64,000 nucleotides of DNA, taken from contig JAWADS010000001.1 of assembly GCA_038998625.1 (NCBI GenBank), positions 30,110 to 94,109 on the forward strand. The letters are read 5' to 3'. The stretch comes from Candidatus Aenigmatarchaeota archaeon (GTDB lineage Archaea; Aenigmatarchaeota; Aenigmatarchaeia; CG10238-14; SCSR01). This document shows positions 1 through 64,000 of this stretch, piece after piece (position 1 is the first letter of the stretch; every line of letters begins with the position of its first letter). Under the pieces are notes generated by a model. The model saw only the letters and a program-made list of their open reading frames with translations, had not been told where the DNA came from and did not search any database. The translations under genes were made by a program, and so were the position numbers.

Positions 1-1
1 G

Positions 2-376
2 TAGATGGGCAGTGTTGGGATATGAATAACTTGCGAATAAGTTATTTTCAGATATTTCATCTAGTTTGGTTATGTTAAAAACCAAATACTCAGAATACTT
101 TTTTGTAATATCTACATTTGGTTGAATCAAAGAATATTTATTTAATGTCTTAGTGGTATTCTTCACTAAAAACTCCTTTGCTCCGATTAAGGCTTTACCT
201 AAATTTATATTATGCCTTCTCGCTTCGTTTTCGGTAATGATGGCATGCAAATTCAAATAACGTGCTATATAAAAGTAATAAATCATAACTGCTAGAAGAA
301 TCATTATTAAAATTACAATAACATCAAAAAGTTCAGTAGTAGCTTTTTTATTAATCAAAAAATTTTTAACTTTCAA
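2..376 (-). CDS. Pilin-like (class III signal peptide) protein, runs off the window edge
   Basis: Not in the ORF track. Manual translation from TTG at 376 gives MKVKNFLINKKA-TTELFDVIVILIMILLAVMIYYFY..., open to the window start. Confidence 0.6.
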   Translation of the reverse strand, partial: MKVKNFLINKKATTELFDVIVILIMILLAVMIYYFYIARYLNLHAIITENEARRHNINLGKALIGAKEFLVKNTTKTLNKYSLIQPNVDITKKYSEYLVFNITKLDEISENNLFASYSYPNTAHL

Positions 377-380
377 AATT

Positions 381-788
381 TTATCCCTCTCTAATATCAA
401 ATTTTTCTCCGGCTTTTTCAATTAGGAATGTGCTAACTTTATCTAATTTTTTATCGATTCCGTTAATACCAGCTTTAGCTTTACCAAATTTTACTGTAGC
501 GCGCAAATCTAATGGGCCCTCCCTTGTTACAATTTCCACTTTATATATTCTGTCTTTTACTTCAAGATTGTAAACTGCAGGAGTTCCATAAACAATATAT
601 ACATTACCAGGAAAAGCGGCGCTAACTGTAACTAATCCAGATAAATCCCTTGCCACGTTTTCTGCAGTATAATGCAAAATAGATAATAAAAAATCGGTAA
701 AAAATTTAGGAATAGTTATGATTATTATTGCTCCTAATAAACCCATTAAAGCCATAGTCAAAAGGGTTATCGCAGTTAAACCTTTCAT
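381..788 (-). CDS. Pilin-like protein (class III signal peptide)
   Basis: MKG followed by a hydrophobic helix (LTAITLLTMALMGLLGAIIII). Confidence 0.6.
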   Translation of the reverse strand: MKGLTAITLLTMALMGLLGAIIIITIPKFFTDFLLSILHYTAENVARDLSGLVTVSAAFPGNVYIVYGTPAVYNLEVKDRIYKVEIVTREGPLDLRATVKFGKAKAGINGIDKKLDKVSTFLIEKAGEKFDIREG

Positions 789-816
789 ATTAATAATTTC
801 ATTTTTAGGAAATAAA

Positions 817-1110
817 TCATCTGACCTTTGCTAAGACTTCACAACTTTCTTTGTTGGGTTCCAAAATTTGTACTTTTTCACATTTTTCTTTCACATTTAT
901 CCACCAATTTGGCTTATTTGCTTCATCAAATAAAAATTTACTCCATTCCTCACAAAAAGTGAAGACATGATTAATACAATCCATTTTGTCTTTTTTCTTT
1001 GCTTCTTCTTCAGCCCAACCTGAAAATGTTATTAAGAGGACTAAAATTAGAATTAAAGTTATTAAAGCGAAAAAAATTATCTTCCAAACTAAACCTTTTT
1101 TTGTATTCAT
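817..1110 (-). CDS. Small pilin-like protein with 4 Cys
   Basis: MNTKKG-LVWKIIFFALITLILILVLL class III-like signal. Confidence 0.6.
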   Translation of the reverse strand: MNTKKGLVWKIIFFALITLILILVLLITFSGWAEEEAKKKDKMDCINHVFTFCEEWSKFLFDEANKPNWWINVKEKCEKVQILEPNKESCEVLAKVR

Positions 1111-1121
1111 ATTTTATATTT

Positions 1122-1484
1122 TCATTTTAAAGAAAAAAACCCTGCTATTTCGTTATAGTTACAATATATGGTTGATGCGCCTTCTATAAGTGTCATTATA
1201 AAAACCAGGAAGACAATAATGCCATATAAATTGCTCAAAAATAATCCCCCTACTAATGATACCATTGGTCCAAATCTGGAAAATATTAAGATGTCTAGAA
1301 TAAACAAAGCTATTAAAACAATTGTTGGCTGCAAAGCTAAAAAAATTATTTTGATGCCTAACGGTAAAGTCCAACCAAAAAGCCTCAATAAAAAGAAAAA
1401 TGGACCTTCGCTGATAAAACATGCTAAAGGCTGTAAATTGTTTAAAAAATAATTAAACTGTGCTAAGACAGACAAATCAACCAT
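1122..1484 (-). CDS. Hypothetical membrane protein
   Basis: About 3 hydrophobic segments; overlaps the upstream gene by 8 nt. Confidence 0.6.
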   Translation of the reverse strand: MVDLSVLAQFNYFLNNLQPLACFISEGPFFFLLRLFGWTLPLGIKIIFLALQPTIVLIALFILDILIFSRFGPMVSLVGGLFLSNLYGIIVFLVFIMTLIEGASTIYCNYNEIAGFFSLK

Positions 1485-2082
1485 AGGTTACACTTTCCCA
1501 TTTTTTTTCAGAAAATATGTCTAACATTTCTTTTACTTGTTCAGATTGAATTTTATTTTTTAACTCATCGAGCTTTTCATCCAAGTATGGAACAAAAAAA
1601 GGTGAAAAATGAAAAAGAAACATTAAGAAAAGTATCGTAATTAGACTCATGGCTAATCCTTTGCCTATACCCTTTTTCATTCTGTTATTGGTTTCGGAAT
1701 AAGATGAAATAAAAATTAAAACAAACATACCAGTTATAAACAAAGGGGCTATTAAAACTAAAAAGTTTGAGACATTAAAAATAAATGCAACAAAATTTTC
1801 AGAAAAGCCACCAACAGTTACCAATAGAGATTTCAATATTATTTCTAAATAGATGCTTATATTAAGGGTAGCGTAATAGGATAAAATAACACTTACTGTT
1901 ATGTTAATCATTTTCATCATCTCGAAATTTTTTATATTGAATCCCTGCTTTTCTTCTTCTAATTTTTTTACCTCTACACTTTTTTCTAAAGACTTTTCTA
2001 AAAGTTTAGAGACTTTTTCTAATTGTTTAGCAATTTTTTCACTGATTGCAGATTTGGCCTTATTTAAAATTGCTTTTACCAC
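1477..2082 (-). CDS. Hypothetical membrane protein
   Basis: Charged N-terminus followed by 3 TM helices. Confidence 0.6.
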   Translation of the reverse strand: MVKAILNKAKSAISEKIAKQLEKVSKLLEKSLEKSVEVKKLEEEKQGFNIKNFEMMKMINITVSVILSYYATLNISIYLEIILKSLLVTVGGFSENFVAFIFNVSNFLVLIAPLFITGMFVLIFISSYSETNNRMKKGIGKGLAMSLITILFLMFLFHFSPFFVPYLDEKLDELKNKIQSEQVKEMLDIFSEKKWESVTYG

Positions 2083-2117
2083 AATTCTATTTTATTTTCT
2101 AAAAATAAATCTAATGT

Positions 2118-3977
2118 ATGAAAGGGATTTCTACTTTACTAGTTTTGGCCGCAATTTTTTTATTTGTAAGCTTGCTTATAAATTTTATTTTCTTTCTTAA
2201 TGTTTTGTCAAGAGAAGAAAATTTTGTTAGAACAGTAAGGGAAATGTATATCTATCAAGGGATAAATTACATCGAGCAATTTAAGAGGGCTTTTCCTTTT
2301 TTAATCGAATACTCAATTTATAAGACTCTATCTCATAATGGAGGAGAACTATGTTCTTTCGGCCAAAGCACTTTTATAACTCCTTTAGCAGCCCAAGATT
2401 TCTTAAGCAGAAATCGCTTACTTACTATTAATAATGTTCCCGCAGGTAGTATTCATACATCCCTCTATTGGGTTTTACTATATTTTGACAATTATCATAA
2501 TTATTTAAATAAAATTGCCGAATTAACTTCGATCTTTTCTAGGATTCAACGCATCGTCTTCGATTATACCCCCGGGGTTAAAGTTGATGGTTATGCTGTG
2601 GATGATAAAATATTAGTAACTTCTGAAAATACAATATCAAAACTTTTGCCAAACAATTTAGGAATTTTAAATGAAACCTTAAATGCTTCTGTCGAATTAA
2701 TCATGAATTTTATTCAACTCCTCGATAGAGCAGACGAAGAATGGTTAAATCAACCAAAATGTAGTGAGAGGGATTCTCTAGTAAAAAGTACAGCTGAGGC
2801 CTTTGAATGTAGCGAGGAAGGATCTTTTACCTACTCTTCATTAGAAGAATGTGAAAATGCTTGCGTATATATGGAACCATCAAGATGCGTTTATATTTTA
2901 CAGCAAGAAATTGCTGGTGCTATAGGTGTACCATTAGGTTCAGATGTTAAAAACATTGATAAAGTTAAGGGAAGGTCAGTTGCTATAAGAGAATATACTA
3001 ATCTAGGTGTCGAAACAAATTATCTTTTAGGATATTGCGTTGATAGTGGTTGCGATTGTTCTAAAAAAGAGTGTGAAGAGAAGGATGATGAAGGAAATTG
3101 TATTGAAGAAAAGTGTGTAGAATGGACTAAGAAAGTTAAGTGTGAATACAAAAATTGGAGGGCAAGAGCAGGTTTATCTATCACAGAAAAGGATGAAAGG
3201 AATTTTTACCCTGCTTCGAATGATTGGGTGCAATCACAATTTAGTTTTAGTATGGTTTTAGGGCATTTGGATTTAGGAACCAGAACTACATTAGACACTT
3301 GTGCTACTAGAAAAATAATTGAAGCCCAGTTGGAGGAAGAGTGTAAAAAGTCTGGCGGAACTTGGAATCCAGATAAAAAGCAATGTGAAAATTGTCCAGA
3401 TAGGAAAGTTTTCTACAAAGGTAAATGTGTAGAAAAATCTATTGTATGTAAAGAGACAGGTGGGACTTACAATCAAGATACAGACACATGTTCATGTCCT
3501 GATGATAAATTACTTGTTCTAGAAGCTTATTGTATAAATAAAAAAGAAATTTGTGAAAGCGAAGATGAGAATTTGGGTATAGTCAAAGGTAATTACAACC
3601 CACAGACAAATGATTGCGAATGCCCTCAAGATACTATTGATATGGGTCCTTATTGTTTATCAAAAAAAGCAGCTTGTACTCAAAGCGGTGGAACTTATAA
3701 TCCAAATAATCCGAAAAAACCTTGCGAATGCGATGCAAATAAGGGTTTAATTTCTTGGGGGGATGTTTGTGTAAGTAAGAAGGAGGCTTGTGGTTTTAGT
3801 GCTCCAGATAAGGGAATAAAAGCCGGTACATATGATGAAGTTAATAGAGTTTGTGATTGCCCTAATGGAACTAAATACAATGAAGAATTTGGAATTTGTG
3901 TAGAAGCAAAACTAGTATGTAGTTGTGCAAAAAATGTTGTGACTAACGAAGTAATCTGTAGTTGTTCAGAAGCTTAA
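2118..3977 (+). CDS. Class III signal-peptide surface protein with Cys-rich C-terminal repeats
   Basis: MKG-ISTLLVLAAIFLFV; repeated C..xGG(T/N)YN....CxCP modules. Confidence 0.75.
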   Translation: MKGISTLLVLAAIFLFVSLLINFIFFLNVLSREENFVRTVREMYIYQGINYIEQFKRAFPFLIEYSIYKTLSHNGGELCSFGQSTFITPLAAQDFLSRNRLLTINNVPAGSIHTSLYWVLLYFDNYHNYLNKIAELTSIFSRIQRIVFDYTPGVKVDGYAVDDKILVTSENTISKLLPNNLGILNETLNASVELIMNFIQLLDRADEEWLNQPKCSERDSLVKSTAEAFECSEEGSFTYSSLEECENACVYMEPSRCVYILQQEIAGAIGVPLGSDVKNIDKVKGRSVAIREYTNLGVETNYLLGYCVDSGCDCSKKECEEKDDEGNCIEEKCVEWTKKVKCEYKNWRARAGLSITEKDERNFYPASNDWVQSQFSFSMVLGHLDLGTRTTLDTCATRKIIEAQLEEECKKSGGTWNPDKKQCENCPDRKVFYKGKCVEKSIVCKETGGTYNQDTDTCSCPDDKLLVLEAYCINKKEICESEDENLGIVKGNYNPQTNDCECPQDTIDMGPYCLSKKAACTQSGGTYNPNNPKKPCECDANKGLISWGDVCVSKKEACGFSAPDKGIKAGTYDEVNRVCDCPNGTKYNEEFGICVEAKLVCSCAKNVVTNEVICSCSEA

Positions 3978-4010
3978 TACGTATATTTTTAAAAAACCAA
4001 ATTTTAAATA

Positions 4011-4388
4011 ATGAATTGGGAGGAATTATATAAAAAATATTCAAAGCCAAAAAAGAAAAAAATATTTCCTATTTTATTAGTTATAGTCTTTTCGACTCTA
4101 TTTTTTCTCTTCATATTATATTATTTTTCTTTACCAGAATTTATAGAGCCACAGGCTGAAATTGTAAGTGATGTAATAACTCTACCTTCTATAAAGGGCG
4201 AGCATTGCACAATATATATAACTGGTCCAAATAATATAATAAAATTATTTTCGGAATATGATTGTAGCGAATATCAAATTTTTAGGTTTGAGATTTTAGA
4301 TCTTTTTTCGGATATTAAAGGTAGGTATAAGTTAGTTGTTGTTTCTGATTCAGGAAATAATTTGACGAAAAACTTTTTGGTGGTATAA
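4011..4388 (+). CDS. Hypothetical single-TM protein
   Basis: Basic patch plus one TM helix; stop overlaps the next start (TAATG). Confidence 0.65.
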   Translation: MNWEELYKKYSKPKKKKIFPILLVIVFSTLFFLFILYYFSLPEFIEPQAEIVSDVITLPSIKGEHCTIYITGPNNIIKLFSEYDCSEYQIFRFEILDLFSDIKGRYKLVVVSDSGNNLTKNFLVV

Positions 4389-7300
4389 TGAAAAAAAGTA
4401 TTTCAATTTTTTTAATTATAACTTATTTGCTCTCCATTATTAAAGTACCAATAGCTGTCACGCAGAGTACAGATAATTTTAGTGATGAAGATGTAAAGAA
4501 AATTTTAAGCAAAGGAGCAATATTTTGTGTAAAAGATGCTGTAGAGGTATCTAAAGATGTTTATAAAGTTGTATGTTTAATCTCTCCTAAAAATTTAACC
4601 AAAGTAAAATTTGAATTTGGGCCCGCATTTAGTTTTGGAAGAATGGAGTTTCTAGGTTATGAAGCCACAGATAAGATTGAGTTTGTGAGCAAATTTAAGA
4701 ACTTTCTGGAGTTTGAAGTATTTCCCACTTCTAGAGTAGGATTTACTATAAATATAAAAGCAAATTTCAGGCCCAATTTCAAAGTAACTTCCACTCTACC
4801 TGCTTATTACTTTAATGATTTGAAAGAACTTTTTGATGCTATAGATTCTATTCATTCTATAGAAGCATTGGAAGTTTTAAAATCTAGTTGTGAGGTGGCG
4901 TTTGAGAAAGAATGTGTTTTAGAACATTTTATTACTAATTCCAGTGCTCCGGCGAAATATATAAATTTAACTAGTGATGAGTTAAGCAAATTGGTAGCTT
5001 TAGGAGAATTTTCCAAAAAGATAGATGGTGCTGATGTAAAATTTGTGCTTAGTTTTGAAAATAATGAAGTAAAAGTTTATGATAAGGAAAATTATGTCGG
5101 AAACTTTTATTTGCATTCAGCTTTTGTTCCCGTTAAAGCGCCAAGCCTCCCTGAAACGAATTTAACATCTTTAGAAACGATTAAAGAAGTTACCTTATTT
5201 TTCTTGAATTATGAATTGAAAATAAATGGAACTGACGTTTATATAACAGAGTACGAAGATTTAGATTTGTTGGCAGATGAAATATTTTCTGGCAAACTAT
5301 TTCCAATTACAGGTTCTTTTATTGCCACAGAAATTTTTAATAAGATAAAAGAAGAGTTGCTAATTAAACAAAGTAAACAAAGAGATTTAGCAGAAAAAAT
5401 ACATACTTTTGAAAAATTCGCTACCGACTATAATGTAAATATATTTAAACGCATAATGATTGCTATCTTAAACGAGATAAATAATAATATAGAATTAGGT
5501 GAAATAGAGGAAGCTAGTCAGCGTATAACAAAATTGAAAAATGCAGTTGGGGAATTTTCAAAAAATGCAGTTGGGGAATTTAAAGATTATTTCCAAGATT
5601 TAGAGAAAGAACTAACTAAAATAGAAGAAACCATTAAAACAGATTTTAAAAGTGCACTAGATTATGTAAGAAATTTAAAAGAAAAAATAACTTCTGAAAC
5701 AATTAATGATTTCCTTCAAGTTGCAAAGTCGAAAGGAGTAGATATATCTAAAAAATTTACAGAGAAAGATGGTAGGAGAGCACCAAAAGTTGTAAATGTT
5801 GTAAGAACAAGCGTAACAGAATTACCACCATCTATAAAAGATAAAATCACGTCACCTATATTCGTTCCTAAAGGACAACCTGATTTAAAAGATATGAAAA
5901 AATTCTTTAAAGAGCTCGCTTTTAGGGATTATATTGACCAAGGCATTTATTTGTTCTGGGGTGATTACTCAAAGGTCCCTAGAGAATATTTACAAGTATA
6001 TGTTTCTGTAGCTAAGGAAGATTATCAAAAGGCTTTGAAGTTTATACAATTTGAACTGAAAAGAAATAATATACCTCATTTAATGGTTAAGCCAGAGCTT
6101 TATGATGAAGTTAAGAATGGAAAATATGTGATAATTCTTTTACGTAATAATGACGATTTGAGAGTGGTAAGGACCATAGAAGATATCTTATATAATCTAA
6201 ATATTAGACCTGGGCCCAAGCCTTTAATAAAGGGAATATCTTTAGATAAGTATATAATAAGTAAATATACTTTTGGCGCGTGGGAAAACAATTTTGGTGG
6301 AGAAAAAAAGATTAAACCAATTCTTGCATATAATTCTGATACTGGGAAGTTGGAAACTATATCTCCAGAGACACCTTTGCTTCCAAAAGTTGTTACACAA
6401 TCTGATTTATTGAATAAAAATTTCAAAGAGGGAGATGTGATTGCTTATTTTGCTCCTCATGGTGATGCTAGAATATATTTAATGGGGGAAATAAAATCCT
6501 TTGACGCAAGTAAAAAAAGAGTTCTCGTTTCAAATATTTTTGGTTCAGAATTTGAGATCCCAATAAATTGGGTATCAAATACACCAAACATTCATATCTT
6601 TTACGATAAACATAAGCAAATCGAAATACGACAATTATCAGAAAAACTATGGAGGAATTCTCTATCAAAAAATCTCGCCTCTAAATTAAGCATATCGGAT
6701 GTTGAGCTTTTGTTAAAGAATGGATTTTACCTTAAAGGTGATTTAGTTTATTACCTTTCTGAAGATAAAAGAATTTATAGCTTACCTCTCGATGATTTTC
6801 TAAAATCTCCCTCAATTGAAGATATTTTTTGGGATACATATAAGAATCATTTAATAGTTATTCCTAATTCCCTAAGCGAAAAATATCCTGCGAGACTTAA
6901 AGGTCTTGCTATAACTAAATCTGTTTATAATGATATAACTTCTTGGATTAATAACATCCAGCCCGGTCAACAGAAAGGTTTAGTTGCTTTCCTTACAATG
7001 AATGAAAAAGGAGTGATAGACAAAGTTTGGTTAAAGGGCATAACTGATCCTGTTTATGAAGGAGTGACTCTTGGTTCTATCCAAGATTTCCATAAGTATA
7101 TATTAGCAAAATATTTGAACCCATTAGAGTTTGGTCTACATGGAAAACTATTGGCATATTTCGTACCAGAAGGCTTCTTACCAGATTTAACCTTAGGGCA
7201 ACTTTTAGCGTCTTTTGAGTATGATAAAAAGGATGTTTTTCATTTATTGCTTATTTCAAGAGAATTAGGTGAAGTAAAATTTAATTTTTACAGAATTGAT

Positions 7301-10300
7301 TTTTCCAAGTTATCGAAGGATGATATTCAATGGCTAAAATACATAGCGAATGAATATCGAAGGAGAACTGGAACAGAATTAGCTTTATCTACAATAAGTG
7401 AGCAATTGGAGGCGCACCCAGATTTAAAAGCATATTTTGAAAAACATTCTAATTTCCACAAGATTGGTACACAAAATATTGAAATGGTTCATAAAATTGA
7501 TGAAACAAAAGCTTTCAAAATTGCACTACTTAATGGTGAACAAGCCATAGGTGGTTTGGAGAGATCTCTAAAAAATCTTAAAAAAATGATATTTTTTGGC
7601 AATGAGTTAGATCTTCAAACTGGTTTTACATATAGATATTCTTTTAGATACGCTTCTAATATATATACAGAAATACGCAGAAGAGTGGATCTATGGGACA
7701 GTATTTTAGATAATCTGTTAAAAAGCGGTGAGATATCCCAAGAAATTTACAATTCTTATAAAAACATAATAAATAAAGTTTACGAAATAGGATTAACCAT
7801 TGAGCCAGGGAAGCCTATAAAGGATACTTTGAAAAAAATTGATGAAGCTTTAAAGTCAATAAAGAATGAAAAGAAGACATTATTTAAATTATTATCCTAT
7901 CAATCTAAAAAATTATCCATAGAGCCCAACACTGGGTTTAGTGAGGTCGCTAAAAATATAGAACCTACTAAATTACCTGAAAATATTGAAGAGTCCATAG
8001 AGAATTCTGCAATCGCTAAAGTAGCAAAAGAAGAAGCTGAAAAGGGCATAAAAGAAATTCCAAGTCAAGAAGAAATTCTACAAAAAATTGAAAGGGAACA
8101 AGAAAGATTAATATCAGAAACACCAAGAACGAGTTTTGAGCCTACTGCTCAAAAAATTGGTAAAGTAGATGAATTAACTTCCAAGATTGATAATTATATC
8201 CTATCTAGTAAAATAGCAGATTCGTTAACAACAGAAAATATTAGAAAATTGTTGGATGGAAAAGTAGTTTTTGTTGATGATAATTATTTGCTTGTATTAT
8301 CTCCAAAAGGTCAATTAACTTTAGTTCATTTTCCTGATAAAACGTTTTTATATTCTTCCGATGGAACTAAGGCTGTTATAAAAATGAGATCCACACCCTA
8401 CCTAACACCAGACGATTTAGATGAATTAATAAAAAAGAACATACCTATGGTTTATCCGAAATATAAGCTTCCCGATGAAGTTCTTGTAATAGGAATTGTG
8501 GATGGAAGGCCTGTTGAAAAACTTTATGATTTGAGAGAATTCAAAAAGTTTGTTGAAAATGAGGGAACGCCTTCAGCAAAAATATCAAGAGAATTTAGAG
8601 AAAAATTTAACTCTTATTTAGATTCTATTCGTGGAACAGAAGAAGAAGTTGTAAAAGCGTTAGATAAATTTTTCAATATGAAAGGGTTGCCGGAAAAATC
8701 TGATTTAACTATTGCGGCAGGCCCGGCAGTAAAAGTAAAACCCAAATTACTCAACATCGATGAAGATTATCTTCAATTCAGGTTAGGAATTTCTATTATT
8801 AATGCCGAGACGGCACAAAACGTACTTTCACCAATATATGCTATAAGGGACGATTTAGAAACTAATTTTAAGTTAATGGGAATAAAGACCCCTGATGACA
8901 TAGCAGATGGTATGACAATAAAAATAAAAGGAAGAGATTATGTTTTACGTAAATTACCTAATAACCAAATTTCTATCGAGCTTGCAGTTTTTCGTGAGGG
9001 TGATCCATCCCTTTTAGAATTCCAAAAAGTGGGCACATTTTATCTTGTTGATGGTGAAGTTAAAGATGCGTATTCATGGAATAGAGCGGTGGCTTCTACG
9101 TTCAAAGATGTAAAGGCTTCTCAAGACCTCAGGGATGGCAGATATATTCTGAATACAAATAATTACAAAATTGAAAAAATGGATTATGGCTCAGTAGTGT
9201 TTGAAAATAATAGGCCAGCTATTTTTAGTATTGTAGGGGCAAATAGGGAAACCATGTATGTACCTATTTCTATTGATAGATCGCAATTTTTGCAAAAAAC
9301 TTTCTCAGAAATCGGAACTGCTGGGATAGGAAAAGAATATGCATTCGGTTCAGACAATGGAGATGTCTATAGATTTACCAAAAGACATTGGGAACCCGAT
9401 TTAAAATGGGAAATGGAAGTTAATGGAAAACCGGCTGGATTTTTGACGGATGAAGGATTAAAAACAAAAATAAGAGAATTAGTGGGTTCTGGTTATAATC
9501 CATTAATTCCCGCTTATAGGTTTAGTCCAATCGATGTTGAAAAAGAAATAAGAGGACTTTCAGAGCCTTATTATTCTAAAACTTTCTCAAATGGTCAAGA
9601 AGCTTTCAGACTTAGAAATGTTGATGGTCGCATTATATTAGAGACAGGGGGGATGCAACCAAGAACAATAACTGTTGAAGAGGCTCGGTCACTTCTAGCA
9701 ACATCTAAAAGAGTAGAGATATTAAGCACAGATGGTGCTAATTTAATATCCCAAACATCTTTTTGGAAACAAATATCAAGGCCAGTAGGAATATTAACAA
9801 AAGATTTTTATCCTTTAGTTGGTCCGGCTGATTTTATTGCTTTTGGCGCTATAGCAGCATTTTCTCTTTATAGTATAACTGAAAATAGGGAAGAAATGAA
9901 TAGGAGAATTGTTTATAATACGGTTGAAAATTTTGCGGTCGAGCCTCTATTAGTTACAACAATTGCAAGGGGTTTAGGTCTGAGAGCAGCTTTCAGTGGC
10001 GCAAGGGCTGCTGTTGCGGGCGTAGGTGGCGCAATTACTCTAGGAATTTTAACGGCTGTAGTTGCTGCAGAAATGGTTGCAGAAGATACAATAGAAGAAT
10101 ATCTAAGAGGTAATAGGTTAAATGATATGGGTATACCTATACCTAATGATTTGGGGTCAGCTTTAGGTAGAGTTTTTGGAGGATATTGGGACTTTTTAAT
10201 AAATTCAAATAGTGAGCAAACTCTAGAGAGTAGCAGTATGTTTAATACAGTAGCTACATCCATTTATAAAGACTTATCTAATCAAGCATTAAAAAACTTT

Positions 10301-11794
10301 CAAAATTATATAGATTCAAAGATTGGTAATAAAAATAATGAAATCCTTAAGGGAATACAAAAAATCATAGAACTTCACGGCACAGGTCCTAAAGGAAACT
10401 ATGTAGACATAATCGATGGTACGGAATATGTGTGGTTTATGGAAGAAGGTAAGTTTGAAGTTAAGTATACAAATGAAGCCGGGAATAAAGTTACAATAAC
10501 CTATAGAATAACTGATGCGGGTATTGTACCTACTGAATATAAGGAAGAAGGTAAAGTGGGCTTTGATGCTCTCGGTTGCTTAACACGTCCCTTAGGTTTA
10601 GGTGGGAATTGTTGTTTAAATCTAGCTGGGTGTGATGTAGGAATAATAGAAGAAAGGAAGATTAGTTTCTCTGATTTACAACATGAGGCTTTCAATAGGG
10701 CCGATGATTTAATTGTTGATAGAGTAGAAGGAGATTTAAATAGATTGACTGCCTTTACAAAACCCGATGAAATTCTTAATGAAGCTCAAAGAATAGCCGA
10801 TAAACTAAATTCAGATCCAAATTTTGTTCAATATTATGGTAGGCCCATCACAGCTTCAGAAGTTATTGAACTTGCAAAACCAAAAATTAAAAAAGATGCT
10901 GAAACAGAATGCCTACAAGCATTTGCTGGAGATATTTATGGTTTCTCTTCACAAGAAGCTTATGATAAATGCGTTGAAGATACATATAAGAAAAAAGTTC
11001 AGGCATTCGAAGAAAGTCATAATCAGATAGGATTTAAAGATTGTTCACAAGCTGGTGGAACATGTATGCCACCTATACATGCTGTGGAACGTGGTTGCGA
11101 GAGGTTTTACTTTTATTGCGATAGTTCACGAATGTGTTGCAAATCCCAAGTAAGTACACCGCAAGAGCCTAAAGGTCAAGAGACAATCAATACTTACGAG
11201 GCATGTGAAGGCTTACGTAACCAGGGACTAGATTCAGGTTGCTATCTTGGCAAATGCGGTCAAGGTTACATTTCAGCAGGCTATTGCGATAAGGCAAATG
11301 ACGTTTATTGTTGTGTTAAGGCAGAAGGGACTGGCCAAATCAACACTTACGAGGCATGTGAAGGCTTACGTAATCAAGGACTAGATTCAGGTTGCCATCT
11401 TGAAAAATGTATTCAAGGTTACACTTCAGTAGGTTATTGTGATCAGGCAAATAGCGTTCATTGTTGTGTTAAAACAGAAGATTGTACTTCAAAGGAATTG
11501 AAAAAAGAATGTATTAGTGATAAAAAACTAAGGATTACTGGTTATGTTTGTCCTTCTGGCTATGGTAGTGATATAAATTGTCTGAAATGTGTGGAGGGTT
11601 CTGCGGAGATAGAATGTAAAATGGGATGCAGCACCAAAACTAACAACTGTGTTGAAGAAAATTTTGTACCCATAGGAAATTATATTTGCCCAAAAGACGC
11701 TTGCAGTAAAAGCGGTGAATTTTGGACTTGTGATTTGGGTAGATGTGAGGCTCTACAAGGCAGCAGTGCACCTACTGCACCTACAAGTGAATAA
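4388..11794 (+). CDS. Giant (2468 aa) secreted multidomain protein with hydrophobic hairpin and Cys-rich C-terminus
   Basis: N-terminal signal peptide; Gly/Ala-rich hydrophobic helices at ~9815-10080; six-Cys modules near the C-terminus. Confidence 0.85.
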   Translation: MKKSISIFLIITYLLSIIKVPIAVTQSTDNFSDEDVKKILSKGAIFCVKDAVEVSKDVYKVVCLISPKNLTKVKFEFGPAFSFGRMEFLGYEATDKIEFVSKFKNFLEFEVFPTSRVGFTINIKANFRPNFKVTSTLPAYYFNDLKELFDAIDSIHSIEALEVLKSSCEVAFEKECVLEHFITNSSAPAKYINLTSDELSKLVALGEFSKKIDGADVKFVLSFENNEVKVYDKENYVGNFYLHSAFVPVKAPSLPETNLTSLETIKEVTLFFLNYELKINGTDVYITEYEDLDLLADEIFSGKLFPITGSFIATEIFNKIKEELLIKQSKQRDLAEKIHTFEKFATDYNVNIFKRIMIAILNEINNNIELGEIEEASQRITKLKNAVGEFSKNAVGEFKDYFQDLEKELTKIEETIKTDFKSALDYVRNLKEKITSETINDFLQVAKSKGVDISKKFTEKDGRRAPKVVNVVRTSVTELPPSIKDKITSPIFVPKGQPDLKDMKKFFKELAFRDYIDQGIYLFWGDYSKVPREYLQVYVSVAKEDYQKALKFIQFELKRNNIPHLMVKPELYDEVKNGKYVIILLRNNDDLRVVRTIEDILYNLNIRPGPKPLIKGISLDKYIISKYTFGAWENNFGGEKKIKPILAYNSDTGKLETISPETPLLPKVVTQSDLLNKNFKEGDVIAYFAPHGDARIYLMGEIKSFDASKKRVLVSNIFGSEFEIPINWVSNTPNIHIFYDKHKQIEIRQLSEKLWRNSLSKNLASKLSISDVELLLKNGFYLKGDLVYYLSEDKRIYSLPLDDFLKSPSIEDIFWDTYKNHLIVIPNSLSEKYPARLKGLAITKSVYNDITSWINNIQPGQQKGLVAFLTMNEKGVIDKVWLKGITDPVYEGVTLGSIQDFHKYILAKYLNPLEFGLHGKLLAYFVPEGFLPDLTLGQLLASFEYDKKDVFHLLLISRELGEVKFNFYRIDFSKLSKDDIQWLKYIANEYRRRTGTELALSTISEQLEAHPDLKAYFEKHSNFHKIGTQNIEMVHKIDETKAFKIALLNGEQAIGGLERSLKNLKKMIFFGNELDLQTGFTYRYSFRYASNIYTEIRRRVDLWDSILDNLLKSGEISQEIYNSYKNIINKVYEIGLTIEPGKPIKDTLKKIDEALKSIKNEKKTLFKLLSYQSKKLSIEPNTGFSEVAKNIEPTKLPENIEESIENSAIAKVAKEEAEKGIKEIPSQEEILQKIEREQERLISETPRTSFEPTAQKIGKVDELTSKIDNYILSSKIADSLTTENIRKLLDGKVVFVDDNYLLVLSPKGQLTLVHFPDKTFLYSSDGTKAVIKMRSTPYLTPDDLDELIKKNIPMVYPKYKLPDEVLVIGIVDGRPVEKLYDLREFKKFVENEGTPSAKISREFREKFNSYLDSIRGTEEEVVKALDKFFNMKGLPEKSDLTIAAGPAVKVKPKLLNIDEDYLQFRLGISIINAETAQNVLSPIYAIRDDLETNFKLMGIKTPDDIADGMTIKIKGRDYVLRKLPNNQISIELAVFREGDPSLLEFQKVGTFYLVDGEVKDAYSWNRAVASTFKDVKASQDLRDGRYILNTNNYKIEKMDYGSVVFENNRPAIFSIVGANRETMYVPISIDRSQFLQKTFSEIGTAGIGKEYAFGSDNGDVYRFTKRHWEPDLKWEMEVNGKPAGFLTDEGLKTKIRELVGSGYNPLIPAYRFSPIDVEKEIRGLSEPYYSKTFSNGQEAFRLRNVDGRIILETGGMQPRTITVEEARSLLATSKRVEILSTDGANLISQTSFWKQISRPVGILTKDFYPLVGPADFIAFGAIAAFSLYSITENREEMNRRIVYNTVENFAVEPLLVTTIARGLGLRAAFSGARAAVAGVGGAITLGILTAVVAAEMVAEDTIEEYLRGNRLNDMGIPIPNDLGSALGRVFGGYWDFLINSNSEQTLESSSMFNTVATSIYKDLSNQALKNFQNYIDSKIGNKNNEILKGIQKIIELHGTGPKGNYVDIIDGTEYVWFMEEGKFEVKYTNEAGNKVTITYRITDAGIVPTEYKEEGKVGFDALGCLTRPLGLGGNCCLNLAGCDVGIIEERKISFSDLQHEAFNRADDLIVDRVEGDLNRLTAFTKPDEILNEAQRIADKLNSDPNFVQYYGRPITASEVIELAKPKIKKDAETECLQAFAGDIYGFSSQEAYDKCVEDTYKKKVQAFEESHNQIGFKDCSQAGGTCMPPIHAVERGCERFYFYCDSSRMCCKSQVSTPQEPKGQETINTYEACEGLRNQGLDSGCYLGKCGQGYISAGYCDKANDVYCCVKAEGTGQINTYEACEGLRNQGLDSGCHLEKCIQGYTSVGYCDQANSVHCCVKTEDCTSKELKKECISDKKLRITGYVCPSGYGSDINCLKCVEGSAEIECKMGCSTKTNNCVEENFVPIGNYICPKDACSKSGEFWTCDLGRCEALQGSSAPTAPTSE
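11186..11473 (+). repeat. Intragenic tandem duplication, 153-nt (51-aa) period
   Basis: INTYEACEGLRNQGLDSGC...CCVK occurs twice, at 11186 and 11339. Confidence 0.9.
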
Positions 11795-11826
11795 AGCTGT
11801 TAAATCTTTAATTACTAATATTATTT

Positions 11827-12681
11827 ATGGAAAAAGGTCAAGCAGGTTTAATAATTATTGCCGTAGTTGTTGTATTGGCCATAATAATTTTTATGTTTTC
11901 TTCATCTGGCCCTACCACAACCTTTCCTACTGGTGGTATAGGTGGTAAAGGAAGTGCTTTGAATATAGAGCAATTAAGGTTTAAACCTGAAGTCTTTTCA
12001 GGAGAAAGTATTGTTATCGAAGTAAAAATAAAGAATAGGGGTATATATGATGCTAAAAATGTTGTATTAAATCTTTTAGGCCTAACCGATGAATGGAAAA
12101 TAGATGGCGAACCATTAACATCAAATCATCCTAAAAGAACAGTGAGTTTTCCAACGCTTCTAGGAGATCCAAAGCTAAATGGTGAAGAACAAATAGCTAT
12201 TTGGCAATTAACAGTTCCAAATAAAGTAACTACCCTTACATATCCATTCACCATAAAACTTAATTATGATTATAAAAGTAGATACGAGGCATTGGTTAGA
12301 ACAGTTTCCCCAACTTTTAGAGAAAAGGGAAGGCTTCTAGATCAAAAGATTACTCCTGGACCCATAGTGGTTAGTCTCAAATCAGATGAGTGGCGCGTCA
12401 TCGGAACTTTTACAAGTGTTGAATTAACTATTACTAATTCTGGAGGCGGAGAGGTAGTGGACAGAGTTATTACTTTAAAAAACCTTAAAAATATAGAATG
12501 TCCGCAAACTACATTAACTTTTAGCACAAAAGATTCACAAATAGAAAAAGAAATAACAACAACATGTAAAATTCTTACAGGTTCGGTCCAAGAATTTAAT
12601 GATATTGAAGTAAGTTTTGATTTAGAATATAGATATTCAATAAAACAAGATAAAAGCATAAAAGTTAAACCTTTAGCTTAA
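11827..12681 (+). CDS. Pilin-like/class III signal protein with beta-rich (Ig/CARDB-like) domains
   Basis: MEKG-QAGLIIIAVVVVLAIIIF; IKNRG...AKNV motif. Confidence 0.7.
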   Translation: MEKGQAGLIIIAVVVVLAIIIFMFSSSGPTTTFPTGGIGGKGSALNIEQLRFKPEVFSGESIVIEVKIKNRGIYDAKNVVLNLLGLTDEWKIDGEPLTSNHPKRTVSFPTLLGDPKLNGEEQIAIWQLTVPNKVTTLTYPFTIKLNYDYKSRYEALVRTVSPTFREKGRLLDQKITPGPIVVSLKSDEWRVIGTFTSVELTITNSGGGEVVDRVITLKNLKNIECPQTTLTFSTKDSQIEKEITTTCKILTGSVQEFNDIEVSFDLEYRYSIKQDKSIKVKPLA

Positions 12682-12788
12682 GATACAAATCTTTTTAAAT
12701 CTTACTAAACTATTTTACAATAATTCATCTATTCATCTTAAGCTACATCTATTCAAAACAATAAAAATAAGCAGGAGGTGTAACAAAA

Positions 12789-13070
12789 ATGGCAGAAATG
12801 CAACAAGACAATGTTATTCTAATCGGTAGAAAAAGCCCCATGAGTTATGTACTAGCTGTAATAACTCAATTCACTAATGGTGCTTCTGAAGTTTTAATAA
12901 AAGCTAGAGGGCGAGCCATATCAAGGGCTGTTGATGTAGCTGAGATTGTAAGAAGAAGATTCTTACAAGATGTAAAAGTTAGTGACATAAAAATTGATAC
13001 AGAAGAAAGGGAAGTTCCTGATAGGGGGAAGCTAAACGTATCAACAATTACAATAAAGTTAAGTAAGTGA
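12789..13070 (+). CDS. albA: DNA/RNA-binding protein Alba
   Basis: [15 protein letters not shown]...[29 protein letters not shown] upstream. Confidence 0.97.
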
Positions 13071-13106
13071 TATTTTCTTCTTCCCCCTTTCTTTATTTTA
13101 TTAGAG

Positions 13107-14651
13107 TTATCTATCTAAAATGAAAGTTTTTTTGTGGAGAGGCTCTTCTCTAACCACGTGAATTAATATTTCCCTTCTTTCCCCCACACCAAAGCAGTGC
13201 TCTTCCTCTAAAATTTTTCTTACTCTTTCCAATTTTCTACTTTTCTCTGAAAATACAGTAAAAATTATATCACCCTTTTTCACAAAATCACCAACTTTTT
13301 TTCTTAATAAAATTCCAGATCCTTTATCTTTTGGTGCTCCTGCAGCTCTAGCAACTTCAACTAAAGCATTGTTATCTAACCAAAGGACAAAACCATTTCT
13401 ATCTGTTCTCATATCAAGCCCATAGCTACCTATTTCAATATCCTCAGGCCTTATGTGACTATCGCCACCTTGCCAAGAAATAATTTCCCTCAGCTTTTTT
13501 TCAGCCTCACCTGATTTTAAAATTTCTAGGGCAGTTCTTCTATCTCCTTTGTTAGTCATTTTTAACAAAATTCCAGCCAAATCAACAGCTTTATCAATTA
13601 CATCAGGAACATTTTTTCTTCTCATTAAAATTTCCAATGCTTCTCTCGCTTCTAAAGCTGGCCCTATGGCATAGCCCAAAGGTTCTTCTCCATATGTTAC
13701 AGCACATTCTGTTTTTATTCCAAGTCTTTTCCCCAATTCAATAAAATCTTTAGCTAAAAGATTAGCATCTCCAATAGTTTTAACTTTCGATCCCCTTCCA
13801 GTAGGTATATCTATAACTAAAAAATTTGATCCCACAGCCTTTTTTTTACTCATGATGGAAGGAAGCAAAAGTGGATCTATAGATAAAGGATGTTCAATTT
13901 GAATGAAAATATCATCAGCAGGCGCCAAATGTAATGCGCCACCCCATACTATACAACCATTGCATTTATTAACAACATTTCTCATTTCTTCTATCTCCAA
14001 TTCTACATTCATTAAAACACTAGCTCTATCTGCAGTTCCAGCCGCACTTGTTATGGCTCGAGAAGAAGTTTTTGGTATGGTTAAGCCAGCAGCAGCTATT
14101 ATGGGAACAAGTAATAAGGTTGTCTTATCTCCTGGTAATCCTCCCACAGAATGTTTATCAACTATAGAATTTTTTGTTTCAAGTTCAAGTTTTTTTCCAG
14201 TTTCTATCATTGCCAAGGTTAAGTTAATGGTTTCGTCTAAACTCAAACCAAAATCATTCAAAGCAGTAACGAAGGATGCAATCTCTAACTCGCTTAAATT
14301 ACCCTCCACAACATCTCTAACAATTTGAAATATTTCCTCTCGAGATAATGTTCTTCCTTTAAGTTTATTTTTTATGTATTGCAAAGATTTAGGGAATTTT
14401 GCTGGTTCAACTTCTACTTCTTCATTTTCTCTTACTTCTAGAACACTTTGAACTTCTTCATAAATTCCAATAAAATTTTTTGGAACAACTCTTTTAGCAA
14501 TATTTACTATTGCCGTAATGGTTTTTTTCTTAGTTTGTATTTTTATTCTACTCCCACTTCTTATTCCTAATTCTTCTGCATCTTCAAAGTTAATGATTGC
14601 GATAGGTTTGCCCCCAGACTCTAAGCCGAGAATTTTTATTTTTAGCTTCAT
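13107..14651 (-). CDS. deoA: AMP phosphorylase (thymidine phosphorylase family)
   Basis: DKHSVGGLPGDKTT and KTSSRAITSAAGTAD motifs; N-terminal double-psi barrel. Confidence 0.95.
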   Translation of the reverse strand: MKLKIKILGLESGGKPIAIINFEDAEELGIRSGSRIKIQTKKKTITAIVNIAKRVVPKNFIGIYEEVQSVLEVRENEEVEVEPAKFPKSLQYIKNKLKGRTLSREEIFQIVRDVVEGNLSELEIASFVTALNDFGLSLDETINLTLAMIETGKKLELETKNSIVDKHSVGGLPGDKTTLLLVPIIAAAGLTIPKTSSRAITSAAGTADRASVLMNVELEIEEMRNVVNKCNGCIVWGGALHLAPADDIFIQIEHPLSIDPLLLPSIMSKKKAVGSNFLVIDIPTGRGSKVKTIGDANLLAKDFIELGKRLGIKTECAVTYGEEPLGYAIGPALEAREALEILMRRKNVPDVIDKAVDLAGILLKMTNKGDRRTALEILKSGEAEKKLREIISWQGGDSHIRPEDIEIGSYGLDMRTDRNGFVLWLDNNALVEVARAAGAPKDKGSGILLRKKVGDFVKKGDIIFTVFSEKSRKLERVRKILEEEHCFGVGERREILIHVVREEPLHKKTFILDR

Positions 14652-14654
14652 CCT

Positions 14655-14930
14655 TCATCTCACCACACAAGATTTCTTTATATCATCATAACTACACTGC
14701 ATATTCGGTTTTGGAGATAAAACTTGAGGACAAACAACAAAAACTTTATCGCAATCCATTTTTTGCGAATAATTTCTTAAATCAACACACTCCCAATAAG
14801 CTCCTGCCGTTTCTGGGCAACAGTTTGTTATAACCCATTCACATCTTGGCATTTCTTTAAGACCTTTCAAATACATATTTATTAAAATTCCTATAACAGC
14901 TAAAATAAAAATTATTGTTATAAACTTCAT
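14655..14930 (-). CDS. Small Cys-rich membrane-anchored protein
   Basis: N-terminal TM helix and 8 Cys; coupled by an ATGA overlap. Confidence 0.65.
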   Translation of the reverse strand: MKFITIIFILAVIGILINMYLKGLKEMPRCEWVITNCCPETAGAYWECVDLRNYSQKMDCDKVFVVCPQVLSPKPNMQCSYDDIKKSCVVR

Positions 14931-15778
14931 CCCTCTCCCTTAATCATTTTAATAATTTGTTCTGGTGTTTTAATTCCTTCGTCTGTTATTATTCTTGTTA
15001 CAAACTTCCAAGGCACAATATCAAAAGCAGGATTTCTAATTTTAACTCCAGTTAATTTTCCAGGATGCAAAAGTCTATGATAAACTTCTTCTGGTGGCCT
15101 TTCTTCTATTACTAGTTTTTCCCTTCTGTCAAGCTTTAATTTATTTCCCACCACATAAAATTTTTTTCCAAAATTTTTAGCAGCTAGAGCTAAATTTAGC
15201 GTCCCAATCTTATTCACAAAACCTTCTTTCCTCATAGCATCTGTGCCCACAATAACCATGTCAACTTCTTTCATGAAAAAACCTACTGCATTATCTGTTA
15301 TCAAAGTTATAGGAATTTTTTCCCTTGCCATTTCTTTTACTGTTTTAATACCTTGTTGTAAAGGTTCTGTTTCTGTTGCTATGACTGAAATTTTTTTCCC
15401 TATTTTGTTGGCGTATTTTATTACCGCTAAAGCTTCCCCCGAATGGCAATGGGTCATGATTTTTGCTTCCCTTGGAATTACTTTTTGACCAATTTTTTCA
15501 ATTTTTTTTGTTGAATTTTCCAGTTGTTTTATTAGTTTGTCTATTGTTGACATTTTTTTATTTTTTTTAATAATTTCCAGGCAGTTGTGCAAAACTACAG
15601 CCGTTGGGCGGGCCCTTTCTAAAATCATAGCTGCAACTTCAAACTTTAATCCAAATCCATTTTTCTTACAGAAATCTTTCAAAAATTTTAATGAATATAA
15701 AGCAATTTCCCTAGCCCCTTGAATTTTTAATTTTTTCAAATTTTTCTCTACTGTTTCTAAATTTTTCATATATTCCAA
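14927..15778 (-). CDS. Ribose-1,5-bisphosphate isomerase (eIF-2B-like family)
   Basis: IQGA, RPT, MTHCHS, ETEP, NKIGT and NPAFD motifs; next to AMP phosphorylase. Confidence 0.9.
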   Translation of the reverse strand: MEYMKNLETVEKNLKKLKIQGAREIALYSLKFLKDFCKKNGFGLKFEVAAMILERARPTAVVLHNCLEIIKKNKKMSTIDKLIKQLENSTKKIEKIGQKVIPREAKIMTHCHSGEALAVIKYANKIGKKISVIATETEPLQQGIKTVKEMAREKIPITLITDNAVGFFMKEVDMVIVGTDAMRKEGFVNKIGTLNLALAAKNFGKKFYVVGNKLKLDRREKLVIEERPPEEVYHRLLHPGKLTGVKIRNPAFDIVPWKFVTRIITDEGIKTPEQIIKMIKGEG

Positions 15779-15808
15779 TTATTTTTACAGAAAATTAAAC
15801 ATAAGCCA

Positions 15809-16441
15809 TTATTTCAAATATTTCAAGAACCAATCCTTTGCTAACTTTGCTACTTCTTCCAAGGCTCCAGGCTCTTCAAATAAATGAGTGGCTTTTGGTA
15901 CTATAACTAATTTCTTTTCAGCTTTAATTTTATCATAAGCTTCTTTATTGAGTTCTATAACCGCCTCATCATATTCACCCACAATTAAAAGGACGGGCGC
16001 TTTAACCTTTGGTAAATAGTTTTTTGCAAGATCTGGTCTACCACCACGCGAAACTATTGCAAAAACAGAAGGAATTTTTGTAGAAGCTTGTAATGCAGCA
16101 GCCGCCCCAGTACTAGCGCCAAAATAACCAATTCTTAAGTTTTTAGTTTCTGGATTTGTTAGAACCCATTTAGTAGCAGCAATAAGACGCTCAGCTAATA
16201 AATCTATATTAAATCTATTTTCGTATAAAGCATCTTCCTCTTTCGTTAGCAAATCAAAAAGAAGAGTTCCAATATCGGCTTCTTGTAAAACTCTTGCTAC
16301 AAAAGTGTTTCTTGGGCTGAACCTATCACTTCCACTTCCATGGGCAAATAGCACTATACTTTTTGCTTTTGCTGGTAAATTTAATATACCTTCCAGCTTA
16401 ATATCGTCAGTGAAAATTTTTATTGTTTTATCAATTCCCAT
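15809..16441 (-). CDS. Dienelactone hydrolase-like alpha/beta hydrolase
   Basis: AHGSGS.R.SPRN, GASTGAAAA, SRGGRPDLA, HLFEEPG. Confidence 0.9.
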   Translation of the reverse strand: MGIDKTIKIFTDDIKLEGILNLPAKAKSIVLFAHGSGSDRFSPRNTFVARVLQEADIGTLLFDLLTKEEDALYENRFNIDLLAERLIAATKWVLTNPETKNLRIGYFGASTGAAAALQASTKIPSVFAIVSRGGRPDLAKNYLPKVKAPVLLIVGEYDEAVIELNKEAYDKIKAEKKLVIVPKATHLFEEPGALEEVAKLAKDWFLKYLK

Positions 16442-17066
16442 AATATTTTTTAAGTATATTAATTACTTCTTCATCTTCAACCTGTCTGAAATCGACATAA
16501 AACTCTCCTATAGCCCCCATAAAGATTGGTTTTTCAACAACAATAACTTCATCAACAATTTTTTCTAATTCGTTAACTGTATCTCTGGGAGCTACAGGAA
16601 CTGCAACAATTATCTTTTTTGGATTTTGTTTTTTTAGAAATTGGATTGCTGCTTTCATTGTAGCTCCTGTTGCAATACCATCATCAACTAATATCAAAGT
16701 TTTATTTTTAAAAGAAGGATATTTTTTTCTTTTTCTATATTTTTTTAATCTCCTTTCAATTTCTTGCAATTCTTTTTTCATTTCTTTTTTTATGTAATTT
16801 TCGCTTACTCCTAAATCTTTAACTAAATTCTCATCTATATACAAACTACCATCCTGAGCAACAGCTCCTATAGCCAGTTCAGGGTTACCAGGAGCACCAA
16901 TTTTCCTTGGAACTATTATATCTAAATTTGCATTAAGATTTTTAGCAATTTCATCAGCAACAACAACTCCTCCTCTAGGAATAGCTAATATAATTGGGTT
17001 TTCATTCTTGAATTTTGTTAAGATTTCTGCTAGCCTTTTACCAGCTTCTGTTCTATCTCTAAACAT
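16431..17066 (-). CDS. Type I phosphoribosyltransferase
   Basis: FRDRTEAG, IPRGGV and the PRPP loop ILVDDGIATGAT. Confidence 0.92.
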   Translation of the reverse strand: MFRDRTEAGKRLAEILTKFKNENPIILAIPRGGVVVADEIAKNLNANLDIIVPRKIGAPGNPELAIGAVAQDGSLYIDENLVKDLGVSENYIKKEMKKELQEIERRLKKYRKRKKYPSFKNKTLILVDDGIATGATMKAAIQFLKKQNPKKIIVAVPVAPRDTVNELEKIVDEVIVVEKPIFMGAIGEFYVDFRQVEDEEVINILKKYYGN

Positions 17067-17126
17067 TCTAATTAGAAGTTAAAATTAACTATTTAAATCA
17101 AAATCTTTTCTGAAATTTCAAATTAA

Positions 17127-17246
17127 TGGGGTCGGAGGGATTCGAACCCTCGTTAACCGGTTGCTTCTTACTTCTCATAGCTCCATATACTGGAGCCGGT
17201 TTTCTAATCATGGAAGATGTCTTAGACCTAGCTAGACCACGACCCC
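17127..17246 (-). tRNA. tRNA-Trp(CCA) with two introns (~25/26: 17202-17218; 37/38: 17162-17189)
   Basis: GGGGTCG/CGACCCC acceptor stem, ACCGG/CCGGT anticodon stem, TTCGAAT T-loop; 75 nt after intron removal. Confidence 0.92.
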
Positions 17247-17347
17247 AGCCACCAGTGGGATTCGAACCCACAACCCCCTGATAACTTTCTGTCATTTTTC
17301 CAGTTATCAGGTACAAGTCAGGTGCTCTACCGTTGAGCTATGGTGGC
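17247..17347 (-). tRNA. tRNA-Thr(TGT) with 29-nt intron at 37/38 (17283-17311)
   Basis: GCCACCA/TGGTGGC acceptor stem, CCTGA/TCAGG anticodon stem, U73 discriminator. Confidence 0.92.
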
Positions 17348-17429
17348 ATAAAATAAATATATTTTTTCAAATATAGAAAATTTATAAAATAAAAGTTTTT
17401 TGTTTTATGAATTTTTTAGGTAAAATAAT

Positions 17430-18503
17430 TTAGTCTAGGAAATCTTCTTCTTCAATCTTTTTTGGTAGGTATTTTTCTGTCATATATTTCAATCCTTTAC
17501 CAGAGAGGGATTCCAATTCTGCTTTTATTTTTCTCTGAATCAAAAGTTTTAACTCTTTTTGCCATTCTGGACTTTTAAACCATTCATAATTTAGCATCTC
17601 TTGCGCCCTTTTAATATCAACTTCTTCAGCTTTAATGGTCCACTCCTTTAAGTCGAATTTATCTATATCTGAAATTGTTAATCCTAGGAATTTTGCCTTG
17701 GGCGTTCCCAATTTTTCTGAAATATGGCTAAGGGATATGGAGCCGTGCTTAACAACAGAATAGATATACCATCCCCAACTATCGGCATCAGTAAATACAT
17801 AAACAGGGAGGTTAAATTCTTGAGATAATCTTTGAATTAATCTTCTTGCTCCTCTTGATGCCTGACCTTGCAGTCCAAGCAAAATGCATTTATGTTTTCT
17901 CCAAAATTTATCTTCATTTAATCTTTCCCAAGCCGCTACTTTTTCCACAACCAACAAATAATCTGCATTCATTTTTTTGAATTTTATGTCTTCTACATTC
18001 GAGGGAATGCTCCATCCTCCAGAGCCTAATTTAGACCAATCAATTATGTCACCCATATCTTCAATAACAACATTACCCACAACTCTTCCTCTAACATCAG
18101 CATTAAGATGTAATTGTTCCCTTAGAATGTCTAAGGAAACTTCCAAATCTACAACAATGGGATCACTTTCATTTTGTTCATTAAAGGTATTTTCATTGGA
18201 GTTGGGTAGTGTTTTCTTTAATGCATAGAACATGTCCCTTAGGCTTGTGTGTAAGTTTTGTTCTATAAGTTCTTTTGTAAAGGCGGCTACCAATAAAGTT
18301 TGCATAAATTTTTTGGCATGCGCTATGTTGAAGAAATATCTTTTTGCAGTTTTATTTCCTAAAGTTAACATCCCAGTTTTTGCATCGTATATTATATTAG
18401 ATAAAGTCCTTAGGGGTATGTCTAAATTTGGATTATCTCCTTTTTCTATATCTTGTAAAATTTTTTCTCCTAATTTTCTAAGTTTTTCCTTCGCCTCCTT
18501 CAG
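17430..18503 (-). CDS. top6A: DNA topoisomerase VI subunit A (probable CTG start at 18503; ORF track starts at 18371)
   Basis: SLRDMFY catalytic Tyr, VEK and DAD toprim motifs; the conserved N-terminal IPLRTLSNIIYD lies upstream of the first ATG. Confidence 0.93.
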   Translation of the reverse strand: MKEAKEKLRKLGEKILQDIEKGDNPNLDIPLRTLSNIIYDAKTGMLTLGNKTAKRYFFNIAHAKKFMQTLLVAAFTKELIEQNLHTSLRDMFYALKKTLPNSNENTFNEQNESDPIVVDLEVSLDILREQLHLNADVRGRVVGNVVIEDMGDIIDWSKLGSGGWSIPSNVEDIKFKKMNADYLLVVEKVAAWERLNEDKFWRKHKCILLGLQGQASRGARRLIQRLSQEFNLPVYVFTDADSWGWYIYSVVKHGSISLSHISEKLGTPKAKFLGLTISDIDKFDLKEWTIKAEEVDIKRAQEMLNYEWFKSPEWQKELKLLIQRKIKAELESLSGKGLKYMTEKYLPKKIEEEDFLD

Positions 18504-20049
18504 ATTCTCCCACCTCAGTTTTCTTTTTGATATATTCTTCTAACTTTTTCTTTATTAACTCTTTATCCCCCTTCGTTAGTTTTGATAAACTTTCCGCAAC
18601 TTCTGGTATGTATCGAGCGAATAGTTCTCGTCTTAATTGTCTTTCCCTTAACTTAACTTTATGCCTTATATATGTGGCCAATTTTCGTCCCGCTTCTTGC
18701 AACGCTAGTTTCATTTCTTTTAAAATTTCAGGATAGCTTGCGATGGCTTGTTTTCCTTCTGATGTATAAGGTACCCAAACAGATGCAAAGTGGATTAAAA
18801 TAACAAGCGGACCAATAGGTAATTGTCCAGAGGGCTGGCTAAAACCATAACGCCTCCAATCCACTTCAGTTACAGCTTCTGTAGCTACACAATCTTTAGC
18901 ATGATAAAGAAGAGGAACTTTATTAGCATATCTTATTATTTTTACCGGTTCTTCTGGAGATAAGTTGCCTCCATACGCTAAACCAACTTCCACAATGAAT
19001 GGAAATCCGCTGTAAACGCTGGGAGGTCTGCTAACCGCAACAAAATGCTCAGCCTCAACCTCTTTTTTTAGTCCTTCGATTATCAAATCTTCGCCTAAAG
19101 GTGATAATACATCGGTGGGCGGAGCAACTAATTTTACCATTTGCATTGCTTTATGCAACCTTTCTAATTCGTCTAAACTTAATTCTTGTGGTTTTCTGCT
19201 ATATGGAACCCTTGCTAATTTACAAATTTGTTGTGCAGATTTTTTTCCAACTCTTGAAAAATCTTTTGTTAAAAAGCTAATCAAATTTCTTGCTTTAGTA
19301 GAGTATGCCATTCTTCGTAAAACTCCCAATTGAACTCCATAAGGATGTGGTTTAATTTCTTTTGGTCTAGTTGGAATTTCATTGGTAACTCTCTCAAATG
19401 TTATTTTTCCAGTAGGTCCATGATAAATGATTCTTGCATAGGGATTAGCTATTGCAGTTTGTTTTAAATATTCTAGAATAGATTGCTTTCCTTCTACATA
19501 TCTTCCTTCCACTTCTAATTCTATCTTTATTCCGTGCCATTTTTCCGGATTCCTTTCAATTTTATGTGCTAGAATGTGAGGAGAGTTTTTTGTTACATCA
19601 ATCATTAAATCAAAGATATGAATATCTTTCCCTGTAGACGAAATAATTTTAACAGGCTTTCCAGTTGTTAGTTGCGAATATAAGACTGCTCCAGATATTC
19701 CAATTCCTTGGGTCCCTCTACTTTGTCTCAATTTATGAAATTTCGTTCCATATAACAATTTTCCAAAAGCCAAAGGAATTTTTTCCGGCACTATCCCTGG
19801 GCCATTATCTTCCACAACTACTTTAAATCTATCTATACCAGTTTCTTTTATACTTACTTTAATTTCAGGCAACATGTTTACTTCATTGGCCGCGTCTAAA
19901 GAATTATCCACCGCCTCCTTTACTACAGTAATTAAAGCCTTAGTGGGATTTTCATATCCTAAAAGATGTCTATTCTTTTCAAAAAATTCTGCCACGCTAA
20001 TTTCTCTAAATTCTTCTGCTAATTGTTCTGCTGTTACTTTTTCATCCAT
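18478..20049 (-). CDS. top6B: DNA topoisomerase VI subunit B
   Basis: EISVAEFFEKN, KEAVDNSLDA, EDNGPGI, SRGTQGIG (GHKL ATPase). Confidence 0.97.
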   Translation of the reverse strand: MDEKVTAEQLAEEFREISVAEFFEKNRHLLGYENPTKALITVVKEAVDNSLDAANEVNMLPEIKVSIKETGIDRFKVVVEDNGPGIVPEKIPLAFGKLLYGTKFHKLRQSRGTQGIGISGAVLYSQLTTGKPVKIISSTGKDIHIFDLMIDVTKNSPHILAHKIERNPEKWHGIKIELEVEGRYVEGKQSILEYLKQTAIANPYARIIYHGPTGKITFERVTNEIPTRPKEIKPHPYGVQLGVLRRMAYSTKARNLISFLTKDFSRVGKKSAQQICKLARVPYSRKPQELSLDELERLHKAMQMVKLVAPPTDVLSPLGEDLIIEGLKKEVEAEHFVAVSRPPSVYSGFPFIVEVGLAYGGNLSPEEPVKIIRYANKVPLLYHAKDCVATEAVTEVDWRRYGFSQPSGQLPIGPLVILIHFASVWVPYTSEGKQAIASYPEILKEMKLALQEAGRKLATYIRHKVKLRERQLRRELFARYIPEVAESLSKLTKGDKELIKKKLEEYIKKKTEVGESEGGEGKT

Positions 20050-20547
20050 TTAACTCCCCCTTTGTCTTTCCAAAAAATTATAAACAGTTCCGTGCTTCTT
20101 GCCTTCTAAAAGCATTTCTACAGCTTTCTTTGCTTTTTCTAAATCATTCCATTTTCCAATAATACTTATTGTTTTTCCATAAATTACTATCTTTACATTA
20201 CAAATCCTTTCTATCATTTTTTTAATCTTCCCTTCCCTTCCTATAACTCTACCCTTCAAAACAATTTGCCTTTTCCTTGATTTACCCGCATATTCCTTTA
20301 CTTCTATTGTTTCAAAGAAATAATCTTCATCTAGAAGGGTTAAAGCATCTTCAAAACTGAAACCTCTTCCAAAAGCCTTTAATACATTTTTAACTCTTAA
20401 AAGCATTAATGGATCTTCGCATTTTATACCAATTTCTTCGTTTAAATTTAATTCTGCATTACAAAATTTTTTCAATCTTTCTACCCAACTTTTATTTTTC
20501 TTCAGAAGTTTAATCCTTTCTTCCGGTATTGCTAAATATTCTATCAT
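20050..20547 (-). CDS. KH-domain rRNA-processing protein Dim2/Pno1
   Basis: KAFGRGFS, KGRVIGREG, HGTVYNFLE; ATG at 20547 preferred as start. Confidence 0.88.
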   Translation of the reverse strand: MIEYLAIPEERIKLLKKNKSWVERLKKFCNAELNLNEEIGIKCEDPLMLLRVKNVLKAFGRGFSFEDALTLLDEDYFFETIEVKEYAGKSRKRQIVLKGRVIGREGKIKKMIERICNVKIVIYGKTISIIGKWNDLEKAKKAVEMLLEGKKHGTVYNFLERQRGS

Positions 20548-21293
20548 TTCAACCATTTTTTAAACCAGAGGGCTGATATTTCAAAAGCATAATTTTTATG
20601 TTCAGGATTGGAAAGGCTGTGATCTGCATCACTAATAACTTCTAATTTTTTTGGTTTATTGGCTTCTTGGTGGGCTTTTTCTGATTGTTTAGGATTAACT
20701 ATCGCATCTTTAGAACTCACTATGAATAAAATCGGACAATTTATTTTTTTTATAGCGCTAATTACATCAATATTAATTATTTCCTCAAAAAATTTTTCAC
20801 TAATTGGAATTCTTCTGTTGTCTTTAGTTAAATAATTCACATAACCTTTCCTTTCCATTTCTCTTAGTTTTTCATGGTCAAAAAATTTTAAAAAAACTTC
20901 TTTCGGAAAAATTAAAGGATTGATTACTGTAATACAATTAATTTTTTCATTAAAACTTAAAATGGCTATTGTTCCCCCTAAGCTGATTCCAAACAATCCT
21001 ATTTTTTCATAACCTTCAGTTTTAACTACTTCTATTGCTCTTTTCATATCTTCAACTTCTTGTGATATAGTAATATCTAAACTGCTGCCTTCGCTTTCAC
21101 CATGGCCAACAAAATCAAACCTAAAAGTTGCAATATCATGAAAAGAAAAAATCTCAGCACCTTTTTTAAAATAATCTTTGTTTCCCAAAAATCCATGGGC
21201 AAATATTACACATGATTTATTTTTATTAGCTCTGTTTAAAATTCCAACTCTTTTGTTTTTACCTGAGTAAAAAATGATTTTTTCTTCAGGCAT
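20544..21293 (-). CDS. Alpha/beta hydrolase
   Basis: AHGF, FDFVGHGESEG, GISLGG nucleophile elbow, D and H of the triad. Confidence 0.9.
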   Translation of the reverse strand: MPEEKIIFYSGKNKRVGILNRANKNKSCVIFAHGFLGNKDYFKKGAEIFSFHDIATFRFDFVGHGESEGSSLDITISQEVEDMKRAIEVVKTEGYEKIGLFGISLGGTIAILSFNEKINCITVINPLIFPKEVFLKFFDHEKLREMERKGYVNYLTKDNRRIPISEKFFEEIINIDVISAIKKINCPILFIVSSKDAIVNPKQSEKAHQEANKPKKLEVISDADHSLSNPEHKNYAFEISALWFKKWLK

Positions 21294-21335
21294 TTTTCAC
21301 CTCTAATTTTATTTCTAATTTTATTTTTTAGAAAT

Positions 21336-21659
21336 TTATTCAATGGAGATACTTTTTATGTAATTTTTTCTTTTTAACCAATTTGCTTGGGTAGGAGTAT
21401 ATTTAAAAATCACATCCCCCCTTTCCTTACTTTGAACCTTCCATGGCTCTACTAAAACTAAATCCCCAACTTTAATCCAAATTTTTTTCCTCAATTTTCC
21501 AGGAATTCTTACAATTCTAGTATTACCATCATCACAAATTACTTTCAATTTGTCCCCTCCTAGCATTTGCTCTACTACCCCCAAAACTTCATTTTGTTTG
21601 GGAATTCTAATTCTGGCTATTTCCAATTCTTCTTGGGTCAATTCTTGCTTTTTCGCCAT
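21336..21659 (-). CDS. eif1a: Translation initiation factor aIF-1A
   Basis: QMLGG, RIPGKLRKKIWI..GD.VLVEPW. Confidence 0.95.
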   Translation of the reverse strand: MAKKQELTQEELEIARIRIPKQNEVLGVVEQMLGGDKLKVICDDGNTRIVRIPGKLRKKIWIKVGDLVLVEPWKVQSKERGDVIFKYTPTQANWLKRKNYIKSISIE

Positions 21660-21735
21660 CCCATCACTTTATTTAGTATTTTACACCATTAATTAAATTT
21701 TAAATACATATCTTTCTGTTTTTAATGAAGATAAT

Positions 21736-22422
21736 ATGCGTTATGTAGCTTTAGTCCCAGCTTTTAATGAAGAAGAGAATATAGAGAAAGTGATTAAACT
21801 TCTAAAAAATTTGTTCTATATGGATGTTGTTGTAGTGGATGATGGCTCTAAGGATAGAACAGCCGAAATAGCAAGGAAAAGTGGTGCAATTGTTTTAAAA
21901 CATAAAATAAATAAAGGTAAGGGCGAAGCCTTGAGGACTGGTTTAAATTATATTTTAAAGAAACATAATGCCAATTATGTTGTTTTAATTGATGCTGATA
22001 TGCAATATCATCCTAAAGAATCTGTAAAGTTGTTGAAATTATTGGAAAAAAACGATGCAGACATTGTTATGGGATATCGAAATTGGAAGAGCATACCTTA
22101 CTTTAGACATAGGCTGGGCAATTTCTTCTGGCGATCACTTTTTAATTTATTATTTGGGACAAAGTTTAAAGATACAAATTGCGGCTTTATGGCTATGAAT
22201 AGGATAGCTATAAAAAAGATTAAAAACAATATTCATGGGGGCTATATCATAGAAAATTCTATTTTAGCATCTGCTCTAAAAAATAAATTAAAAGTAATGC
22301 AAGTTCCAGTAAGTGTGAAGTATAAAAAGAAAAGTGGTATAAGAAGAGGAATTAGGATATTTCTAGGGGTTTCAACTTTTATATTGTGGGAAGGTTTAAA
22401 ATATAGATTAGGCATTAATTGA
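21736..22422 (+). CDS. GT2 family glycosyltransferase (DPM1-like)
   Basis: PAFNEE, VVDDGSKDRT, DADMQ. Confidence 0.9.
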   Translation: MRYVALVPAFNEEENIEKVIKLLKNLFYMDVVVVDDGSKDRTAEIARKSGAIVLKHKINKGKGEALRTGLNYILKKHNANYVVLIDADMQYHPKESVKLLKLLEKNDADIVMGYRNWKSIPYFRHRLGNFFWRSLFNLLFGTKFKDTNCGFMAMNRIAIKKIKNNIHGGYIIENSILASALKNKLKVMQVPVSVKYKKKSGIRRGIRIFLGVSTFILWEGLKYRLGIN

Positions 22423-22489
22423 ACAAAAACTAATTTTTTAAATGGATTGATTAATTTAATAAATTTCAAAGTAGATTTAGAATAATTTA

Positions 22490-22593
22490 GGGACGGTAGC
22501 TCAACCCGGGAGAGCAACTAAAGCTCTAAACCGCCTGAAGAGCGGTGCGTTGTGGGTTCAAAAGGCTCTTGCCTGAAATTCCCACCCGTCCCA
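22490..22593 (+). tRNA. tRNA-Phe(GAA) with introns at 26/27 (22517-22529) and 59/60 (22563-22579)
   Basis: GGGACGG/CCGTCCC and ACCGC/GCGGT stems; textbook BHB ggg-ttca-aa|a-ggc...gcc-tgaa-at|t-ccc in the T-loop; 74 nt mature. Confidence 0.93.
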
Positions 22594-22612
22594 TATAATT
22601 AGAGAGATAAAC

Positions 22613-23179
22613 ATGGTAGAAAAAGTTTGGGAAGGAGAATTAATTGAAAATAGAGTAATAATTTGGGATAGTCAAGCTGTTAATCTTTATGATGATTCTG
22701 GTTATGGTAAGCCCTTACCAGAGGACAAACCTGATAGAGTCGAATTAGATTTGGTGGAAGCCGCTTACTTATTAGAAAAAGGTAAGTTAAAAGTTTTTTT
22801 AAAGGAGGATAAGAAGAAAAGATATCTTAACTTTAATGAATTAATGGAAATAGGAGCAAAAAATATAAATCAGTTTCACCCTCAATTTATAGTTTTTCGC
22901 GACTTAAGAGAAAGAGGATATCTTGTTAAAACTGGTTATAAATTCGGTGCGCATTTTCGTGTTTATGATAGAGGAGTTAAATTGAAAAGAGGTCCAAAAG
23001 CTCCTCATGAACATACTAAATGGGTAGTGCATGCAGTACCAGAAGAGGCTGCCTTTTCATTACCTGAAATGTCTAGAGCAGTTAGATTAGCACACAATAT
23101 AAGAGCGACATTTTTATGGGCAGTTGTGGATAAAGAGTCAGATGTCACTTATTATCAAATAACTCGTGTCACACCTTAA
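22613..23179 (+). CDS. endA: tRNA-intron (splicing) endonuclease
   Basis: LDLVEAAYL, FRDLRERGYLVKTGYKFGAHFRVY, VDKESDVTYY. Confidence 0.95.
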   Translation: MVEKVWEGELIENRVIIWDSQAVNLYDDSGYGKPLPEDKPDRVELDLVEAAYLLEKGKLKVFLKEDKKKRYLNFNELMEIGAKNINQFHPQFIVFRDLRERGYLVKTGYKFGAHFRVYDRGVKLKRGPKAPHEHTKWVVHAVPEEAAFSLPEMSRAVRLAHNIRATFLWAVVDKESDVTYYQITRVTP

Positions 23180-23235
23180 TCTCAATAGCCATTGATTAAG
23201 CATATAATTTAATTTTAAGGAAAGATGGTGATGAA

Positions 23236-23436
23236 ATGGGAAGAATAAAAACTTCTTTTATTAAAAATTTGGGGGAAGAACTATACCAAAAGTATTCTGA
23301 TAAGTTTTCTGAAGATTTTGAAAAAAATAAGGTAATTCTCAAAGAACTTATTGACATGAAATCAAAGAAATTGAGGAATATTTTAGCTGGTTATATAACT
23401 AATCTTAAGAAAAGAGAAAAATTACAACCATCCTAA
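23236..23436 (+). CDS. rps17e: 30S ribosomal protein S17e
   Basis: MGRIKT, FSEDFEKNK, SKKLRNILAGYIT. Confidence 0.97.
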   Translation: MGRIKTSFIKNLGEELYQKYSDKFSEDFEKNKVILKELIDMKSKKLRNILAGYITNLKKREKLQPS

Positions 23437-23477
23437 AGGTTTAATGTTTTAAAACATAAGTAAATTTTAAGAGGAAG

Positions 23478-24605
23478 ATGCTAAAAAAAGCTCAAGCAAG
23501 AATAGATGAATTTGCTTTTGTTCTTCTTGCAGGTGTTATATTAATTGTTATTTTAATGGTTGCTTGGACGACTCCAACTTCTGCTATTCCTTTAGTCGAG
23601 CCCAATTCCATCTCTTTAACTATAGGCTTAGGTACAACTAAAAGTGCTGTGTTAAATATAACTGGAATGCCTTCTACAAATGTTACATTATCAGCTTTTG
23701 GTAACATTGCGAAATTCACAAGATTCAGTAAAAATAATTTTGATGTCTTTGGCTCCGAGTTAGTTACGGTAATTTTCTCTATACCACCCAATGTTGCTAC
23801 AGGCCTTTATACAGGAAAGATAATCGTGAATTCTTCAGCTGGCTCAGCAAATATTCCTGTAGAAATAAATGTAGTTAATATAACAGCTCAACCCCTTTCA
23901 GTAAAGGCTATTCCTCTAGGGGATTTCTCTATAGTTGGGCCTAGCAAAACATTAGATTACAAAGAGAATCTCTATGTGGAGAGAAGCTATTTCTCAGAGC
24001 GCATATCGATAATTTCTGGTGGCTTCTTAGCTGAAGAAGAGCTTGCGGCTTTAACAGGCGCAACTCTACAACTTTTCATATCTGAAACTAATGGATTAAG
24101 TAATTTAATTGTGGAAGTAAATGGAAAGGAAGTTTTCAAAGCAAAAGTTGACATGGGCTTAATAAACATACCCATAGATCCAAGTATTATTGGTGAGAAA
24201 AATGTCATTAAAATAAGGGCAGATCTTCCAGGATGGCTATTTTGGACTTCTGCATATTACAGAATTGAGTCAGCTAAATTCTATGTAACTTTAAAAGGAA
24301 TATTTTCCAAAGAATTTATTTTTTCCCTTTCTCCAATGGAGGCGACAAATTTTGATAGATTGCAAATCCAATTTATAGTTTTGAAATATTCTTCCCCTCT
24401 ACCAGAATTATTTATAGAGGTGAACAATCAGCCTATATATGCTCAATCACCACCTTTGGCTTTATTTAATGCAACCTTCACAAAAGATTTATATGGCAAT
24501 GGCTTGATGATGTTGCCTGGCAATAACACATTAAGATTTTTCTTCAGAAGGCCAGGAATTTATGATGTTGGCAATGCTTTGCTATTGTTCTTTTATAGAG
24601 GATAA
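23478..24605 (+). CDS. Class III signal-peptide surface protein with beta-sandwich domains
   Basis: KKAQ followed by a hydrophobic helix; G.YTGKI motif; many N-x-S/T sequons. Confidence 0.7.
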   Translation: MLKKAQARIDEFAFVLLAGVILIVILMVAWTTPTSAIPLVEPNSISLTIGLGTTKSAVLNITGMPSTNVTLSAFGNIAKFTRFSKNNFDVFGSELVTVIFSIPPNVATGLYTGKIIVNSSAGSANIPVEINVVNITAQPLSVKAIPLGDFSIVGPSKTLDYKENLYVERSYFSERISIISGGFLAEEELAALTGATLQLFISETNGLSNLIVEVNGKEVFKAKVDMGLINIPIDPSIIGEKNVIKIRADLPGWLFWTSAYYRIESAKFYVTLKGIFSKEFIFSLSPMEATNFDRLQIQFIVLKYSSPLPELFIEVNNQPIYAQSPPLALFNATFTKDLYGNGLMMLPGNNTLRFFFRRPGIYDVGNALLLFFYRG

Positions 24606-24610
24606 GCAAA

Positions 24611-24693
24611 TGGGCCTGTCCGGAATCGAACCGGAGTTTCGACCGTGTGAGGGTTTAACGCTTCGTCGCGTCCTACCACTAGACTACAGGCCC
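24611..24693 (-). tRNA. tRNA-Val(CAC) with 12-nt intron at 28/29 (24655-24666)
   Basis: GGGCCTG/CAGGCCC acceptor stem; CGACC/GGTCG restored after removing a BHB-flanked intron. Confidence 0.9.
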
Positions 24694-25155
24694 TTAACTA
24701 ATTATTGAGCCTTGGAAATCATATTTTTTAGTGAAAATTTGATTGAATTCTTCCCCAAGTTTTTGATCTAAATTTTCTAAAATTTTTTGGATCATTTCAA
24801 AGAAATCATATCTACAAAGGAACAAGTCCTCTGATTTCACTTTCGCTTTGATTATTCCAAATATTTCGATTTGATTTTTCTTCTTAAGCCAAGTAGCTAA
24901 GGAGGAAAAGAATTTTTGTACTTCTTCTTTTTTAATAATTCGATTAATGGGCCAACCACAAATAGCACAATATTTACCATAATAAGAATCAGATTCATCT
25001 TCAGAATCTCTGCATTCCAAACAAACTTCCAAACCATTAAAATTTTTAGAATCCTCTACAACATCTCCACATACGTCACAAATTTCTAATGTAGAAGTAT
25101 TGTTTTCTTTGAAAATATTTTCAGAGTATTTCCATATGACATCAAGGATTTGGGG
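24694..25155 (-). CDS. Zinc-finger hypothetical protein, start uncertain
   Basis: Frame is open to 25155 and adds CDVC upstream of the track's TTG start; CLEC and CAIC follow. Confidence 0.6.
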   Translation of the reverse strand, partial: PQILDVIWKYSENIFKENNTSTLEICDVCGDVVEDSKNFNGLEVCLECRDSEDESDSYYGKYCAICGWPINRIIKKEEVQKFFSSLATWLKKKNQIEIFGIIKAKVKSEDLFLCRYDFFEMIQKILENLDQKLGEEFNQIFTKKYDFQGSIIS

Positions 25156-25293
25156 TTAGTTTTCCCCTCCAGATGCCGATAAATTTGTGTAAGAGAAATT
25201 AATGTTCTTGAACTTATCGCACCTGGAGGTTCTCATGATAATAATTTTAAAACTGTTAATTTTTAAAAGCTTTTCTATACTTCTTTATCTAAT

Positions 25294-26553
25294 TTAAAAA
25301 TCTTTAAGAGATTTCTGAGTTCGTAATTTTTTTTCTTTCAGTATGATATTTTCATTAAAAACTGGCTTACCATACAACCCATCTGATCCAGCGATGTATT
25401 TAACTTTCCCTTCTCTAACTTTTATAATTGCGTCTGCAATTTTTTCATTCGTAACTTTTAACAATTCTTCCTTAGCAACATTTAATAAAACATTGAATTC
25501 ATTACCAAATTTTTCAATGATTTTATTATACTCATGTAAAACTTTTTTTGAATAAAATTCTTCACCCAAGATAAAGGAAATTATTTCATATAAAGGCAAC
25601 AATGTTTTGTAAGGAATGGCATCTTTAGGTATAAAACCTTCTGGCCTATCTGCTAATTCTTCAACCCTTTGCAATACTCCTACAGTAAGTTTTCTCTTAC
25701 ATTTTGGGCAAGTGTTATTAAACTTTTGTGCTTCTCTAGGATGTAAACTTATTCCGCAACTTCTATGGCCAGTGAAATGATATTTTCCATAATTTGGGTC
25801 TGTTTCAATAGTATACAAAAATTTTTTTCTATCTTTATTTTTTATCGCATTATAAATTTCCTTGTAGCTTAATTCTTCTAGCTCTAAAACATTCGCCTCC
25901 CTTCCCAATCGCCAAGGATTAGCTGAATGAGAATCAGAATTGGACATTAAAGTTACTTTATCTAAACTACTTAATCTCCAATTCATAGCTGGATCACTGG
26001 ACAAACCAGTTTCTAATGCAAAAATATTTTTTATTTGATCTTGATAGCATTCTTCTAAAGAATCGAATCCTGATTTTGAGCCGAAAACAGAAAACCATGG
26101 AGTCCATGCATGGCTCGGCAAAATTATAATATCTCTAGAAATGCTCATTAAAATCTCCACTAACTCAGGAGAAGTTAATCCATTAAAGGTAGGTCTGCCA
26201 TCTAACTCTAAATTGCTTTTTTTTGATAAAACGTCAATGATTTGCTCTGCCGTTTCGATATTTGGTACATAAAATAAATGATGAACTTTTCTGATTTTTT
26301 TATCTTGCTCATAAACAGTATTTACCTCACCAGTTATCATCCAAAAAATTTTGTATTTATAAATTCCGCTATCGCCTATAGGTTTCAATTTTTCTTTTAA
26401 CTCCTTTAACCATTTTGGATGTGTGCAATCGCCACTACCCAATAAATTTAGACCTTTAACTATAGCGCCATTAGCTAGAGTATCTATGGAAATATTTTTA
26501 CTCGTGGCACGTGAATATTTTGAATGGATTTGTAGATCTGCAATTATTTTCAT
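25294..26553 (-). CDS. Endonuclease Q family (PHP domain plus Zn finger)
   Basis: ADLQIHSKYSRATS, HAWTPWFS, ETGLSSDP, SNSDSHS, GKYH; C-terminal PIP box QKSLKDF. Confidence 0.93.
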   Translation of the reverse strand: MKIIADLQIHSKYSRATSKNISIDTLANGAIVKGLNLLGSGDCTHPKWLKELKEKLKPIGDSGIYKYKIFWMITGEVNTVYEQDKKIRKVHHLFYVPNIETAEQIIDVLSKKSNLELDGRPTFNGLTSPELVEILMSISRDIIILPSHAWTPWFSVFGSKSGFDSLEECYQDQIKNIFALETGLSSDPAMNWRLSSLDKVTLMSNSDSHSANPWRLGREANVLELEELSYKEIYNAIKNKDRKKFLYTIETDPNYGKYHFTGHRSCGISLHPREAQKFNNTCPKCKRKLTVGVLQRVEELADRPEGFIPKDAIPYKTLLPLYEIISFILGEEFYSKKVLHEYNKIIEKFGNEFNVLLNVAKEELLKVTNEKIADAIIKVREGKVKYIAGSDGLYGKPVFNENIILKEKKLRTQKSLKDF

Positions 26554-26975
26554 CACAACCAACTTTTGAATTTCCAATGGGAGTGCATTTTTATTATCAT
26601 CAAATCAGATAAAAAATCTAAAATAAGATGGGCCAGCATAGACAAAAGAAAAATTGCTATAAAAGTATTGATAAGATTTGCGATGGGCAATGATATTAAA
26701 ATTATCAGAATTGTTAAAAAATTGTGGAAAGGCAAAAAAGTTTTTCTATATCTATCTGCTTTCATAACTTCTTTTATGAATTTCCAAAAACCGAGATTCT
26801 TATACAATTTTCTCATGGTGAAATGATCGATATCCGGGAATAGACATCCAGCAACAACAACTAAAATCAAAGTTTGAAAATCTATTTTTGGTAAATAGTA
26901 ATGAATTAAGCGAATCATTAAAATTGGCAATACGATATGGGAAATATTGTGAAGCATTATTTTTATGTTTACCAT
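26553..26975 (-). CDS. Membrane-bound metal-dependent hydrolase
   Basis: H...PDIDH...H...HLILD motif set. Confidence 0.75.
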   Translation of the reverse strand: MVNIKIMLHNISHIVLPILMIRLIHYYLPKIDFQTLILVVVAGCLFPDIDHFTMRKLYKNLGFWKFIKEVMKADRYRKTFLPFHNFLTILIILISLPIANLINTFIAIFLLSMLAHLILDFLSDLMIIKMHSHWKFKSWL

Positions 26976-26991
26976 ATTTTTTCATTTCATT

Positions 26992-27573
26992 TTATAAAAA
27001 ATAAGGTAGCAACAATAAAAATGCAATCAAAATCATTAAAAACCATAACCATGGTTTCCATGCCACAATCTTACTTCCATCCAAGGGCGGAACAGGTAGC
27101 AGATTAAAAAAAGCTAACCAAGAGTTTATTAAACTCAAAAAATCAGCATAAGTTAAGGGTATTAATGTGAAAAGCAATGCAAAAGCAATGTTAACAGCTG
27201 GACCTGCAGCAGAAATTATTCCGGATTCTTTTAAAGTTAATCTTACTGCTCTATAGCCCCATCTTCCGAATCTGAAAGGAAAAATTACAACAGCACCTGG
27301 GGCAGCAAATTTAAATCTACCAAAAGTTATGATGGCCGTTAATAAACCTAAAACTAAGCCAAAAGGCCATACTTTAAATTGAGCATGGCATCCAAATTTT
27401 TTTGCTGTAAATTTATGGGCCAATTCATGAAAAAGAAAACCTATTATTACAGCTATAAGATAAAGCAAAATTAAATCTACCCTTGAAAAAGCATGAGGAT
27501 AAGAAAAAATAATAGTTAGAGCAATAAGGGCAACGATAATATCTCTTATTTCATTTTTTTCAAAAATTTTCAT
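26992..27573 (-). CDS. Site-2 protease (M50)
   Basis: HELAH, AGPAVN, FNLLPVPPLDGSK. Confidence 0.93.
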   Translation of the reverse strand: MKIFEKNEIRDIIVALIALTIIFSYPHAFSRVDLILLYLIAVIIGFLFHELAHKFTAKKFGCHAQFKVWPFGLVLGLLTAIITFGRFKFAAPGAVVIFPFRFGRWGYRAVRLTLKESGIISAAGPAVNIAFALLFTLIPLTYADFLSLINSWLAFFNLLPVPPLDGSKIVAWKPWLWFLMILIAFLLLLPYFL

Positions 27574-27582
27574 ATTATTCCT

Positions 27583-28344
27583 TTATGTCAAAAAATATTT
27601 TAATGCTTCTTCAATATTTCCAACTTCTCTGATTTCTATTCCAGAAACTTCAGAAACCACCACTCTTTCTGGAACATATTCTATTCTGCAGTATGTAAAT
27701 CTACCAATTCTTTTACAATCTTCTACAGGCTTATAATTGGTTTGCATTCCTTGTCCAGAAGGTACTAAAAATAGTTTTGCACCTATTTGTTTAGCAGCAT
27801 TGGACTTTGCAATTATTCCACCCACTGGTCCTATAGTGCCATCAAGATTAATAGTTCCTGTTATCATAACACTTTGATTAACACTTTTGTTCTGAATGGC
27901 AGCAATGGTTGCTATAGTCAATGCAGCTCCTGCTGAAGGTCCTTCTATAATGGTGGCTTCTGTTTCCACTGAATATATTAAATCAATTTTAGAAAGATCT
28001 GCTTTCGTAAGATTTTGAGCCACATCTTTAGCTATTCTTATAGATTGTTGTGTATCTATCCAGAATAAAATTTGATTAATGTCTACAAGAACCCTTCCTT
28101 CCCCAGGCAAAACTTCTACACTTAACTTAACTGGCACTCCATTTCCTTGATTATCTATTGCCGGTACAAAAAGACTTACTTTATTTTTTGTTATGTTAGT
28201 TATTTCAAAAGTTTTGTTAGCACTAATGAGCTGAGTGCCGATATTTTGATTGGATAAAATATTTACTAATTCTAGTCTAACGATGGATAAAATTATTAAG
28301 GAAATTAAAATTAGTGAAAAAGAAATAACGTTAATTTTTTTCAT
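27583..28344 (-). CDS. Secreted Lon-like S16 serine protease
   Basis: EGPSAGAA, TGTI..DG.IGPVGGI..K (Ser-Lys dyad). Confidence 0.9.
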   Translation of the reverse strand: MKKINVISFSLILISLIILSIVRLELVNILSNQNIGTQLISANKTFEITNITKNKVSLFVPAIDNQGNGVPVKLSVEVLPGEGRVLVDINQILFWIDTQQSIRIAKDVAQNLTKADLSKIDLIYSVETEATIIEGPSAGAALTIATIAAIQNKSVNQSVMITGTINLDGTIGPVGGIIAKSNAAKQIGAKLFLVPSGQGMQTNYKPVEDCKRIGRFTYCRIEYVPERVVVSEVSGIEIREVGNIEEALKYFLT

Positions 28345-28404
28345 ACGTATTTTAATCCTTTCTTCTCTATTTAAATTTTTTCATTAATTTTTTTAATAAA
28401 GAGA

Positions 28405-28678
28405 GCGGGAGTGCGCCCTTGGTTGTTACATATCTATAAACTATTTAACCCAAATCCCCTTCTCAGCTCAGTGACTTTCAAGCACCACACTAACTAGCTT
28501 ATGGCTGCTTGGTTCCCCACCTGACCAGGTTCGCTAGTTAGTTGGCCCTGAAAGGCTGAGCCTCTTAGTTAGAGATTTGGAATAGCCTATAGATATGTAC
28601 CGCCCAAAGGCTTCGACTCGGCCATCAGGACCATTTGCCGATGTAGGCGAGGCCCAGCCGCCCAGGTCTAACTCCCGC
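28405..28678 (-). ncRNA. ffs: Archaeal SRP RNA (7S RNA)
   Basis: GC-rich; terminal helix GCGGGAG/CTCCCGC; helix-8 signature TCAGGTGG-GGAA-CCAAGCAGC. Confidence 0.9.
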
Positions 28679-28711
28679 AAAAGAAAATATACTTTCAACC
28701 AACTTAAATGT

Positions 28712-29866
28712 TTAACTTTTAAGAACTTTTTCAATTCTATTCATAGCTTCTTCAATCTTTTCATAGGCAGTAGCATAGCTTAACCTAACAAAACCCTCCC
28801 CATATTTTCCAAATTCTGTCCCTGCCACAATGATAACCTTTGCTTTTTCAAAAATGAAATCTACAAATTTTTTCGACCTCATATTAAATGCTTCAATATT
28901 TGGAAAAACATAAAATGCGCCCTTCGGCATATTGAAGCGCACCCCTGGAATTTCTGATAATCTTTTACAAATCATTTTTCTTCTTCTATCATACTCCTTC
29001 CTCATTTTTTCTACATAATTTCTGCATTTTTTTAAAGCTTCAACTGCAGCTAATTGATAAGCTGTGGGGGCAGATATAGTTGTTGCTAGTTTAAATTCCT
29101 TCATCTCCTTTATAATTTCCTTTTTTGCTACAGCATAGCCCACTCTAAATCCACACATGGCATAAGATTTAGAGAAAGTTTGTGTGGTAATGGCATAATC
29201 AAACATTCCATTCAAACTAGCTAAGCTAATATGTTTTGTATTTTCATAAGTCAGTTTTTCATATGCTTCATCAACTAAAACAAAAATATCCTTATCCACC
29301 ACAATATCAGCAATTTCTTCCAAAGTTTTCTTGTTAAGCACATTACCAGTAGGATTAGAGGGAGTATTTATTATTAAAAGTTTTGTTTTTTTAGAAATCA
29401 GTTTTTTTAGCTCTTCACAATTAACTTCAAAACCATCTTCTTCCCTCAACTTTAAATCAACGGGAATTCCGCCTAGCATTTCCACTACTGGCCTATATGC
29501 TAAATAACCTGGATTAGGAATTATTACTTCTTCTTTTGGATTTACTAAAGTTAAAACAGAAAGTAAAATAGCTTCTTTTGATCCCGTTGTTATAATAATT
29601 TCGTCAGGTGTAGCATCAATTTTATTTTCTTTTTTTAATTTTTCAGAGATGGCTTCCCGCAATTCTTTTTTGCCTTGTAGTGGAGCATAATGGGTAAATC
29701 CTTTTTTCAAAAATTTATTAGCAGCATCCACAACAACTTTTGGGGCTGGAAAATCTGGCTCTCCAGCTCCTAGAGAAATTATATCCTTTCTTTGTTCCAT
29801 TATTCTCAAGCTTTCTTCAATTTTACTAGGGCCCACAACTTTTGTTCTAAAAGCTAGTTCAGGCAT
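28712..29866 (-). CDS. PLP-dependent class I/II aminotransferase
   Basis: GEPDF, NTPSNPTG, DEAY, TFSKSYAMCGFRVGY. Confidence 0.95.
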   Translation of the reverse strand: MPELAFRTKVVGPSKIEESLRIMEQRKDIISLGAGEPDFPAPKVVVDAANKFLKKGFTHYAPLQGKKELREAISEKLKKENKIDATPDEIIITTGSKEAILLSVLTLVNPKEEVIIPNPGYLAYRPVVEMLGGIPVDLKLREEDGFEVNCEELKKLISKKTKLLIINTPSNPTGNVLNKKTLEEIADIVVDKDIFVLVDEAYEKLTYENTKHISLASLNGMFDYAITTQTFSKSYAMCGFRVGYAVAKKEIIKEMKEFKLATTISAPTAYQLAAVEALKKCRNYVEKMRKEYDRRRKMICKRLSEIPGVRFNMPKGAFYVFPNIEAFNMRSKKFVDFIFEKAKVIIVAGTEFGKYGEGFVRLSYATAYEKIEEAMNRIEKVLKS

Positions 29867-29901
29867 AATTATTATTTTTTCTTTTCTTTCAATAATAGAT
29901 T

Positions 29902-31272
29902 ATGAGCTTAGAATATTTTTTTAATCCGCAAACAGTGGCAATAATAGGAGCTAGCCATAAGCCAGGAAAAATTGGTTATACAATTCTCGATAATTTTGTA
30001 AATGGTGGTTTTCAAGGCAAAGTTTATCCTGTAAATCCCAACACAGAGCCAATATTAAATTTAAAAGTTTACCCTTCCATTAAAAAGGTTCCCGATTATA
30101 TTGATTTGGCGGTAATTGCTGTAAAAGCTGAAATTGTTCCGAAAGTTTTGAAAGAATGCGTGGAGAAAAAAGTAAAGGCTGTAGTAATAATTTCCAGCGG
30201 ATTTTCTGAGATTGGCGAAAAGGGAAAGAAATTGGAAGAAAAATTAAGAAAAATTATAAAAAATAAATCGATTAGGGTAATTGGTCCAAATGTTATTGGT
30301 GTTTATGATTCTTCCACAAAAACAGACACCTTATTTTTATCAAGGGAAAAATTGAAAAGGCCAAAGGAAGGAGGTCTTTCTTTTATATCACAATCAGGAG
30401 CAGTAGGATCTACAATTTTAGACATCCTTGCAAAAGAAAATATGGGTATAGCTAAGTTTATTTCTTATGGCAATGCTATTGATGTAAACGAAGCTGATTT
30501 AATTGAATATCTTGCTAAAGATGAAAAAACAAAAGTTATCGCAGTTTATTTAGAAGGAATAAAAGCAGATGGTAAAAAATTTATGGAGGTTGTAAGGAAG
30601 GCTAACAAAGTAAAACCAATAATCTTTTTGAAATCTGGAAAAAGTTTTCGAGGAATTAAGGCTGCAGCTAGCCATACTGGTGTCTTGGCAGGAAGTGCAA
30701 GAATTTTTTCTGCAGCCCTAAGGCAAGTTAGAGCTTTGGAAGCAAAGGAGTGGGAAGAATTTTTTGATGCTTGCAAGGTTTTGAATTCTCAACCATTACC
30801 TAAAGGCAAGGAAGTGATTATCATAACAAATGGTGGAGGTTTCGGGGTTTTAGCTACGGATGAGGCAGAAAAATTAGGTTTAGAATTGAAAGATCTATCT
30901 AAAAATTTAAAGGAAAAATTGAAAAAAAATTTTCCTGAATATGTAAGTTTTAGCAACCCATTAGATTTAACAGGTGATACCACAACAGAAAGATATAAAA
31001 TTGCCTTAGAAAACTGCCTGAAGGAATTTGATGGAGCTATTGTAATAATTTTATTTCAAGTTCCAACTTTGGATGAAAGCATTGTTGATGTTGTGGCTGA
31101 AATGCAAAAATTCAAAAAACCAATAGTTTGCTGTACTGCTGGTGGCAAATACACTGAAAAAATGATGGAAAGATTAGAAGAGAAAGGTCTGCCAGTTTTT
31201 AGTTCTCCAGAAAGAGCAGTAAGAAGTTATAATTTTTTAGTAAGGAGATTTTTACAAACCAAAAAACGATAA
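29902..31272 (+). CDS. acdA: ADP-forming acetyl-CoA synthetase, alpha subunit
   Basis: VAIIGAS, SQSGA, SHTG phospho-His, NPLDLTGD. Confidence 0.92.
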   Translation: MSLEYFFNPQTVAIIGASHKPGKIGYTILDNFVNGGFQGKVYPVNPNTEPILNLKVYPSIKKVPDYIDLAVIAVKAEIVPKVLKECVEKKVKAVVIISSGFSEIGEKGKKLEEKLRKIIKNKSIRVIGPNVIGVYDSSTKTDTLFLSREKLKRPKEGGLSFISQSGAVGSTILDILAKENMGIAKFISYGNAIDVNEADLIEYLAKDEKTKVIAVYLEGIKADGKKFMEVVRKANKVKPIIFLKSGKSFRGIKAAASHTGVLAGSARIFSAALRQVRALEAKEWEEFFDACKVLNSQPLPKGKEVIIITNGGGFGVLATDEAEKLGLELKDLSKNLKEKLKKNFPEYVSFSNPLDLTGDTTTERYKIALENCLKEFDGAIVIILFQVPTLDESIVDVVAEMQKFKKPIVCCTAGGKYTEKMMERLEEKGLPVFSSPERAVRSYNFLVRRFLQTKKR

Positions 31273-31324
31273 GCTTTATATACTTTTATTTTTCATTAGT
31301 ATAGAAATATAGGTGAACGATAAA

Positions 31325-31432
31325 ATGGCAAGACAATACGAAGATGAGGAAGAGTCGGAAGAGTCTGAAGAATCTGAGGAGGAAGAGTGGGAAGAAGAAA
31401 CTTCTGAAAGTTTCGACGAAGATTGGGAATAA
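31325..31432 (+). CDS. 35-aa extremely acidic peptide
   Basis: MARQYEDEEESEESEESEEEEWEEETSESFDEDWE; AGGTGA RBS upstream and T-rich tract downstream. Confidence 0.7.
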   Translation: MARQYEDEEESEESEESEEEEWEEETSESFDEDWE

Positions 31433-31627
31433 ATTTTTTGTATTTTTTTCTTTTTTAATTTTTCGGTAATTTTCTTTTTTGCGATAGATTATTTTTTACA
31501 CAACAATAATTCTTGATGGCTTTTTTAGTACTTATATATGTAGTCATTATTTGATGGCGACATTTATAAGGAATACCATAATGGTTTTAAAACCTTACAT
31601 CTAACTTTATTTTAGGTGATATAGAAA

Positions 31628-31915
31628 ATGGCAGTATTTGGAGGTTTAGTTGACCTCGGTGTTGCCATTCTATTGGTTGCAGCTTTAGCAGAATACTTTA
31701 AGTTTAGAGGTAAGGCAGACAAAGGATTTTCTTGGTTGGCTGTATCAGGAGTTTTCTTCGTCTTTGCAGGAACCTTCGGAACAGCAACCACATTAGGTTC
31801 ATATATAGGATCTGCTGCTTGGGGAGGACTAGGGCAACTCTTTGAGGTCTTGGGTTGGTTGTTCGCACTAGTAGGAACAATATTTGTTGCCTATCAAACC
31901 CTAGTGGAGAGATAG
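31628..31915 (+). CDS. Small 3-TM membrane protein
   Basis: AGGTGA RBS; hydrophobic helices. Confidence 0.75.
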   Translation: MAVFGGLVDLGVAILLVAALAEYFKFRGKADKGFSWLAVSGVFFVFAGTFGTATTLGSYIGSAAWGGLGQLFEVLGWLFALVGTIFVAYQTLVER

Positions 31916-32031
31916 GCCAAATTTGATTTTTCCCTTTTTCCCCCTTTTTCTTTATTCTGGTTTCTATACAACACAATAATTTCATTGAAAGCTGAATTGT
32001 TTAAATTGTCAAAAAACAAATTAATAATCAA

Positions 32032-32967
32032 ATGAATAATCGAATGCCTTTGATTATTGGAGTCCTTTCAGGTAAGGGTGGAGTGGGGAAAACTACTTTG
32101 GTATCAAATTTAGGCGCATCCTTGGCAAAAGATTTTAACAAAAAAATTATTGTTGTTGACGGAAATATTTCCGCTTCACATCTAGGTTTGCATTTAAATC
32201 TTTATGAAGATTTTAAATTTACTTTAAAAGATGTTTTAGATGGAAAAGCTCCTGTTCAACATGCAATTTATATTCATCCAAATACAGGCTTAAGGGTTTT
32301 GACGGCCCCTCTAAAAGGAGAAAATGTTAAATTAGAAAAAATTGGTAGAGTTTTGAATCAGTTGAAGAATGATTATAATCTTATTCTTGTGGATACTGCT
32401 CCTGGATTGGGTAGAGAAGTTTTAACAGTGGCAAGACATTTGGATGGCGGCATTATAGTGACAACTCCAGATTTTCCAGCAGTAAGTGATGCTTTAAGAA
32501 CTATAAAAATTTTAAAGAAAATTGGTGTAGATATTCTTGGAATAATTTTAAACAGAGTTAATGAAGAGAAATATGAATTAACAGAAAGCGAAGTGGAATC
32601 AACTTGTGAATATCCTTGCGCATTGGTTATTCCCGAAGATAAAAATGTACCTGCATCTATAGCAAAAGGAATACCATTAGTCATAGAAAAACCTAATTCT
32701 AATGCTTCTATAGCAATAAAAAAATTGGCAGCAGCCCTAATGGGAGTGGAATATCAACCAAAGAATTTTTTATACAGAGTGAAGAGATTTTTTGGTTTAG
32801 TTGACATGCAAATACCAAAGATTGTATTACCTGCCCCAAAGAAAGTTAAGTACAAAGCAATAGGGAAAAAAGAAAAAATGAGAGAGGAATTAAGAAAAGA
32901 TATAAAGGAAGAATTGAAAAAAGAATTAATTAGAAGATTGAGAGAAAAAATGGCAGAGAAGGAATGA
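32032..32967 (+). CDS. minD: MinD/ParA family ATPase
   Basis: SGKGGVGKTT deviant Walker A; VDTAPGLG. Confidence 0.88.
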   Translation: MNNRMPLIIGVLSGKGGVGKTTLVSNLGASLAKDFNKKIIVVDGNISASHLGLHLNLYEDFKFTLKDVLDGKAPVQHAIYIHPNTGLRVLTAPLKGENVKLEKIGRVLNQLKNDYNLILVDTAPGLGREVLTVARHLDGGIIVTTPDFPAVSDALRTIKILKKIGVDILGIILNRVNEEKYELTESEVESTCEYPCALVIPEDKNVPASIAKGIPLVIEKPNSNASIAIKKLAAALMGVEYQPKNFLYRVKRFFGLVDMQIPKIVLPAPKKVKYKAIGKKEKMREELRKDIKEELKKELIRRLREKMAEKE

Positions 32968-33338
32968 AGATGATGCCAAAAACTGAAAATCTTTTGGATA
33001 AGCTAGCGGATGAGATAGCAGAATTAGCTACTAATTCTGAAAAAATAGAAAGAGTTATGAAGATTTTAGAAGAGCAAGATGCCATAGAAAAGAGAAATTC
33101 AAATGATATAATTAATTTAAAAGAAAAAATTTCAATTCTTGAAGGCAAGCTTAACAAATTCCTAGAGGATTTTAAGATTTCTGTTGTGGAAGCTGAAAGA
33201 GAAATTACAGAAAGACATGAAAAAATCTTAAATGATATGGATAAGCAAATTGTTCGATTGCAGAGTCAGATAGAAGATTTGCGCACAGCAATTATAAGAA
33301 TTAGCAATGAAGTAAAAAATCTGAAAGAAAGATTATAG
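32964..33338 (+). CDS. Coiled-coil protein coupled to minD
   Basis: Heptad pattern; ATGA overlap. Confidence 0.7.
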   Translation: MKMMPKTENLLDKLADEIAELATNSEKIERVMKILEEQDAIEKRNSNDIINLKEKISILEGKLNKFLEDFKISVVEAEREITERHEKILNDMDKQIVRLQSQIEDLRTAIIRISNEVKNLKERL

Positions 33339-33353
33339 ATTTATTTTGATTAT

Positions 33354-34121
33354 TCAAGAAATATATCTTAAAATCTTCAAGTAATTTTTTGTTAACCTAT
33401 CTTTTAGGGCACCTAACTTCTTTTTAATTATTTTATCTTTTGAATAACGAATTCCGTAGTTGAAAATTTTTATCCATTGTCTAGGATTTCGTACTAATTT
33501 ACTTTTCAAAAGTCCTCCACCTCTTGGTAAAATTGGTATCGAAATTTCTCCTACTTTTAAGCCATGCTCAAGCGCCTTAAGGTTCATTTCTGTTTCTATG
33601 AGAAAGTCATTCGACTTTAGTTTCAACATCCTAAAACTATTTTTTCTTATTGCTCTAAAACCTGCGAGTGGATCTCCTTTTACATTAAAGCCAAGAATTT
33701 TAAAGAAACCTTTCATAAAAGGCATATATATAGAAAATATAAACTTGTACTTCCTATCCGAGTGTTTATTTTTCAAGTTTCTGGAAGCTAAAACTAAGTC
33801 ATATTTTTCAAGCTTATCAATAAGTTTAGGAATATACTCAGGAGGATCCGTTCCATCACCATCCAAGAATATTAATTTATCACCTCTTGCAAATTTTGCA
33901 CCTATTTTCATAGCATACCCTTTCCCTCTTTTCTTGATTTTTATGACCCTCGCTCCTAATCTTTTGGCAATAATAGGCGTCATATCTTTGGAAGAATCTA
34001 CAACTATTATTTCGGAATTCTTTTTAATCTTATTCGGAATAGAACAAAGAACTTTTGCTATAGATTCCTCTTCGTTACATGTTGGAATAATTATAGATAT
34101 AGGAATTTTTACTCTATTCAT
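33354..34121 (-). CDS. GT2 family glycosyltransferase
   Basis: IIPTCNEE, IIVVDSSKD, DGDG. Confidence 0.9.
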   Translation of the reverse strand: MNRVKIPISIIIPTCNEEESIAKVLCSIPNKIKKNSEIIVVDSSKDMTPIIAKRLGARVIKIKKRGKGYAMKIGAKFARGDKLIFLDGDGTDPPEYIPKLIDKLEKYDLVLASRNLKNKHSDRKYKFIFSIYMPFMKGFFKILGFNVKGDPLAGFRAIRKNSFRMLKLKSNDFLIETEMNLKALEHGLKVGEISIPILPRGGGLLKSKLVRNPRQWIKIFNYGIRYSKDKIIKKKLGALKDRLTKNYLKILRYIS

Positions 34122-34234
34122 GATTTTTATTTAAATTGAGATAATAAAAAATTTGAAGGAAACTCTTTATCTTTTTACATATTTTTCATTTTGATACAAA
34201 TTTCCATACTATATTGTTTAAAAATTTACATCAA

Positions 34235-34378
34235 TGCAGGGGGTGGGATTTGAACCCACGAAGGCACTAAGCCACGAGGTTTCTTATCTTCATCCTATCA
34301 GAGCTCAAGTAAACCTCTATCTTGAGCTTCGCGCAACTTTAAAATCTCGCGCCATTGACCAGGCTAGGCGACCCCTGC
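34235..34378 (-). tRNA. tRNA-Leu(CAA) with introns at 30/31 (34328-34345) and 37/38 (34281-34320)
   Basis: GCAGGGG/CCCCTGC acceptor stem, long variable arm, BHB cgcg-ag|a...cgcg-aa|g; 86 nt mature. Confidence 0.92.
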
Positions 34379-34426
34379 ATGCAATAGTAGAACACTTTAA
34401 TAAATATTTTTTTCATTTAAAAAGTC

Positions 34427-35044
34427 TTATTCCTCAACAACTCCCAGGCCAGATCTAAGTTGTTCTATCTGACTTTTGAGGTCTGCTAGTGTGGCTTCTA
34501 TGCTGGCTACTTCTTCCATATGGGGAAGTAATTCTTCTCTAAAGCCGCTAGGTCTTAGCAACTCAGAATCCAAATCCAAAATTTTTTGCTCAATTTTCTC
34601 TAAAGATTCTTGCACTAACTTTGAATTTTCTTCTCTAAGTTTATCTAATTCATTTAAAACAGCTAGGCTGTTTTTTAAAAGAACAATAGAAGTTTTCAAT
34701 TGGGCCAAATGGTTTAAAATCTGTTTATATCTATCCAATTTAACAAAAAGAGGTGCAGTTAAAACTTTTTCATGTTTCTCTTTTTCTATTTTTTCTCTAT
34801 GTACTAGAGGCTGAGTTTTTGTTTCTACTTTTGTTTCTACTTTTAGTGGAACTTTAACTTCTATTGAGGGTTCTTCCCCAGAAACTTCTTGTTGCTTGAC
34901 CTCTAATTGTTTTTGCGGTTCTGATTTTATAGGCTCTGTTTTTTGCTCATTTTGTAATTTCATTATTTCTTCAATGGTAGGCAGCTTAATGTTTTCTTCT
35001 ACCGGAGGAGCCGAAGTCTCTTTTTTCTTCCTTCCAAATATCAT
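34427..35044 (-). CDS. Hypothetical protein with C-terminal coiled coil
   Basis: Low-complexity N-terminus, PLFVKLD motif, heptads. Confidence 0.7.
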   Translation of the reverse strand: MIFGRKKKETSAPPVEENIKLPTIEEIMKLQNEQKTEPIKSEPQKQLEVKQQEVSGEEPSIEVKVPLKVETKVETKTQPLVHREKIEKEKHEKVLTAPLFVKLDRYKQILNHLAQLKTSIVLLKNSLAVLNELDKLREENSKLVQESLEKIEQKILDLDSELLRPSGFREELLPHMEEVASIEATLADLKSQIEQLRSGLGVVEE

Positions 35045-35120
35045 TGGTATCCTTAATTTCTTATTTCATTTTTTTAGATATAAGTTTTTGTTTTTACTTT
35101 CAACGATAAAAATTTTGAAA

Positions 35121-35206
35121 TGCGCCAGCCGGGATTTGAACCCGGGCCCTAAGCTTGGCAAGCTTCCACAACTTTTTATGTCCTAACCAGGCTAGACTAC
35201 TGGCGC
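35121..35206 (-). tRNA. tRNA-Gly(GCC) with 12-nt intron near 28/29 (~35165-35176)
   Basis: GCGCCAG/CTGGCGC acceptor stem; TAAGC/GCTTA restored after removing 12 nt; junction ambiguous by +/-1. Confidence 0.9.
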
Positions 35207-35217
35207 TCACCAAATTA

Positions 35218-35511
35218 TCAACCAAATATATTACCAAATCCAATATTAGCTTTATTCTCTTCTTCTTTAATTTTTCTTATTACTTTATTCTCTTCTTCTT
35301 TATTTAGAGGTTTAGATAAATCTTTAGTCGAATCTATAGCTCTTTTACACTGCTCTTCTGTCCCAGAAATATAACAGTAATGACCTTCTTTGTTTAGCAG
35401 AGTTTTAGCATCTTTAAAAATTATGCTTGCCCTTGATACAATATCATCTTTAAGTAAGATTTCCCTAACTTTTTGCAGATTTTTATTATCAATTAAAAGT
35501 ACTATTTCCAT
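35218..35511 (-). CDS. Conserved archaeal hypothetical protein
   Basis: AGGAG RBS; C-terminal GFGNIFG motif. Confidence 0.7.
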   Translation of the reverse strand: MEIVLLIDNKNLQKVREILLKDDIVSRASIIFKDAKTLLNKEGHYCYISGTEEQCKRAIDSTKDLSKPLNKEEENKVIRKIKEEENKANIGFGNIFG

Positions 35512-35617
35512 AAAATTTTCTCCTTAATTACTATTTATCACTATTTTGTTATAAAAAGCTTTAAGTTTTCGTAAGATTTAAAAGGCTTATTTTTCAAATA
35601 AGAATTTAAGACCAAAC

Positions 35618-35863
35618 ATGTTAACAAAAATAATAGGGTTGTATTTAATATTTGATGGGATAGTAAGCTGGCTGATATATAAAAGGCAGAAAATACTAAT
35701 ATTGGGCAAAAAGATTGTATCACTTTATCCCTTTAGCAAACATCATAAGATAAGAAACAAGGGAATAGTTAAAACAGTAAAACAAGATTTAAACGAGCAC
35801 CTACCTAGATTCTTTAGAGTAATACTAGGCTTTACTTTGGTAGTTACACCTCTACCAATATAA
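35618..35863 (+). CDS. Small hypothetical membrane protein
   Basis: ATG ORF with hydrophobic termini filling an intergenic gap. Confidence 0.5.
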   Translation: MLTKIIGLYLIFDGIVSWLIYKRQKILILGKKIVSLYPFSKHHKIRNKGIVKTVKQDLNEHLPRFFRVILGFTLVVTPLPI

Positions 35864-35925
35864 TATCCTGAATTCTTGTTTCCAGTGAGAGGTTTGCCTT
35901 TTTCTTCTATTTTTTAATTTTCAAA

Positions 35926-36011
35926 AGCCCCGAGTGGGATTTGAACCCACGACCCAGTGCTTACGAGGCACTTAAGCTTAAATTTGCTCTACCAGACTGA
36001 GCTATCGGGGC
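35926..36011 (-). tRNA. tRNA-Thr(CGT) with 12-nt intron at 27/28 (35972-35983)
   Basis: GCCCCGA/TCGGGGC acceptor stem; BHB gagc-aa|a...gctt-aa|g; U73. Confidence 0.92.
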
Positions 36012-36084
36012 GAAGAGTTGTGCACATGAAATTATAATATCTTTCGAAGCGATATTTATTTATAGCCATATTTTTGGTGATCTT

Positions 36085-37119
36085 TTGAAGAAAAGCAGAA
36101 AGAGGGAATTACAAGAAGGAATGTTTTGGGAAAAGGAAAAAAATGGAATAAGATGTTACATTTGTGCGAGAAAGTGCTTTATCGCCAAAGATAAGAGAGG
36201 ATATTGTTTAGTAAGGAAAAACATTAATAATAAATTATTTGTTTTGAATTATGGCAAAATTGTTTATTCAGCTCCAGAGCCCATGGAAAAGCTGCCACAA
36301 TTTCATTTTTATCCAGGAAAGCTCACTTTTTCTATAGCATCGCCTGGAAGTAATTTTGCCTATCAGCCCAACGAAATTCTTCAAATTTTCAAGGATAAAG
36401 ATCAGGAAGAAGTGAAGGGTGAAGATTGGACCCCAGAAAAAGTTGTGAAAAAAGCTGAGACGAGCAAATGCGTAGCCATAAGCTATACGGCCACAGAGCC
36501 TGCAATGTATTATGAATTTATGTTTAAAGTAGCTAGGGCAGCTTATAGAAGCAATATAAAAAACATTATTGTTACCAATGGTTTTATGACCCTGGAGGCG
36601 ATTAAAAAAATTGTTAAATTCTTAAATGCCGCTACAGTTAACATTTACGCTTCGGCTGATGAGCAGTTTTATTCAAACTACATGCAAGTAAAAAAACTCG
36701 ACCCAATTTTTGATGTTTTAAAGCAAATGAAAAAACATAGGGTGCACATAGAAATTGCCAATTGGATATTTCCTCAAATAGGAGATAGCATAGAAAATTG
36801 TAGAAAATTAGCTCAATGGATATCTTCTGAACTAGATTCTGATGTGCCCATGCATATTATGAGATTTTATCCTGATCATAAATTCTCAGAATTGCCTGCC
36901 ACGCCAGCAGCTACTTTAGAAAAATGCATAGAAGAAGCGAGAAAGACTGGATTAAGGCATGTATATATAGGCAATGTTCCTGGACATATGGATGAAAATA
37001 CCTACTGCTATAATTGCAGAAATCTTTTAATAGAAAGAAAAGGGTTTCAAGTAAAAAAGATTAATCTCGCTAAAGAGAGATGTCCATATTGTGGAGTAAG
37101 AATTAACATTGAGGTTTAA
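36085..37119 (+). CDS. AmmeMemoRadiSam-like radical SAM homolog lacking the CxxxCxxC motif
   Basis: C..C.R.C......G.C.VR.N, P.EK.P.FHFYPG, VTNG, YIGNVPG, T.C..C. Confidence 0.85.
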   Translation: MKKSRKRELQEGMFWEKEKNGIRCYICARKCFIAKDKRGYCLVRKNINNKLFVLNYGKIVYSAPEPMEKLPQFHFYPGKLTFSIASPGSNFAYQPNEILQIFKDKDQEEVKGEDWTPEKVVKKAETSKCVAISYTATEPAMYYEFMFKVARAAYRSNIKNIIVTNGFMTLEAIKKIVKFLNAATVNIYASADEQFYSNYMQVKKLDPIFDVLKQMKKHRVHIEIANWIFPQIGDSIENCRKLAQWISSELDSDVPMHIMRFYPDHKFSELPATPAATLEKCIEEARKTGLRHVYIGNVPGHMDENTYCYNCRNLLIERKGFQVKKINLAKERCPYCGVRINIEV

Positions 37120-37144
37120 AAAACTTTAAGAACAATGTGAAGAT

Positions 37145-37576
37145 ATGCTGACCAAAGAGGAAATAGAAGAAAAGTTGGAAAAGGGTTGGATAAAATCTAG
37201 GCTATGGTTTGAAGTTATGTCTACTGATAAAACTCTTACAGAAAAAACTTTGAAAGAGCATATAGAGAAACTGAAAAAGGAAAAATTTACTATTGTGATA
37301 AATGAAAGGTATGAAAAGGTAGAAGAGGTTGAAAAGCCTAGGCAAAATTTGGAAAAGGCTTATTCTCAAGCTGTAGAAGTAGAAATTTTAACAAAAGATA
37401 TTGAAACATTACTTTTTGATGTTATATTTTTTGCTCCTAGTGCAGTGGAAATTTTAGAACCAAAAGAGTTAAAAGTCGGAATAGATACATTGCAAACAAT
37501 AATGAACTCTGTAGCAGACATTTTACATAGATTTGCTTCTGTGGGTGGTGGTATAATAATTTCAACAAAAAAGTAA
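37145..37576 (+). CDS. Conserved archaeal hypothetical protein
   Basis: YSQAVEVE and PSAVEILEP motifs. Confidence 0.7.
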   Translation: MLTKEEIEEKLEKGWIKSRLWFEVMSTDKTLTEKTLKEHIEKLKKEKFTIVINERYEKVEEVEKPRQNLEKAYSQAVEVEILTKDIETLLFDVIFFAPSAVEILEPKELKVGIDTLQTIMNSVADILHRFASVGGGIIISTKK

Positions 37577-37613
37577 AGATTTAATTAAAATTTTCCTGTC
37601 TTTTCAAAATTTA

Positions 37614-37775
37614 CTACCACTTTTAGGAGTTCTAAATCTATATAAATTTTTCTATTTTTTCCTAGTTTTATTTATAAAGATTTTGTACCACTTTTAGGAG
37701 TTCCAACTCCTAAGAGTTGTATTTCCAATGCTTTTTAAAGCCTTTATATAGATTGCGAACCACCAATGGTGGTTC
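37614..37775. promoter_or_regulatory. Three 19-bp related semi-palindromic boxes spaced 71-72 bp apart
   Basis: CTACCACTTTTAGGAGTTC (37614), GTACCACTTTTAGGAGTTC (37685), GAACCACCAATGGTGGTTC (37757). Confidence 0.55.
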
Positions 37776-37926
37776 TAAATCTAGATAAAGGGGAAAATTT
37801 TTCAAAAAAGTTTACAAAGAAGGACCTCGCGCCTATATTCTTTGTTTTATATCTCGCGCGAGGTGGACCGCCCAGTGGAGCGAACCAATAAAAAAATTAA
37901 AAACCTTAAAAAATTAATTAGAAAAT

Positions 37927-38832
37927 GTGAAACAATTTACAACCTTTTCAGTATTATTACTCTTTATTTTTCTTTTGTTTAGCCCTTTAACTTTGGCCCA
38001 AATTCAATTTTATAGTGCAGATAATGCTTTAAGCAAAGAAGGAAAAACTTTTGTGAAAAAAATAATAACTTTTTACTTCCCTGAAAAAACCTTTGAATTT
38101 TCTATTTTTGGAAAAATTGAAAATTTTCAAGCAAGTAGCAATGCTGGCCCAGTGAGTTGTGAAGTGAAATCAGAAGCTGTAAGTATAGTTAAATGTTTTA
38201 TGAATTTAACACCAGAAAAAAGGACTTTAGAGCTGAGCTATGAAACTTTTGATTTTGTTAAAAAAATAGATAAAAAATTTTATTTTAATGGGGATTTTAG
38301 TATTTATAAAAATATAACTTCAGCATATTTTGCTGTTAGGCTTCCTGAAGGTGCGGCCATAAGCTCAGATCTTGCAATTAGCTCAATACTCCCAGAAAAT
38401 TATCAAACAGTTAGTGATGGTAGAAGAATAATTGTTCAATGGAATATGAATAACATTTCGAGTGCTCAATCATTGAAGTTACAAGTAATATATGAAGAAG
38501 TAACCTCAACTATTGTTGGTTTAACTCTTCAGCAATTACTTTTAGCGAGTGTATTAGCAGCGGCAGGCACAGGTTTATTTTTGTATAAAAGAATAAAAAA
38601 ACCTAAGGAAGTAATCCTTTCAGTTTTAGATGAAAATGAAAGAAAAGTTATTGAGATATTAAGCGCTGCTGGTGGTGAATTAAACCAAAAAAGGATAGTT
38701 CAAGAAACAAATCTTTCTAAAGCAAAAGTTAGCAGGCTAATAAAAAGCCTTTCTCAGAGGGGTTTAATAGAGGTTCAAAGGACGGGCAGAACAAATAAGA
38801 TAAAATTGGTAAAAACTAAATTTATGGAATGA
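37927..38832 (+). CDS. Membrane-anchored transcriptional regulator (extracellular domain, TM helix, C-terminal wHTH)
   Basis: Signal peptide; L.ENERKVI...GG.L.Q..IV.ET.LSKAKVSR wHTH. Confidence 0.85.
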   Translation: MKQFTTFSVLLLFIFLLFSPLTLAQIQFYSADNALSKEGKTFVKKIITFYFPEKTFEFSIFGKIENFQASSNAGPVSCEVKSEAVSIVKCFMNLTPEKRTLELSYETFDFVKKIDKKFYFNGDFSIYKNITSAYFAVRLPEGAAISSDLAISSILPENYQTVSDGRRIIVQWNMNNISSAQSLKLQVIYEEVTSTIVGLTLQQLLLASVLAAAGTGLFLYKRIKKPKEVILSVLDENERKVIEILSAAGGELNQKRIVQETNLSKAKVSRLIKSLSQRGLIEVQRTGRTNKIKLVKTKFME

Positions 38833-39020
38833 AAAAGAAAAAATAAGTCTTTTTTTAAAAAAATTGACTTAAAATTTCCGTAGAAACAATTATCTCGTTA
38901 ATTTTATATATTAGAAACAATTAAAAGAATTATTTTATAATCTGTTTTTAACTAAGAAATTGTTTCAAGAAATTTTTATATACATTATAAATCAAAATTA
39001 ACTTTAAGAAATCCCAAGCG

Positions 39021-39056
39021 CTGTAGACTATAGAATCGAGATGATATAGTTTACAG
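39021..39056 (+). promoter_or_regulatory. Leader hairpin (12 bp) capped by GA...GA upstream of the S-layer gene
   Basis: CTGTAGACTATA-GA-ATCGAGAT-GA-TATAGTTTACAG. Confidence 0.6.
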
Positions 39057-39087
39057 TGAAGAAAAAATTAGAAGGTGAAATGGAAAA

Positions 39088-41349
39088 ATGCAAATTAAGA
39101 AATGGGTTGCCACGGGTTTATCAGCCTTAATGGCTGGAGCAACCTTGGCAGGAGCTGTTTTAGCCGCACCACTAAGTAACTACCCTGCTTTCTTTGGTGG
39201 GGAAGTTCCTTATGTGGTGATTGGCGCCACTGCAGCTTCTAGTGATGTAGTAGGAGCAGTAGACATAATGGCTAGCTTGGCAGGTGTTTCTGTTGTAGAG
39301 AAAACCGTGCCAGGCGTGCCCACTACTCAAGTTTTGGGAATCGAAAGAAAGGTAGTGATCCCAACTACTAACGCAGGTTCAGTTATAGCATCAACTACTC
39401 CAAATGCAAATCAATTTCCAATTCCACTAAAGACATATCACTTTAGTGGATTGTTACAAGGACAATTTAGCTATAAAGGGACAAGCTATAACTATCATGA
39501 AGAAGTTAATTTTGGTACAACAAATCCAATCCTAACTCATAGCTTAACAACCTACGTAAATGGAACACTAAAAATGAAAGTAGATACTAATGCAGTAGAA
39601 TACCGTTATGTATTTGATAACACAATACCGGCATCTGATTTCAACTTCCAAACAGCCAATACAACAAGCTATCAAAATCCAGTGTCAGTTAAGGTAGCTG
39701 GTAAAGATTTCTTAATAGTAGCAGTACCATCCTCAAGCTCCTTTGTTGCTCTAACAGGAACTGTAGGATGGGTAACTGCTGGTTCAACAACAGGCTTAAC
39801 AGTCGGTGATTTGACAGCATTAGTAGATGCTGTATATCAGAACACTCAAGCATCAATAAGAATAGTTGACAAAGACGGCAATCTAGTTGCTAATTTGGGT
39901 GTAGTGGGAACAGATGCAAGAAGTTTTACATTTGGAGGCAAGACTTACAAAATTAAAGTATTAAATACCGCACTATCTACTAAAGAATCAGTTGCTGATA
40001 GTGCGCAATTAGTATTCGGGGAAGGAGATGTAGAAAAAACTTACGACGGAAGTGATACAGCAGTAATAGCAGATTGGGGTCCTCAGTGGAAGATTTCTGG
40101 AAATTTCCCTACAGCAGGTCAAATTCAAGCTGGCAATTACATAAAAGTAGTTTATAGTCCAGCAACTCTAGATGAGGCCCAAAAGTATTATGAGGCTGGA
40201 TCTAAGTTCTTGGGTCCAGGCGGTTACTTTGAGTTAAGCTATGCTGGCCTTACTCCAGATAAATTTGCTAAAGTTACTATAGCTCCGGTGTCAGGCAAAA
40301 CAGTATACAATTCAACAGCAGCTTCAGGATATTCAACTTGGAGCGGCTTAAATGGACTAGAGTTTTCAACAGATGTTGGTGGCACTATAGTATATGGCGG
40401 AGTAGGATATGATAAAACATATCTTCTCTTTAATGCATCAGATTCAGCAAGTCTCTTTAATGGTACTTTCTATTGGTTAGGTTACTTCGATAAAAACACT
40501 AATAGAATAGTAAATTTAACAGCGCCAGAAAAAATAAATGACACCACCTATAGAACATTCAAATTTGATTTGTCATATGGTGGGAGCGCAGCAGTAACAT
40601 ACAGTGTATGGGGTGAATTTGATGGATCAACTTTGTTAAACAATTTGACAATAAATACAACAGGAGCACCAGAGGAAGTTGTTCTTGCATATAGAAATAG
40701 AACAGCTTCTTCAACCACAGCATCTCCAGAGTTAGTGTTGGGACCTACAGCAGCCAAGTCAGAATCTAATGATGTCAGAGCAACGGTAGAAGGTAGTCTT
40801 AGTGATATATCTCTTCAAGAAAAGGATGTATTAACTGACAATGGAGTAATAGTATACACAGTAAAAGGAAATGCAGATGCAGATAAGGCCGTAGTAGGAA
40901 TACCTCCAGAAACAGTTTATGGTTTAGTACAGTTTGGTAAAGTAGTTGCAACAACAGGTGCCGGTCAGACTTACAAGGAATTTGTCCCAGTTACTGCCGC
41001 TGTGGCTAAGCTAGATAGCGAGCTTACAACTGCTGCTGATAGAGGAGCAAAGCATCTAATCCTGGTTGGAGGTCCTTGTGTAAATACCCTAGTTGCTGAT
41101 TTGGCAACTGCGGGTAAGTTCCCATACACATGTGCCACCTGGCCAGGAAGAGACTTTGGTATGATTAAAGTAATAGACGATGCCTTTGCAACTGGTAAGA
41201 TAGCGGTAGTTGTGGCTGGAACAAGGGCAGCTGATACAAGATTGGCAGCTTCTGTGTTACAGCAATATGCAACAAGACTAGCTGGTGTGGCAGCCAGTAC
41301 AGTAGAAGTAACTGGTACAACTGCAGCTCCTGTAGTAACTCCAGTATAA
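39088..41349 (+). CDS. S-layer protein
   Basis: Signal peptide; VVIGATAASSDVVGAVDI; C-terminal LILVGGPCVN.LV and VVVAG...DT. Confidence 0.9.
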   Translation: MQIKKWVATGLSALMAGATLAGAVLAAPLSNYPAFFGGEVPYVVIGATAASSDVVGAVDIMASLAGVSVVEKTVPGVPTTQVLGIERKVVIPTTNAGSVIASTTPNANQFPIPLKTYHFSGLLQGQFSYKGTSYNYHEEVNFGTTNPILTHSLTTYVNGTLKMKVDTNAVEYRYVFDNTIPASDFNFQTANTTSYQNPVSVKVAGKDFLIVAVPSSSSFVALTGTVGWVTAGSTTGLTVGDLTALVDAVYQNTQASIRIVDKDGNLVANLGVVGTDARSFTFGGKTYKIKVLNTALSTKESVADSAQLVFGEGDVEKTYDGSDTAVIADWGPQWKISGNFPTAGQIQAGNYIKVVYSPATLDEAQKYYEAGSKFLGPGGYFELSYAGLTPDKFAKVTIAPVSGKTVYNSTAASGYSTWSGLNGLEFSTDVGGTIVYGGVGYDKTYLLFNASDSASLFNGTFYWLGYFDKNTNRIVNLTAPEKINDTTYRTFKFDLSYGGSAAVTYSVWGEFDGSTLLNNLTINTTGAPEEVVLAYRNRTASSTTASPELVLGPTAAKSESNDVRATVEGSLSDISLQEKDVLTDNGVIVYTVKGNADADKAVVGIPPETVYGLVQFGKVVATTGAGQTYKEFVPVTAAVAKLDSELTTAADRGAKHLILVGGPCVNTLVADLATAGKFPYTCATWPGRDFGMIKVIDDAFATGKIAVVVAGTRAADTRLAASVLQQYATRLAGVAASTVEVTGTTAAPVVTPV

Positions 41350-41450
41350 AATTAGCTCCAGTCTATATAGGCTGAATTTGCCGACTTTTTTATTTTCTTT
41401 GTTTTTTGAATTAATTGTTTCTTGAGTAGAATTTTTAGGAAAGTCTAAAT

Positions 41451-42002
41451 ATGGTTTTGAGAATAAAAATTACAAGGGAGCAAATAATTGGATTTACTTC
41501 TTTACTACTTTTGTTTTTAGTGGGAATTTATCTTTATCTAAACTTTTATCCTGTAAGAACGGTAGTGATTGATGGTACACCCATAACTTTTAGGCAAAAT
41601 ATTAAGGAAGCAAAAAATGTTTTAGTTTTCCCCAATGAAGATGAAATATTCAATAAACTTTTCAATACAGCAGTAATTAACATAACCTTTGTTTTTAAAG
41701 ATGCTGGGGAAAGGGAAAATCCTTATTATATTTTACAAGAAGTAGAGATAATAAATAAACTGACTTTTGCATACGCTAGACTTAATAGAAAAGTTAATTT
41801 TAACGCTATGCCCATCGAAACCTATGAAAATCTTAGAGGCACAATTTACAATCCCATTATAGCTTTAATTCATCCTATTTATGCCAATGAAACTTTTGTT
41901 ATGGTAAAGGATAATGTGATTTTTATTTCTGGTAAAAACTATAAAGATTTTGATTTAGCGACAATAAGATTCTTATCTATTGCTTTAAATATAAAAATTT
42001 GA
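41451..42002 (+). CDS. Hypothetical membrane-anchored protein
   Basis: N-terminal TM helix. Confidence 0.7.
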   Translation: MVLRIKITREQIIGFTSLLLLFLVGIYLYLNFYPVRTVVIDGTPITFRQNIKEAKNVLVFPNEDEIFNKLFNTAVINITFVFKDAGERENPYYILQEVEIINKLTFAYARLNRKVNFNAMPIETYENLRGTIYNPIIALIHPIYANETFVMVKDNVIFISGKNYKDFDLATIRFLSIALNIKI

Positions 42003-42027
42003 TATTTGAAAAATAAAGTAGGGTTTT

Positions 42028-43254
42028 ATGTATTGGATTGATGCAATATTGCTCGCAGCATTGTTTCTAATTTGTTATACCATGACATTTCATTTAATTC
42101 TTTGGTTTGAAAATCGAAACCATTTGTATAAAAGAGGTTATAAAAAACAAAAATTGCCTGACTTAAGTTTAATCATTCCTGCTTACAATGAATCTAATGG
42201 AATTTTGAATACCTTAAAGAGATTGCTAAAGGTTAATTATCCAAGAAATAAGCTAGAGGTTTTAGTTATCGATGATGGAAGTGAAGATAATACTTATCAA
42301 ATAGCAAAGGATTTTTCTAAAAGACATAAATTCATTAAAGTTTTCAGGAAAAGGCATTCTGGTAAAGCAGCCAGCATAAATTTTGGAATTCTTAAAGCTA
42401 AGAATGAATTTGTTGGTGTTATGGATGCTGATAGCCATTTAACTCCTAATGCTTTGCTGAATTGTATGAAATATTTTAATTCTGATGATGTTGCTGCAGT
42501 CACAACTAGAATTTTAGTAAAACAAAAGAAAACCCTTTTAGAAAAATGGCAAGATATAGAATTCAAAATAATTGCTTTGGCTAGAAAAATTAAGGAAAGT
42601 TTAAATCTTATTGATGTAACTCCAGGGCCTTTGAGTATTTACAGGAAAAAAGCTTTAATTAAGGTCGGAATGTTTGACGAAAAAAATCTCTTGGAAGATA
42701 TGGAAATAGCATGGCGCCTTTTAAAATATGGTTATAAAATAAATATGGCCTATGATGCTAAAGTCTACACTTTTTACCCTGGAAAATTTTTGGCATGGTT
42801 AAAACAAAGAACAAGATGGCATATTGGGTGGCTTCAGATAATAACAAAATACCTTAATTCTATATTTAAAGATCATCCTGTCGGAACTTTTCTTTTACCT
42901 GTTGCATTGTTAAGCGTAGCTTTTCAGGCAATAGTAACGGGAATAATTATTTATTTGTTTTTAACTTGGTTAATAACCATGATTTATTATATTCATAACT
43001 CTTTAGTACTAAAAATAATGCCACAGATTTTCTATTTTGATTTTCAACCAAACATTTTTACTTTTTACGGAATTTTGTTCTCTATTTTGGGTATCTATTT
43101 TTCATTAGTTATTCTAAGGCAGTACAAAAAAGGACCCAGGATATTTGAGCTAATGAGTTTTATCTTTCTATATTCTTATTTACCCTTTTTGATGGTTTTT
43201 GTTTATTCTTTATTCAAAATATTAACAAGGAGATATTCTTGGTTGACAAAATGA
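42028..43254 (+). CDS. GT2 processive glycosyltransferase (cellulose synthase/PgaC-like)
   Basis: PAYNE, DDGS, DAD, ED, QRTRW; multiple TM helices. Confidence 0.9.
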   Translation: MYWIDAILLAALFLICYTMTFHLILWFENRNHLYKRGYKKQKLPDLSLIIPAYNESNGILNTLKRLLKVNYPRNKLEVLVIDDGSEDNTYQIAKDFSKRHKFIKVFRKRHSGKAASINFGILKAKNEFVGVMDADSHLTPNALLNCMKYFNSDDVAAVTTRILVKQKKTLLEKWQDIEFKIIALARKIKESLNLIDVTPGPLSIYRKKALIKVGMFDEKNLLEDMEIAWRLLKYGYKINMAYDAKVYTFYPGKFLAWLKQRTRWHIGWLQIITKYLNSIFKDHPVGTFLLPVALLSVAFQAIVTGIIIYLFLTWLITMIYYIHNSLVLKIMPQIFYFDFQPNIFTFYGILFSILGIYFSLVILRQYKKGPRIFELMSFIFLYSYLPFLMVFVYSLFKILTRRYSWLTK

Positions 43255-43904
43255 AGATGGGGCCCTATATTAAAGCTGGTTTAATTACATTGTTTATTTT
43301 TGTTAGTGGCATTATGTTTGGAATTTTCATTGATAATTTTCGTTTATCTGAAATAAGGGAAAGAATTTCGAGGGTCGAAGTAAGCTCTCTTGACGCCATG
43401 TTAATGTCTTTGTATTTTCAAAAATTCGGAAAAGGAGCTTGTGATATAGCTCTAGATACAAATCTCAGATTCAATCAAAGAATTTATTCTGAAGGATCAA
43501 GGATAGAAGAAGCTATAAAAGTAAATATGTTTACTCCAGAATTAGAACAAGAATGGAGAAGATACATTTTGCTACAAGTTCAATTCTGGTTTAATAGTGT
43601 TGAATTGAAAAAAAATTGTAATTTCAATTATAGCAATGTGGTGCATCTTTTCAAATTAAAGATTGAAGATCCTCAAGAAAAGGCTTTAAATAAATTACAA
43701 TCACAGATTATGCTAAATTTAAAACAAAAATGCGGGAATAAGATAATGTTAATTCCAATAACTACTGATAGCAATCTTTCCATTGTAGATGCAGTAGTAA
43801 AGCAACACAACATCACTAAATTACCAGCAATAATAATAGATGAAGAAAAAGTTTTTCAAGGGTTAACAAGTTTAGAGAGGCTGAATGAAGTTACTAATTG
43901 TTAA
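43251..43904 (+). CDS. Membrane-anchored protein with thioredoxin-like C-terminus
   Basis: N-terminal TM helix; ITKLPAIIID...FQG; ATGA-overlap start at 43251. Confidence 0.7.
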   Translation: MKMGPYIKAGLITLFIFVSGIMFGIFIDNFRLSEIRERISRVEVSSLDAMLMSLYFQKFGKGACDIALDTNLRFNQRIYSEGSRIEEAIKVNMFTPELEQEWRRYILLQVQFWFNSVELKKNCNFNYSNVVHLFKLKIEDPQEKALNKLQSQIMLNLKQKCGNKIMLIPITTDSNLSIVDAVVKQHNITKLPAIIIDEEKVFQGLTSLERLNEVTNC

Positions 43905-44080
43905 TTTTTAATTTTTTCTAAAAGTCCAGAGTTTTTCCATAAAAAATTTGCAATATTAGTAGTGCCGGGAATTATCCACAACAATAATTTCAAACCTTTC
44001 CTTTGAAAGAGTTTTGTGAAGAGTTTTATCAACTCTTCAATATTTTCTGCTTCATTATATGTCGGAATTATCCTCAACAT
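43901..44080 (-). pseudogene. Frameshifted, truncated GT2 (DPM1-like) remnant
   Basis: IIPTYNEAENIEELI in frame; FEIIVVDNS in a shifted frame; GT.NIA back in frame; then a stop. Confidence 0.7.
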
Positions 44081-44095
44081 AATTCTGGTTTAAAT

Positions 44096-44437
44096 TTAAA
44101 GGAGCTTTAATTTTCCAGTAATTTTATCAATTTTATCCTCTTTATCAGGGCCAATTCCCAAGGCAGTAATAGTTCCTTTTTTCACTTGGGTAAGGCCAGC
44201 ATCCCTCACTAAAAAGCAAGGAATTTTTTCTTTTTTCACTTTTTTGTATATCTCCTTTAATTTCTCTAAGCTGTTAACTTTAACCACAATTTTTTTTGCT
44301 CCTTCCTTTTCCCAAATTTCTGAAATGTTTTTATTTGCTTTTTTCAAACTACCAATGGCTGCGTGGGCCACTTGGGCTGCAATTTTACCAACACCTAGCT
44401 TCAAGTCCTTTCTTACCACAATAACTTGCTTATACAT
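44096..44437 (-). CDS. pth2: Peptidyl-tRNA hydrolase Pth2
   Basis: KQVIVVRKDL, GKIAAQVAHA, DAGLTQ, GIGP. Confidence 0.95.
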   Translation of the reverse strand: MYKQVIVVRKDLKLGVGKIAAQVAHAAIGSLKKANKNISEIWEKEGAKKIVVKVNSLEKLKEIYKKVKKEKIPCFLVRDAGLTQVKKGTITALGIGPDKEDKIDKITGKLKLL

Positions 44438-44445
44438 TTTCCACC

Positions 44446-44964
44446 TCAAAATACTGATTTGATTAAAGCTTCTATGTAATGGATTAATATTGTTCCTCCA
44501 AAATAACCAGAGAAGGCAATTAAAATAGTTTTTATAGTCTTCCCAATAAATGTTGCTAAAAAGAATTTCTTCAAATTATAATTACTTGCTCCTGCTAAAA
44601 TTCCAACAACATCAAATGGAAAAGGTAATAGGGCAGTTATGAGAATAGTTAAAAAACCAAATCTATGAAAATGTTTTTCTAACCATCTAAACCATTTCGG
44701 CAATTTTTTCTTTTCTTCGACGACATGCCTACCTCCAGCCCCAAGAAAATAGCCTGTTAATTCACCTATGGCCGATCCCAAACCGGATGCAAATCCAACT
44801 ATAAATGGATTTAATCCTAAACTTGTTACAACAAAGGTAATTGCATATAACGGCAAAGGAAGAAAAATTGTAGAGGTGGAAATTAGACTTAAGAGGAAAA
44901 CTCCAAAATAAGAAAATTCTATTAAAAATTGATGCGCCCATGTTAAAATTTCAAAAATTACCAT
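44446..44964 (-). CDS. VTT/SNARE-associated (DedA-like) membrane protein
   Basis: GSAIGELTGY, LPFPFDVVGILAG. Confidence 0.85.
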   Translation of the reverse strand: MVIFEILTWAHQFLIEFSYFGVFLLSLISTSTIFLPLPLYAITFVVTSLGLNPFIVGFASGLGSAIGELTGYFLGAGGRHVVEEKKKLPKWFRWLEKHFHRFGFLTILITALLPFPFDVVGILAGASNYNLKKFFLATFIGKTIKTILIAFSGYFGGTILIHYIEALIKSVF

Positions 44965-44995
44965 TGATTATTTTTTTGATTTTTTGATATTAAAT

Positions 44996-45436
44996 CTAAC
45001 CAATATATTCAGTTTTTTTCTCCTTTTCTTCCTGCTTCTCTTTAGGAATTATTATGGGAAAGAGTATTGGGGGTGGCAATTGAAGCTCTTCAGATATACT
45101 TAATCCTAAGCCTAAACATTTTCTGAATAGAAAGTTTTTAATTTCTATGTCAATTTTTTCTGGTAACTTCTTTTCCTTTTTCCAATCTTTTAATATTTTC
45201 TTTGAATCTTCACTAGCAAATAAAAGCTCTCCAGACATTTTTATTTTTGCTACATCTGGCTTATATTCTGTTTCAAACTCAAAAGTTATTCCTAAAGCGG
45301 TCTGTTTGCCTAAAATATTTACAGTCCTTTCTTCAACGGTTTTAATAAGTGGAGTAGAAGAAATATCTATTCTACCGACAGGATTCCCTTTTCTTTCTGC
45401 TACAATACTTTTTAAAGAGTAACCCAATATAGGCAT
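44996..45436 (-). CDS. Conserved archaeal hypothetical protein
   Basis: F.FETEY.P, LQLPPPI.FP and C-terminal EYIG. Confidence 0.7.
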   Translation of the reverse strand: MPILGYSLKSIVAERKGNPVGRIDISSTPLIKTVEERTVNILGKQTALGITFEFETEYKPDVAKIKMSGELLFASEDSKKILKDWKKEKKLPEKIDIEIKNFLFRKCLGLGLSISEELQLPPPILFPIIIPKEKQEEKEKKTEYIG

Positions 45437-45510
45437 GATATTACCTTTGAGATACCATTTTATTGAATTTATATCTTTATATAATTACCTTAACTTTATT
45501 AAGATTATTT

Positions 45511-46182
45511 ATGGGAGCTATAAGTTTAAATGGCTTAAAAATAGAATGGCTGAAGCACGATTGTTTTAAAATTAAGGATAAAAGAGTAATTTATTTCGAT
45601 CCTTTTCAACTTTCCAATGAACTTGAGCCAGCAGACTTAATTCTCATAACCCATGAACATTTTGATCATTGCAGCATTGAGGATATTCAAAAAATCATCA
45701 AAAAAACCACAATAATTGTTGCGGCCGAAATATGTAAAAAAAGTGATTTGCCTAGTATCGAAGGTAAAGTTAAAAAAATTGTTTATATGAAACCCAATTC
45801 TACTTTGCCAATAGATGAAATAACAATCGAAGCAATACCAGCTTACAATGTCAATAAATTTAAAGCTCCAGGGGTGCCATTTCATCCTAAAGGTGAAAAT
45901 AGAGTAGGGTTTGTTTTGAATTACGAAGGAAAGAGAATTTATCACGCTGGCGATACAGACTACATTCCTGAAATATCTTCTTTAAAAAATATTGACGTTG
46001 CATTATTACCTGTTTCAGGAACTTATGTTATGACTGCCGAAGAAGCAGCAGAAGCTGTTAAAAACTTTAGACCAAAATTAACTATACCAATGCATATTGA
46101 AGGTGGAGTAGTTGGAACTTATAGGGACGCAAGAAGGTTTAAAGATTTAGCCAGTAATTTTACTAAAGTTGAGATTTTATAA
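45511..46182 (+). CDS. MBL-fold metallo-hydrolase
   Basis: ITHEHFDH, YHAGDT, IPMH; ATG at 45511 preferred as start. Confidence 0.9.
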   Translation: MGAISLNGLKIEWLKHDCFKIKDKRVIYFDPFQLSNELEPADLILITHEHFDHCSIEDIQKIIKKTTIIVAAEICKKSDLPSIEGKVKKIVYMKPNSTLPIDEITIEAIPAYNVNKFKAPGVPFHPKGENRVGFVLNYEGKRIYHAGDTDYIPEISSLKNIDVALLPVSGTYVMTAEEAAEAVKNFRPKLTIPMHIEGGVVGTYRDARRFKDLASNFTKVEIL

Positions 46183-46210
46183 TAAATAAACAAAAAACGA
46201 AATTTATTTT

Positions 46211-46453
46211 ATGGTAGCAAATGGAATGGAAGAACAATTATTAGTAGAGCTTTCTAAGAGGTTGGTGATGAAAAAAGATGAAATTATAAATTTTCTTCAG
46301 GATAAAGTTCCTAATGCTAAGCAAGTATATACACAATTGCTTCAAGATTTAATATCTAAAGGTTTTGTCAGGCATGTGGAACCTGTTGGAGAAAGTGTTG
46401 TAGCAATAACTCAGAAAGGAATGAAAGAAGTTAACGCAAAAATTTTTAAATAA
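46211..46453 (+). CDS. Small winged-helix protein
   Basis: L..L..KGFV...ITQKG wing motif. Confidence 0.65.
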   Translation: MVANGMEEQLLVELSKRLVMKKDEIINFLQDKVPNAKQVYTQLLQDLISKGFVRHVEPVGESVVAITQKGMKEVNAKIFK

Positions 46454-46474
46454 TTTTTATTAATTTGATTATAT

Positions 46475-46591
46475 AGCCCCGTCGTCTAGCGGCCAAGGAC
46501 GCGAGGCTTTGGATATTTTATCTAAAGCTCTGATTTGATTTCGATGAAGAGAAGAAACCTCGAAACCGCAGTTCGAATCTGCGCGGGGCTA
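46475..46591 (+). tRNA. tRNA-Gln(TTG) with 44-nt intron at 37/38 (46513-46556)
   Basis: AGCCCCG/CGGGGCT (A1-U72), CGAGG/CCTCG, BHB cttt-gg|a...gaag-aa|a; 73 nt mature. Confidence 0.93.
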
Positions 46592-46620
46592 TTTTTTTAT
46601 TTTTTGATAAAAATAATTAT

Positions 46621-47085
46621 ATGGCGAATTTGTTTTCTGTATTGGTGGTAATAATAACAACACTATCTCCTATTGTTGAATTAAACGGCTCGATACCTTT
46701 AGGAATTGCCTTGGGGTTAGATCCGCTTTTTACTTTTTTAATTGTGGTAGTAACAAACTCTTTGCTTTTTTTTGTTATATATTTCGCTCTTTTCTTTTTC
46801 TATGAAAATTTTATCAGTAAAATAAATTTTTTTAAAAAATATATCGAAAAATCAAGGAGAAAAGTTAAACCTTATGTTAAAAAATATGGATATTTAGGCT
46901 TAACAGCTTTCATAGCTTTACCTACTCCATTTACAGGGGTTTATACAGGTAGCGTTATTGCATGGATTTTGGGCATGGATTGGAAAAAATCTTTTTTAGC
47001 TATAGTCATTGCTGTTGTGATAAACGGTCTTATCGTTTTAGGAGCAGTTCTCGGTATTTTTGAATTTTTAAAATTTTTACTTTAA
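46621..47085 (+). CDS. Small multi-drug export-like membrane protein (COG2426)
   Basis: PIVELNGSIP, FIALP.P.TG.YTG. Confidence 0.85.
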   Translation: MANLFSVLVVIITTLSPIVELNGSIPLGIALGLDPLFTFLIVVVTNSLLFFVIYFALFFFYENFISKINFFKKYIEKSRRKVKPYVKKYGYLGLTAFIALPTPFTGVYTGSVIAWILGMDWKKSFLAIVIAVVINGLIVLGAVLGIFEFLKFLL

Positions 47086-47101
47086 AGTTTAATTATATTT
47101 T

Positions 47102-47791
47102 ATGATTCCAAAAAGAATTTTCAAAAAGGTTTTAAAGGATAAAAGGAAAAATCTTCTTGAGCATGAGGCGTATCAAGTTTTAAACTTTTACAAAATAGCC
47201 ACACCAAAATGGTTTTTAGCTAAATCTAAGCAAGAAGCTGTAAATTTTGCAGAAAAAATAGGCTATCCAGTGGTTTTAAAAATTGTAAGTAAGGACATAA
47301 TTCATAAATCAGATGTGGGCGGAGTTTTCATTGATTTATTAAATAAAGAGGCTGTAGCAAAAGCTTATGATCAGATTATGAAAAATGTTAAAGAAAATGC
47401 ACCTAAAGCGAAAATAGAAGGGATTATAGTTTATGAGATGGTTCAAAAGGGAAAGGAAGTAATAGTTGGTGGATTAAAAGATGCCCAATTTGGTCAAATA
47501 ATCATGTTTGGTTCAGGTGGTGTATTAGTAGAATTATTAGAGGATGTTTCCTTTAGAGTTTTGCCAATAACAAAAAAAGATGCTGAAGAAATGTTTTATG
47601 AAACAAAAGTTTCTCGGGTATTAAAAGGATATAGGGGCAAGCTCTTAGATGTGAAGGCTGTAATAAATTTAATATTAAAAACTGCAAAGTTGTTGGAGGA
47701 TAATCCTGAAATTAAAGAGTTAGATATAAATCCAGTTATGGTTTTAGAAAAGGGAGCTTATCCTGTGGATGCAAGAATTATTTTAGAATAA
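47102..47791 (+). CDS. acdB: ADP-forming acetyl-CoA synthetase, beta subunit (ATP-grasp)
   Basis: GYPVVLKIVS.DIIHKSDVGGV, ELDINP, VDARI. Confidence 0.92.
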   Translation: MIPKRIFKKVLKDKRKNLLEHEAYQVLNFYKIATPKWFLAKSKQEAVNFAEKIGYPVVLKIVSKDIIHKSDVGGVFIDLLNKEAVAKAYDQIMKNVKENAPKAKIEGIIVYEMVQKGKEVIVGGLKDAQFGQIIMFGSGGVLVELLEDVSFRVLPITKKDAEEMFYETKVSRVLKGYRGKLLDVKAVINLILKTAKLLEDNPEIKELDINPVMVLEKGAYPVDARIILE

Positions 47792-47813
47792 AAATTAATG
47801 AATTGAGATAAGG

Positions 47814-48281
47814 ATGACAGATTGGAAAATACATTTCATATTCGGTAACTTTTTGTCCATAATCTTTATTTTTCTATTTTTCAGCTTTGGCTACAAATTA
47901 TCCTATGCAGAACTTTTTTTCATTGTTGCAATAATTCAGTTCACTAGCGTTTTTCCAGATATAGATTTGAAAAAAAGCAAGATTAGAAATTTTACTTCTG
48001 TGATTATTGCCATTTGTGGCGCGGGATTTTATATGTTCTTTTTTCAGAAGACATGGTTTTATGGACCAATCTATTTTTTAATTCTTTATGTTTTACTAAA
48101 ATCTATTCCAACAAAACACAGAGGTCTTATTCATACTTTTAAGTTTTCTTTGATTTATTCCATATTCTTTGCTTTTCTTTTGAATTTCACTTTGTTACAA
48201 TTAAAAATTAGTTTTTTAATTTGGTTTATTATTATATTCAGCAGTTACAATTTACACTTGGTTTTAGATAAGCTGGAGTGA
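47814..48281 (+). CDS. Membrane-bound metal-dependent hydrolase
   Basis: H, PDID, HRG..H, HLVLD. Confidence 0.8.
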   Translation: MTDWKIHFIFGNFLSIIFIFLFFSFGYKLSYAELFFIVAIIQFTSVFPDIDLKKSKIRNFTSVIIAICGAGFYMFFFQKTWFYGPIYFLILYVLLKSIPTKHRGLIHTFKFSLIYSIFFAFLLNFTLLQLKISFLIWFIIIFSSYNLHLVLDKLE

Positions 48282-48285
48282 AAAA

Positions 48286-48543
48286 ATGGCAAAAAAATAT
48301 AAAATCGTTTATGAATGGGATATTTGCATTGGTGCCGCAAATTGCGAGGCTGTTGCCCCAGAATTTTGGCATATGGATGAGAATCAAAAAGCTGTTCTAA
48401 AAGGTTCAAAAGAAATTAAGAAAAAAGTTTTTGAATTAATTATAACAGAAAAAGATTTGGAAAAGAATTTAATGGCAGCTAAGCTGTGCCCAGTAAATTG
48501 CATTCATATATATGATTTAAAAACTGGGAAAAAACTGATTTAA
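48286..48543 (+). CDS. Ferredoxin (single cluster)
   Basis: CIGAANC...CPVNCI. Confidence 0.88.
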   Translation: MAKKYKIVYEWDICIGAANCEAVAPEFWHMDENQKAVLKGSKEIKKKVFELIITEKDLEKNLMAAKLCPVNCIHIYDLKTGKKLI

Positions 48544-48578
48544 TTCATATTTATCTTGTCTAAAATCAAAATATTCTT

Positions 48579-48812
48579 ATGAAGTTAAAACTTTCGGCAA
48601 CCTTTTCTGGTAAGTGCGATATATGCGGAAAAAAAGCTAAAGTTTTTGCTGCTGGAGATGAGGATACTAAAAAAGTTGTAACTATTTGTAAAAAATGCAG
48701 TGATAAGCTTGGAAATATTCAAACCAGCGAAGTAATAGAAAAGTATGGCAAGAAGGATGAAGAGGCCTTTAGGGAAGGGGTAAAATTAGAAAGAAGAATT
48801 GAAGCTGGATAA
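48579..48812 (+). CDS. Small Zn-finger protein
   Basis: CDIC...CKKC. Confidence 0.7.
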   Translation: MKLKLSATFSGKCDICGKKAKVFAAGDEDTKKVVTICKKCSDKLGNIQTSEVIEKYGKKDEEAFREGVKLERRIEAG

Positions 48813-48844
48813 TCTTTATATTATTTTAATTAAATGTTTGTTCT

Positions 48845-50011
48845 ATGAAAGTTGATTATTCTAAAATATTGGATAAAGTAAAATTTTGGAAGAGTGTTGT
48901 GGAAAATGTTAAAGATTTTACTGGCACTAGCCCCCCTTCCATTTTTGTAGGTAGAGCTTTTTATCCAAAAATATATGTAGGGATTTTGGCTCCACCCATA
49001 CATAAGGACGATGCAGAAGTTTTAGATTCGCCTGAAGTGTGGTATAAACAGAAGGCACAAATAGATCAAATTTTAAATTTTCGCGGACAGATGATATATT
49101 CAAGATTTAAAGCATCTTCTGTGAAAAGGCCTTCTGGGAAATTGATTGATATAGTTCAAGAGTTAGCTATGTCTAAAAAAGCTACTGATGTTGAGATAAA
49201 TTTGAAGAAAAATCCAAAATTTAGATTTTTTTTAAGTAGCTGGGTTCAACCTGTAGGAAATCCTGCTCCTATGGCACAAGCAAGATTGGCAGAAAGTACA
49301 AAAATTGAAAAAAAGGTTGATTATCTCGTTTCAGATTATGATATAAATGCTACAGAGGCAGTTTATGAATTATATAAATACGGCATACCAGTTACCAGAA
49401 TACAAAAAATTTTTTCAGCAGGTTTGTTGGGCAATATATTACAAAGAAAATTCGTGCCAACAAGATGGAGTATTACTGCTGTTGACGACATCATAGGCAA
49501 AAAGTTGATGGAAAAAATAAGAAGTTTTAGTGGGTCAGATGAAATTAGGTTATTCCATAATGAATATTTAGGCAACCATTATGAAATTTTAATTTTGCCA
49601 GGGCAATATCAATATGAATTAGTAGAAATATGGGATGTGAATAAATTAAATCCTTCAATAACTTCGGATTACGAGCCTTTCGAAGGCAGAAAAACCTATG
49701 CTTCAAATACTCATGGTGCATTTTATTCAGGAAGGTTAGCCGTTTTAGAATATTTAGAAAAAGTTCAAAGGCAAGCTTCGGTCTTAATTGTAAGGGAGGT
49801 TAGAGATGAATATTTTGCCCCTGTTGGAATTTGGCAATTAAGGGAGACTGTTCGAGATGCTTTCAATAAAAATTATGAAAGTTTTTCGATTTTAGAAGAT
49901 GCTTTAAGAAGGATTTGTGAAAGGCTTTTAACAAAGGATAAATGGATGAATAAGAGTAGATTACTAAAGATCTTAAAAGAACAAACTAAAATAAAAAAAT
50001 TTTTTCCATAG
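48845..50011 (+). CDS. nreA: Nre family DNA repair protein
   Basis: SPPSIFVGR..YP, VPTRWSITAVDD, PVGIWQLRE; C-terminal PIP box QTKIKKFF. Confidence 0.92.
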   Translation: MKVDYSKILDKVKFWKSVVENVKDFTGTSPPSIFVGRAFYPKIYVGILAPPIHKDDAEVLDSPEVWYKQKAQIDQILNFRGQMIYSRFKASSVKRPSGKLIDIVQELAMSKKATDVEINLKKNPKFRFFLSSWVQPVGNPAPMAQARLAESTKIEKKVDYLVSDYDINATEAVYELYKYGIPVTRIQKIFSAGLLGNILQRKFVPTRWSITAVDDIIGKKLMEKIRSFSGSDEIRLFHNEYLGNHYEILILPGQYQYELVEIWDVNKLNPSITSDYEPFEGRKTYASNTHGAFYSGRLAVLEYLEKVQRQASVLIVREVRDEYFAPVGIWQLRETVRDAFNKNYESFSILEDALRRICERLLTKDKWMNKSRLLKILKEQTKIKKFFP

Positions 50012-50074
50012 CCACTTTAAGGAGTTCTATTTGTATATACTAAAAATTATTCTAGAATATTCCATAAGTGAATT

Positions 50075-50524
50075 ATGTTAAAAAAAGTTTCGCTTGCGAT
50101 GATTTTTATAATTATTTTGTTTCTCATATTTTTACAAAATCAGAAAAAAATATCTCAAGATTATATTGTGGTGAAAATTATTGATGGCGATACTTTTAAG
50201 CTTTCTGATGGTAGGGAAATTAGATTGCTTGGAATAGATGCTCCAGAGCAAGGTCAATTTTATTATGATGAAGCAAAAAATTTTTTAGAGAGTTTAATTT
50301 TAGGGAGCAAAGTAGTTCTTGAGCAAGATGTTACAAATAGAGACAAGTTTGGTAGATATTTGCGTTATGTTTTTGTAGAAAATAATTTTGTAAATCTAGA
50401 GTTAGTTAAAAAAGGTTATGCAAGGGTAGTAATAAGAATTCCTGATACAAAATACATTGATATTCTTATGCAAGCCGAATCTCAAGCAAGAAAAAATAAA
50501 TTAGGAATTTGGAGCAAATACTAA
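50075..50524 (+). CDS. Secreted thermonuclease (SNase)
   Basis: IDGDT, IRLLGIDAPE, DKFGRYL. Confidence 0.92.
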   Translation: MLKKVSLAMIFIIILFLIFLQNQKKISQDYIVVKIIDGDTFKLSDGREIRLLGIDAPEQGQFYYDEAKNFLESLILGSKVVLEQDVTNRDKFGRYLRYVFVENNFVNLELVKKGYARVVIRIPDTKYIDILMQAESQARKNKLGIWSKY

Positions 50525-50655
50525 TTTTCATATTTCTTTTTATTTTCTTTTTCAACTTTTAAAGGTCCTCTATATCCACAGTTTTGACATTCGTAAATTA
50601 AGCCCAGCCAAGGAAGAAATTTTAGCTCAGGCTTTTTACATTTTGGGCATATCAT
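50521..50655 (-). CDS. 44-aa Zn-ribbon protein
   Basis: MICPKC...YECQNCGYRGP; below the ORF-track length cutoff. Confidence 0.7.
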   Translation of the reverse strand: MICPKCKKPELKFLPWLGLIYECQNCGYRGPLKVEKENKKKYEN

Positions 50656-50684
50656 GGATATCTAAATTAGAAATATTAAAAAAT

Positions 50685-51776
50685 TTAAGAAGCATTTACT
50701 GCGTCTAAAGCATTAATTAAACCATAACCATAAGAAGTATCATAACCTTTTTTACCTAAATCAGTAGCTGTAGAAGTTAATATATTAGTAATTTCCTCTG
50801 GAGTTAAAGTAGAGTTCTTTTGTTTCATTAAAGCTATAGTAGCGCTTACATGTGGTGTGGCCATAGAAGTGCCGCTAGCGCTCAAATATCCTCCTCCAAC
50901 CCAAGAAGACAAAATTGTAACTCCAGGAGCAACTAATTCTAAAGATTTTCCTTTACCTGACCAACTTGTAACTTTATTATAATCATCAACAGCACCAACA
51001 GTTATAACTTTACTTATGCAACCAGGAATGGAAATTCCTGCGCCACCTGAATTTCCTGCGGCAGCAACAACAGATTTTCCTTTACTTATTGCGTAATGAA
51101 CAGCTGTGGTTAAAGATGGTACAACAGCATCACAATTACCGCCTTTATAAGTGTAAGGAGGTGAAGTTCCTAAGCTCATGCTGATAGCATCTGCTGCAAC
51201 ATTATCAGCAACATAATAGATTGCTTCTATAATATCTGAAATATATCCACTTCCTTGGGCATCTAAAACTTTTCCTGACCAAATTCCAGCTGCCGGGGCG
51301 GCACCAATGGCGTCAGAATTTAACCCATTAGCGGTTATAATTCCTGCCACATGCGTACCATGCCCATTGTCATCTTCAAAATTCGAATTATTAAGAATAA
51401 AATTCCATCCACCAACAATACTATCATAAAGCTCTGGATGATCTGTATCAATTCCTGTATCTAAAACAGCTATTATTCTTCCAGTTCCATTGTAACCAAG
51501 ACCCCAAACATAATTAGCATTAATTTGTTGAACGGAACTAGCATCTACAGCAAAAACTTCTAAATCCGGTTCGAGCCTCTTTACACTAACTACAGTGAAC
51601 GGACAATTTAATACTGCAACAACTCTTCCGCTTTTAATAAGGGAACAACCTTCTGATACTAATTGCTGGGCATCAGAAAGTTTAGCAATAACTCTTGATT
51701 TTCCATTAGCAAGAGTTAGAACAGCAAAAAGAGATATACCTAAAACTAATAGTACAATAAAGTTCAGTTTTTTCAT
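50685..51776 (-). CDS. Secreted subtilisin-like S8 serine protease
   Basis: LDTG, HGTHVAG, GTSMATPHV; signal peptide. Confidence 0.95.
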   Translation of the reverse strand: MKKLNFIVLLVLGISLFAVLTLANGKSRVIAKLSDAQQLVSEGCSLIKSGRVVAVLNCPFTVVSVKRLEPDLEVFAVDASSVQQINANYVWGLGYNGTGRIIAVLDTGIDTDHPELYDSIVGGWNFILNNSNFEDDNGHGTHVAGIITANGLNSDAIGAAPAAGIWSGKVLDAQGSGYISDIIEAIYYVADNVAADAISMSLGTSPPYTYKGGNCDAVVPSLTTAVHYAISKGKSVVAAAGNSGGAGISIPGCISKVITVGAVDDYNKVTSWSGKGKSLELVAPGVTILSSWVGGGYLSASGTSMATPHVSATIALMKQKNSTLTPEEITNILTSTATDLGKKGYDTSYGYGLINALDAVNAS

Positions 51777-51864
51777 TAAAATTCTTAAGGACAGATAATT
51801 ACTTAAAGATTGTTGTGGTGAGAAATCTAAGTTGAATTAAATAAATTAAAACTACAGAAACTGC

Positions 51865-52293
51865 CTAACCTCCACTATACCCTGGCAATTTTAATGCAAT
51901 TAGCGAAGCTAAATTTTGTATGAGCTTTGGTTCTATTGCTATTATGTCGCTTGCAGAAACAATACCAACAAGTTTACCATTATCTACAACAGGTAATTTT
52001 TTAATTCTATTCTCCACCATTAAGTTTGCTGCTGTCTCTATTTTTTCATCTGCATCAATTGTTATAACATTTTTTTTCATTATTTCTTCTGCTAGAGTTG
52101 TATCTACATCTTTATTCTCAGCAATGGCCTTTAAAATATCAGTTCCTGTTAATATTCCAATAATTTTATCATTTTGTGTAATAACTAAGCTCCCGATTTT
52201 TAGGGAAGTCATAACTTTAGAAGCTTCTTTCAATGTAATATTAGGTTTTGCAGTGACTACTTCCCTCCTCATTATATTTCTTACGAGCACCAT
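51865..52293 (-). CDS. CBS-pair protein
   Basis: Two CBS domains (LPVVDNGKLVGIVS). Confidence 0.9.
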   Translation of the reverse strand: MVLVRNIMRREVVTAKPNITLKEASKVMTSLKIGSLVITQNDKIIGILTGTDILKAIAENKDVDTTLAEEIMKKNVITIDADEKIETAANLMVENRIKKLPVVDNGKLVGIVSASDIIAIEPKLIQNLASLIALKLPGYSGG

Positions 52294-52359
52294 GTTAATA
52301 ATAATTTATTTTCTAAACTATAAAAAACATTTTAAAACTTAAAAGATTAAAAAATTACT

Positions 52360-52485
52360 ATGGCAAAAAGGATAAAAAAGAAGAATTCTAGGCTCAAGAA
52401 AATTGAAAAGTTTGTGGAAAAACAATTAGAAAAATATATAAGAATTCATAAAGAGCATGAGAAAGAGTTAAAGTATATTGGTTAA
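52360..52485 (+). CDS. Possible 41-aa basic peptide
   Basis: MAKRIKKKNSRLKKIEKFVEKQLEKYIRIHKEHEKELKYIG; fills an intergenic gap. Confidence 0.45.
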   Translation: MAKRIKKKNSRLKKIEKFVEKQLEKYIRIHKEHEKELKYIG

Positions 52486-53258
52486 GATTTTCTTTGCTTT
52501 CTGTGTTCTCCTTTCTTTCTGATTAAATATCCAGCAGCAATTAATACGCTTCCAAAAATTGTAAATAATAGCAAGTAATTAATTATAGGCTCGAAAATTT
52601 TATCAATTAATTGAATGATTATGCTAGACAAACTAATTTCCGGTAAGGGCAGAAGCCTAGTTATTAAAAAATCTTTAAAATAGAAAAACAAGAAAAGGGG
52701 TGTAATAGAAAATATTATGTTCCAACCCAAAGATCTTAATCGTATGCTCCAACTTTCTGAGGATATTAAAATTAAAATAATACCAGCTATCGAACCAAAG
52801 ATTGAATAAAATATCATTGAATTGGAAAAGTTATTTCCATGGACAGAAAAAATAACTAAAAAACCTTCTATATCTCCTCTTAGAAGGCACTTTAAGAATG
52901 GACAATTATACTCTTTATAATAAACACTGTCAAAAACTTTTAGTGCAATTAATGTAGTTAAATCATTAGGTTTTGAAGATATGATATCTTTGCACTCCAA
53001 AGTTATATTGTATTGACTTACTTGAAATTCAATAACTTCTTTTTCTTTGCAACTCAAAACTAAAATTTCATGAAGTTTTTTTATTTGTTCAGAGCTTATC
53101 TGAGAAGAAATTTGTTGGTTTAAAATGGGCAATAAGCTATTTTTTAAGTTTTCATATTCAGTAAACTGGGCCAAAGAAATTGTTATAAAAAAGATAAATA
53201 AAAAAGTTGAGAACAAGAAACTACCAAAGGCTTTGCCCATTTTTCTAATAAAAGCCAT
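52482..53258 (-). CDS. Hypothetical multi-TM protein
   Basis: 4 TM helices and a Cys-containing loop. Confidence 0.7.
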   Translation of the reverse strand: MAFIRKMGKAFGSFLFSTFLFIFFITISLAQFTEYENLKNSLLPILNQQISSQISSEQIKKLHEILVLSCKEKEVIEFQVSQYNITLECKDIISSKPNDLTTLIALKVFDSVYYKEYNCPFLKCLLRGDIEGFLVIFSVHGNNFSNSMIFYSIFGSIAGIILILISSESWSIRLRSLGWNIIFSITPLFLFFYFKDFLITRLLPLPEISLSSIIIQLIDKIFEPIINYLLLFTIFGSVLIAAGYLIRKKGEHRKQRKS

Positions 53259-53295
53259 ATAAGTTTTTAAACAAGTTAGACTAATAAACTTATTT

Positions 53296-53895
53296 ATGAA
53301 AAAATACGAATTACCACCTTTGCCATACTCTTATGATGCTTTAGAGCCAATTATTTCTAGGGAAATAATGACTCTACATCATGATAAACATCATGCAGCT
53401 TATGTCAATGGGGCTAATGCAGCTTTGGAAAGATTGGAAAAGTTCAGAAAGGGAGAAGTGGAAATTGACATTAAGGCAACTTTAAGAGATTTGACCTTTA
53501 ATTTAAATGGTCACATATTGCATTCGATTTTTTGGCCTAATATGCGAGGTCCGCAGGAAAATAACAGACCAGGAGGAATGATTGCAGATTTAATTAACAG
53601 GGATTTTCAATCTTTTGATTCTTTTAAAAGAGAATTCAGCAATGCAGCAAAAACTGTAGAAGGATCTGGTTGGGCAATTTTGGGTTTAGAACCAATTACA
53701 AATCAATTAATCGTGATGCAAGTAGAAAAACATAATCTTTCCCATATAGCTAACCTAAAAATTTTACTGACTTTAGATGTTTGGGAACATGCCTATTATT
53801 TGGATTATAAAAATGATAGAGCAAAGTATGTTGATAATTGGTGGCAAGTGGTTAATTGGGATGATGTAGAAAAGAGATTAACTAAAGTTTTATGA
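53296..53895 (+). CDS. sod: Fe/Mn superoxide dismutase
   Basis: LHHDKHHAAYV, DVWEHAYY. Confidence 0.97.
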   Translation: MKKYELPPLPYSYDALEPIISREIMTLHHDKHHAAYVNGANAALERLEKFRKGEVEIDIKATLRDLTFNLNGHILHSIFWPNMRGPQENNRPGGMIADLINRDFQSFDSFKREFSNAAKTVEGSGWAILGLEPITNQLIVMQVEKHNLSHIANLKILLTLDVWEHAYYLDYKNDRAKYVDNWWQVVNWDDVEKRLTKVL

Positions 53896-53897
53896 TA

Positions 53898-54404
53898 TCA
53901 TCCAAAATAATTCAAATTTTCTTTATCCAAATCTTGAACAATCTCTATTTTTTCAAAATTTTTTGGTACCCAATTAATACTTGCAAGAATGACCTCAGGG
54001 AAAACAGAAGAGAAATCTCTTGAAATAATTGCAACAGGGTGACCACTTCCAAAGGCCGACTCACAAATTTTATGTGTGACTATTCTAGTTGCCCTCTCAT
54101 CTAAAATTCCTATCGTGTGAATATATTCATACAGAAGTAAATGGAATAAATATGCTTTAAATAGAAATTTAGATTTTGTTGCCTCTATAACTCTTAGAGG
54201 GGTTTTGTTTAAAACGATTAAATTAGAGCCTATAGGATGAAAAGCCCCAACAAACTGTCCAGGCATTCCTCCTAATTCGGCTAACCCCAAAGTTAACCCA
54301 TTTCTTTCTCTTCCCAAAAATTTTCTAACTAATTCTTTCACAATATTAAAAATTTCTGTTATATCTTTTGCTTCCTCTAGTTTTTTATCATAAGAAGTTT
54401 GCAA
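53898..54404 (-). CDS. Zincin-like hypothetical protein (HExxH altered to YEYIH)
   Basis: LLYEYIHTIG..DE; TTG start behind AGGTGA. Confidence 0.65.
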   Translation of the reverse strand: MQTSYDKKLEEAKDITEIFNIVKELVRKFLGRERNGLTLGLAELGGMPGQFVGAFHPIGSNLIVLNKTPLRVIEATKSKFLFKAYLFHLLLYEYIHTIGILDERATRIVTHKICESAFGSGHPVAIISRDFSSVFPEVILASINWVPKNFEKIEIVQDLDKENLNYFG

Positions 54405-54420
54405 AAACTCACCTTTTTAT

Positions 54421-58417
<3,997 letters not shown>

Positions 58418-58485
58418 ATAATCACTTTTTTAGTTTAAATAAACACTAACTTTTTAGATTATTAGAACACTAAAATATTTAAATT

Positions 58486-60573
58486 TTATCTTTTTGTTTT
58501 CTTTTTCCAATCCTTTTTACTTTCACATTTATGATTTATACACATTCTAAAAGGTCTAGAACCTTTTTTCCAAACTTGAATCATAGGCCAACCACATTTT
58601 TCACAAGCTTTATTTAAAGGAGTTATAGCACCTTCAGCAGGCAGAGGAAATCCTGTTTTGCAATTAGGATAATTGCTGCAACCAGCAAATCTTTTTCCAG
58701 TTTTCCTTATAAAGAAAACTAGCATTTCCCCAGTTTTACATTTTAAGCAAGGGCCAAGCTTTCTTTCTTCTTGCCTAGCCTCTTGCAAAGCTTTTAAAAG
58801 CTCTTTACCAATTTTATTTTCATTCTTTTTAAAATCTTCCAGAATATCTAAAAGAGTTTTCTTAGCTTCTTCTATAACTTCCTCTCTTTTCTTTTTCCCA
58901 TTAAATACATCGTCCATCTCCTTTTCAAAATACCTTGTTAATTCTTCACTCACTATTTTTGGCACATATTTTTTCAAAGTTTTTGCTACAATTTCACCCA
59001 GCTTAGTAACCTTTATGGACTTTCCGATAATATATCTTCTATCATAAAGAGTTTGTAGGATTTCTGCCCTCGTTGCTCTTGTTCCAAGATTTCTAGCTTC
59101 CATTTCTTTTATTATACTTCCTTGAGAATAGCGGGCAGGGGGTTGAGTTTCTTTGGCCAATTCTTCCAATTTTATGACTTTAATAATCTGGCCAGGTTTA
59201 AGCTCAGGCAGAATCAATTCTTCCCTCTTCAAGTAAGGTTCATATATTCTTGTCCAGCCTGGCTCTAAGGTCCGCTTGCCAACAAGCAAGAAAGTATGGC
59301 CAGCGACATCTAGACTAACAGTGTTAGTTTCTCTTAAAGCTATATCTCCGAAAACTGATAGTGTGCGTCTCACTATTAAATCATAAATCTTTCTTTGTTG
59401 TGGTGTAAGTTTTGATAAATCTGGAGGTTGATGTGTAGCGTAAATAGCTGGATGTGCAGGATCTTCACGCTTGCCTTCAACAGGCACAAGCTTCTCTTTT
59501 TTCAAAATTTCTTCTGCAAATTTTTTATAAGGTGGCAAAGAAGCTAGGGCCTTCAAAATTCTTTCATAATTTATACTTGGCGGTAGTTTTTGTGAGGATG
59601 ATCTTGGATAGCTTATAAATCCCTGTTGGTATAAACTCTCAGCTATATTCATAGTTTGTTGGGGAGAAAATTTAAAATGTTGATAAGCTTCAGCTTGCAA
59701 ATCTGTTGTATTAAAGGGTACAGGGGGCGCTTGTTTATATTTTTTCTTCTTAACATCTTTCACAATTGCATCTTTGTTCTTACAACTCTGCAATATCTTG
59801 TCGGCGTCTTCTTTCTTCCAAATCCTTCCTTTTTCATAACTTGCAACAGCTTCTGTTCCATTTATCTTAACATGGAGCTCTAGTTCCCAATAAGGTTTTG
59901 GCTTGAACTTCCTTATTTCCAACTCTCTATCCAACAAAATTGCTAGGGTCGGGCTTTGTACACGACCAGAGGATAAAATGGCAAATCCACCCCTTTCAGC
60001 TGAATTCTTTAAAGCCAATGTTAATGCTCTAGTTAAGTTGATTCCCCATAACCAATCAAGGTAGTGCCTAGTTAGCCCAGCTTCAATTTGGGAGAAATCT
60101 AAATGTTTTGACATATTTTCATATGATTCAATCAACTCATCTTTAGTTAGGGTTGAAAATTTCATTCTGTAGCCATCATTTTTCCCAGCCAGAAACCTCA
60201 AGATATTATAACCTATTACAGATCCTTCAGTGTCGTAATCTGTAGCAATAACATATTCGGAACCATTAGCTACCATATTTTTTACCACATCAAAATATTT
60301 TTTAGAAAAACTAGACTCTTTTCTTACTTCATAGCTTGGCTTCCATTCTGATTCAAAAATAGGGTAGGTCCAACCTTTGCCATTATCTACTGGGTCTAAA
60401 TTAAAAAGATGGCCAACAGCGCACACTACTATATGTTTTTTTCCTTTTCTTTCAAACTCATAATAAGTAACTTTTTCCTCGTTAGTATGAACTTTAAGCG
60501 TTTTAGGCTCAGCTAAAGCTTCAGCAATTCTCCTAGATGCATCAGGTTTTTCGGTTATTATTACTACAGTCAT
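58486..60573 (-). CDS. topA: DNA topoisomerase I (type IA)
   Basis: ITEKP, ATDYDTEG, SSGRVQSP, catalytic ISYPR, C-terminal Zn ribbons. Confidence 0.96.
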   Translation of the reverse strand: MTVVIITEKPDASRRIAEALAEPKTLKVHTNEEKVTYYEFERKGKKHIVVCAVGHLFNLDPVDNGKGWTYPIFESEWKPSYEVRKESSFSKKYFDVVKNMVANGSEYVIATDYDTEGSVIGYNILRFLAGKNDGYRMKFSTLTKDELIESYENMSKHLDFSQIEAGLTRHYLDWLWGINLTRALTLALKNSAERGGFAILSSGRVQSPTLAILLDRELEIRKFKPKPYWELELHVKINGTEAVASYEKGRIWKKEDADKILQSCKNKDAIVKDVKKKKYKQAPPVPFNTTDLQAEAYQHFKFSPQQTMNIAESLYQQGFISYPRSSSQKLPPSINYERILKALASLPPYKKFAEEILKKEKLVPVEGKREDPAHPAIYATHQPPDLSKLTPQQRKIYDLIVRRTLSVFGDIALRETNTVSLDVAGHTFLLVGKRTLEPGWTRIYEPYLKREELILPELKPGQIIKVIKLEELAKETQPPARYSQGSIIKEMEARNLGTRATRAEILQTLYDRRYIIGKSIKVTKLGEIVAKTLKKYVPKIVSEELTRYFEKEMDDVFNGKKKREEVIEEAKKTLLDILEDFKKNENKIGKELLKALQEARQEERKLGPCLKCKTGEMLVFFIRKTGKRFAGCSNYPNCKTGFPLPAEGAITPLNKACEKCGWPMIQVWKKGSRPFRMCINHKCESKKDWKKKTKR

Positions 60574-60607
60574 AAAAGAAAAAATATTTTGTTAATCCTT
60601 AAAAATT

Positions 60608-61699
60608 TTATTCTATTATTATTGGCTGTATTTTATTCATTTCCTCCAATATTTTTTCTATTGTCGATATTCTGGTTTCCAAAAATATCATTCTATTTAG
60701 AATATCATTCATTTCAACTTTTCCTATTGTAGGAGCATGTACAGGTTCAAGTCTCTCTTTTATTTTTAGGCTTTCAAACTCTTTCTCCAACTCGCTCATT
60801 CTATATAATATTCCTTCAATATCACTCCTTTTCACCTTTTCTAAAATAGAAATTTTTGTATTATCCAAATCACGCTTCACTTTATCAACAGATTCATTAA
60901 TCAATTCCAATTTAGTTTCAAAACTTTTGATTTTTTCTATTTCAGTAGATAGATTTTCATAAATGGTTTCTACTTTGCTAGAGATTCTCCTTATTTCATT
61001 CTCTAAAAATTTTATTATCTCTATTTTTTCTTCCACATCTTTGCTTAAATCAATTAATTTATCTAAACTTTCGAATTTTTTAAGTTCTAGCTCCATTTTG
61101 TTAACTTCATTAGAAATATTCTTTGTTACAGATTCTACAGCTTCCACTCTTGTAATTTGACTTAACAAATCTTTTTTAACAAGTTTTATTTCATTTAATA
61201 AAGTATCTGATAAAGATTTTTTCAAATTATCTTCTAAGATGGCAAATTTATTTTCAAAATCAGCAATCTTTAATTCTATCTCAACCTTCTTTTTATTTAA
61301 AATATCTAACTCATTCTTTATATTTTTTATTTGTTCAGGAATATTTTTTGTGTCAATTTCGCTCATGGCTTTATGTGTTCTTTCTAACTCAGTAATTTTA
61401 TTCTGTAGGTTTACTAAAGTTTCATTGATATTTTTCATATCTTGCAGCCTTTCTTTAATTTCTTCCATCATTTTTTTAAATTCGAGAATCCCCACATTTT
61501 CTAACATTGCTAAATCTTCAACATCTTCTAACCTTTGCTTTAATTCAGCTAAATTAGTTGCATCAAAATCTTTTAATTTGTCTTTAATTTCACTTAAAGC
61601 TACTTCTAAATCCAATAATCTTTTCTCCATTTGAAGAAAACTTAATTTAAATTTTTTTTCTATGCTACTTGAATCGTCCTGATTTTCCTCTATTGGCAT
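60608..61699 (-). CDS. Long coiled-coil protein
   Basis: Continuous heptads; C-terminal PIIIE. Confidence 0.75.
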   Translation of the reverse strand: MPIEENQDDSSSIEKKFKLSFLQMEKRLLDLEVALSEIKDKLKDFDATNLAELKQRLEDVEDLAMLENVGILEFKKMMEEIKERLQDMKNINETLVNLQNKITELERTHKAMSEIDTKNIPEQIKNIKNELDILNKKKVEIELKIADFENKFAILEDNLKKSLSDTLLNEIKLVKKDLLSQITRVEAVESVTKNISNEVNKMELELKKFESLDKLIDLSKDVEEKIEIIKFLENEIRRISSKVETIYENLSTEIEKIKSFETKLELINESVDKVKRDLDNTKISILEKVKRSDIEGILYRMSELEKEFESLKIKERLEPVHAPTIGKVEMNDILNRMIFLETRISTIEKILEEMNKIQPIIIE

Positions 61700-62267
61700 A
61701 TTCTCTAAAAATAAATTTGGTTTTCTTTATTTTTAAATAGTGATTTATCCACAGTAACCAAAGGAATAAAACAGCAAAAATTAGGCCTTCTCGCCAAAGA
61801 AAAGTATGGATTAAATCGAAATATTCAATTCCATAAGTAAGGGCAATAAGTAATGTTGTAAAAATTCTTATAATATTTATCGAAAAAAGTATCGGAAGGC
61901 CAATGGAAAGAAATTTTAATTTATTTTTAAAATTGATGAAGGGGGTTGCTATTGTTAATGCAGTTATAAGATAAAGGCTTTTCCATCCGGTAGAATCCCA
62001 TGAAATTTCTGCATGCAAAATACCTCCAGAATAAAGAATTTTAATGAAATGCTCTGATTGTTGTACACTATAACCTGAAAATCTTAATAAATTGGATATG
62101 AATGAAGCAAGCAGGGTTTGAAAGGGGGTAAAAGTAAGATTAAAATAAACAATTAAATACAAAGGTAATGACAAAATATTTAAAATGAACACAAATCTAA
62201 GCAGTAGAAAAAGTTTATCTTTTAAATTAAATTTTATAACTTTCTTTTTTTGTAAGCCTCCAACCAT
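61665..62267 (-). CDS. Exosortase/archaeosortase-like membrane protein
   Basis: EISWDSTGWKS, INIIRI, H...W motifs with TM helices. Confidence 0.7.
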   Translation of the reverse strand: MVGGLQKKKVIKFNLKDKLFLLLRFVFILNILSLPLYLIVYFNLTFTPFQTLLASFISNLLRFSGYSVQQSEHFIKILYSGGILHAEISWDSTGWKSLYLITALTIATPFINFKNKLKFLSIGLPILFSINIIRIFTTLLIALTYGIEYFDLIHTFLWREGLIFAVLFLWLLWINHYLKIKKTKFIFREYANRGKSGRFK

Positions 62268-63352
62268 TTTATAAAACCAACCTTTCTAGCTTGTTTTATT
62301 TTTTCTTCTAATACATTTTTTTGTACGGCTTTTAAATACTCAAAATTTTTTATCATTTCTGGTTCAAAAACAATTATCGGAAATTCTGCCTTTTCTAATT
62401 CTTTATCCGTGACAGGATTCTCAACTATTACCGCCTTGATATTATATTCATTTAAAAGATTTAGATTTTTCATATCTTTGCACAAAACAACTCTTTTATT
62501 TAATTCAATCATTTGATCTATTTCCTCTAACTTTTCTCCTTCTATTCTTTCAATTTCAATGAGAGGCTCATAACCTTTATTTTCTATTTTTCTAAACTTC
62601 TTCCACAATTCTATGCTTTTACTTAACTTTTCAGTCTTTTCTCTAATTCTGTAAATGTTTTCTACATCTACTTTTACACTTTTTAGTTTTTCAATTTCTT
62701 CCTTCAATTTTTTGATAGTTAAATGCAGCCTATTTAATTCTTCCTCTTGTTCTTGGATTTTTATATCCCTTTCTTTTATTCTTTTTCTTAGCTCCTCTAC
62801 AAGGTTTTGATATTCCTGTAAATTGAGTTTTTTAATTTTTTCAGGCTCTATTTCAATTTTCCTTTTTTGTGCTAAAACTTTCTCTATAGCATCTTCAATA
62901 TTGCTGCTATCTTCTTTTAAAAGTTTTAATAAAACACTATCATAAATTTCCATTAAGCCTAAGTTTTTTAATATAATTTCAACCTTATCAAAAAGATTTC
63001 TATATTTTTTCCAAGTTTTAATTACCGCAGACAAGGCATCTAATTCATGATCATTTTTTATCATATTAGCGAAATATTTAGTTAAATTCAATTTTTCTTC
63101 CCTTGACAAAGATTTTTCTGGATAATCTAATTTGCAGCCCAAAACGCTAGAAATTTTTTCAACAGTTTTTGGCGGAGGAAAAACATCACATGCTATCAGT
63201 ATAGGTTTACCGAATTTTGTAATATGATGAATTAGTTCATTTCTCCTAATATTCCTCTTACTCATTAATGCTATTAAATTACCTCTTGTATCTACTATAG
63301 CTAAACCTGTAGTTATTCCCGGATCAACTCCTACAATAATTACATCAACCAA
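62234..63352 (-). CDS. DUF460 family protein (RNase H-like fold plus coiled coil)
   Basis: IVGVDPGITTGLA, IACDV.PPP, NDHELDAL. Confidence 0.88.
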   Translation of the reverse strand: MVDVIIVGVDPGITTGLAIVDTRGNLIALMSKRNIRRNELIHHITKFGKPILIACDVFPPPKTVEKISSVLGCKLDYPEKSLSREEKLNLTKYFANMIKNDHELDALSAVIKTWKKYRNLFDKVEIILKNLGLMEIYDSVLLKLLKEDSSNIEDAIEKVLAQKRKIEIEPEKIKKLNLQEYQNLVEELRKRIKERDIKIQEQEEELNRLHLTIKKLKEEIEKLKSVKVDVENIYRIREKTEKLSKSIELWKKFRKIENKGYEPLIEIERIEGEKLEEIDQMIELNKRVVLCKDMKNLNLLNEYNIKAVIVENPVTDKELEKAEFPIIVFEPEMIKNFEYLKAVQKNVLEEKIKQARKVGFIKWLEAYKKRKL

Positions 63353-63356
63353 TTCA

Positions 63357-63998
63357 TCACTCTTTATATTCTACTTCCACAAAATCTTTAATTTTTTTTG
63401 CCAATTTTTTACCTATACCTCTTACTTTTTGCAAATCATTTTCATTTGCGTTAATAATTTTCTTAATTGACTTGAAGTTTTTTAATAACCTTTTAGCTAA
63501 AACATAGGATATGCCAGGAAAAGATGAAAGCACAAATTCTTGTATAGTTTTTAAATCTTGAGGTTTCTTTCCAACTTTGAAAGATGGAAAAAATTTATTT
63601 TCTTCTTGCTCCTTCTTAGCCAACCAATAAATCATTCTCGCTGTATCTTTTGTATTTCTTGTATTAACAACACTAATTCCAAAATCAATAATTAGGCTGG
63701 ATAAAGCAGCTTTTAATGCATTTTCATTGATTTCCCTATTGGAAGAGCCTTCAATAATGATTATCGGACTTTCAAAATTCTCTTTTAATAATTTTGCCTG
63801 ATCAAAAATTCTACCATCTATAATCGAGCCTATAAAGTCACTATGACTCTTTCTTTCCACTGCCACTCTTTCACTACAAATAAAATCTCCAACCATTAGA
63901 TTCATCTCATTAACTTTTACATCAAAACTTTTTAGAATTTCTGATACCTCCTTTTCTCTATAATCAGAAATTATTATTATTTTTTCTTTAGGGGGCAA
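63357..63998 (-). CDS. xpf: XPF/ERCC4 structure-specific nuclease with HhH2 (start at the window edge)
   Basis: DYRE, GDF, VERKS..DF..SI.DGR...Q; two HhH motifs. Confidence 0.92.
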   Translation of the reverse strand: MPPKEKIIIISDYREKEVSEILKSFDVKVNEMNLMVGDFICSERVAVERKSHSDFIGSIIDGRIFDQAKLLKENFESPIIIIEGSSNREINENALKAALSSLIIDFGISVVNTRNTKDTARMIYWLAKKEQEENKFFPSFKVGKKPQDLKTIQEFVLSSFPGISYVLAKRLLKNFKSIKKIINANENDLQKVRGIGKKLAKKIKDFVEVEYKE

Positions 63999-64000
63999 AA

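Follow-up and report, generated by a model that had tools for sequence, protein, structure and literature searches.

Why should particular tRNA genes of an archaeon with a 469-kb genome carry long introns, each with a stretch antisense to its own tRNA? The question is raised by a 64,000-nt stretch of DNA (the window) from Candidatus Aenigmatarchaeota archaeon (GCA_038998625.1, JAWADS010000001.1:30110-94109), in which the tRNA genes were parsed by hand, backed by cmscan and ARAGORN (intron mode). Four introns at position 37/38 were found at the places and with the lengths that a preliminary description of this DNA had claimed (Table 1). Its wording 'all four canonical-position introns' is right for the window because the remaining tRNA genes, Val-CAC, Gly-GCC and Thr-CGU, have their introns of about 12 nt at other positions. 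The gene for tRNA-Gln(UUG) was detected neither by Rfam nor by default ARAGORN, and ARAGORN with introns located it under a wrong name.

Guide and box elements in four tRNA introns

In archaeal C/D RNAs, the methylation target is the base paired to the fifth nucleotide upstream of box D or D' (N+5 rule). Each of the four introns contains an antisense stretch followed directly by an NNGA box, and applying the N+5 rule gives the targets that had been claimed. A C-like box (AUGANNN) is present downstream in Leu, Gln and Thr, which are the introns of the window with internal D'/C' boxes able to form a K-loop, and not in Trp, where it had been described as degenerate. In the Trp intron of this genome there is no UGA downstream of AUGA, hence no C' box; the D'/C' pair is complete in Trp introns of six relatives (L066, L067 and L071-L074) and, judged by its sequence, the Trp copy of this genome is one from which the C' box has been lost. 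The Gln guide pairs with positions 30-37 and, in cis, with intron nucleotides 1-3. The partners of the Thr guide are the last intron bases and positions 38-43, with a 10-bp helix in the minimum-free-energy (MFE) structure, and its register is identical in all six Thr(UGU) introns of the comparison set given below. Intron bases are thus among the partners of both the Thr and the Gln guide, so that in these cases at least the substrate would have to be the unspliced precursor.

Table 1. tRNA genes, introns and guide or box elements in the window; coordinates are counted from the first letter of the window and N+5 targets are predictions.
Feature	Position	Strand	Basis
tRNA-Trp(CCA) gene, two introns	17127..17246	-	cmscan 42.6 bits; hand parse
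Trp 37/38 intron, 28 nt	17162..17189	-	hand parse and intron scan
Trp D'-like box AUGA	17175..17178	-	box scan
Trp guide UGGAGCU, N+5 = C34	17179..17185	-	6/7 pairs; cis hairpin in MFE
Trp second intron, ~17 nt, near position 26/27	~17201-17217	-	hand parse
tRNA-Thr(UGU) gene	17247..17347	-	cmscan tRNA 64.6 bits; ARAGORN Thr(tgt), 29-nt intron
Thr(UGU) 37/38 intron, 29 nt	17283..17311	-	hand parse and intron scan
Thr module: CCUGAUAAC, UGGA, AAA spacer, AUGACAG			read from sequence
Thr C'-like box AUGACAG	17289..17295	-	box scan
Thr D'-like box UGGA	17299..17302	-	pairs with C' box: G2-C5, U1-A6
Thr guide CCUGAUAAC = intron nt 1-9, N+5 = U39	17303..17311	-	sequence
tRNA-Leu(CAA) gene, two introns	34235..34378	-	cmscan 35.7 bits; hand parse
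Leu(CAA) 37/38 intron, 40 nt	34281..34320	-	hand parse
Leu module: CUUGAGCU, CUGA, UAGG spacer, AUGAAGA			read from sequence
Leu 3' tail UAAGAA, BHB strand, partner 32-35	34281..34286	-	tail-pairing scan
Leu C' box AUGAAGA	34287..34293	-	box scan
Leu D' box CUGA	34298..34301	-	box scan
Leu guide CUUGAGCU, pairs with 30-37, N+5 = C34	34302..34309	-	7/7 pairs
Leu(CAA) second intron, 18 nt, near position 30/31	~34328-34345	-	hand parse
tRNA-Gln(UUG) gene	46475..46591	+	hand parse; orthologues in relatives
Gln(UUG) 37/38 intron, 44 nt	46513..46556	+	hand parse and intron scan
Gln module: CUAAAGCU, CUGA, 10-nt spacer, AUGAAGA			read from sequence
Gln guide (UAU)CUAAAGCU, N+5 = U34	46519..46529	+	pairing scans; MFE hairpin
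Gln D' box CUGA	46530..46533	+	box scan
Gln C' box AUGAAGA	46544..46550	+	box scan
Gln 3' tail GAAGAA, BHB strand, partner 32-35 (CUUU)	46551..46556	+	tail-pairing scan

The preliminary description had also spoken of four unrelated intron sequences, which does not hold, as Leu, Gln and Trp have AGCU-NUGA and a GAAG-type 3' tail in common; this likeness arises in part because the target bases 30-33 are identical (GGCU). Its term 'circularly permuted or half' C/D RNA is apt as regards the half, whereas a circular permutation is superfluous, D before C being the normal order of an internal D'/C' pair. In a chance test, each intron was shuffled 200,000 times, and the shuffles with at least 6/7 guide pairs followed by NNGA in register were counted (Trp, 1,910; Thr, 1,220; Leu, 4,613; Gln, 14,055). 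With the addition of a UGA box whose position 6 pairs with D'1, the numbers were 24 for Thr, 377 for Leu and 1,035 for Gln, out of 200,000 in each case.

Conservation and covariation in related genomes

For comparison, 75 long introns were gathered from this genome and 40 relatives. They belong to seven anticodon families, namely Gln-UUG (23 introns), Leu-CAA (14), Leu-UAA (13), Met (10), Trp (7), Thr-UGU (6) and Lys-UUU (2). In this set, for which the seven families and the length filter of 26-52 nt were picked once the pattern had already been seen, the best antisense site showed 7/7 pairs in 54 introns and 6/7 pairs in 21, an NNGA box followed immediately with N+5 = 34 (39 in Thr) in 73 of the 75, and AUGA lay downstream of NNGA in 71. 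Three Gln orthologues are without one of the boxes (L015, L021, which has CUAA, and L026). From 5' to 3', the module is made up of a guide of 7-12 nt, a D' box NNGA, a loop of 3-11 nt and a C' box AUGANNN, and after it comes a short purine-rich tail for the splice motif. NNGA and AUGANNN separated by 1-12 nt were found in 71 of the 75 introns. Usual archaeal C/D guides, with 10-12 bp, are longer than these guides of 7-12 bp, which for Leu, Met and Trp amount to 7-8 bp. The guide tracks the anticodon, with UUGAG for CAA, UUAAG for UAA, CAAAG or UAAAG for UUG, AUGAG for CAU, UGGAG for CCA and AAAAG for UUU. Trp introns have one guide each, directed at position 34 (7/7), and a guide for position 39 occurs in the Thr(UGU) introns (6/6). 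Guide and box are kept in orthologous introns across the family and the order, and the guide changes with the anticodon over the seven anticodon families, both in keeping with the preliminary description. In a phylum sample of 371 genomes, the Met module pattern was present in 186 and a backwards control pattern, by our own reading of the table, in about 9.

No module was found in the short canonical introns of this genome (Ile-UAU, 17 nt; Ser-UGA, 18 nt; Cys, 13 nt; Ile-GAU, 12 nt) or in those of Leu-UAG in the relative G001 (13 nt) and Ile-UAU in L078 (19 nt), and the Gln(CUG) genes examined had no intron. As canonical introns of 12-18 nt do without it, the module is tied to certain tRNAs with a long intron and is no general trait of 37/38 introns.

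The D' and C' boxes covary as those of a K-loop should. D'1 and C'6 were paired in 71 of 71 modules (C-G in 32, U-A in 31, U.G in 5 and A-U in 3), six of the seven families showed more than one pair type, and a value of 71 was not reached in any of 10,000 permutations. Since the parsing rule demanded G3 and A4 in both boxes, their constancy among the parsed modules is in part built in. With D' boxes rich in U and C' boxes rich in purines, slid controls also paired often (D'2:C'6 in 59/71 and D'2:C'7 in 54/71); what speaks for D'1:C'6 is the permutation test together with the three Watson-Crick pair types.

A proposed cis-acting guide and its alternatives

We consider it likely that each long 37/38 intron is a natural half-mer C/D RNA, with one guide and one K-loop, inside the precursor of its own target, and such intron guides probably allow these tRNAs to specify their own sugar methylation ahead of intron removal. 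Going by sequence and covariation, D' and C' can fold as a K-loop with tandem G.A pairs from the invariant GA, a variable D'2:C'5 and a Watson-Crick D'1:C'6. L7Ae on the K-loop would bring in Nop5-fibrillarin, and the guide, as the sequences show, pairs with the anticodon loop (30/31-37), usually in a cis hairpin whose loop of 3-6 nt begins at the 5' splice site, with the exception of Thr(UGU), where it pairs with the 3' splice junction and 38-43. Fibrillarin would then, according to the N+5 rule, 2'-O-methylate nucleotide 34, or 39 in Thr, and upon refolding the 3' tail would pair with 32-35, a bulge-helix-bulge (BHB) would form and the intron would be spliced out. The three proteins are all encoded in the genome, as the preliminary description presupposed, each above the Pfam cut-off: fibrillarin (240 bits), whose gene adjoins that of Nop5 (231 bits), and L7Ae (109 bits). 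In Pyrococcus, position 34 is addressed by sRNAs in tRNA-Leu(CAA), Leu(UAA), Met and Trp (PMC7994747), and Um34 has been reported for tRNA-Gln(UUG) of Sulfolobus acidocaldarius (PMC7668247); the predicted target set of the intron guides matches both.

In bipartite archaeal C/D sRNAs, a terminal box C (RUGAUGA) and a box D (CUGA) form a K-turn at the RNA ends. A box scan of the introns of 26-52 nt found no terminal C/D K-turn or second box pair, and none of the Rfam C/D families matched the window, whether at the gathering cut-off or with E-values of up to 1 allowed. Function of a half-mer may be species-dependent, because a hemi-complex with a single site was active yet non-specific (PMC1635284). 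A tight cis hairpin, with a loop of 3-6 nt in 53 of 67 introns, may suit the geometry of fibrillarin badly; for the Trp intron of H. volcanii, a trans mechanism was argued later (PMC7994747).

The same elements could instead form a folding, quality-control or timing device, in which L7Ae sits on the K-loop, the anticodon loop is covered by the antisense hairpin and no methyl group is transferred. The mostly tight cis pairing of guide and target, which is present in MFE folds, and the absence of a second Nop5 site would suit such a device, and L7Ae binds many K-turn RNAs besides C/D RNPs (PMC5539422). However, we regard it as unlikely, since masking gives no reason for a box exactly 5 nt from the base pairing with 34 or 39 in seven families, or for occupying just those tRNAs that in Pyrococcus have a C/D guide for position 34, and since Nop5 and fibrillarin are kept in a 469-kb genome.

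Antisense stretch and boxes might also be mere parts of the splicing substrate (BHB plus flanking helices) without a role in modification. The archaeal BHB is a 4-bp helix between two 3-nt bulges with the splice sites (PMC4090602). Among the 75 introns, the central helix of 32-35 with intron nucleotides n-5 to n-2 had 4/4 pairs in 32, 3/4 in 34 and 2/4 in 9, and in many of them the outer helix h' was weak (29 had 0-1 consecutive pairs); from this pairing, the splice motif of the long introns looks like a relaxed BHB. Every archaeal 37/38 intron has to pair with 32-35, for which the shortest introns use the C' box (in the 29-nt intron of L010, AUGAAAG is itself the pairing strand), and D' boxes such as CUGA and UUGA look like tRNA positions 32-35. 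Yet the geometry of the BHB requires its partner strand to be 3'-terminal in the intron, as it is, and because this tail makes at least 3/4 pairs in 66/75 introns, a guide in mid-intron is dispensable for splicing and indeed competes with that strand. Introns of 12-19 nt without the module evidently suffice for splicing in the same genomes, and splicing does not account for a fixed N+5 register, for GA pairs that never vary or for the D'1:C'6 covariation, all of which makes a role confined to splicing very improbable. For the methylation guide proposed here, the overlap of C' with the splice-motif strand in the shortest introns means that K-loop and splice motif are mutually exclusive there.

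A chance likeness, or the decaying and non-working remnant of a C/D RNA that had once been complete in the intron, would fit the missing C' box of the Trp copy, the three Gln orthologues without a box and the purine-rich motifs common in an AT-rich genome, but hardly deserves credence when the pattern is seldom regained by shuffling even one intron and when module and compensatory changes persist over the family, the order and much of the phylum sample.

Relation to known guide RNAs and wider meaning

The euryarchaeal pre-tRNA-Trp intron (Haloferax volcanii; Pyrococcus sR50) is likewise a 37/38 intron that guides 2'-O-methylation of its own tRNA, at 34 and 39, through L7Ae, Nop5 and fibrillarin, and its guide-bound and splice-motif conformers are mutually exclusive, too (PMC4090602, PMC7994747). 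It is, however, described as a complete bipartite RNA with C/D'/C'/D boxes, two guides and a median length of 65 nt (PMC4090602), whereas the introns studied here fit a single guide and a single D'/C' K-loop into 26-52 nt. The present design spans Leu(CAA), Leu(UAA), Gln(UUG), Met, Trp, Lys(UUU) and Thr(UGU) instead of one tRNA, and position 39 is served by Thr and position 34 by the other tRNAs, in contrast to both in one intron. The 66-nt intron of elongator tRNA-Met from Nanoarchaeum equitans (Randau 2012) similarly has C/D elements, comes from a reduced archaeon of DPANN type and gives a stable excised RNA, but it is longer and is drawn with box C and box D (PMC3491384). Free-standing C/D sRNAs of Pyrococcus address nucleotide 34 of Leu(CAA), Leu(UAA) and Met as well, from separate genes for bipartite, trans-acting RNAs (PMC7994747), whereas here the guide is in the gene of the target itself.

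A similar design was engineered by Wang, Yang and Ye (2022) in the monopartite RNA MMG5 and assembled with the S. solfataricus proteins L7Ae, Nop5 and fibrillarin. MMG5 has a 5' guide, then a single K-loop, and its target pairs with guide position 5; in vitro, all substrates were modified down to 8 bp, with strict specificity (PMC9670817). MMG5 is synthetic, free-standing and trans-acting, unlike the natural modules inside their substrate precursors, and PMC9670817 leaves it undecided whether reduced guides exist in archaea. Our literature search yielded no description of single-guide, single-K-loop modules across tRNA introns; the modules extend the known intron guides of Trp and of Nanoarchaeum Met, and their compact form in several tRNAs is new. 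They would be the first natural case of one guide with one K-loop, a design hitherto shown to work only as an engineered construct and accommodated here in introns as small as 26 nt. Such guides would offer a concrete selective reason for long introns in particular tRNA genes of extremely reduced genomes, and the widely conserved wobble ribose methylation (tRNA-Leu, Met, Trp, Gln) could be hard-wired for each tRNA gene. An ordered pathway of guide hairpin, methylation, refolding and splicing is predicted, and a simple sequence rule finds guides that current sRNA and Rfam searches overlook.

A crude search of the 469-kb genome found no canonical bipartite C/D sRNA. It is conceivable, if rather doubtful, that the lineage gave up free-standing bipartite sRNAs and that all its guides are cis half-mers in target precursors (tRNA introns, a tRNA 5' leader and a 16S rRNA intron), obligatory before splicing or trimming. 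If so, the guide would explain why introns are retained in minimal genomes, and the design might be a surviving instance of the simple ancestral form considered by Wang, Yang and Ye (2022).

Like the outcome of the crude search, two further precursors hint at such a repertoire. The 5' leader of tRNA-Ser(UGA) has a guide with 12/12 pairs and a K-loop, directed at U34. An 82-nt intron of 16S rRNA, kept in three relatives, contains GUAUCUU-CUGA-loop-AUGAAGA beside a complementary AGAUAC.

Putative guide modules in the canonical tRNA introns of the window

The window is archaeal, and an Rfam search revealed seven tRNA genes in it as well as the archaeal form of SRP RNA; the source assembly (469 kb in 19 contigs) has an estimated completeness of 91.8%. 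Interrupted tRNA genes were parsed by hand, several of them having been overlooked or given the wrong name by Rfam and by ARAGORN at default settings. This parse returned the same four introns at the canonical position 37/38, with the same coordinates and lengths, as the preliminary description. The genes for tRNA-Trp and tRNA-Leu(CAA) have two introns each, the second being a short one within the anticodon stem or adjacent to it, and those for tRNA-Val(CAC), tRNA-Gly(GCC) and tRNA-Thr(CGU) harbor only introns of about 12 nt, none of them at 37/38. Short introns (12-18 nt) at non-canonical positions, around 26/27 and 30/31, are common in the tRNA genes, and standard tRNA finders wrongly assigned the isotypes of genes bearing them. 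The tRNA-Thr(UGU) and tRNA-Trp genes abut without a spacer at 17246/17247 (Thr discriminator base at 17247, Trp +1 at 17246) and must be transcribed together and split by end-processing.

Each of the four canonical introns contains a guide complementary to its own tRNA, immediately followed by an NNGA (D'-like) box. The claim that the fifth guide base upstream of this box (N+5), which marks the predicted site of 2'-O-methylation, pairs with nucleotide 34 in Leu, Gln and Trp and with nucleotide 39 in Thr was borne out, and direct reading of the sequence also agreed with the earlier statement that a C'-like box (AUGANNN) follows in Leu, Gln and Thr, the Trp copy having no UGA downstream. When each intron was shuffled 200,000 times, a guide with an in-register box arose 1,910 times for Trp, 1,220 for Thr, 4,613 for Leu and 14,055 for Gln, and a full module with pairing of C' position 6 arose 24 (Thr), 377 (Leu) and 1,035 (Gln) times. 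The CUGA at nucleotides 2-5 of the Thr intron was rejected as a D box since it lies within the guide and the conserved box, UGGA or UUGA, occupies nucleotides 10-13 in six of six Thr orthologues. The term circularly permuted C/D RNA was dropped as needless, D' ahead of C' being the ordinary internal order. No match to an Rfam C/D family was obtained in the window at the gathering score or at E values up to 1. Two metatranscriptome runs, searched as assembled contigs, cover a small share of the region, and their tRNA-gene pieces are other sequences.

Two more complete modules, both aimed at position 34, were encountered beyond the window in the source genome, in the introns of tRNA-Met and tRNA-Leu(UAA). 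A scan of its canonical introns of 12-18 nt, in tRNA-Ile(GAU), tRNA-Cys(GCA), tRNA-Ile(UAU) and tRNA-Ser(UGA), detected no module, and the module is therefore a trait of the long introns of particular tRNAs and not of every 37/38 intron.

Introns and guide modules in the window and elsewhere in the source genome (contigs C1, C2, C3, C4 and C13; L numbers are loci)
Feature	Location	Strand	Guide	D' box	C' box	N+5	Basis
tRNA-Thr(UGU) 37/38 intron, 29 nt	17311-17283	minus	CCUGAUAAC	UGGA	AUGACAG	U39	hand parse
tRNA-Trp(CCA) 37/38 intron, 28 nt	17189-17162	minus	UGGAGCU	AUGA		C34	hand parse
tRNA-Leu(CAA) 37/38 intron, 40 nt	34320-34281	minus	CUUGAGCU	CUGA	AUGAAGA	C34	hand parse
tRNA-Gln(UUG) 37/38 intron, 44 nt	46513-46556	plus	CUAAAGCU	CUGA	AUGAAGA	U34	hand parse
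Short non-canonical tRNA introns and tRNA genes with such introns, window	17201-17217, 34328-34345, 24611-24693, 35121-35206, 35926-36011	minus (all)
tRNA-Met module, 45-nt intron	C13		AUGAGCU	UUGA	AUGAUAA
tRNA-Leu(UAA) module, 33-nt intron	C4		CUUAAGCU	CAGA	AUGAAGA
tRNA-Ser(UGA) leader module, L130, outside the window	C3:32739-32900	minus
82-nt 16S rRNA insertion, L129	C13:98-179	minus
Module L132	C1:21020-21060	plus
Interrupted tRNA gene with module, L133	C2:45544-45674	plus

Conservation and compensatory change in relatives

Forty genomes from the source genome's own genus, family and order were searched with the Gln, Leu, Trp plus Thr, and Met genes. A script extracted 171 candidate anticodon arms, from which those of seven anticodon families were kept if their intron measured 26-52 nt; seven genes that had escaped the script, because they had an additional intron or a mismatch in the stem, were added by hand, and six mis-parsed rows were removed (among them L048+, the 21-nt L027, L066 TTT and the duplicate G000_C4+), a filter for L012 TCG matching nothing further. 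The final set comprised 75 introns, families and length filter having been picked after the pattern was known. The Trp (7) and Thr (6) sets are both small because the first search for their orthologues, at E 1e-6, reached just 14 of 41 genomes.

The best antisense site had seven of seven pairs in 54 introns and six of seven in 21; in 73 of the 75 introns an NNGA in the N+5 register came after it, and 71 had an AUGA downstream. The four failing introns were those of the source-genome Trp gene (lacking C'), L015 (lacking boxes), L021 (with CUAA) and L026 (with AUGGGAA). In all seven families the guide tracks the anticodon, so that the check in relatives proposed earlier found guide and boxes conserved and the guide changing with the anticodon. 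In six of six tRNA-Thr(UGU) introns the guide consists of intron bases 1-10, its pairing partner is made up of positions 38-43 and the two to four bases at the 3' end of the intron, and N+5 falls on position 39. The D' boxes were UUGA (33), CUGA (26), CAGA (4), AUGA (3), CGGA (2), and UCGA, UGGA and UAGA (1 each), the constancy of GA in D' and of AUGA in C' being partly by construction, as the parser demanded these letters.

In box C/D K-turns, the GA of box C joins that of box D in tandem sheared pairs; after these comes a pair that is frequently non-canonical, and then a Watson-Crick pair. In the parsed introns, D'1 and C'6 were paired in 71 of 71 cases (C-G 32, U-A 31, U.G 5, A-U 3), with more than one type of pair inside six of the seven tRNA families, and when the C' boxes were permuted 10,000 times, a total of 71 paired introns was never reached. 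At D'2:C'5, U-A (33) and U.U (23) prevailed and the rest were mixed. The slid control D'2:C'6 was also paired in 59 of 71 introns, such controls pairing often because of the box compositions. The Thr boxes of the source genome, UGGA and AUGACAG, are doubly compensated. The pattern in the window introns is genuine, far in excess of what chance would give, and shows conservation with compensatory changes.

A Met-module pattern (CTCAT, gap, ATGAG, NNNN, GA, gap, ATGA) matched 186 of 371 genomes in a sample of the phylum and 50 of 69 within the family of the source genome, a few of the forward matches with long gaps being clearly due to chance; the same pattern written backwards matched about 9 genomes of the sample, as read from the table. 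Modules were absent from tRNA-Leu(UAG) of a same-genus genome (13-nt intron) and tRNA-Ile(UAU) of L078 (19-nt intron), and the tRNA-Gln(CUG) genes of L031, L032 and L034 had no intron.

Relation to splicing and predicted function

In the archaeal splice motif, two 3-nt bulges flank a 4-bp helix (PMC4090602). From this geometry, the strand pairing with positions 32-35 must be four bases ending two before the 3' splice site. The intron 3' tails (GAAGAA 27, UAAGAA 16, AAAGAA 6, and others) paired with 32-35 at four of four bases in 32 introns, three of four in 34 and two of four in 9 (n = 75), and the splice motif is thus explained without the mid-intron guide. Guide and 3' tail compete for identical tRNA bases, and in the shortest introns the splice-motif strand is the C' box itself. 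In 53 of 67 position-34 introns only 3-6 unpaired bases separate the guide from the 5' splice site; in L010 this loop is GCAA. Minimum free energy folds contained the cis guide hairpin in the Trp, Gln and Thr arms of the window, and in the Leu arm only with the anticodon stem enforced. The precursor would pass through two mutually exclusive conformers, in which the guide hairpin and K-loop would form first and the splice motif second.

The three protein genes whose presence the preliminary description had proposed to confirm are all encoded in the source genome: the fibrillarin gene (228 aa) adjoins the Nop5 gene (347 aa), and L7Ae is present as well. As judged from the sequences, the modules most likely let each tRNA direct its own 2'-O-methylation at nucleotide 34 (39 in Thr), through a half-mer C/D RNP, with one guide and one K-loop, acting on the precursor. 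Um34 has been reported in tRNA-Gln(UUG) of S. acidocaldarius (PMC7668247). According to a 2021 review, sRNAs of Pyrococcus are aimed at position 34 in both tRNA-Leu(CAA) and tRNA-Leu(UAA), in tRNA-Met and in tRNA-Trp, the last being guided from the intron of tRNA-Trp itself (PMC7994747), and a 2014 review refers to the Trp intron as 'a unique example' of an intron encoding a modification guide (PMC4090602). In N. equitans, a C/D-like RNA within the 66-nt intron of tRNA-Met was reported by Randau (2012; PMC3491384). A single-site complex was active and non-specific (Hardin and Batey, 2006; PMC1635284); an engineered monopartite guide with a K-loop, together with L7Ae, gave efficient and specific modification with substrates down to 8 bp, and its authors raise the question of whether reduced guides occur in nature (Wang, Yang and Ye, 2022; PMC9670817). 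In full-text searches with most subscription journals outside their coverage, no account was found of single-K-loop guides that occur in the introns of several tRNA isotypes.

Guide-like modules outside the 37/38 introns

A crude regular expression for canonical bipartite C/D sRNAs yielded no strict match in the source genome (reversed control, 0), and two relaxed matches are doubtful, resembling chance hits in AT-rich or coding sequence. The 23S rRNA is absent from this assembly and the 16S gene is interrupted by the end of a contig.

In the 5' leader of tRNA-Ser(UGA), the sequence AAGACUCAAGGU-CUGA-UUUUUUAAG-AUGAUGA-AGAUAA continues directly into the tRNA. The guide in this leader is complementary at 12 of 12 positions to 30-37 plus intron nucleotides 1-4 of its own precursor, with N+5 at U34, and the 18-nt intron of this gene contains no module; the design is that of the tRNA introns, here located in a leader.

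The 16S rRNA insertion lies between GGAUUAGAUACCCCGGUA and GUCCUAGCC, is bordered by CACGAG...CUCGUG and holds GUAUCUU-CUGA-UUAAG-AUGAAGA between the two strands of a helix. The 7-nt GUAUCUU has its complement, AGAUAC, in the neighbouring exon, and insertion and motif are kept in three of 40 relatives searched (G020, G024 and G007; loci L135-L137). It may represent a half-mer guide in an rRNA intron.

About 9 kb before the window, L132 (UAACGCUAAGCU-UAGA-UUCAG-AUGAAAG) forms a guide-plus-K-loop-like module outside any recognizable tRNA, with a guide that would match positions 31-36 of a tRNA-Leu(UAG). L133 is a heavily interrupted tRNA gene with GAGAAGAAGGU-UUGA-UAAGAG-AUGAAAG, where the complement ACCUUCU is located a few bases upstream of the module.

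Follow-up and report, generated by a model that had tools for sequence, protein, structure and literature searches.

Archaeal box C/D guide RNAs are built around the consensus boxes CUGA (D and D') and RUGAUGA (C and C'), and a guide of this kind is harboured by the intron of tRNA-Trp, which reaches about 105 nt at its upper size. According to the accessible text of a review, the Trp intron has a median length of 65 nt and nests a full bipartite C/D and C'/D' sRNA with two guides. In Haloferax volcanii, according to reviews, it acts on the precursor and has two targets, leading to Cm34 and Um39; reviews of 2014 and 2024 single it out as the unique tRNA intron with a modification guide of its own. 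The elongator tRNA-Met of Nanoarchaeum equitans also has an intron, of 66 nt, with a C/D-like stable RNA whose D box matches the consensus and whose C box comes close to it, its target being unassigned in the accessible part of that report (Randau 2012, PMC3491384). Canonical archaeal C/D sRNAs consist of two motif pairs and two spacers of about 12 nt, and the engineered halfmer guide MMG5 is active and specific in vitro with L7Ae, Nop5 and fibrillarin (PMC9670817).

The locus described here lies in a window of 64,000 nucleotides, the whole stretch of DNA that was analysed, from a Candidatus Aenigmatarchaeota archaeon. The source genome (G000) comprises 469 kb in 19 contigs with 31% G+C, is estimated to be 92% complete, and contains an archaeal SRP RNA. 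Among the listed sequencing runs, every one in which a quarter or more of the words sampled from the 64-kb stretch occur is labelled hot-spring metagenome. Nine runs are listed, all as Logan contigs: eight are guessed to be DNA (hot-spring metagenome), one is of unknown kind without an organism label, and none is on record as an RNA run. The minus strand from 17347 to 17247 is a tRNA (Rfam RF00005, 64.6 bits), which a default ARAGORN run missed. With introns allowed, ARAGORN reports tRNA-Thr(tgt) and places an intron of 29 nt behind nt 37 [i(37,29)]; this intron reads CCTGATAACTGGAAAAATGACAGAAAGTT on the minus strand (17311–17283). The anticodon TGT is at 17315–17313 on the same strand, and a tRNA-Trp gene adjoins the Thr(UGU) gene with zero spacer. 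The features of the gene are the following, the homologs cited being those described below.

17247..17347, minus strand: tRNA-Thr(UGU) gene, 101 nt including the intron (Rfam RF00005, 64.6 bits; ARAGORN -i).
17312..17322, minus strand: tRNA nt 27–37, stem 5' strand CCTGA and loop CTTGTA (anticodon stem 100% paired in 32 sequences).
17283..17311, minus strand: 29-nt intron at the canonical 37/38 position (ARAGORN; A38, at 17282, invariant in 32 homologs).
17303..17311, minus strand: putative antisense guide, intron nt 1–9 (9/9 Watson-Crick pairs with intron nt 27–29 and tRNA nt 38–43).
17299..17302, minus strand: box D'-like TGGA (its GA gives the tandem sheared pairs and is invariant in 32/32 homologs).
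17296..17298, minus strand: D'-C' linker AAA, which with AU of C' makes the terminal loop of the K-loop.
17289..17295, minus strand: box C'-like ATGACAG (AUGA invariant in 32/32; C5-G and A6-U pairs with D').
17283..17288, minus strand: intron tail AAAGTT, with two alternative pairings (splicing fold, guide fold).
17277..17286, minus strand: strand targeted in the 10-bp duplex, with the 3' splice site (17283|17282) inside it, from complementarity and the minimum free energy (MFE) fold.
17281..17281, minus strand: U39, predicted 2'-O-methylation site, paired with the fifth base upstream of D'.

The first-pass annotation, made from the letters of this DNA, had proposed a 10-nt pairing across the 3' splice site, and intron nt 1–10 are indeed the exact reverse complement of intron nt 26–29 together with tRNA nt 38–43 (17286–17277). 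It had further proposed that the non-consensus boxes compensate each other, that counting five nucleotides from TGGA leads to U39, and that U39 is the second known target of the euryarchaeal Trp-intron guide, all of which is borne out. The stem of the K-loop is formed by intron nt 9–11 with nt 21–23 (C-G, U-A and G-C); G12.A20 and A13.G19 follow these Watson-Crick pairs and enclose a 5-nt loop, and positions 1–2 of D' covary with positions 5–6 of C' in the homologs. Intron A5 (17307) is the fifth base upstream of TGGA and the partner of U39 (17281), and the register is the same in 32/32 homologs. For Haloferax, the reviews, in their accessible parts, name C34 and U39. The guide is a copy of the anticodon-stem 5' strand plus 4 nt, and the two strands compete for nt 39–43. 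In the splicing fold, nt 25–27 of the intron pair with tRNA nt 34–32 (the central helix of the bulge-helix-bulge, BHB) and the 3' bulge consists of the final TT and A38; the guide fold instead pairs nt 27–29 with the guide. The MFE fold of the 101-nt precursor (-39.6 kcal/mol, z = -4.69, with 0/200 shuffles as stable) has the 10-bp guide duplex instead of the anticodon stem. Since this fold contains the duplex and the structure is conserved by compensatory changes in 32 distinct homologs, it is more than a chance arrangement.

Among known systems the intron most resembles the pre-tRNA-Trp intron of euryarchaea (Haloferax volcanii; Pyrococcus sR50), as far as the accessible sources describe it, in its 37/38 position, its C/D-type motifs, its complementarity to its own tRNA and its predicted target at nt 39; as in the Trp type, the duplex of guide and target takes in intron bases. 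It differs from the Trp intron in being only 29 nt long, with one K-loop and one guide, in residing in tRNA-Thr(UGU) of a DPANN lineage, and in having non-consensus but compensated boxes. With the N. equitans Met intron it shares the presence of C/D elements in a DPANN tRNA intron other than Trp; that intron, in the accessible part of its description, is 66 nt long and is concerned with neither Thr nor nt 39, whereas the Thr intron is a single K-loop. Compared with canonical bipartite C/D box sRNAs, it likewise combines a K-turn or K-loop of tandem G.A pairs, an antisense element upstream of D' and encoded L7Ae, Nop5 and fibrillarin, but it has one motif pair and its box positions outside GA/UGA vary freely. 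The D'-like box TGGA has a GA able to form the tandem sheared pairs, the C'-like box ATGACAG conforms to the structural core and not to the letter of the consensus, and the antisense element of 9–10 bp lies directly upstream of D' with its predicted target at N+5. The Thr module does not have two C/D motif pairs and two spacers; no second C/D motif was found in the Thr gene, and no Rfam C/D family matched at E<=1. The intron is therefore classed as working like a C/D guide and not as a textbook member. In architecture it matches the engineered K-loop guide MMG5, in which a 5' guide also directly precedes one K-loop and the N+5 rule applies (PMC9670817). MMG5 is synthetic, was used in trans on oligonucleotides with Sulfolobus proteins and has a 12-nt guide, in contrast to the Thr module, which is natural, lies in its own predicted substrate and has a guide of 9–10 nt. 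What is new relative to the published Trp and N. equitans Met introns is the Thr host, the length of 29 nt, the single K-loop and the compensated boxes. No report of a guide in a tRNA-Thr intron or of K-loop introns in DPANN was found in the literature searched, which lay mostly outside subscription journals.

Homologs were sought by BLAST of 61 relatives and then with a covariance model (R1) over all 118 genomes of the order; of its matches, the 30 best and 20 further regions were inspected. The same intron module is present in the Thr(UGU) gene of at least 37 of the 118 genomes, in seven families, and these 37 genomes give 32 distinct sequences over nt 27–43. All counts were made on a MAFFT alignment of nt 27–43 (A3), because a MAFFT alignment of whole genes (A1) put one row wrong and a model-fitted alignment (A2) misplaced several rows with long inserts. 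In one row (L073), for which the parser picked another D', the box was assigned by homology (ACGA/ATGAATG). The D'-C' linker is 3–7 nt long among the relatives of the order. The module also occurs in another order, within a sample of 151 genomes of the class that includes G227 and G229. In G227 the linker is 12 nt long and has its own small stem, which gives a true K-turn. In G229 (L091, C31:5224-5370) the Thr(UGU) intron has 75 nt and two modules in tandem, in the order guide-TTGA-stem-ATGAAAT, 12-nt spacer, CTGA-CATTT-ATGAAGA; such an intron may connect half-mer with bipartite C/D RNAs. Three genomes (G111, G040 and G110; L068, L070 and L062) have Thr(UGU) introns of 20–22 nt without a K-loop that keep the 5' stretch antisense to nt 38–43, which looks like decay of the module. 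In G052 the intron, of 20 nt, is also without the K-loop module, in G008 and G017 the Thr(UGU) gene has no intron, and in G034 the intron is at another place. The module has thus been lost repeatedly (G052, G110, G111, G040, G008, G017 and G034) and is therefore dispensable, which is a point against its being a methylation guide. In G007, a Thr(UGU)-like gene is divided between the ends of contigs C14 and C1 (halves L011 and L028), with the break inside the intron; an assembly break is a more likely explanation than a split tRNA.

With moderate confidence, and judging from sequence and structure prediction, we favour the view that the Thr(UGU) intron is a minimal box C'/D' guide with a single K-loop (monopartite, or "half-mer"), directing Nm39 on the unspliced precursor. 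This view draws on two mutually exclusive folds, a covarying K-loop, a N+5 register and three encoded core proteins, all of which are observed. Intron nt 1–9 or 1–10 would displace the 5' strand of the anticodon stem and pair with tRNA nt 43–38 and the last three or four intron bases. TGGA and ATGACAG, just downstream, would close into a K-loop, with tandem sheared G.A pairs followed by G-C, U-A and C-G. L7Ae would bind this K-loop and Nop5-fibrillarin would dock there, after which fibrillarin could methylate the 2'-OH of U39, the base opposite the fifth guide position, either in cis or between two precursor molecules. Methylation would precede splicing: the RNA would have to return to the cloverleaf and its bulge-helix-bulge before the splicing endonuclease could take out the intron. 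Against such a guide count the short duplex of 9–10 bp, its location in cis, and a target strand tethered to C' by only 3–4 nt, which may limit the access of fibrillarin to nt 39. It also counts against a guide with a single K-loop that natural archaeal C/D guides are bipartite. A fully single-site RNP was active in vitro but not site-specific, according to the accessible part of that study (PMC1635284). A monopartite guide is nevertheless feasible, since engineered monopartite guides are active in vitro (PMC9670817).

The two folds of the precursor were compared over the 32 sequences. The nine guide pairs are 91.8% paired, and five of the nine have changed on both sides. Guide and K-loop taken as one structure show 89.6% pairing, where column shuffles give 65.8% (0/500 reach the real value), and the covariation score of this structure is 0.594, against 0.174 when shuffled and at most 0.134 with the partners slid by 1–3 columns, a large share of this signal being common to the anticodon stem, itself 100% paired. 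The last bases of the intron are more telling. Guide nt 1–3 pair with I-3 to I-1, the 3' end of the intron. The pair between guide nt 2 and I-2 is U-A in 14 sequences, G-C in 9, A-U in 8 and another combination in 1, and that between nt 3 and I-1 is C-G in 18, A-U in 12 and another in 2 (n=32 for both). The 32 sequences come from related genomes and are not independent, so that counts of this kind exaggerate how many evolutionary events took place; the variety of pair types is more reliable. In the splicing fold, I-1 and I-2 are unpaired bases of a 3-nt bulge, and their covariation with the guide is explained neither by the cloverleaf nor by the BHB. That they covary with the guide while being partnerless in the splicing fold shows selection for the alternative fold, with the unspliced precursor as the substrate. 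The first-pass annotation had arrived at a precursor substrate from the intron bases in the duplex, and the covariation of I-1 and I-2 strengthens that view.

The splicing fold is conserved as well. The intron has a 4-bp helix and two 3-nt bulges with the splice sites; this central BHB helix (nt 32–35 with I-3 to I-6) is 86.7% paired in the 32 sequences, and in the intron described here it has three pairs and G35.A. An inner helix h' (intron nt 2–4 with C' nt 5–7) was considered as a conserved element and rejected, being 62% paired versus 58% in shuffles; this weak inner helix points to the relaxed hBH form. Two conserved folds that exclude each other could also mean that the K-loop, once bound by L7Ae, serves as a checkpoint of folding or splicing, the 10-bp helix holding the precursor in a non-spliceable and non-functional state until it is released, with neither methylation nor a role for fibrillarin. 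Nearest-neighbour energies, which prefer the guide fold in 24/32 sequences, fit this explanation, as does the fact that one K-loop suffices for L7Ae and is atypical for a guide RNP. L7Ae also binds many RNAs that are not guides, as reported in the accessible part of a further study (PMC5539422). We consider such a checkpoint unlikely, as it leaves two features unexplained: the distance from D' to the target, which does not drift over 32 sequences despite indels elsewhere, and the N+5 position on the wobble base 34 in unrelated modules of other tRNAs.

In all 32 sequences, guide nt 5 lies opposite nt 39 and is paired with it, nt 39 being a U or a G in 12 sequences each and a C in the other 8. 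The register among the Thr genes was inherited from one ancestor and is therefore essentially one observation, weak alone, and a constant N+5 register could follow from hairpin geometry alone. Modules of the same design that place N+5 on nt 34 in unrelated tRNAs are stronger support for the register than the Thr genes. By script they were found in tRNA-Leu(CAA), tRNA-Gln(UUG) and two Trp genes of relatives (N+5 = C34), and by hand reading in Met (C34), Arg(UCU) (U34) and Lys(UUU) (U34). The tRNA-Leu(CAA) at 34235–34378 of the window (minus strand), called Lys by ARAGORN, has two introns by hand reading; the one at 37/38 has a CTGA/ATGAAGA K-loop with N+5 at C34. The tRNA-Gln(UUG) at 46474–46592 (plus strand) has a 44-nt intron with the same CTGA/ATGAAGA K-loop and N+5 at U34; this gene is below the Rfam gathering threshold and is labelled 'Stop(tta)' by ARAGORN. 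Elsewhere in G000 (contig C13:1784-1899), an elongator tRNA-Met(CAU) has, by hand reading, a 45-nt intron with TTGA/ATGATAA and an 11-nt linker, whose guide pairs with nt 31–36 and places N+5 at C34. Met introns of a similar kind, of 31 nt, are present in G040, G111, G110 and G054. A review describes nt 34, in the tRNAs for Trp, Met and Leu, as the classical C/D-guided site of Pyrococcus and Haloferax.

The neighbouring tRNA-Trp(CCA) gene of the window (17127–17246, minus strand), mislabelled Leu by ARAGORN, seems to have two introns, with a C-like ATGATTA in the first and an ATGA in the second. Together they may give a K-turn with CTTC/GAAG as its closing stem, or else a K-loop may arise that uses AAGA of the D arm. 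The stretch upstream of the ATGA of the second intron is antisense to nt 30–36, which places N+5 on C34.

The three core proteins of a guide RNP are encoded in the genome itself, on contig 4 of G000: fibrillarin (239.6 bits), Nop5 (229.2 bits), whose gene adjoins that of fibrillarin, and L7Ae (TIGR03677 equivalog, 178.6 bits). Fibrillarin and Nop5 are retained in 115 of the 118 genomes of the order, which speaks against a checkpoint without fibrillarin, though their retention would be expected anyway. With fibrillarin this widespread, there is no contrast between its presence and that of the module to make use of. A strict regular expression for free-standing bipartite C/D sRNAs gave 0 matches in the genome and 0 in ten shuffles too; the pattern says little, being too strict.

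The K-loop itself is conserved in a characteristic manner. GA of D' and AUGA of C' are invariant in 32/32 sequences. At the outer position D'1:C'6 the pair is U-A in 15, A-U in 9, C-G in 5, G-C in 2 and another combination in 1, so that the covariation of TGGA with GACA proposed as a check by the first-pass annotation is seen in the homologs, with pairing in 31/32 and four pair types. D'2:C'5 is a standard pair in 20/32, and a hand tally of the remaining 12 gives U.U in 9 and A.A, C.C and C.A in 1 each; U.U is the pair of the consensus C/D boxes at this position. Twelve D'/C' combinations were seen, TGGA/ATGACAG among them, and positions 1–2 of D' occur as CT, TT, TG, TA, AA, AG, TC, GT, AC, AT and CA, covarying with C'. 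Compensatory double changes can be followed within genera, between TGGA/ATGACAG and the TTGA/ATGATAG of the sister genome in g1 and between TAGA/ATGATAA and AAGA/ATGATTT in g31. Invariant G.A and A.G pairs and a U ahead of the GA, next to a stem that is free to covary, are the signature of a kink-turn or K-loop and differ from an ordinary hairpin. The covariation agrees with this fold, and the K-loop and the guide fold are very probably real and under selection. It is accordingly hard to see here a protein-free alternative helix, in which the 5' antisense copy would stabilise or mask the precursor and the GA/UGA hairpin would have no role with L7Ae. The duplex alone does account for much of the predicted stability, and the loose motif NNGA...RUGANNN is unspecific, with 490 matches genome-wide. 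This explanation is highly improbable all the same, since GA and AUGA stay invariant in 32/32 while the flanking pairs covary, a pattern of tandem sheared G.A pairs and a flipped-out U that an ordinary hairpin would not show, and since the motif is enriched in tRNA genes (7 matches versus 1.3 expected by length).

The excised, possibly circularised intron might instead act in trans on another RNA, for instance rRNA, in which case the match to its own tRNA would be a by-product of intron origin. In favour of this, stable circular forms are common among the tRNA introns and C/D sRNAs of archaea (as published), and the Thr intron of G229 has a second module with an unrelated 12-nt spacer. Action in trans is barely credible all the same, for the guide changes along with the anticodon stem and the intron 3' end in every lineage, and the mature tRNA would give just 6 bp. 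An rRNA target of the guide was considered and rejected by argument: the guide covaries with the tRNA, and a conserved rRNA site could not track it.

Returning to the monopartite guide, its wider form is that Aenigmatarchaeota-type DPANN use natural monopartite C'/D' RNPs, with the smallest guides known (introns of 28–33 nt) placed inside their substrates, acting on nt 39 of Thr(UGU) and, in Trp, Met, Leu, Gln, Arg and Lys, on nt 34; the precursor would be a two-state switch that enforces methylation before splicing. We hold this wider form to be evenly balanced between true and false. As the box positions outside GA/UGA are free to covary, C/D finders based on the consensus would miss such RNAs. 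If true, these modules would be the natural counterpart of the engineered half-mer guides, a layout thought to be an in vitro construct, and would offer a simple model of how one RNA can alternate between folds for modification and for splicing. They would also provide a selective reason to keep tRNA introns in extremely reduced genomes of 0.5 Mb, and self-guiding introns may then be a general strategy throughout one entire DPANN lineage.

Follow-up and report, generated by a model that had tools for sequence, protein, structure and literature searches.

A candidate single-motif box C/D-type guide for the wobble base within an intron of an aenigmatarchaeal tRNA-Leu(CAA)

The guides of archaeal box C/D RNAs are usually 10-12 nt long, and the internal D'/C' motif of such RNAs is the structure referred to as a K-loop. 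Ribose-methylated wobble nucleotides (Cm34 or Um34) occur in several archaeal tRNAs, C34 of tRNA-Leu(CAA) being a predicted target in P. furiosus (PMC7668247). Pyrococcus has four C/D sRNAs predicted to act on nt 34 of tRNA-Leu(CAA), Leu(UAA), Met and Trp, one of these sRNAs, sR50, being the Trp intron (PMC7994747), and in Pyrobaculum the predicted C/D targets include C34 of tRNA-Trp (sR26) and U34 of tRNA-Gln (sR27), among others (PMC6009581). The Trp intron guide has been called 'a unique example' (PMC4090602), and a C/D-like RNA has been described in the 66-nt intron that interrupts the elongator tRNA-Met of Nanoarchaeum equitans (PMC3491384). Natural archaeal guides are said to be always bipartite, with an absolutely conserved two-motif architecture, and single-motif complexes to be weakly active, or active but non-specific, in vitro (PMC1635284).

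Here, we describe a 40-nt intron in the tRNA-Leu(CAA) gene of a Candidatus Aenigmatarchaeota archaeon which, judged from comparative sequence analysis, is most likely a new form of intron-encoded box C/D guide, one that serves tRNAs other than Trp with a single K-loop and eight guide bases. Like the guide in euryarchaeal pre-tRNA-Trp(CCA), known from Haloferax volcanii and as Pyrococcus sR50, it lies in an intron at position 37/38, is antisense to the anticodon loop of its own transcript and places C34 at the N+5 position of the D' box, and in both systems the guide fold and the splicing fold compete (PMC7994747, PMC4090602). The known Trp guide, however, is a complete C/D plus C'/D' RNA with two guides, for Cm34 and Um39, in introns with a median length of 65 nt (PMC4090602), whereas here the 40-nt intron holds one K-loop and one 8-nt guide with no terminal C/D motif. 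The known guide is also confined in its description to tRNA-Trp, whereas the module here is found in tRNA-Leu(CAA) and at least six other tRNAs, and even the Trp intron of this lineage has the single-module form. The Nanoarchaeum tRNA-Met offers a second parallel, being a DPANN tRNA with a box-bearing non-Trp intron, and tRNA-Met(CAU) carries the module here too; the N. equitans RNA, as described, comprises a box C, a box D and a GC hairpin (PMC3491384), in contrast to the D' and C' boxes alone seen here, for which the target is evident from complementarity. Finally, the trans-acting C/D sRNAs of Pyrococcus and Pyrobaculum address the same tRNAs at the same nucleotide with the same N+5 logic (PMC7994747, PMC6009581), but these are described as free-standing bipartite sRNA genes, whereas here each guide sits inside the precursor of its own target.

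A literature search whose coverage excluded most subscription journals found no intron guides in tRNA-Leu or tRNA-Gln and none in the tRNA introns of Aenigmarchaeota, and within the accessible texts the Nanoarchaeum tRNA-Met intron was the only other non-Trp case. Sugahara in 2008 and Fujishima in 2010 reportedly described Thermoproteales tRNA genes with multiple introns, with non-canonical positions such as 30/31 and with spread of introns between genes; those tRNAs resemble the present one in having several introns each and in the use of such positions, but we know of no guide modules reported in their introns.

The tRNA-Leu(CAA) gene and the module in its second intron

The source genome is small (0.47 Mb, 31% G+C, 19 contigs), and positions given without a contig refer to the window, the whole 64,000-nt stretch of DNA that was analysed, in which an SRP RNA of archaeal type is also encoded. 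The tRNA-Leu(CAA) gene occupies 144 nt of the minus strand (34235-34378) and contains two introns. It matches the Rfam tRNA model RF00005 with 35.7 bits against a gathering score of 29, while ARAGORN makes no call there with default settings and wrongly labels the gene Lys(ttt) when introns are allowed. When both introns are removed in silico, an 86-nt cloverleaf results, which ARAGORN calls as tRNA-Leu(caa) and which by hand reads as a class II tRNA with discriminator A; the anticodon CAA lies at 34322-34324 (minus strand), with C34 at 34324. Intron 1, of 18 nt at position 30/31 (34328-34345, minus strand), has a textbook archaeal bulge-helix-bulge core, CGCG/CGCG between the 3-nt bulges AGA and AAG, and in a relative (L005) the same exon sequence runs through this point without an intron. 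Intron 2, of 40 nt at the canonical position 37/38 (34281-34320, minus strand), is defined by the sequence, by in-silico splicing and by homologous introns in relatives, and reads, from 34320 to 34281, AUA-GAGGUUU-A-CUUGAGCU-CUGA-UAGGAU-GAAGA-UAAGAA. A sequence-only reading of this DNA had proposed the 40-nt intron with this same sequence, and both are reproduced on the minus strand; the gene structure it gave stands for the 37/38 intron, but had overlooked the 18-nt intron at 30/31. Other choices of exon, such as taking GAGGU as the 5' strand of the anticodon stem, yield no valid anticodon loop.

Within intron 2, the guide CUUGAGCU (34302-34309, minus strand), recognised from its complementarity and from relatives, lies directly 5' of a box D'-like CUGA (34298-34301), with a box C'-like GAUGAAGA at 34287-34294. 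Its target strand, AGCUCAAG (34321-34328), comprises nt 31-37 together with the last base of intron 1, which stands in for nt 30, such that all eight positions pair (8/8) and counting back from CUGA places the G at 34306 opposite C34 at N+5 in a Watson-Crick pair. The last guide base thus pairs with the final base of intron 1 in the primary transcript and not with exon position 30; once intron 1 is gone, G30 takes that position and makes a G.U pair with it. GAAG and the AGUC of CUGA can form, in succession, G.A, A.G, A-U and G-C pairs, and the segment CUGA-UAGGAU-GAAG accordingly has the tandem G.A pairs of an internal D'/C' K-loop around a 6-nt loop, UAGGAU. The sequence-only reading had seen here a box pair with a guide matched to CAA and C34 at N+5, which the 8/8 pairing and the register counted from CUGA bear out. 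The features of the pre-tRNA-Trp type, namely the 37/38 location, an antisense to the anticodon loop of the same RNA and nt 34 at N+5, are all present. Of 200,000 shuffles of intron 2, 74 produced an 8/8 match with NNGA after it. The guide, at 7-8 nt, falls below the usual archaeal length, and the C' box of the window gene is UGAAGA against a consensus of UGAUGA.

Upstream of the guide, intron 2 carries GAGGUUU (34311-34317, minus strand), which repeats the anticodon stem's 5' strand and then adds UUU. Its complementarity to AAACCUC (34276-34282), which the earlier reading had pointed out, holds; this segment covers the intron's final two bases, A38 and nt 39-42, and the helix between the two is used in the minimum-energy fold after removal of intron 1. 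Combined with the guide hairpin, this helix would yield an H-type pseudoknot and place the 3' splice site in a helix. Elements of this type are present in 7 of 26 Leu rows of the alignment described below, namely that of the window and six from one other family, where it has the form xAGGUUU or xGGGUUU and 6-7 of its 7 positions pair. In all cases it duplicates the anticodon stem's 5' strand, and its first base is G facing C42 here but C facing G42 in the other family, which amounts to one two-sided change. The element is real and is probably under selection. The proposal that it holds the anticodon stem open is weakly supported by these pairings, and its candidate roles are to hold the stem open, to block splicing or to extend the guide for a spliced target.

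Recurrence in other tRNAs and covariation among relatives

The same design recurs across the genome. In tRNA-Gln(UUG) (46475-46591, plus strand), the sister module lies in an intron at 46513-46556, where the guide CUAAAGCU (46522-46529), with A facing U34 at N+5, precedes CUGA (46530-46533) and GAUGAAGA (46543-46550) in the layout CUAAAGCU-CUGA-12 nt-GAAGA-GAAGAA; the box frame that had been claimed as common to the Leu(CAA) and Gln introns is therefore there to be read, as CUAAAGCU-CUGA-...-GAUGAAGA-GAAGAA in the latter. The tRNA-Trp(CCA) gene (17127-17246, minus strand) has two introns, of which that at 37/38 (17162-17189) contains the guide AUGGAGCU (17179-17186), with G facing C34 at N+5, followed by AUGA-GAAGUAA-GAAG. 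On other contigs, tRNA-Leu(UAA) (C4:18725-18870) carries CUUAAGCU-CAGA-...-GAUGAAGAA, tRNA-Arg(UCU) (C2:45544-45674) AGAAGGU-UUGA-...-GAUGAAA and tRNA-Met(CAU) (C13:1784-1899) AUGAGCU-UUGA-...-AUGAUAA, with N+5 facing U34 in the first two and C34 in Met. In tRNA-Ser(UGA) (C3:32738-32843) the module, GACUCAAGGU-CUGA-...-GAUGAUGAAGA, is found in the 5' leader, again with N+5 facing U34, and its guide pairs with nt 30-37 and two intron bases beyond. Between these paralogues, Leu(CAA) and six other tRNAs, the guides differ while the register that sets N+5 against nt 34 is constant, so the guide follows the anticodon within one genome, as the sequence-only reading had claimed from the Leu and Gln introns. 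The helix is fixed at its end beside the box and varies (6-10 bp) at the far end, towards the splice site, as the N+5 rule predicts and as a purely structural hairpin would not need; likewise, the Ser(UGA) guide keeps its register in a leader, which argues that the pairing is not just intron structure. The single-module design serving Leu(UAA), Gln(UUG), Met(CAU), Trp(CCA), Arg(UCU) and, from its 5' leader, Ser(UGA) as well is the best explanation of these sequences. The module is absent from Arg(CCU), Glu(CUC) and the four-codon-box tRNAs parsed in this genome, and Leu(UAG) also lacks it. The tRNAs that bear it mostly read purine-ending codons of split codon boxes, Ser(UGA) being an exception.

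Homologous introns were sought, and found, with the Leu and Gln genes in a set of 60 relatives from seven families of one order. A parser that took the best 8-mer against nt 30-37 gave 49 Leu/Gln rows, a row passing if at least 7 of 8 positions paired and NNGA and UGA were present. Forty-two did so, and N+5 was complementary to nt 34 in every one (42/42; 17 CAA:G, 7 UAA:A, 18 UUG:A). Three of the remaining rows, namely a Leu(UAG) whose intron measures 13 nt and two further copies of Leu, lacked a CAA/UAA loop, and four failed the filter: L029 was mis-parsed, L052 has no K-loop, L058 has CUAA for D' and L064 lacks the UGA. The D' box of the 42 passing rows is UUGA (20), CUGA (19), CAGA (2) or CGGA (1), with GA conserved, and the C' box is UGAUGA in 13, UGAAGA in 11 and several rarer forms in the others, with UGA conserved. 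The first position of D' and the sixth of C' form C:G in 20 rows, U:A in 12, U:G in 8 and no pair in 2, and in both of the latter the rule of taking the first UGA had picked one in the loop, GAUGAAGA lying further downstream. Some relatives have degenerate modules (L028, L052, L058). Beyond Leu and Gln, the Met(CAU) module is present in 7 of 7 loci from this genome and six relatives, the guide of the Ser(UGA) leader in 10 of 14 loci listed, and Trp(CCA) has in 4 of 4 relatives a fuller form, xUGGAGCx-(U/A/C)UGA-loop-GAUGAA.

An alignment (A1) was assembled with no use of guide complementarity and comprised the anticodon arms and introns of 56 rows (26 Leu, 19 Gln, 7 Met, 4 Trp), whose anticodon stem closed exactly, whose intron contained NNGA...UGA and which had a T-loop downstream; rows failing these criteria were dropped before counting, and the range of three second-intron rows was corrected by hand. 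Cells of the guide:target helix pair in 93.5% of cases, compared with 79.8 +/- 1.1% in column shuffles (0 of 500 reach the observed value) and with 19-61% when the partners are slid, the anticodon stem itself pairing in 98.6%; the rows are kin, such that the shuffle figures overstate independence, though the guides of the four tRNA families are unrelated. At nt 34 the pair is C:G in 28 rows and U:A in 28, and in none of the 56 is it unpaired, while two-sided changes occur in the pairs at nt 34, 35 and 36 alike. The expectation that the guide would track the anticodon in homologous Leu and Gln introns was thereby upheld, by the 42 of 42 at N+5 and by the absence of an unpaired nt 34 among the 56.

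The pattern was then taken to a wider set of genomes, in a form in which nt 34 could be C or U and N+5 could be G or A, with one genome per prokaryote species, in which at least 119 loci matched. Among the matches listed, the 67 loci titled Aenigmatarchaeota, 'uncultured archaeon' or 'archaeon' are concordant without exception (67/67; 44 C:G, 23 U:A), whereas the other 52, which come from bacteria, one Nitrososphaeraceae and one Bathyarchaeota, divide into 27 concordant and 25 discordant. In a phylum sample of 371 genomes, searched with this pattern, which is strict and which variants elsewhere could escape, 60 matched and the reversed-pattern control matched none (0/371). Only two of the matching genomes lie outside the order of the window, and within that order the families differ (f1 37/69, f2 3/3, f3 1/1, f5 15/19, f6 1/1, f4 0/23, f7 0/1); the one Leu(UAA) gene of f4 that was read (L218) has introns but no K-loop. 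The module of each tRNA is old and inherited within one order.

The earlier reading had suggested that the shared Leu/Gln frame reflects transfer of an intron between tRNA genes. The elements in question, xUGA, GAUGA and RAAGAA, are needed by the K-loop and the splice motif in any case, so the shared frame cannot decide the matter. By our own tally, which covers few lineages, 11 of 12 genomes have the same first D' base in their Leu and Gln introns, and this agreement may reflect a shared protein preference, concerted evolution or descent.

Two exclusive folds, a single motif and the rival readings

The machinery that such a guide would require is encoded intact: fibrillarin (228 aa, 240 bits), Nop5 (347 aa, 231 bits) and L7Ae (109 bits), for which the positions given are C4:14359-14637 and C4:27716-29065. 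A tRNA splicing endonuclease domain (PF01974, 90.4 bits) lies at 22874-23152 on the plus strand (G000:C1:52983-53261) and is the enzyme expected to remove both introns, and an RtcB ligase is also encoded (PF01139, 471 bits). A regular-expression search of the whole genome for canonical two-motif C/D sRNAs returned one weak candidate only, a pattern that others may escape.

Splicing of intron 2 calls on the same nucleotides as the guide. Its splice motif is a relaxed bulge-helix-bulge in which UAAG (34283-34286, minus strand) is the central-helix partner of nt 32-35, with three of four central pairs formed and C34 facing A. In the alignment of 56 rows this central helix pairs in 80.5% of cells, with 32:G and 33:A in 56/56 each and nt 34 paired in 29 and unpaired in 27, the latter being the C34 tRNAs. 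Because nt 32-35 are used by both, the guide fold and the splice fold are mutually exclusive. The minimum-energy fold of the 144-nt transcript includes the guide hairpin, and by nearest-neighbour energies the intron 2 splice fold, at -25.8 kcal/mol, scores far worse than the hairpin fold, at -40.6, which implies that refolding needs help.

What is missing is the second motif of a bipartite guide. After the C' box of intron 2 there is UAAGAA and then exon, with no D box, no second guide for U39 and no four-box set, and intron and exons offer no C box 5' of the guide or D box 3' of C' with which to form a terminal C/D K-turn with its stem. A second motif was also sought in intron 1, the leader and the trailer, where no conserved one was found: CUGA occurs in 0 of 19 readable leaders of relatives, UGA[U/A]G in 4 of 21 readable trailers at varying distances, and the UGAUGU in the trailer of the window gene is not conserved in relatives. 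Rfam at permissive thresholds over both introns returned the tRNA model and chance-level matches only. In place of the pseudo-symmetric two-motif architecture, each precursor has a single module, so that the guide has one motif where the archaeal C/D RNAs described so far are bipartite. In a few relatives, the Ser(UGA) precursor contains two K-loops. One design with one box motif and one guide has been built, the engineered 'hemi' box C/D RNP of Hardin and Batey (2006), which is artificial, depends on a terminal C/D K-turn that has a stem and on high salt, and is reported to be active but non-specific (PMC1635284), whereas the design here occurs in nature, is conserved, is built on a K-loop and unites guide and target in a single molecule. 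The single motif could be made up for if guide and target are tethered in the same RNA, or if two precursors pair reciprocally.

The module is real, is conserved and covaries, and it is most likely a guide for ribose methylation of the wobble base; we consider it probable that intron 2 is a self-directed box C/D-type 2'-O-methylation guide for C34, reduced to one module. In the mechanism we propose, the antisense element would pair with nt 30/31-37 in the primary transcript, CUGA and GAAG would fold into the K-loop and be bound by L7Ae, and Nop5 and fibrillarin would be recruited to methylate the ribose of C34 opposite the fifth guide position. Refolding would then pair nt 32-35 with UAAG in the relaxed bulge-helix-bulge, allowing endonuclease and ligase to excise the intron; as the two folds exclude each other, methylation would precede splicing. 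That the guide acts on its own molecule and not on another copy we infer. The same chemistry in trans, in which an excised and perhaps circularised intron, or the intron of another precursor, would act on pre-tRNA-Leu or on the spliced tRNA, is possible though we think it unlikely. Such a variant could use GAGGUUU-A-CUUGAGCU as an extended, bulged guide pairing with nt 30-37 and 39-42 of the spliced tRNA, where GAGG does copy the strand that pairs with nt 39-42. It has a precedent in the Haloferax pre-tRNA-Trp guide, first thought to act in cis and later described as trans-acting (PMC7994747, PMC4090602), and spacers of 0-3 nt in some relatives (2 nt in L018; 0 nt in L028, for which only about 5 bp can form in cis) preclude a full 8-bp cis hairpin. 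Most spacers, however, measure 3-15 nt and permit the hairpin, which is the predicted minimum-energy fold in the window gene; the two intron bases paired beyond nt 37 by the Ser(UGA) leader guide make the precursor the substrate there, and a guide of only 8 nt benefits most from lying within one molecule.

Removing the methyl transfer altogether, the hairpin and K-loop could be a fold bound by L7Ae that covers the anticodon loop and sets the timing of splicing or chaperones it, which we hold to be improbable. The competition of hairpin and splice motif for nt 32-35, the burial of the 3' splice site that GAGGUUU:AAACCUC would bring about and the poor specificity of single-motif methylation in vitro (PMC1635284) all suit such a role, but a structural hairpin need not fix nt 34 at a distance of precisely five pairs from the box, and the module in the Ser(UGA) leader is unconnected to any intron fold. 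The tRNAs that bear the module also match the known set with nt-34 ribose methylation, and fibrillarin and Nop5 are retained in a 0.47-Mb genome where the regular-expression search gave a single weak canonical C/D sRNA candidate. Chance resemblance, that is, ordinary pairing between anticodon and intron accompanied by A/G-rich look-alikes of the boxes, would be favoured by the AT-rich composition of the genome, and loose searches are indeed unselective: a scan of this genome for an inverted 7-mer followed by NNGA gave 178 matches, the K-loop scan outside long open frames 154, and a scan for guide plus K-loop (guide, NNGA and UGA) picked out 16 of 29 tRNA loci but also 1016 of 2000 random 200-nt windows. 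It is nevertheless already contradicted by the comparative data, given the shuffle test, the covariation, the 67/67 against 27/52 concordance among the matches listed and the empty reversed control, and we give it almost no credence.

Wobble methylation, splicing and intron persistence

A wider reading, which we put forward tentatively and hold to be doubtful as it stands, is that the whole order runs wobble ribose methylation with natural single-K-loop ('hemi') guides placed in the precursor of each target, methylation licensing splicing. If this were so, 'hemi' guides would break the rule that archaeal C/D guides are bipartite, either because one L7Ae-Nop5-fibrillarin unit suffices when guide and target are tethered, or because two precursors pair reciprocally on their anticodon loops and so rebuild a symmetric two-motif particle. 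With two folds that exclude each other and a GAGGUUU element that can bury the 3' splice site, methylation would then be a checkpoint for splicing.

tRNA-nested guides have been described as a special case of tRNA-Trp together with one Nanoarchaeum tRNA-Met, while here a whole set of tRNAs carries guides of its own. Introns of this kind make standard tRNA finders miss or mislabel genes, with the result that tRNA inventories of DPANN archaea are distorted. If the guides work, they would provide a natural test of what a minimal box C/D particle needs, in vitro work having pointed to both motifs for specificity; they would also link tRNA modification to the order of splicing, and would give a reason why introns persist in very small genomes.

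A probable guide module in the leader of tRNA-Ser(UGA)

Elsewhere in the genome that holds the window, a module of the same kind lies outside any intron, in the 5' leader of tRNA-Ser(UGA), where it occupies C3:32844-32885 on the minus strand, directly 5' of the tRNA gene (C3:32738-32843). It reads GACUCAAGGU-CUGA-loop-GAUGAUGA, and its guide is complementary to nucleotides 30-37 plus two bases of the intron, which places U34 at N+5. The leader module is kept in 10 of the 14 loci listed, the relatives being L190-L194 and L197-L200. In three of these relatives (L193, L194 and L198), tRNA-Ser(UGA) carries, besides the leader module, an extra K-loop within its 37/38 intron, GGCUUGACU-CUGA-UUA-AUGAUGA, so that each precursor holds two box pairs. 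At L202, a relative's locus with tRNA-Ser(CGA), the guide is borne by the intron, whereas in tRNA-Ser(UGA) it is borne by the leader.

An insert in the 16S rRNA gene

The 16S rRNA gene (L188) contains an insert of approximately 82 nucleotides at C13:95-180 on the minus strand, placed after GGAUUAGAUACCCCGGUA. Within it lies a hairpin, CUAGGGA[GUAUCUU-CUGA-UUAA-GAUGAAGA-AAUU]UCCCUAG, in which the segment 5' of CUGA pairs over 6 bp with AGAUAC of the adjoining 5' exon, N+5 falling on the U of GAUAC. The insert may be an rRNA-intron counterpart of the self-guide design proposed for tRNA.

Other tRNA genes with box-like or unusual features

The intron of approximately 30 nucleotides at position 37/38 of tRNA-Thr(UGU) (window 17247-17347, minus strand) starts with a box-like pair, C-CUGA-UAACUGGAAAAA-UGACAGA, but contains no segment complementary to the anticodon loop of this tRNA. 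On the plus strand at C8:19307-19392 is a tRNA-like gene, scoring only 18.9 bits with Rfam and labelled Phe(aaa) with a 4-nt intron by ARAGORN, which has a 9-nt loop, UAGCUGAAG, closed by a 6-bp CGAAGC/GCUUCG stem, together with a long extra arm, and adjoins the following tRNA with zero spacer. A D-loop intron, AUGAGCCCUUAAAGCUCAGGAAAAU, is found in tRNA-Glu(CUC) (C8:19393-19492, plus strand), forming a GAGC/GCUC hairpin between AUGA and CAGGA.

Ligase and guide RNA machinery

The RtcB ligase is encoded by a single 985-aa open frame (C12:6941-9724, minus strand), in which the RtcB domain falls into two pieces, covering profile positions 1-51 and 49-426 and separated by approximately 1.4 kb; the interruption looks like an intein insertion. 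A regular expression scan of the whole genome for canonical two-motif C/D sRNAs returned one weak candidate only, at C9:236, despite which fibrillarin, Nop5 and L7Ae are all intact. The majority of guides in this genome may be precursor-borne modules.

Follow-up and report, generated by a model that had tools for sequence, protein, structure and literature searches.

A candidate single-K-loop, self-guiding box C/D-type module in the tRNA-Gln(UUG) intron of an Aenigmatarchaeota archaeon

Four box C/D sRNAs of Pyrococcus target position 34 of the tRNAs for Leu(CAA), Leu(UAA), Met and Trp, and the Trp guide alone is described as intronic (PMC7994747). In Sulfolobus acidocaldarius, U34 of tRNA-Gln(UUG) is a predicted C/D target, and Um34 is reported there (PMC7668247). 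The trans-acting Nm34 sRNAs of these organisms are described as free-standing, double-motif RNAs (PMC7994747, PMC7668247). The Trp guide of Euryarchaeota, as reported for Haloferax volcanii and for Pyrococcus (sR50), resides in the 37/38 intron and is directed at position 34 of its own tRNA, and its guide pairing competes with the BHB fold (PMC4090602, PMC7994747, PMC11408192). This intron is long, with a reported median of 65 nt (PMC4090602), and descriptions present it as a box C/D small RNA with two target sites, C34 and U39; in Haloferax, the guide of pre-tRNA-Trp is reported to be trans-acting (PMC4090602, PMC11408192). In reviews up to 2024, the only intron presented as guiding the modification of its own tRNA is that of tRNA-Trp (PMC4090602, PMC11408192). 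A non-Trp example from DPANN, the 66-nt intron in the Nanoarchaeum equitans elongator tRNA-Met, has been described as a stable RNA that contains boxes C and D together with a GC hairpin (PMC3491384). Archaeal single-motif 'hemi' C/D complexes have been engineered in vitro, where they are reported to need high salt and to lose site specificity, for which both motifs are required (PMC1635284).

The 64,000-nt stretch of DNA analysed here (the window) contains a tRNA-Gln(UUG) gene whose 37/38 intron is likely to work as a minimal methylation guide of the box C/D type, directed at its own precursor. As with the euryarchaeal Trp guide, the module is located in a 37/38 intron, faces its own position 34 and pairs in competition with the BHB. 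It differs in having one D'/C' K-loop and one guide, in its distribution over up to seven tRNA species, and in the size of the introns, which measure 27–52 nt in the compared set. Relative to the N. equitans Met intron, the present modules are shorter, with an explicit antisense to position 34 and the order D'-loop-C'. The targets, the N+5 logic and the protein machinery are those of the trans-acting sRNAs, whereas here the guide appears to have moved into the intron of its own target and to have lost the terminal C/D motif. The engineered 'hemi' RNPs likewise combine one K-motif with one guide but are artificial; the cis-tethered target of the natural modules might supply the positioning that these complexes lack. 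A literature search, with subscription papers and bioRxiv supplements outside its scope, returned no prior description for Gln or for the single-K-loop form.

Anatomy of the tRNA-Gln(UUG) intron

The tRNA-Gln(UUG) gene is located at 46475–46591 on the forward strand, which also carries all features of the window listed below unless (-) is given. It matches the Rfam tRNA model over exactly this interval with 45.1 bits (E 9.2e-9) and a 47-nt insertion at the anticodon loop, and it has 29 intron-bearing orthologues. The cloverleaf was assigned by hand, with the acceptor stem AGCCCCG/CGGGGCU, the D arm GUCU/GGAC, the anticodon stem CGAGG/CCUCG and the T arm CGCAG/CUGCG. The 5' exon (46475–46512) and the 3' exon (46557–46591) flank a 44-nt intron at position 37/38 (46513–46556), such that the anticodon loop reads C32 U33 U34 U35 G36 G37, then the intron, then A38. 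An A/T-rich stretch (TTTTTAAATAA...) at 46436–46474 is a likely archaeal promoter region, and a T-run at 46592–46605 is a likely terminator, both judged from sequence only. Default ARAGORN and a gathering-mode Rfam scan did not detect the gene, and the intron mode of ARAGORN mislabels it as 'Stop(tta)'; introns with modules of this kind would explain why standard tRNA finders miss or mislabel such genes. The host genome comprises 469 kb in 19 contigs at 31.5% G+C, is 91.8% complete, and encodes an archaeal SRP RNA and many intron-laden tRNAs. Its tRNA-Gln(CUG), at G000:C9:~9484–9584 (-), has introns in the D and T regions and none at 37/38, and is without a guide module.

The intron is ordered as ATATTTTA-TCTAAAGCT-CTGA-TTTGATTTCG-ATGAAGA-GAAGAA. 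The antisense guide UCUAAAGCU occupies 46521–46529, with a conserved core at 46522–46528, and is directly followed by the CUGA box at 46530–46533. A 10-nt loop (46534–46543) leads to the AUGAAGA box at 46544–46550, and the intron ends with GAAG (46551–46554) and the bases of the 3' bulge. Upon rereading of the sequence, the guide, CTGA, ATGAAGA and the 44-nt intron were all found at the coordinates that the original prediction had assigned to them. By direct reading, the guide 5'-UCUAAAGCU-3' pairs with G30–A38 through two G.U pairs (G30.U46529 and G36.U46523), and the fifth base upstream of CTGA, A46525, is located opposite the wobble base U34 (46509), both as predicted. The target strand, G31–G37 of the anticodon arm (46506–46512), pairs with guide positions 2–8. 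A38 adjoins G37 only after splicing; the first intron base, A46513, is also an A, so the ninth guide pair is present before or after splicing. The intron thus has an N+5 antisense guide directly 5' of a D/D' box, as in box C/D sRNAs.

A canonical C/D K-turn contains a pair between C1 of CUGA and G6 of RUGAUGA, with U2 opposite U5 and sheared pairs at the two GA steps. Since box D precedes box C across a short loop in the Gln intron, the arrangement corresponds to an internal D'/C' K-loop rather than to a terminal C/D pair. The C' box of the Gln module departs from UGAUGA. Joined by the short loop, D' (CUGA) and C' (AUGAAGA) would form a K-loop closed by a C-G and a U-A pair, with G.A pairs in tandem and AU bulge bases; this is the kind of site at which L7Ae binding and then Nop5-fibrillarin assembly would be expected. 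Canonical archaeal C/D sRNAs also have a spacing of ~12 nt from C to D' and from C' to D. A second motif is absent: TGANGA was found 5' of the guide in 0/29 Gln genes, and CTGA was found within 50 nt 3' of C' in 4/29, the present gene not being among them. Consequently, the Gln module has the internal D'-loop-C' motif of archaeal box C/D sRNAs without their terminal K-turn of box C (RUGAUGA) and box D (CUGA), and, without a C box 5' or a D box 3', neither of the ~12-nt spacings occurs. It thus falls outside the canonical C/D sRNAs and resembles a natural 'half-mer' with a single D'/C' K-loop; on its sequence it is best filed as a putative intron-borne single-K-loop self-guide.

Chance occurrence was assessed by shuffling. 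Among 2,000,000 intron shuffles, 357 gave a module of the tested kind, defined by 7/7 pairs to 31–37 in the same register, NNGA, ATGA and a D'1:C'6 pair. A loose motif scan of this AT-rich genome gave 220 occurrences, which is background level (164–220 in shuffles), and a still looser rule gave 421 genome-wide against 222–291. A single sequence is therefore weak evidence, and for this reason the case rests on conservation and covariation.

Conservation and covariation of guide and boxes

A DNA search for the Gln gene in 60 relatives and the host genome gave matches in 54/61 genomes. The 30 best-scoring loci, the present one included, were examined; because the best loci are similar over the whole gene, this sample leans towards intron-bearing copies. 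The guide, NNGA, a short loop and ATG(A/G) are retained in 29/30 of these loci, and the exception (L023) has a 27-nt intron without boxes. The conserved antisense stretch ends in ...AAGC(U/G). The D' box occurs as CUGA, UUGA, CAGA, CGGA or UCGA and once as CUAA, with its GA kept in 28/29 parsed introns. The C' box consists of AUGA (28/29; AUGG once) followed by three purine-rich bases. NNGA and AUGA separated by 3–10 nt were observed in 28/29 Gln introns, CTAA and ATGG each occurring once, and the intron sequence that flanks these elements varies freely. Whole-arm MAFFT alignments (A1, A4) shifted the C' box by three columns in short-loop rows; counts were therefore made on end-anchored pieces (A2, A3) and with a parser anchored only on ATG(A/G). 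A collection-wide pattern scan returned at least 120 stretches, with 2 true tRNA-Gln among the matches listed, and was useless for assessing spread.

Covariation was analysed in 66 modules (29 Gln, 16 Leu-CAA, 10 Leu-UAA, 9 Met and 2 Trp). Position 34 is located opposite guide base 5 in all 66, and the pair types track the anticodon. In alignment A3, pair 34:(5) is UA in 39 modules and CG in 26; pair 35:(6) is AU in 34, UA in 23, UG in 6 and CG in 2; and pair 36:(7) is AU in 27, GU in 19, GC in 10 and UA in 9. Pair 31:(2) is GC in 63 and AU in 2, the rare A31 being matched by a U at guide base 2. The guide-target covariation score is 0.448 compared with 0.184 in shuffled sets (0/500 reach 0.448). 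The 92.1% of paired positions is partly a product of construction, because the parser required pairs 32–36; the switch of pair types with the anticodon and the D'1:C'6 pair are free of this selection. The duplex proposed in the original prediction held for its 31–37 segment, which is conserved, whereas its ends did not hold generally, with G30 paired in 38/65 rows and A38 in 25/65.

The two boxes covary with each other, which gives comparative support to the D-type and C-type assignments. In alignment A2, for which sequence motifs alone served to anchor the row ends, D'1 and C'6 form a standard pair in 54/54 lettered cells (CG 29, UA 21, AU 2, UG 2), a count that leaves out ten distinct rows shifted three columns by MAFFT. 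D'2:C'5 is UA in 30, UG in 7, AU in 2, CG in 2, GC in 1 and another combination in 22, and the next two D':C' positions are not kept as pairs (32/54 and 18/54). The K-loop covariation score is 0.298, compared with 0.177±0.023 in shuffled sets (0/500 reach 0.298) and 0.08–0.21 in slid controls; the relatives behind it are not independent, and the TTGA/A6 state in Gln may be one event.

Two exclusive folds of the precursor

At the 37/38 junction, the intron and the anticodon loop form an archaeal BHB with a 4-bp central helix, 3-nt bulges and outer helices. C32–U35 pair with the four bases preceding the last two of the intron, here GAAG at 46551–46554, and this pairing is 4/4 in 27/30 orthologues. 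The bulges are G36 G37|i1 and NN|A38; the latter reads A-A|A38 here (46555–46557) and contains the 3' splice site. The outer helix is formed by intron bases 2–6 and the five bases preceding the central strand, with at least 4/5 pairs in 25/30. In the present gene, the intron 5' end (46513–46520) provides the 5' bulge base and the outer-helix strand 46514–46518, which pairs at 4/5 positions with one A.G mismatch. In the guide fold, by comparison, the same 5' end forms the hairpin loop and its extension. The 3' outer-helix strand is the C' box itself in 22/29 introns, the present one included. Since the C' box doubles as a BHB strand, the K-loop and the BHB cannot coexist; part of the conservation of the C' box and of the GAAG tail, both of which serve as BHB strands, is owed to splicing.

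Folding of the anticodon arm with its intron gave an MFE of -16.4 kcal/mol for a structure that comprises the guide hairpin (32–37 plus three intron bases) and a CUCU/AGAG stem closing the K-loop, compared with -8.9 kcal/mol for the BHB fold. Among the orthologues, the MFE structure has at least 5/6 guide pairs in 22/30 and the BHB central helix in 0/30; the mean difference is -2.7 kcal/mol, protein not counted. The competition between the guide hairpin and the BHB fold that had been proposed from the single sequence is thus backed by folding and by orthologue pairing. With its complementarity to its own anticodon loop and its exclusion of the BHB, the Gln element has the properties of an intron-borne self-guide of the Trp type.

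We infer protein binding, methyl transfer and the order of events from sequence, folds and gene presence. In the proposed mechanism, the unspliced RNA would adopt the guide fold by default, in which the 7–8 bases just 5' of D' pair with G31–G37 of the same molecule and place U34 opposite the fifth base. Fibrillarin would then produce Um34 on the unspliced precursor. Splicing would require refolding, in which C32–U35 pair with GAAG at the intron 3' end and the intron 5' end pairs with the C' box to form the BHB, which the endonuclease would cut after methylation. The mutual exclusion of the guide and splicing folds is the ground for this proposed order, methylation first and splicing second, and two conserved, mutually exclusive RNA folds could in this manner order modification ahead of splicing. 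The shortness of the duplex, 7–8 bp, speaks against a methylation guide.

The extent of the guide helix distinguishes action on the precursor from action after excision. In 38/54 testable modules (Gln 25/27; Leu-UAA 8/9), the partner of guide base 9 is the first intron base; base 38 of the mature tRNA is its partner in 25/65 (Leu-UAA 0/9). The guide helix therefore tracks the unspliced sequence, and this speaks for action on the precursor rather than for action of an excised circle. Moreover, the gap between target and guide is often 2–5 nt, which makes the cis hairpin the predicted MFE. These observations render it improbable that the excised intron, linear or circularised by RtcB, methylates the mature tRNA-Gln mainly in trans, although U46521 can pair with A38 to give nine contiguous pairs on the mature tRNA-Gln, RtcB is encoded in the genome, and trans action is reported for the Trp guide of Haloferax (PMC4090602, PMC11408192). 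Of the two routes named in the original prediction, methylation followed by splicing fits the extension of the duplex into the first intron base better than trans action of the excised circle does.

If the single-K-loop cis reading is true, either one K-motif suffices with a tethered substrate or two precursors pair on one Nop5 dimer. The modules would provide a natural test case for a requirement of two K-motifs in box C/D enzymes.

Carrier tRNAs, spread and machinery

A covariance model, R1, built on the module with 46 positions and 11 pairs, gave exactly four matches in the 469-kb host genome, in the genes for tRNA-Gln, Leu(CAA), Met and Leu(UAA), with 35.5–41.9 bits; the next match has only 15.4 bits, and the Leu(UAA) gene was detected though absent from the training set. 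The tRNA-Leu(CAA) gene at 34235–34378 (-) in the window, which scores 37.2 bits, has two introns: the one near 30/31 measures ~18 nt, and the one at 37/38, of 40 nt, contains the module. Its target (34327–34321, with C34 at 34324) is faced by the guide CUUGAGCU (34309–34302), which is followed by D' CUGA (34301–34298), a loop (34297–34294) and C' AUGAAGA (34293–34287), all (-). ARAGORN labels this gene as 'Lys(ttt)'. Outside the window, tRNA-Leu(UAA) (G000:C4:18722–18874) has a CAGA...AUGAAGA module at 37/38 plus a long first intron, and the elongator tRNA-Met(CAU) (G000:C13:1784–1899) has a UUGA...AUGAUAA module at 37/38.

Among relatives, the module occurs in 26/30 fetched Leu loci, 9/10 Met loci and 2/2 Trp loci; the Leu and Met loci without it are L161, L168, L173, L186 and L194. 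The Trp search, run at a strict 1e-8, gave only the two relatives G015 and G024. In the window, tRNA-Trp(CCA) at 17127–17246 (-) has two introns, and its 37/38 intron contains an antisense UGGAGC and one AUGA box (17185–17175), with no second box and no R1 match; given the full Trp modules in G015 and G024, this copy looks decayed. Modules were also observed in relatives in tRNA-Lys(UUU) (L223, L233, L249, L247 and L242) and in tRNA-Glu(UUC) (L240 and L236), and no Lys(UUU) or Glu(UUC) module match was found in the host genome. The putative self-guiding principle is general in this class of tiny archaea, a 30–50-nt cassette serving Gln, Leu, Met and Trp and, in relatives, Lys and Glu. The carriers have the anticodons UUG, UAA, CAA, CAU, CCA, UUU and UUC; each of them decodes a purine-ending split box (Gln, Leu-UUR, Met, Trp, Lys or Glu) and has position 34 at N+5. 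Two further tRNAs with CTGA...ATGA/TGAT-type strings were rejected as modules, having no room for a guide and no R1 match: tRNA-Thr(UGU) at 17247–17347 (-) in the window, in whose 37/38 intron the bases pair as an ordinary CUG/CAG helix, and tRNA-Arg(UCU) at G000:C2:45544–45674, which apparently has three introns.

Methylation is preferred over a purely structural role chiefly because of the identity of the carriers, whose set coincides with the known guided Nm34 sites. In such a structural role, the K-loop would be only an L7Ae-binding or folding device that shields the anticodon loop and either helps splicing or sets its timing, with no methyl transfer. The doubling of the C' box as a BHB strand and the exclusive folds agree with a device of this kind, a single K-motif is reported to be a poor methylation platform in vitro (PMC1635284), and L7Ae is reported to bind many K-turn RNAs besides C/D guides (PMC5539422). 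We nevertheless consider it unlikely, for it leaves unexplained that the antisense always abuts D' with position 34 at N+5 and that the carriers are tRNAs with a known or predicted C/D target at position 34 elsewhere.

At E<=1e-3, R1 matches were found in 75/151 genomes of the class, representing 22/31 families, with at most 8 per genome, and in all 31 sampled genomes of the host's own family. The phylum-level sample drew same-class genomes only and adds nothing beyond the class. The Gln, Leu and Met introns share GCU-(C/U)UGA...AUGA...AAGAA|A, which fits common descent and would also be expected if homologous introns had spread among tRNA genes and inherited their boxes without a present function. 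Such a relic is very improbable, as compensatory changes maintain both helices across 22/31 families and the guide is re-tuned to each anticodon while the flanking intron sequence varies freely. On the preferred reading, that of a cis-acting methylation guide, tRNA introns gain a concrete selective reason to persist.

The proteins that such a guide would use are encoded in the genome: fibrillarin (239.6 bits), Nop5 (229.2 bits) and L7Ae (108.9 bits). The catalytic domain of the tRNA-splicing endonuclease (PF01974, 90.4 bits) is located in the window at 22874–23152 (G000:C1:52983–53261). RtcB, at G000:C12:6941–9724 (-), is found in two pieces (profile 1–51 and 49–426) located ~1.4 kb apart in one 985-aa frame, and the split looks like an intein-type insertion. 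For a canonical double-motif C/D sRNA, a strict regular expression gave 0 matches in the host genome and 0 in shuffles, and looser patterns remained at background. RF00095 (snoPyro_CD) gave no match in the host genome, and all control archaea were also below its cut-off.

Elp3 (TIGR01211) was not found in the host genome, which is 91.8% complete, and the sole match to ATP_bind_3 (NcsA/TtuA-type) scores 19.9 bits against a cut-off of 27 bits; the principal wobble-U modification remaining might be ribose methylation. A wider reading is conceivable but rather doubtful: natural single-K-loop cis guides would constitute a methylate-then-splice switch and would have replaced the free-standing sRNAs for every wobble Nm34 site in this class, in up to seven tRNAs, and where genomes are most reduced they may act as the chief guides of fibrillarin and may provide the only wobble-U chemistry left. 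A further tRNA of the host genome, at G000:C2:1322–1425 (-), has two introns and the anticodon loop CTTATAA (UAU, Ile), which suggests that AUA codons are decoded by a UAU tRNA and not by a CAU tRNA carrying agmatidine.
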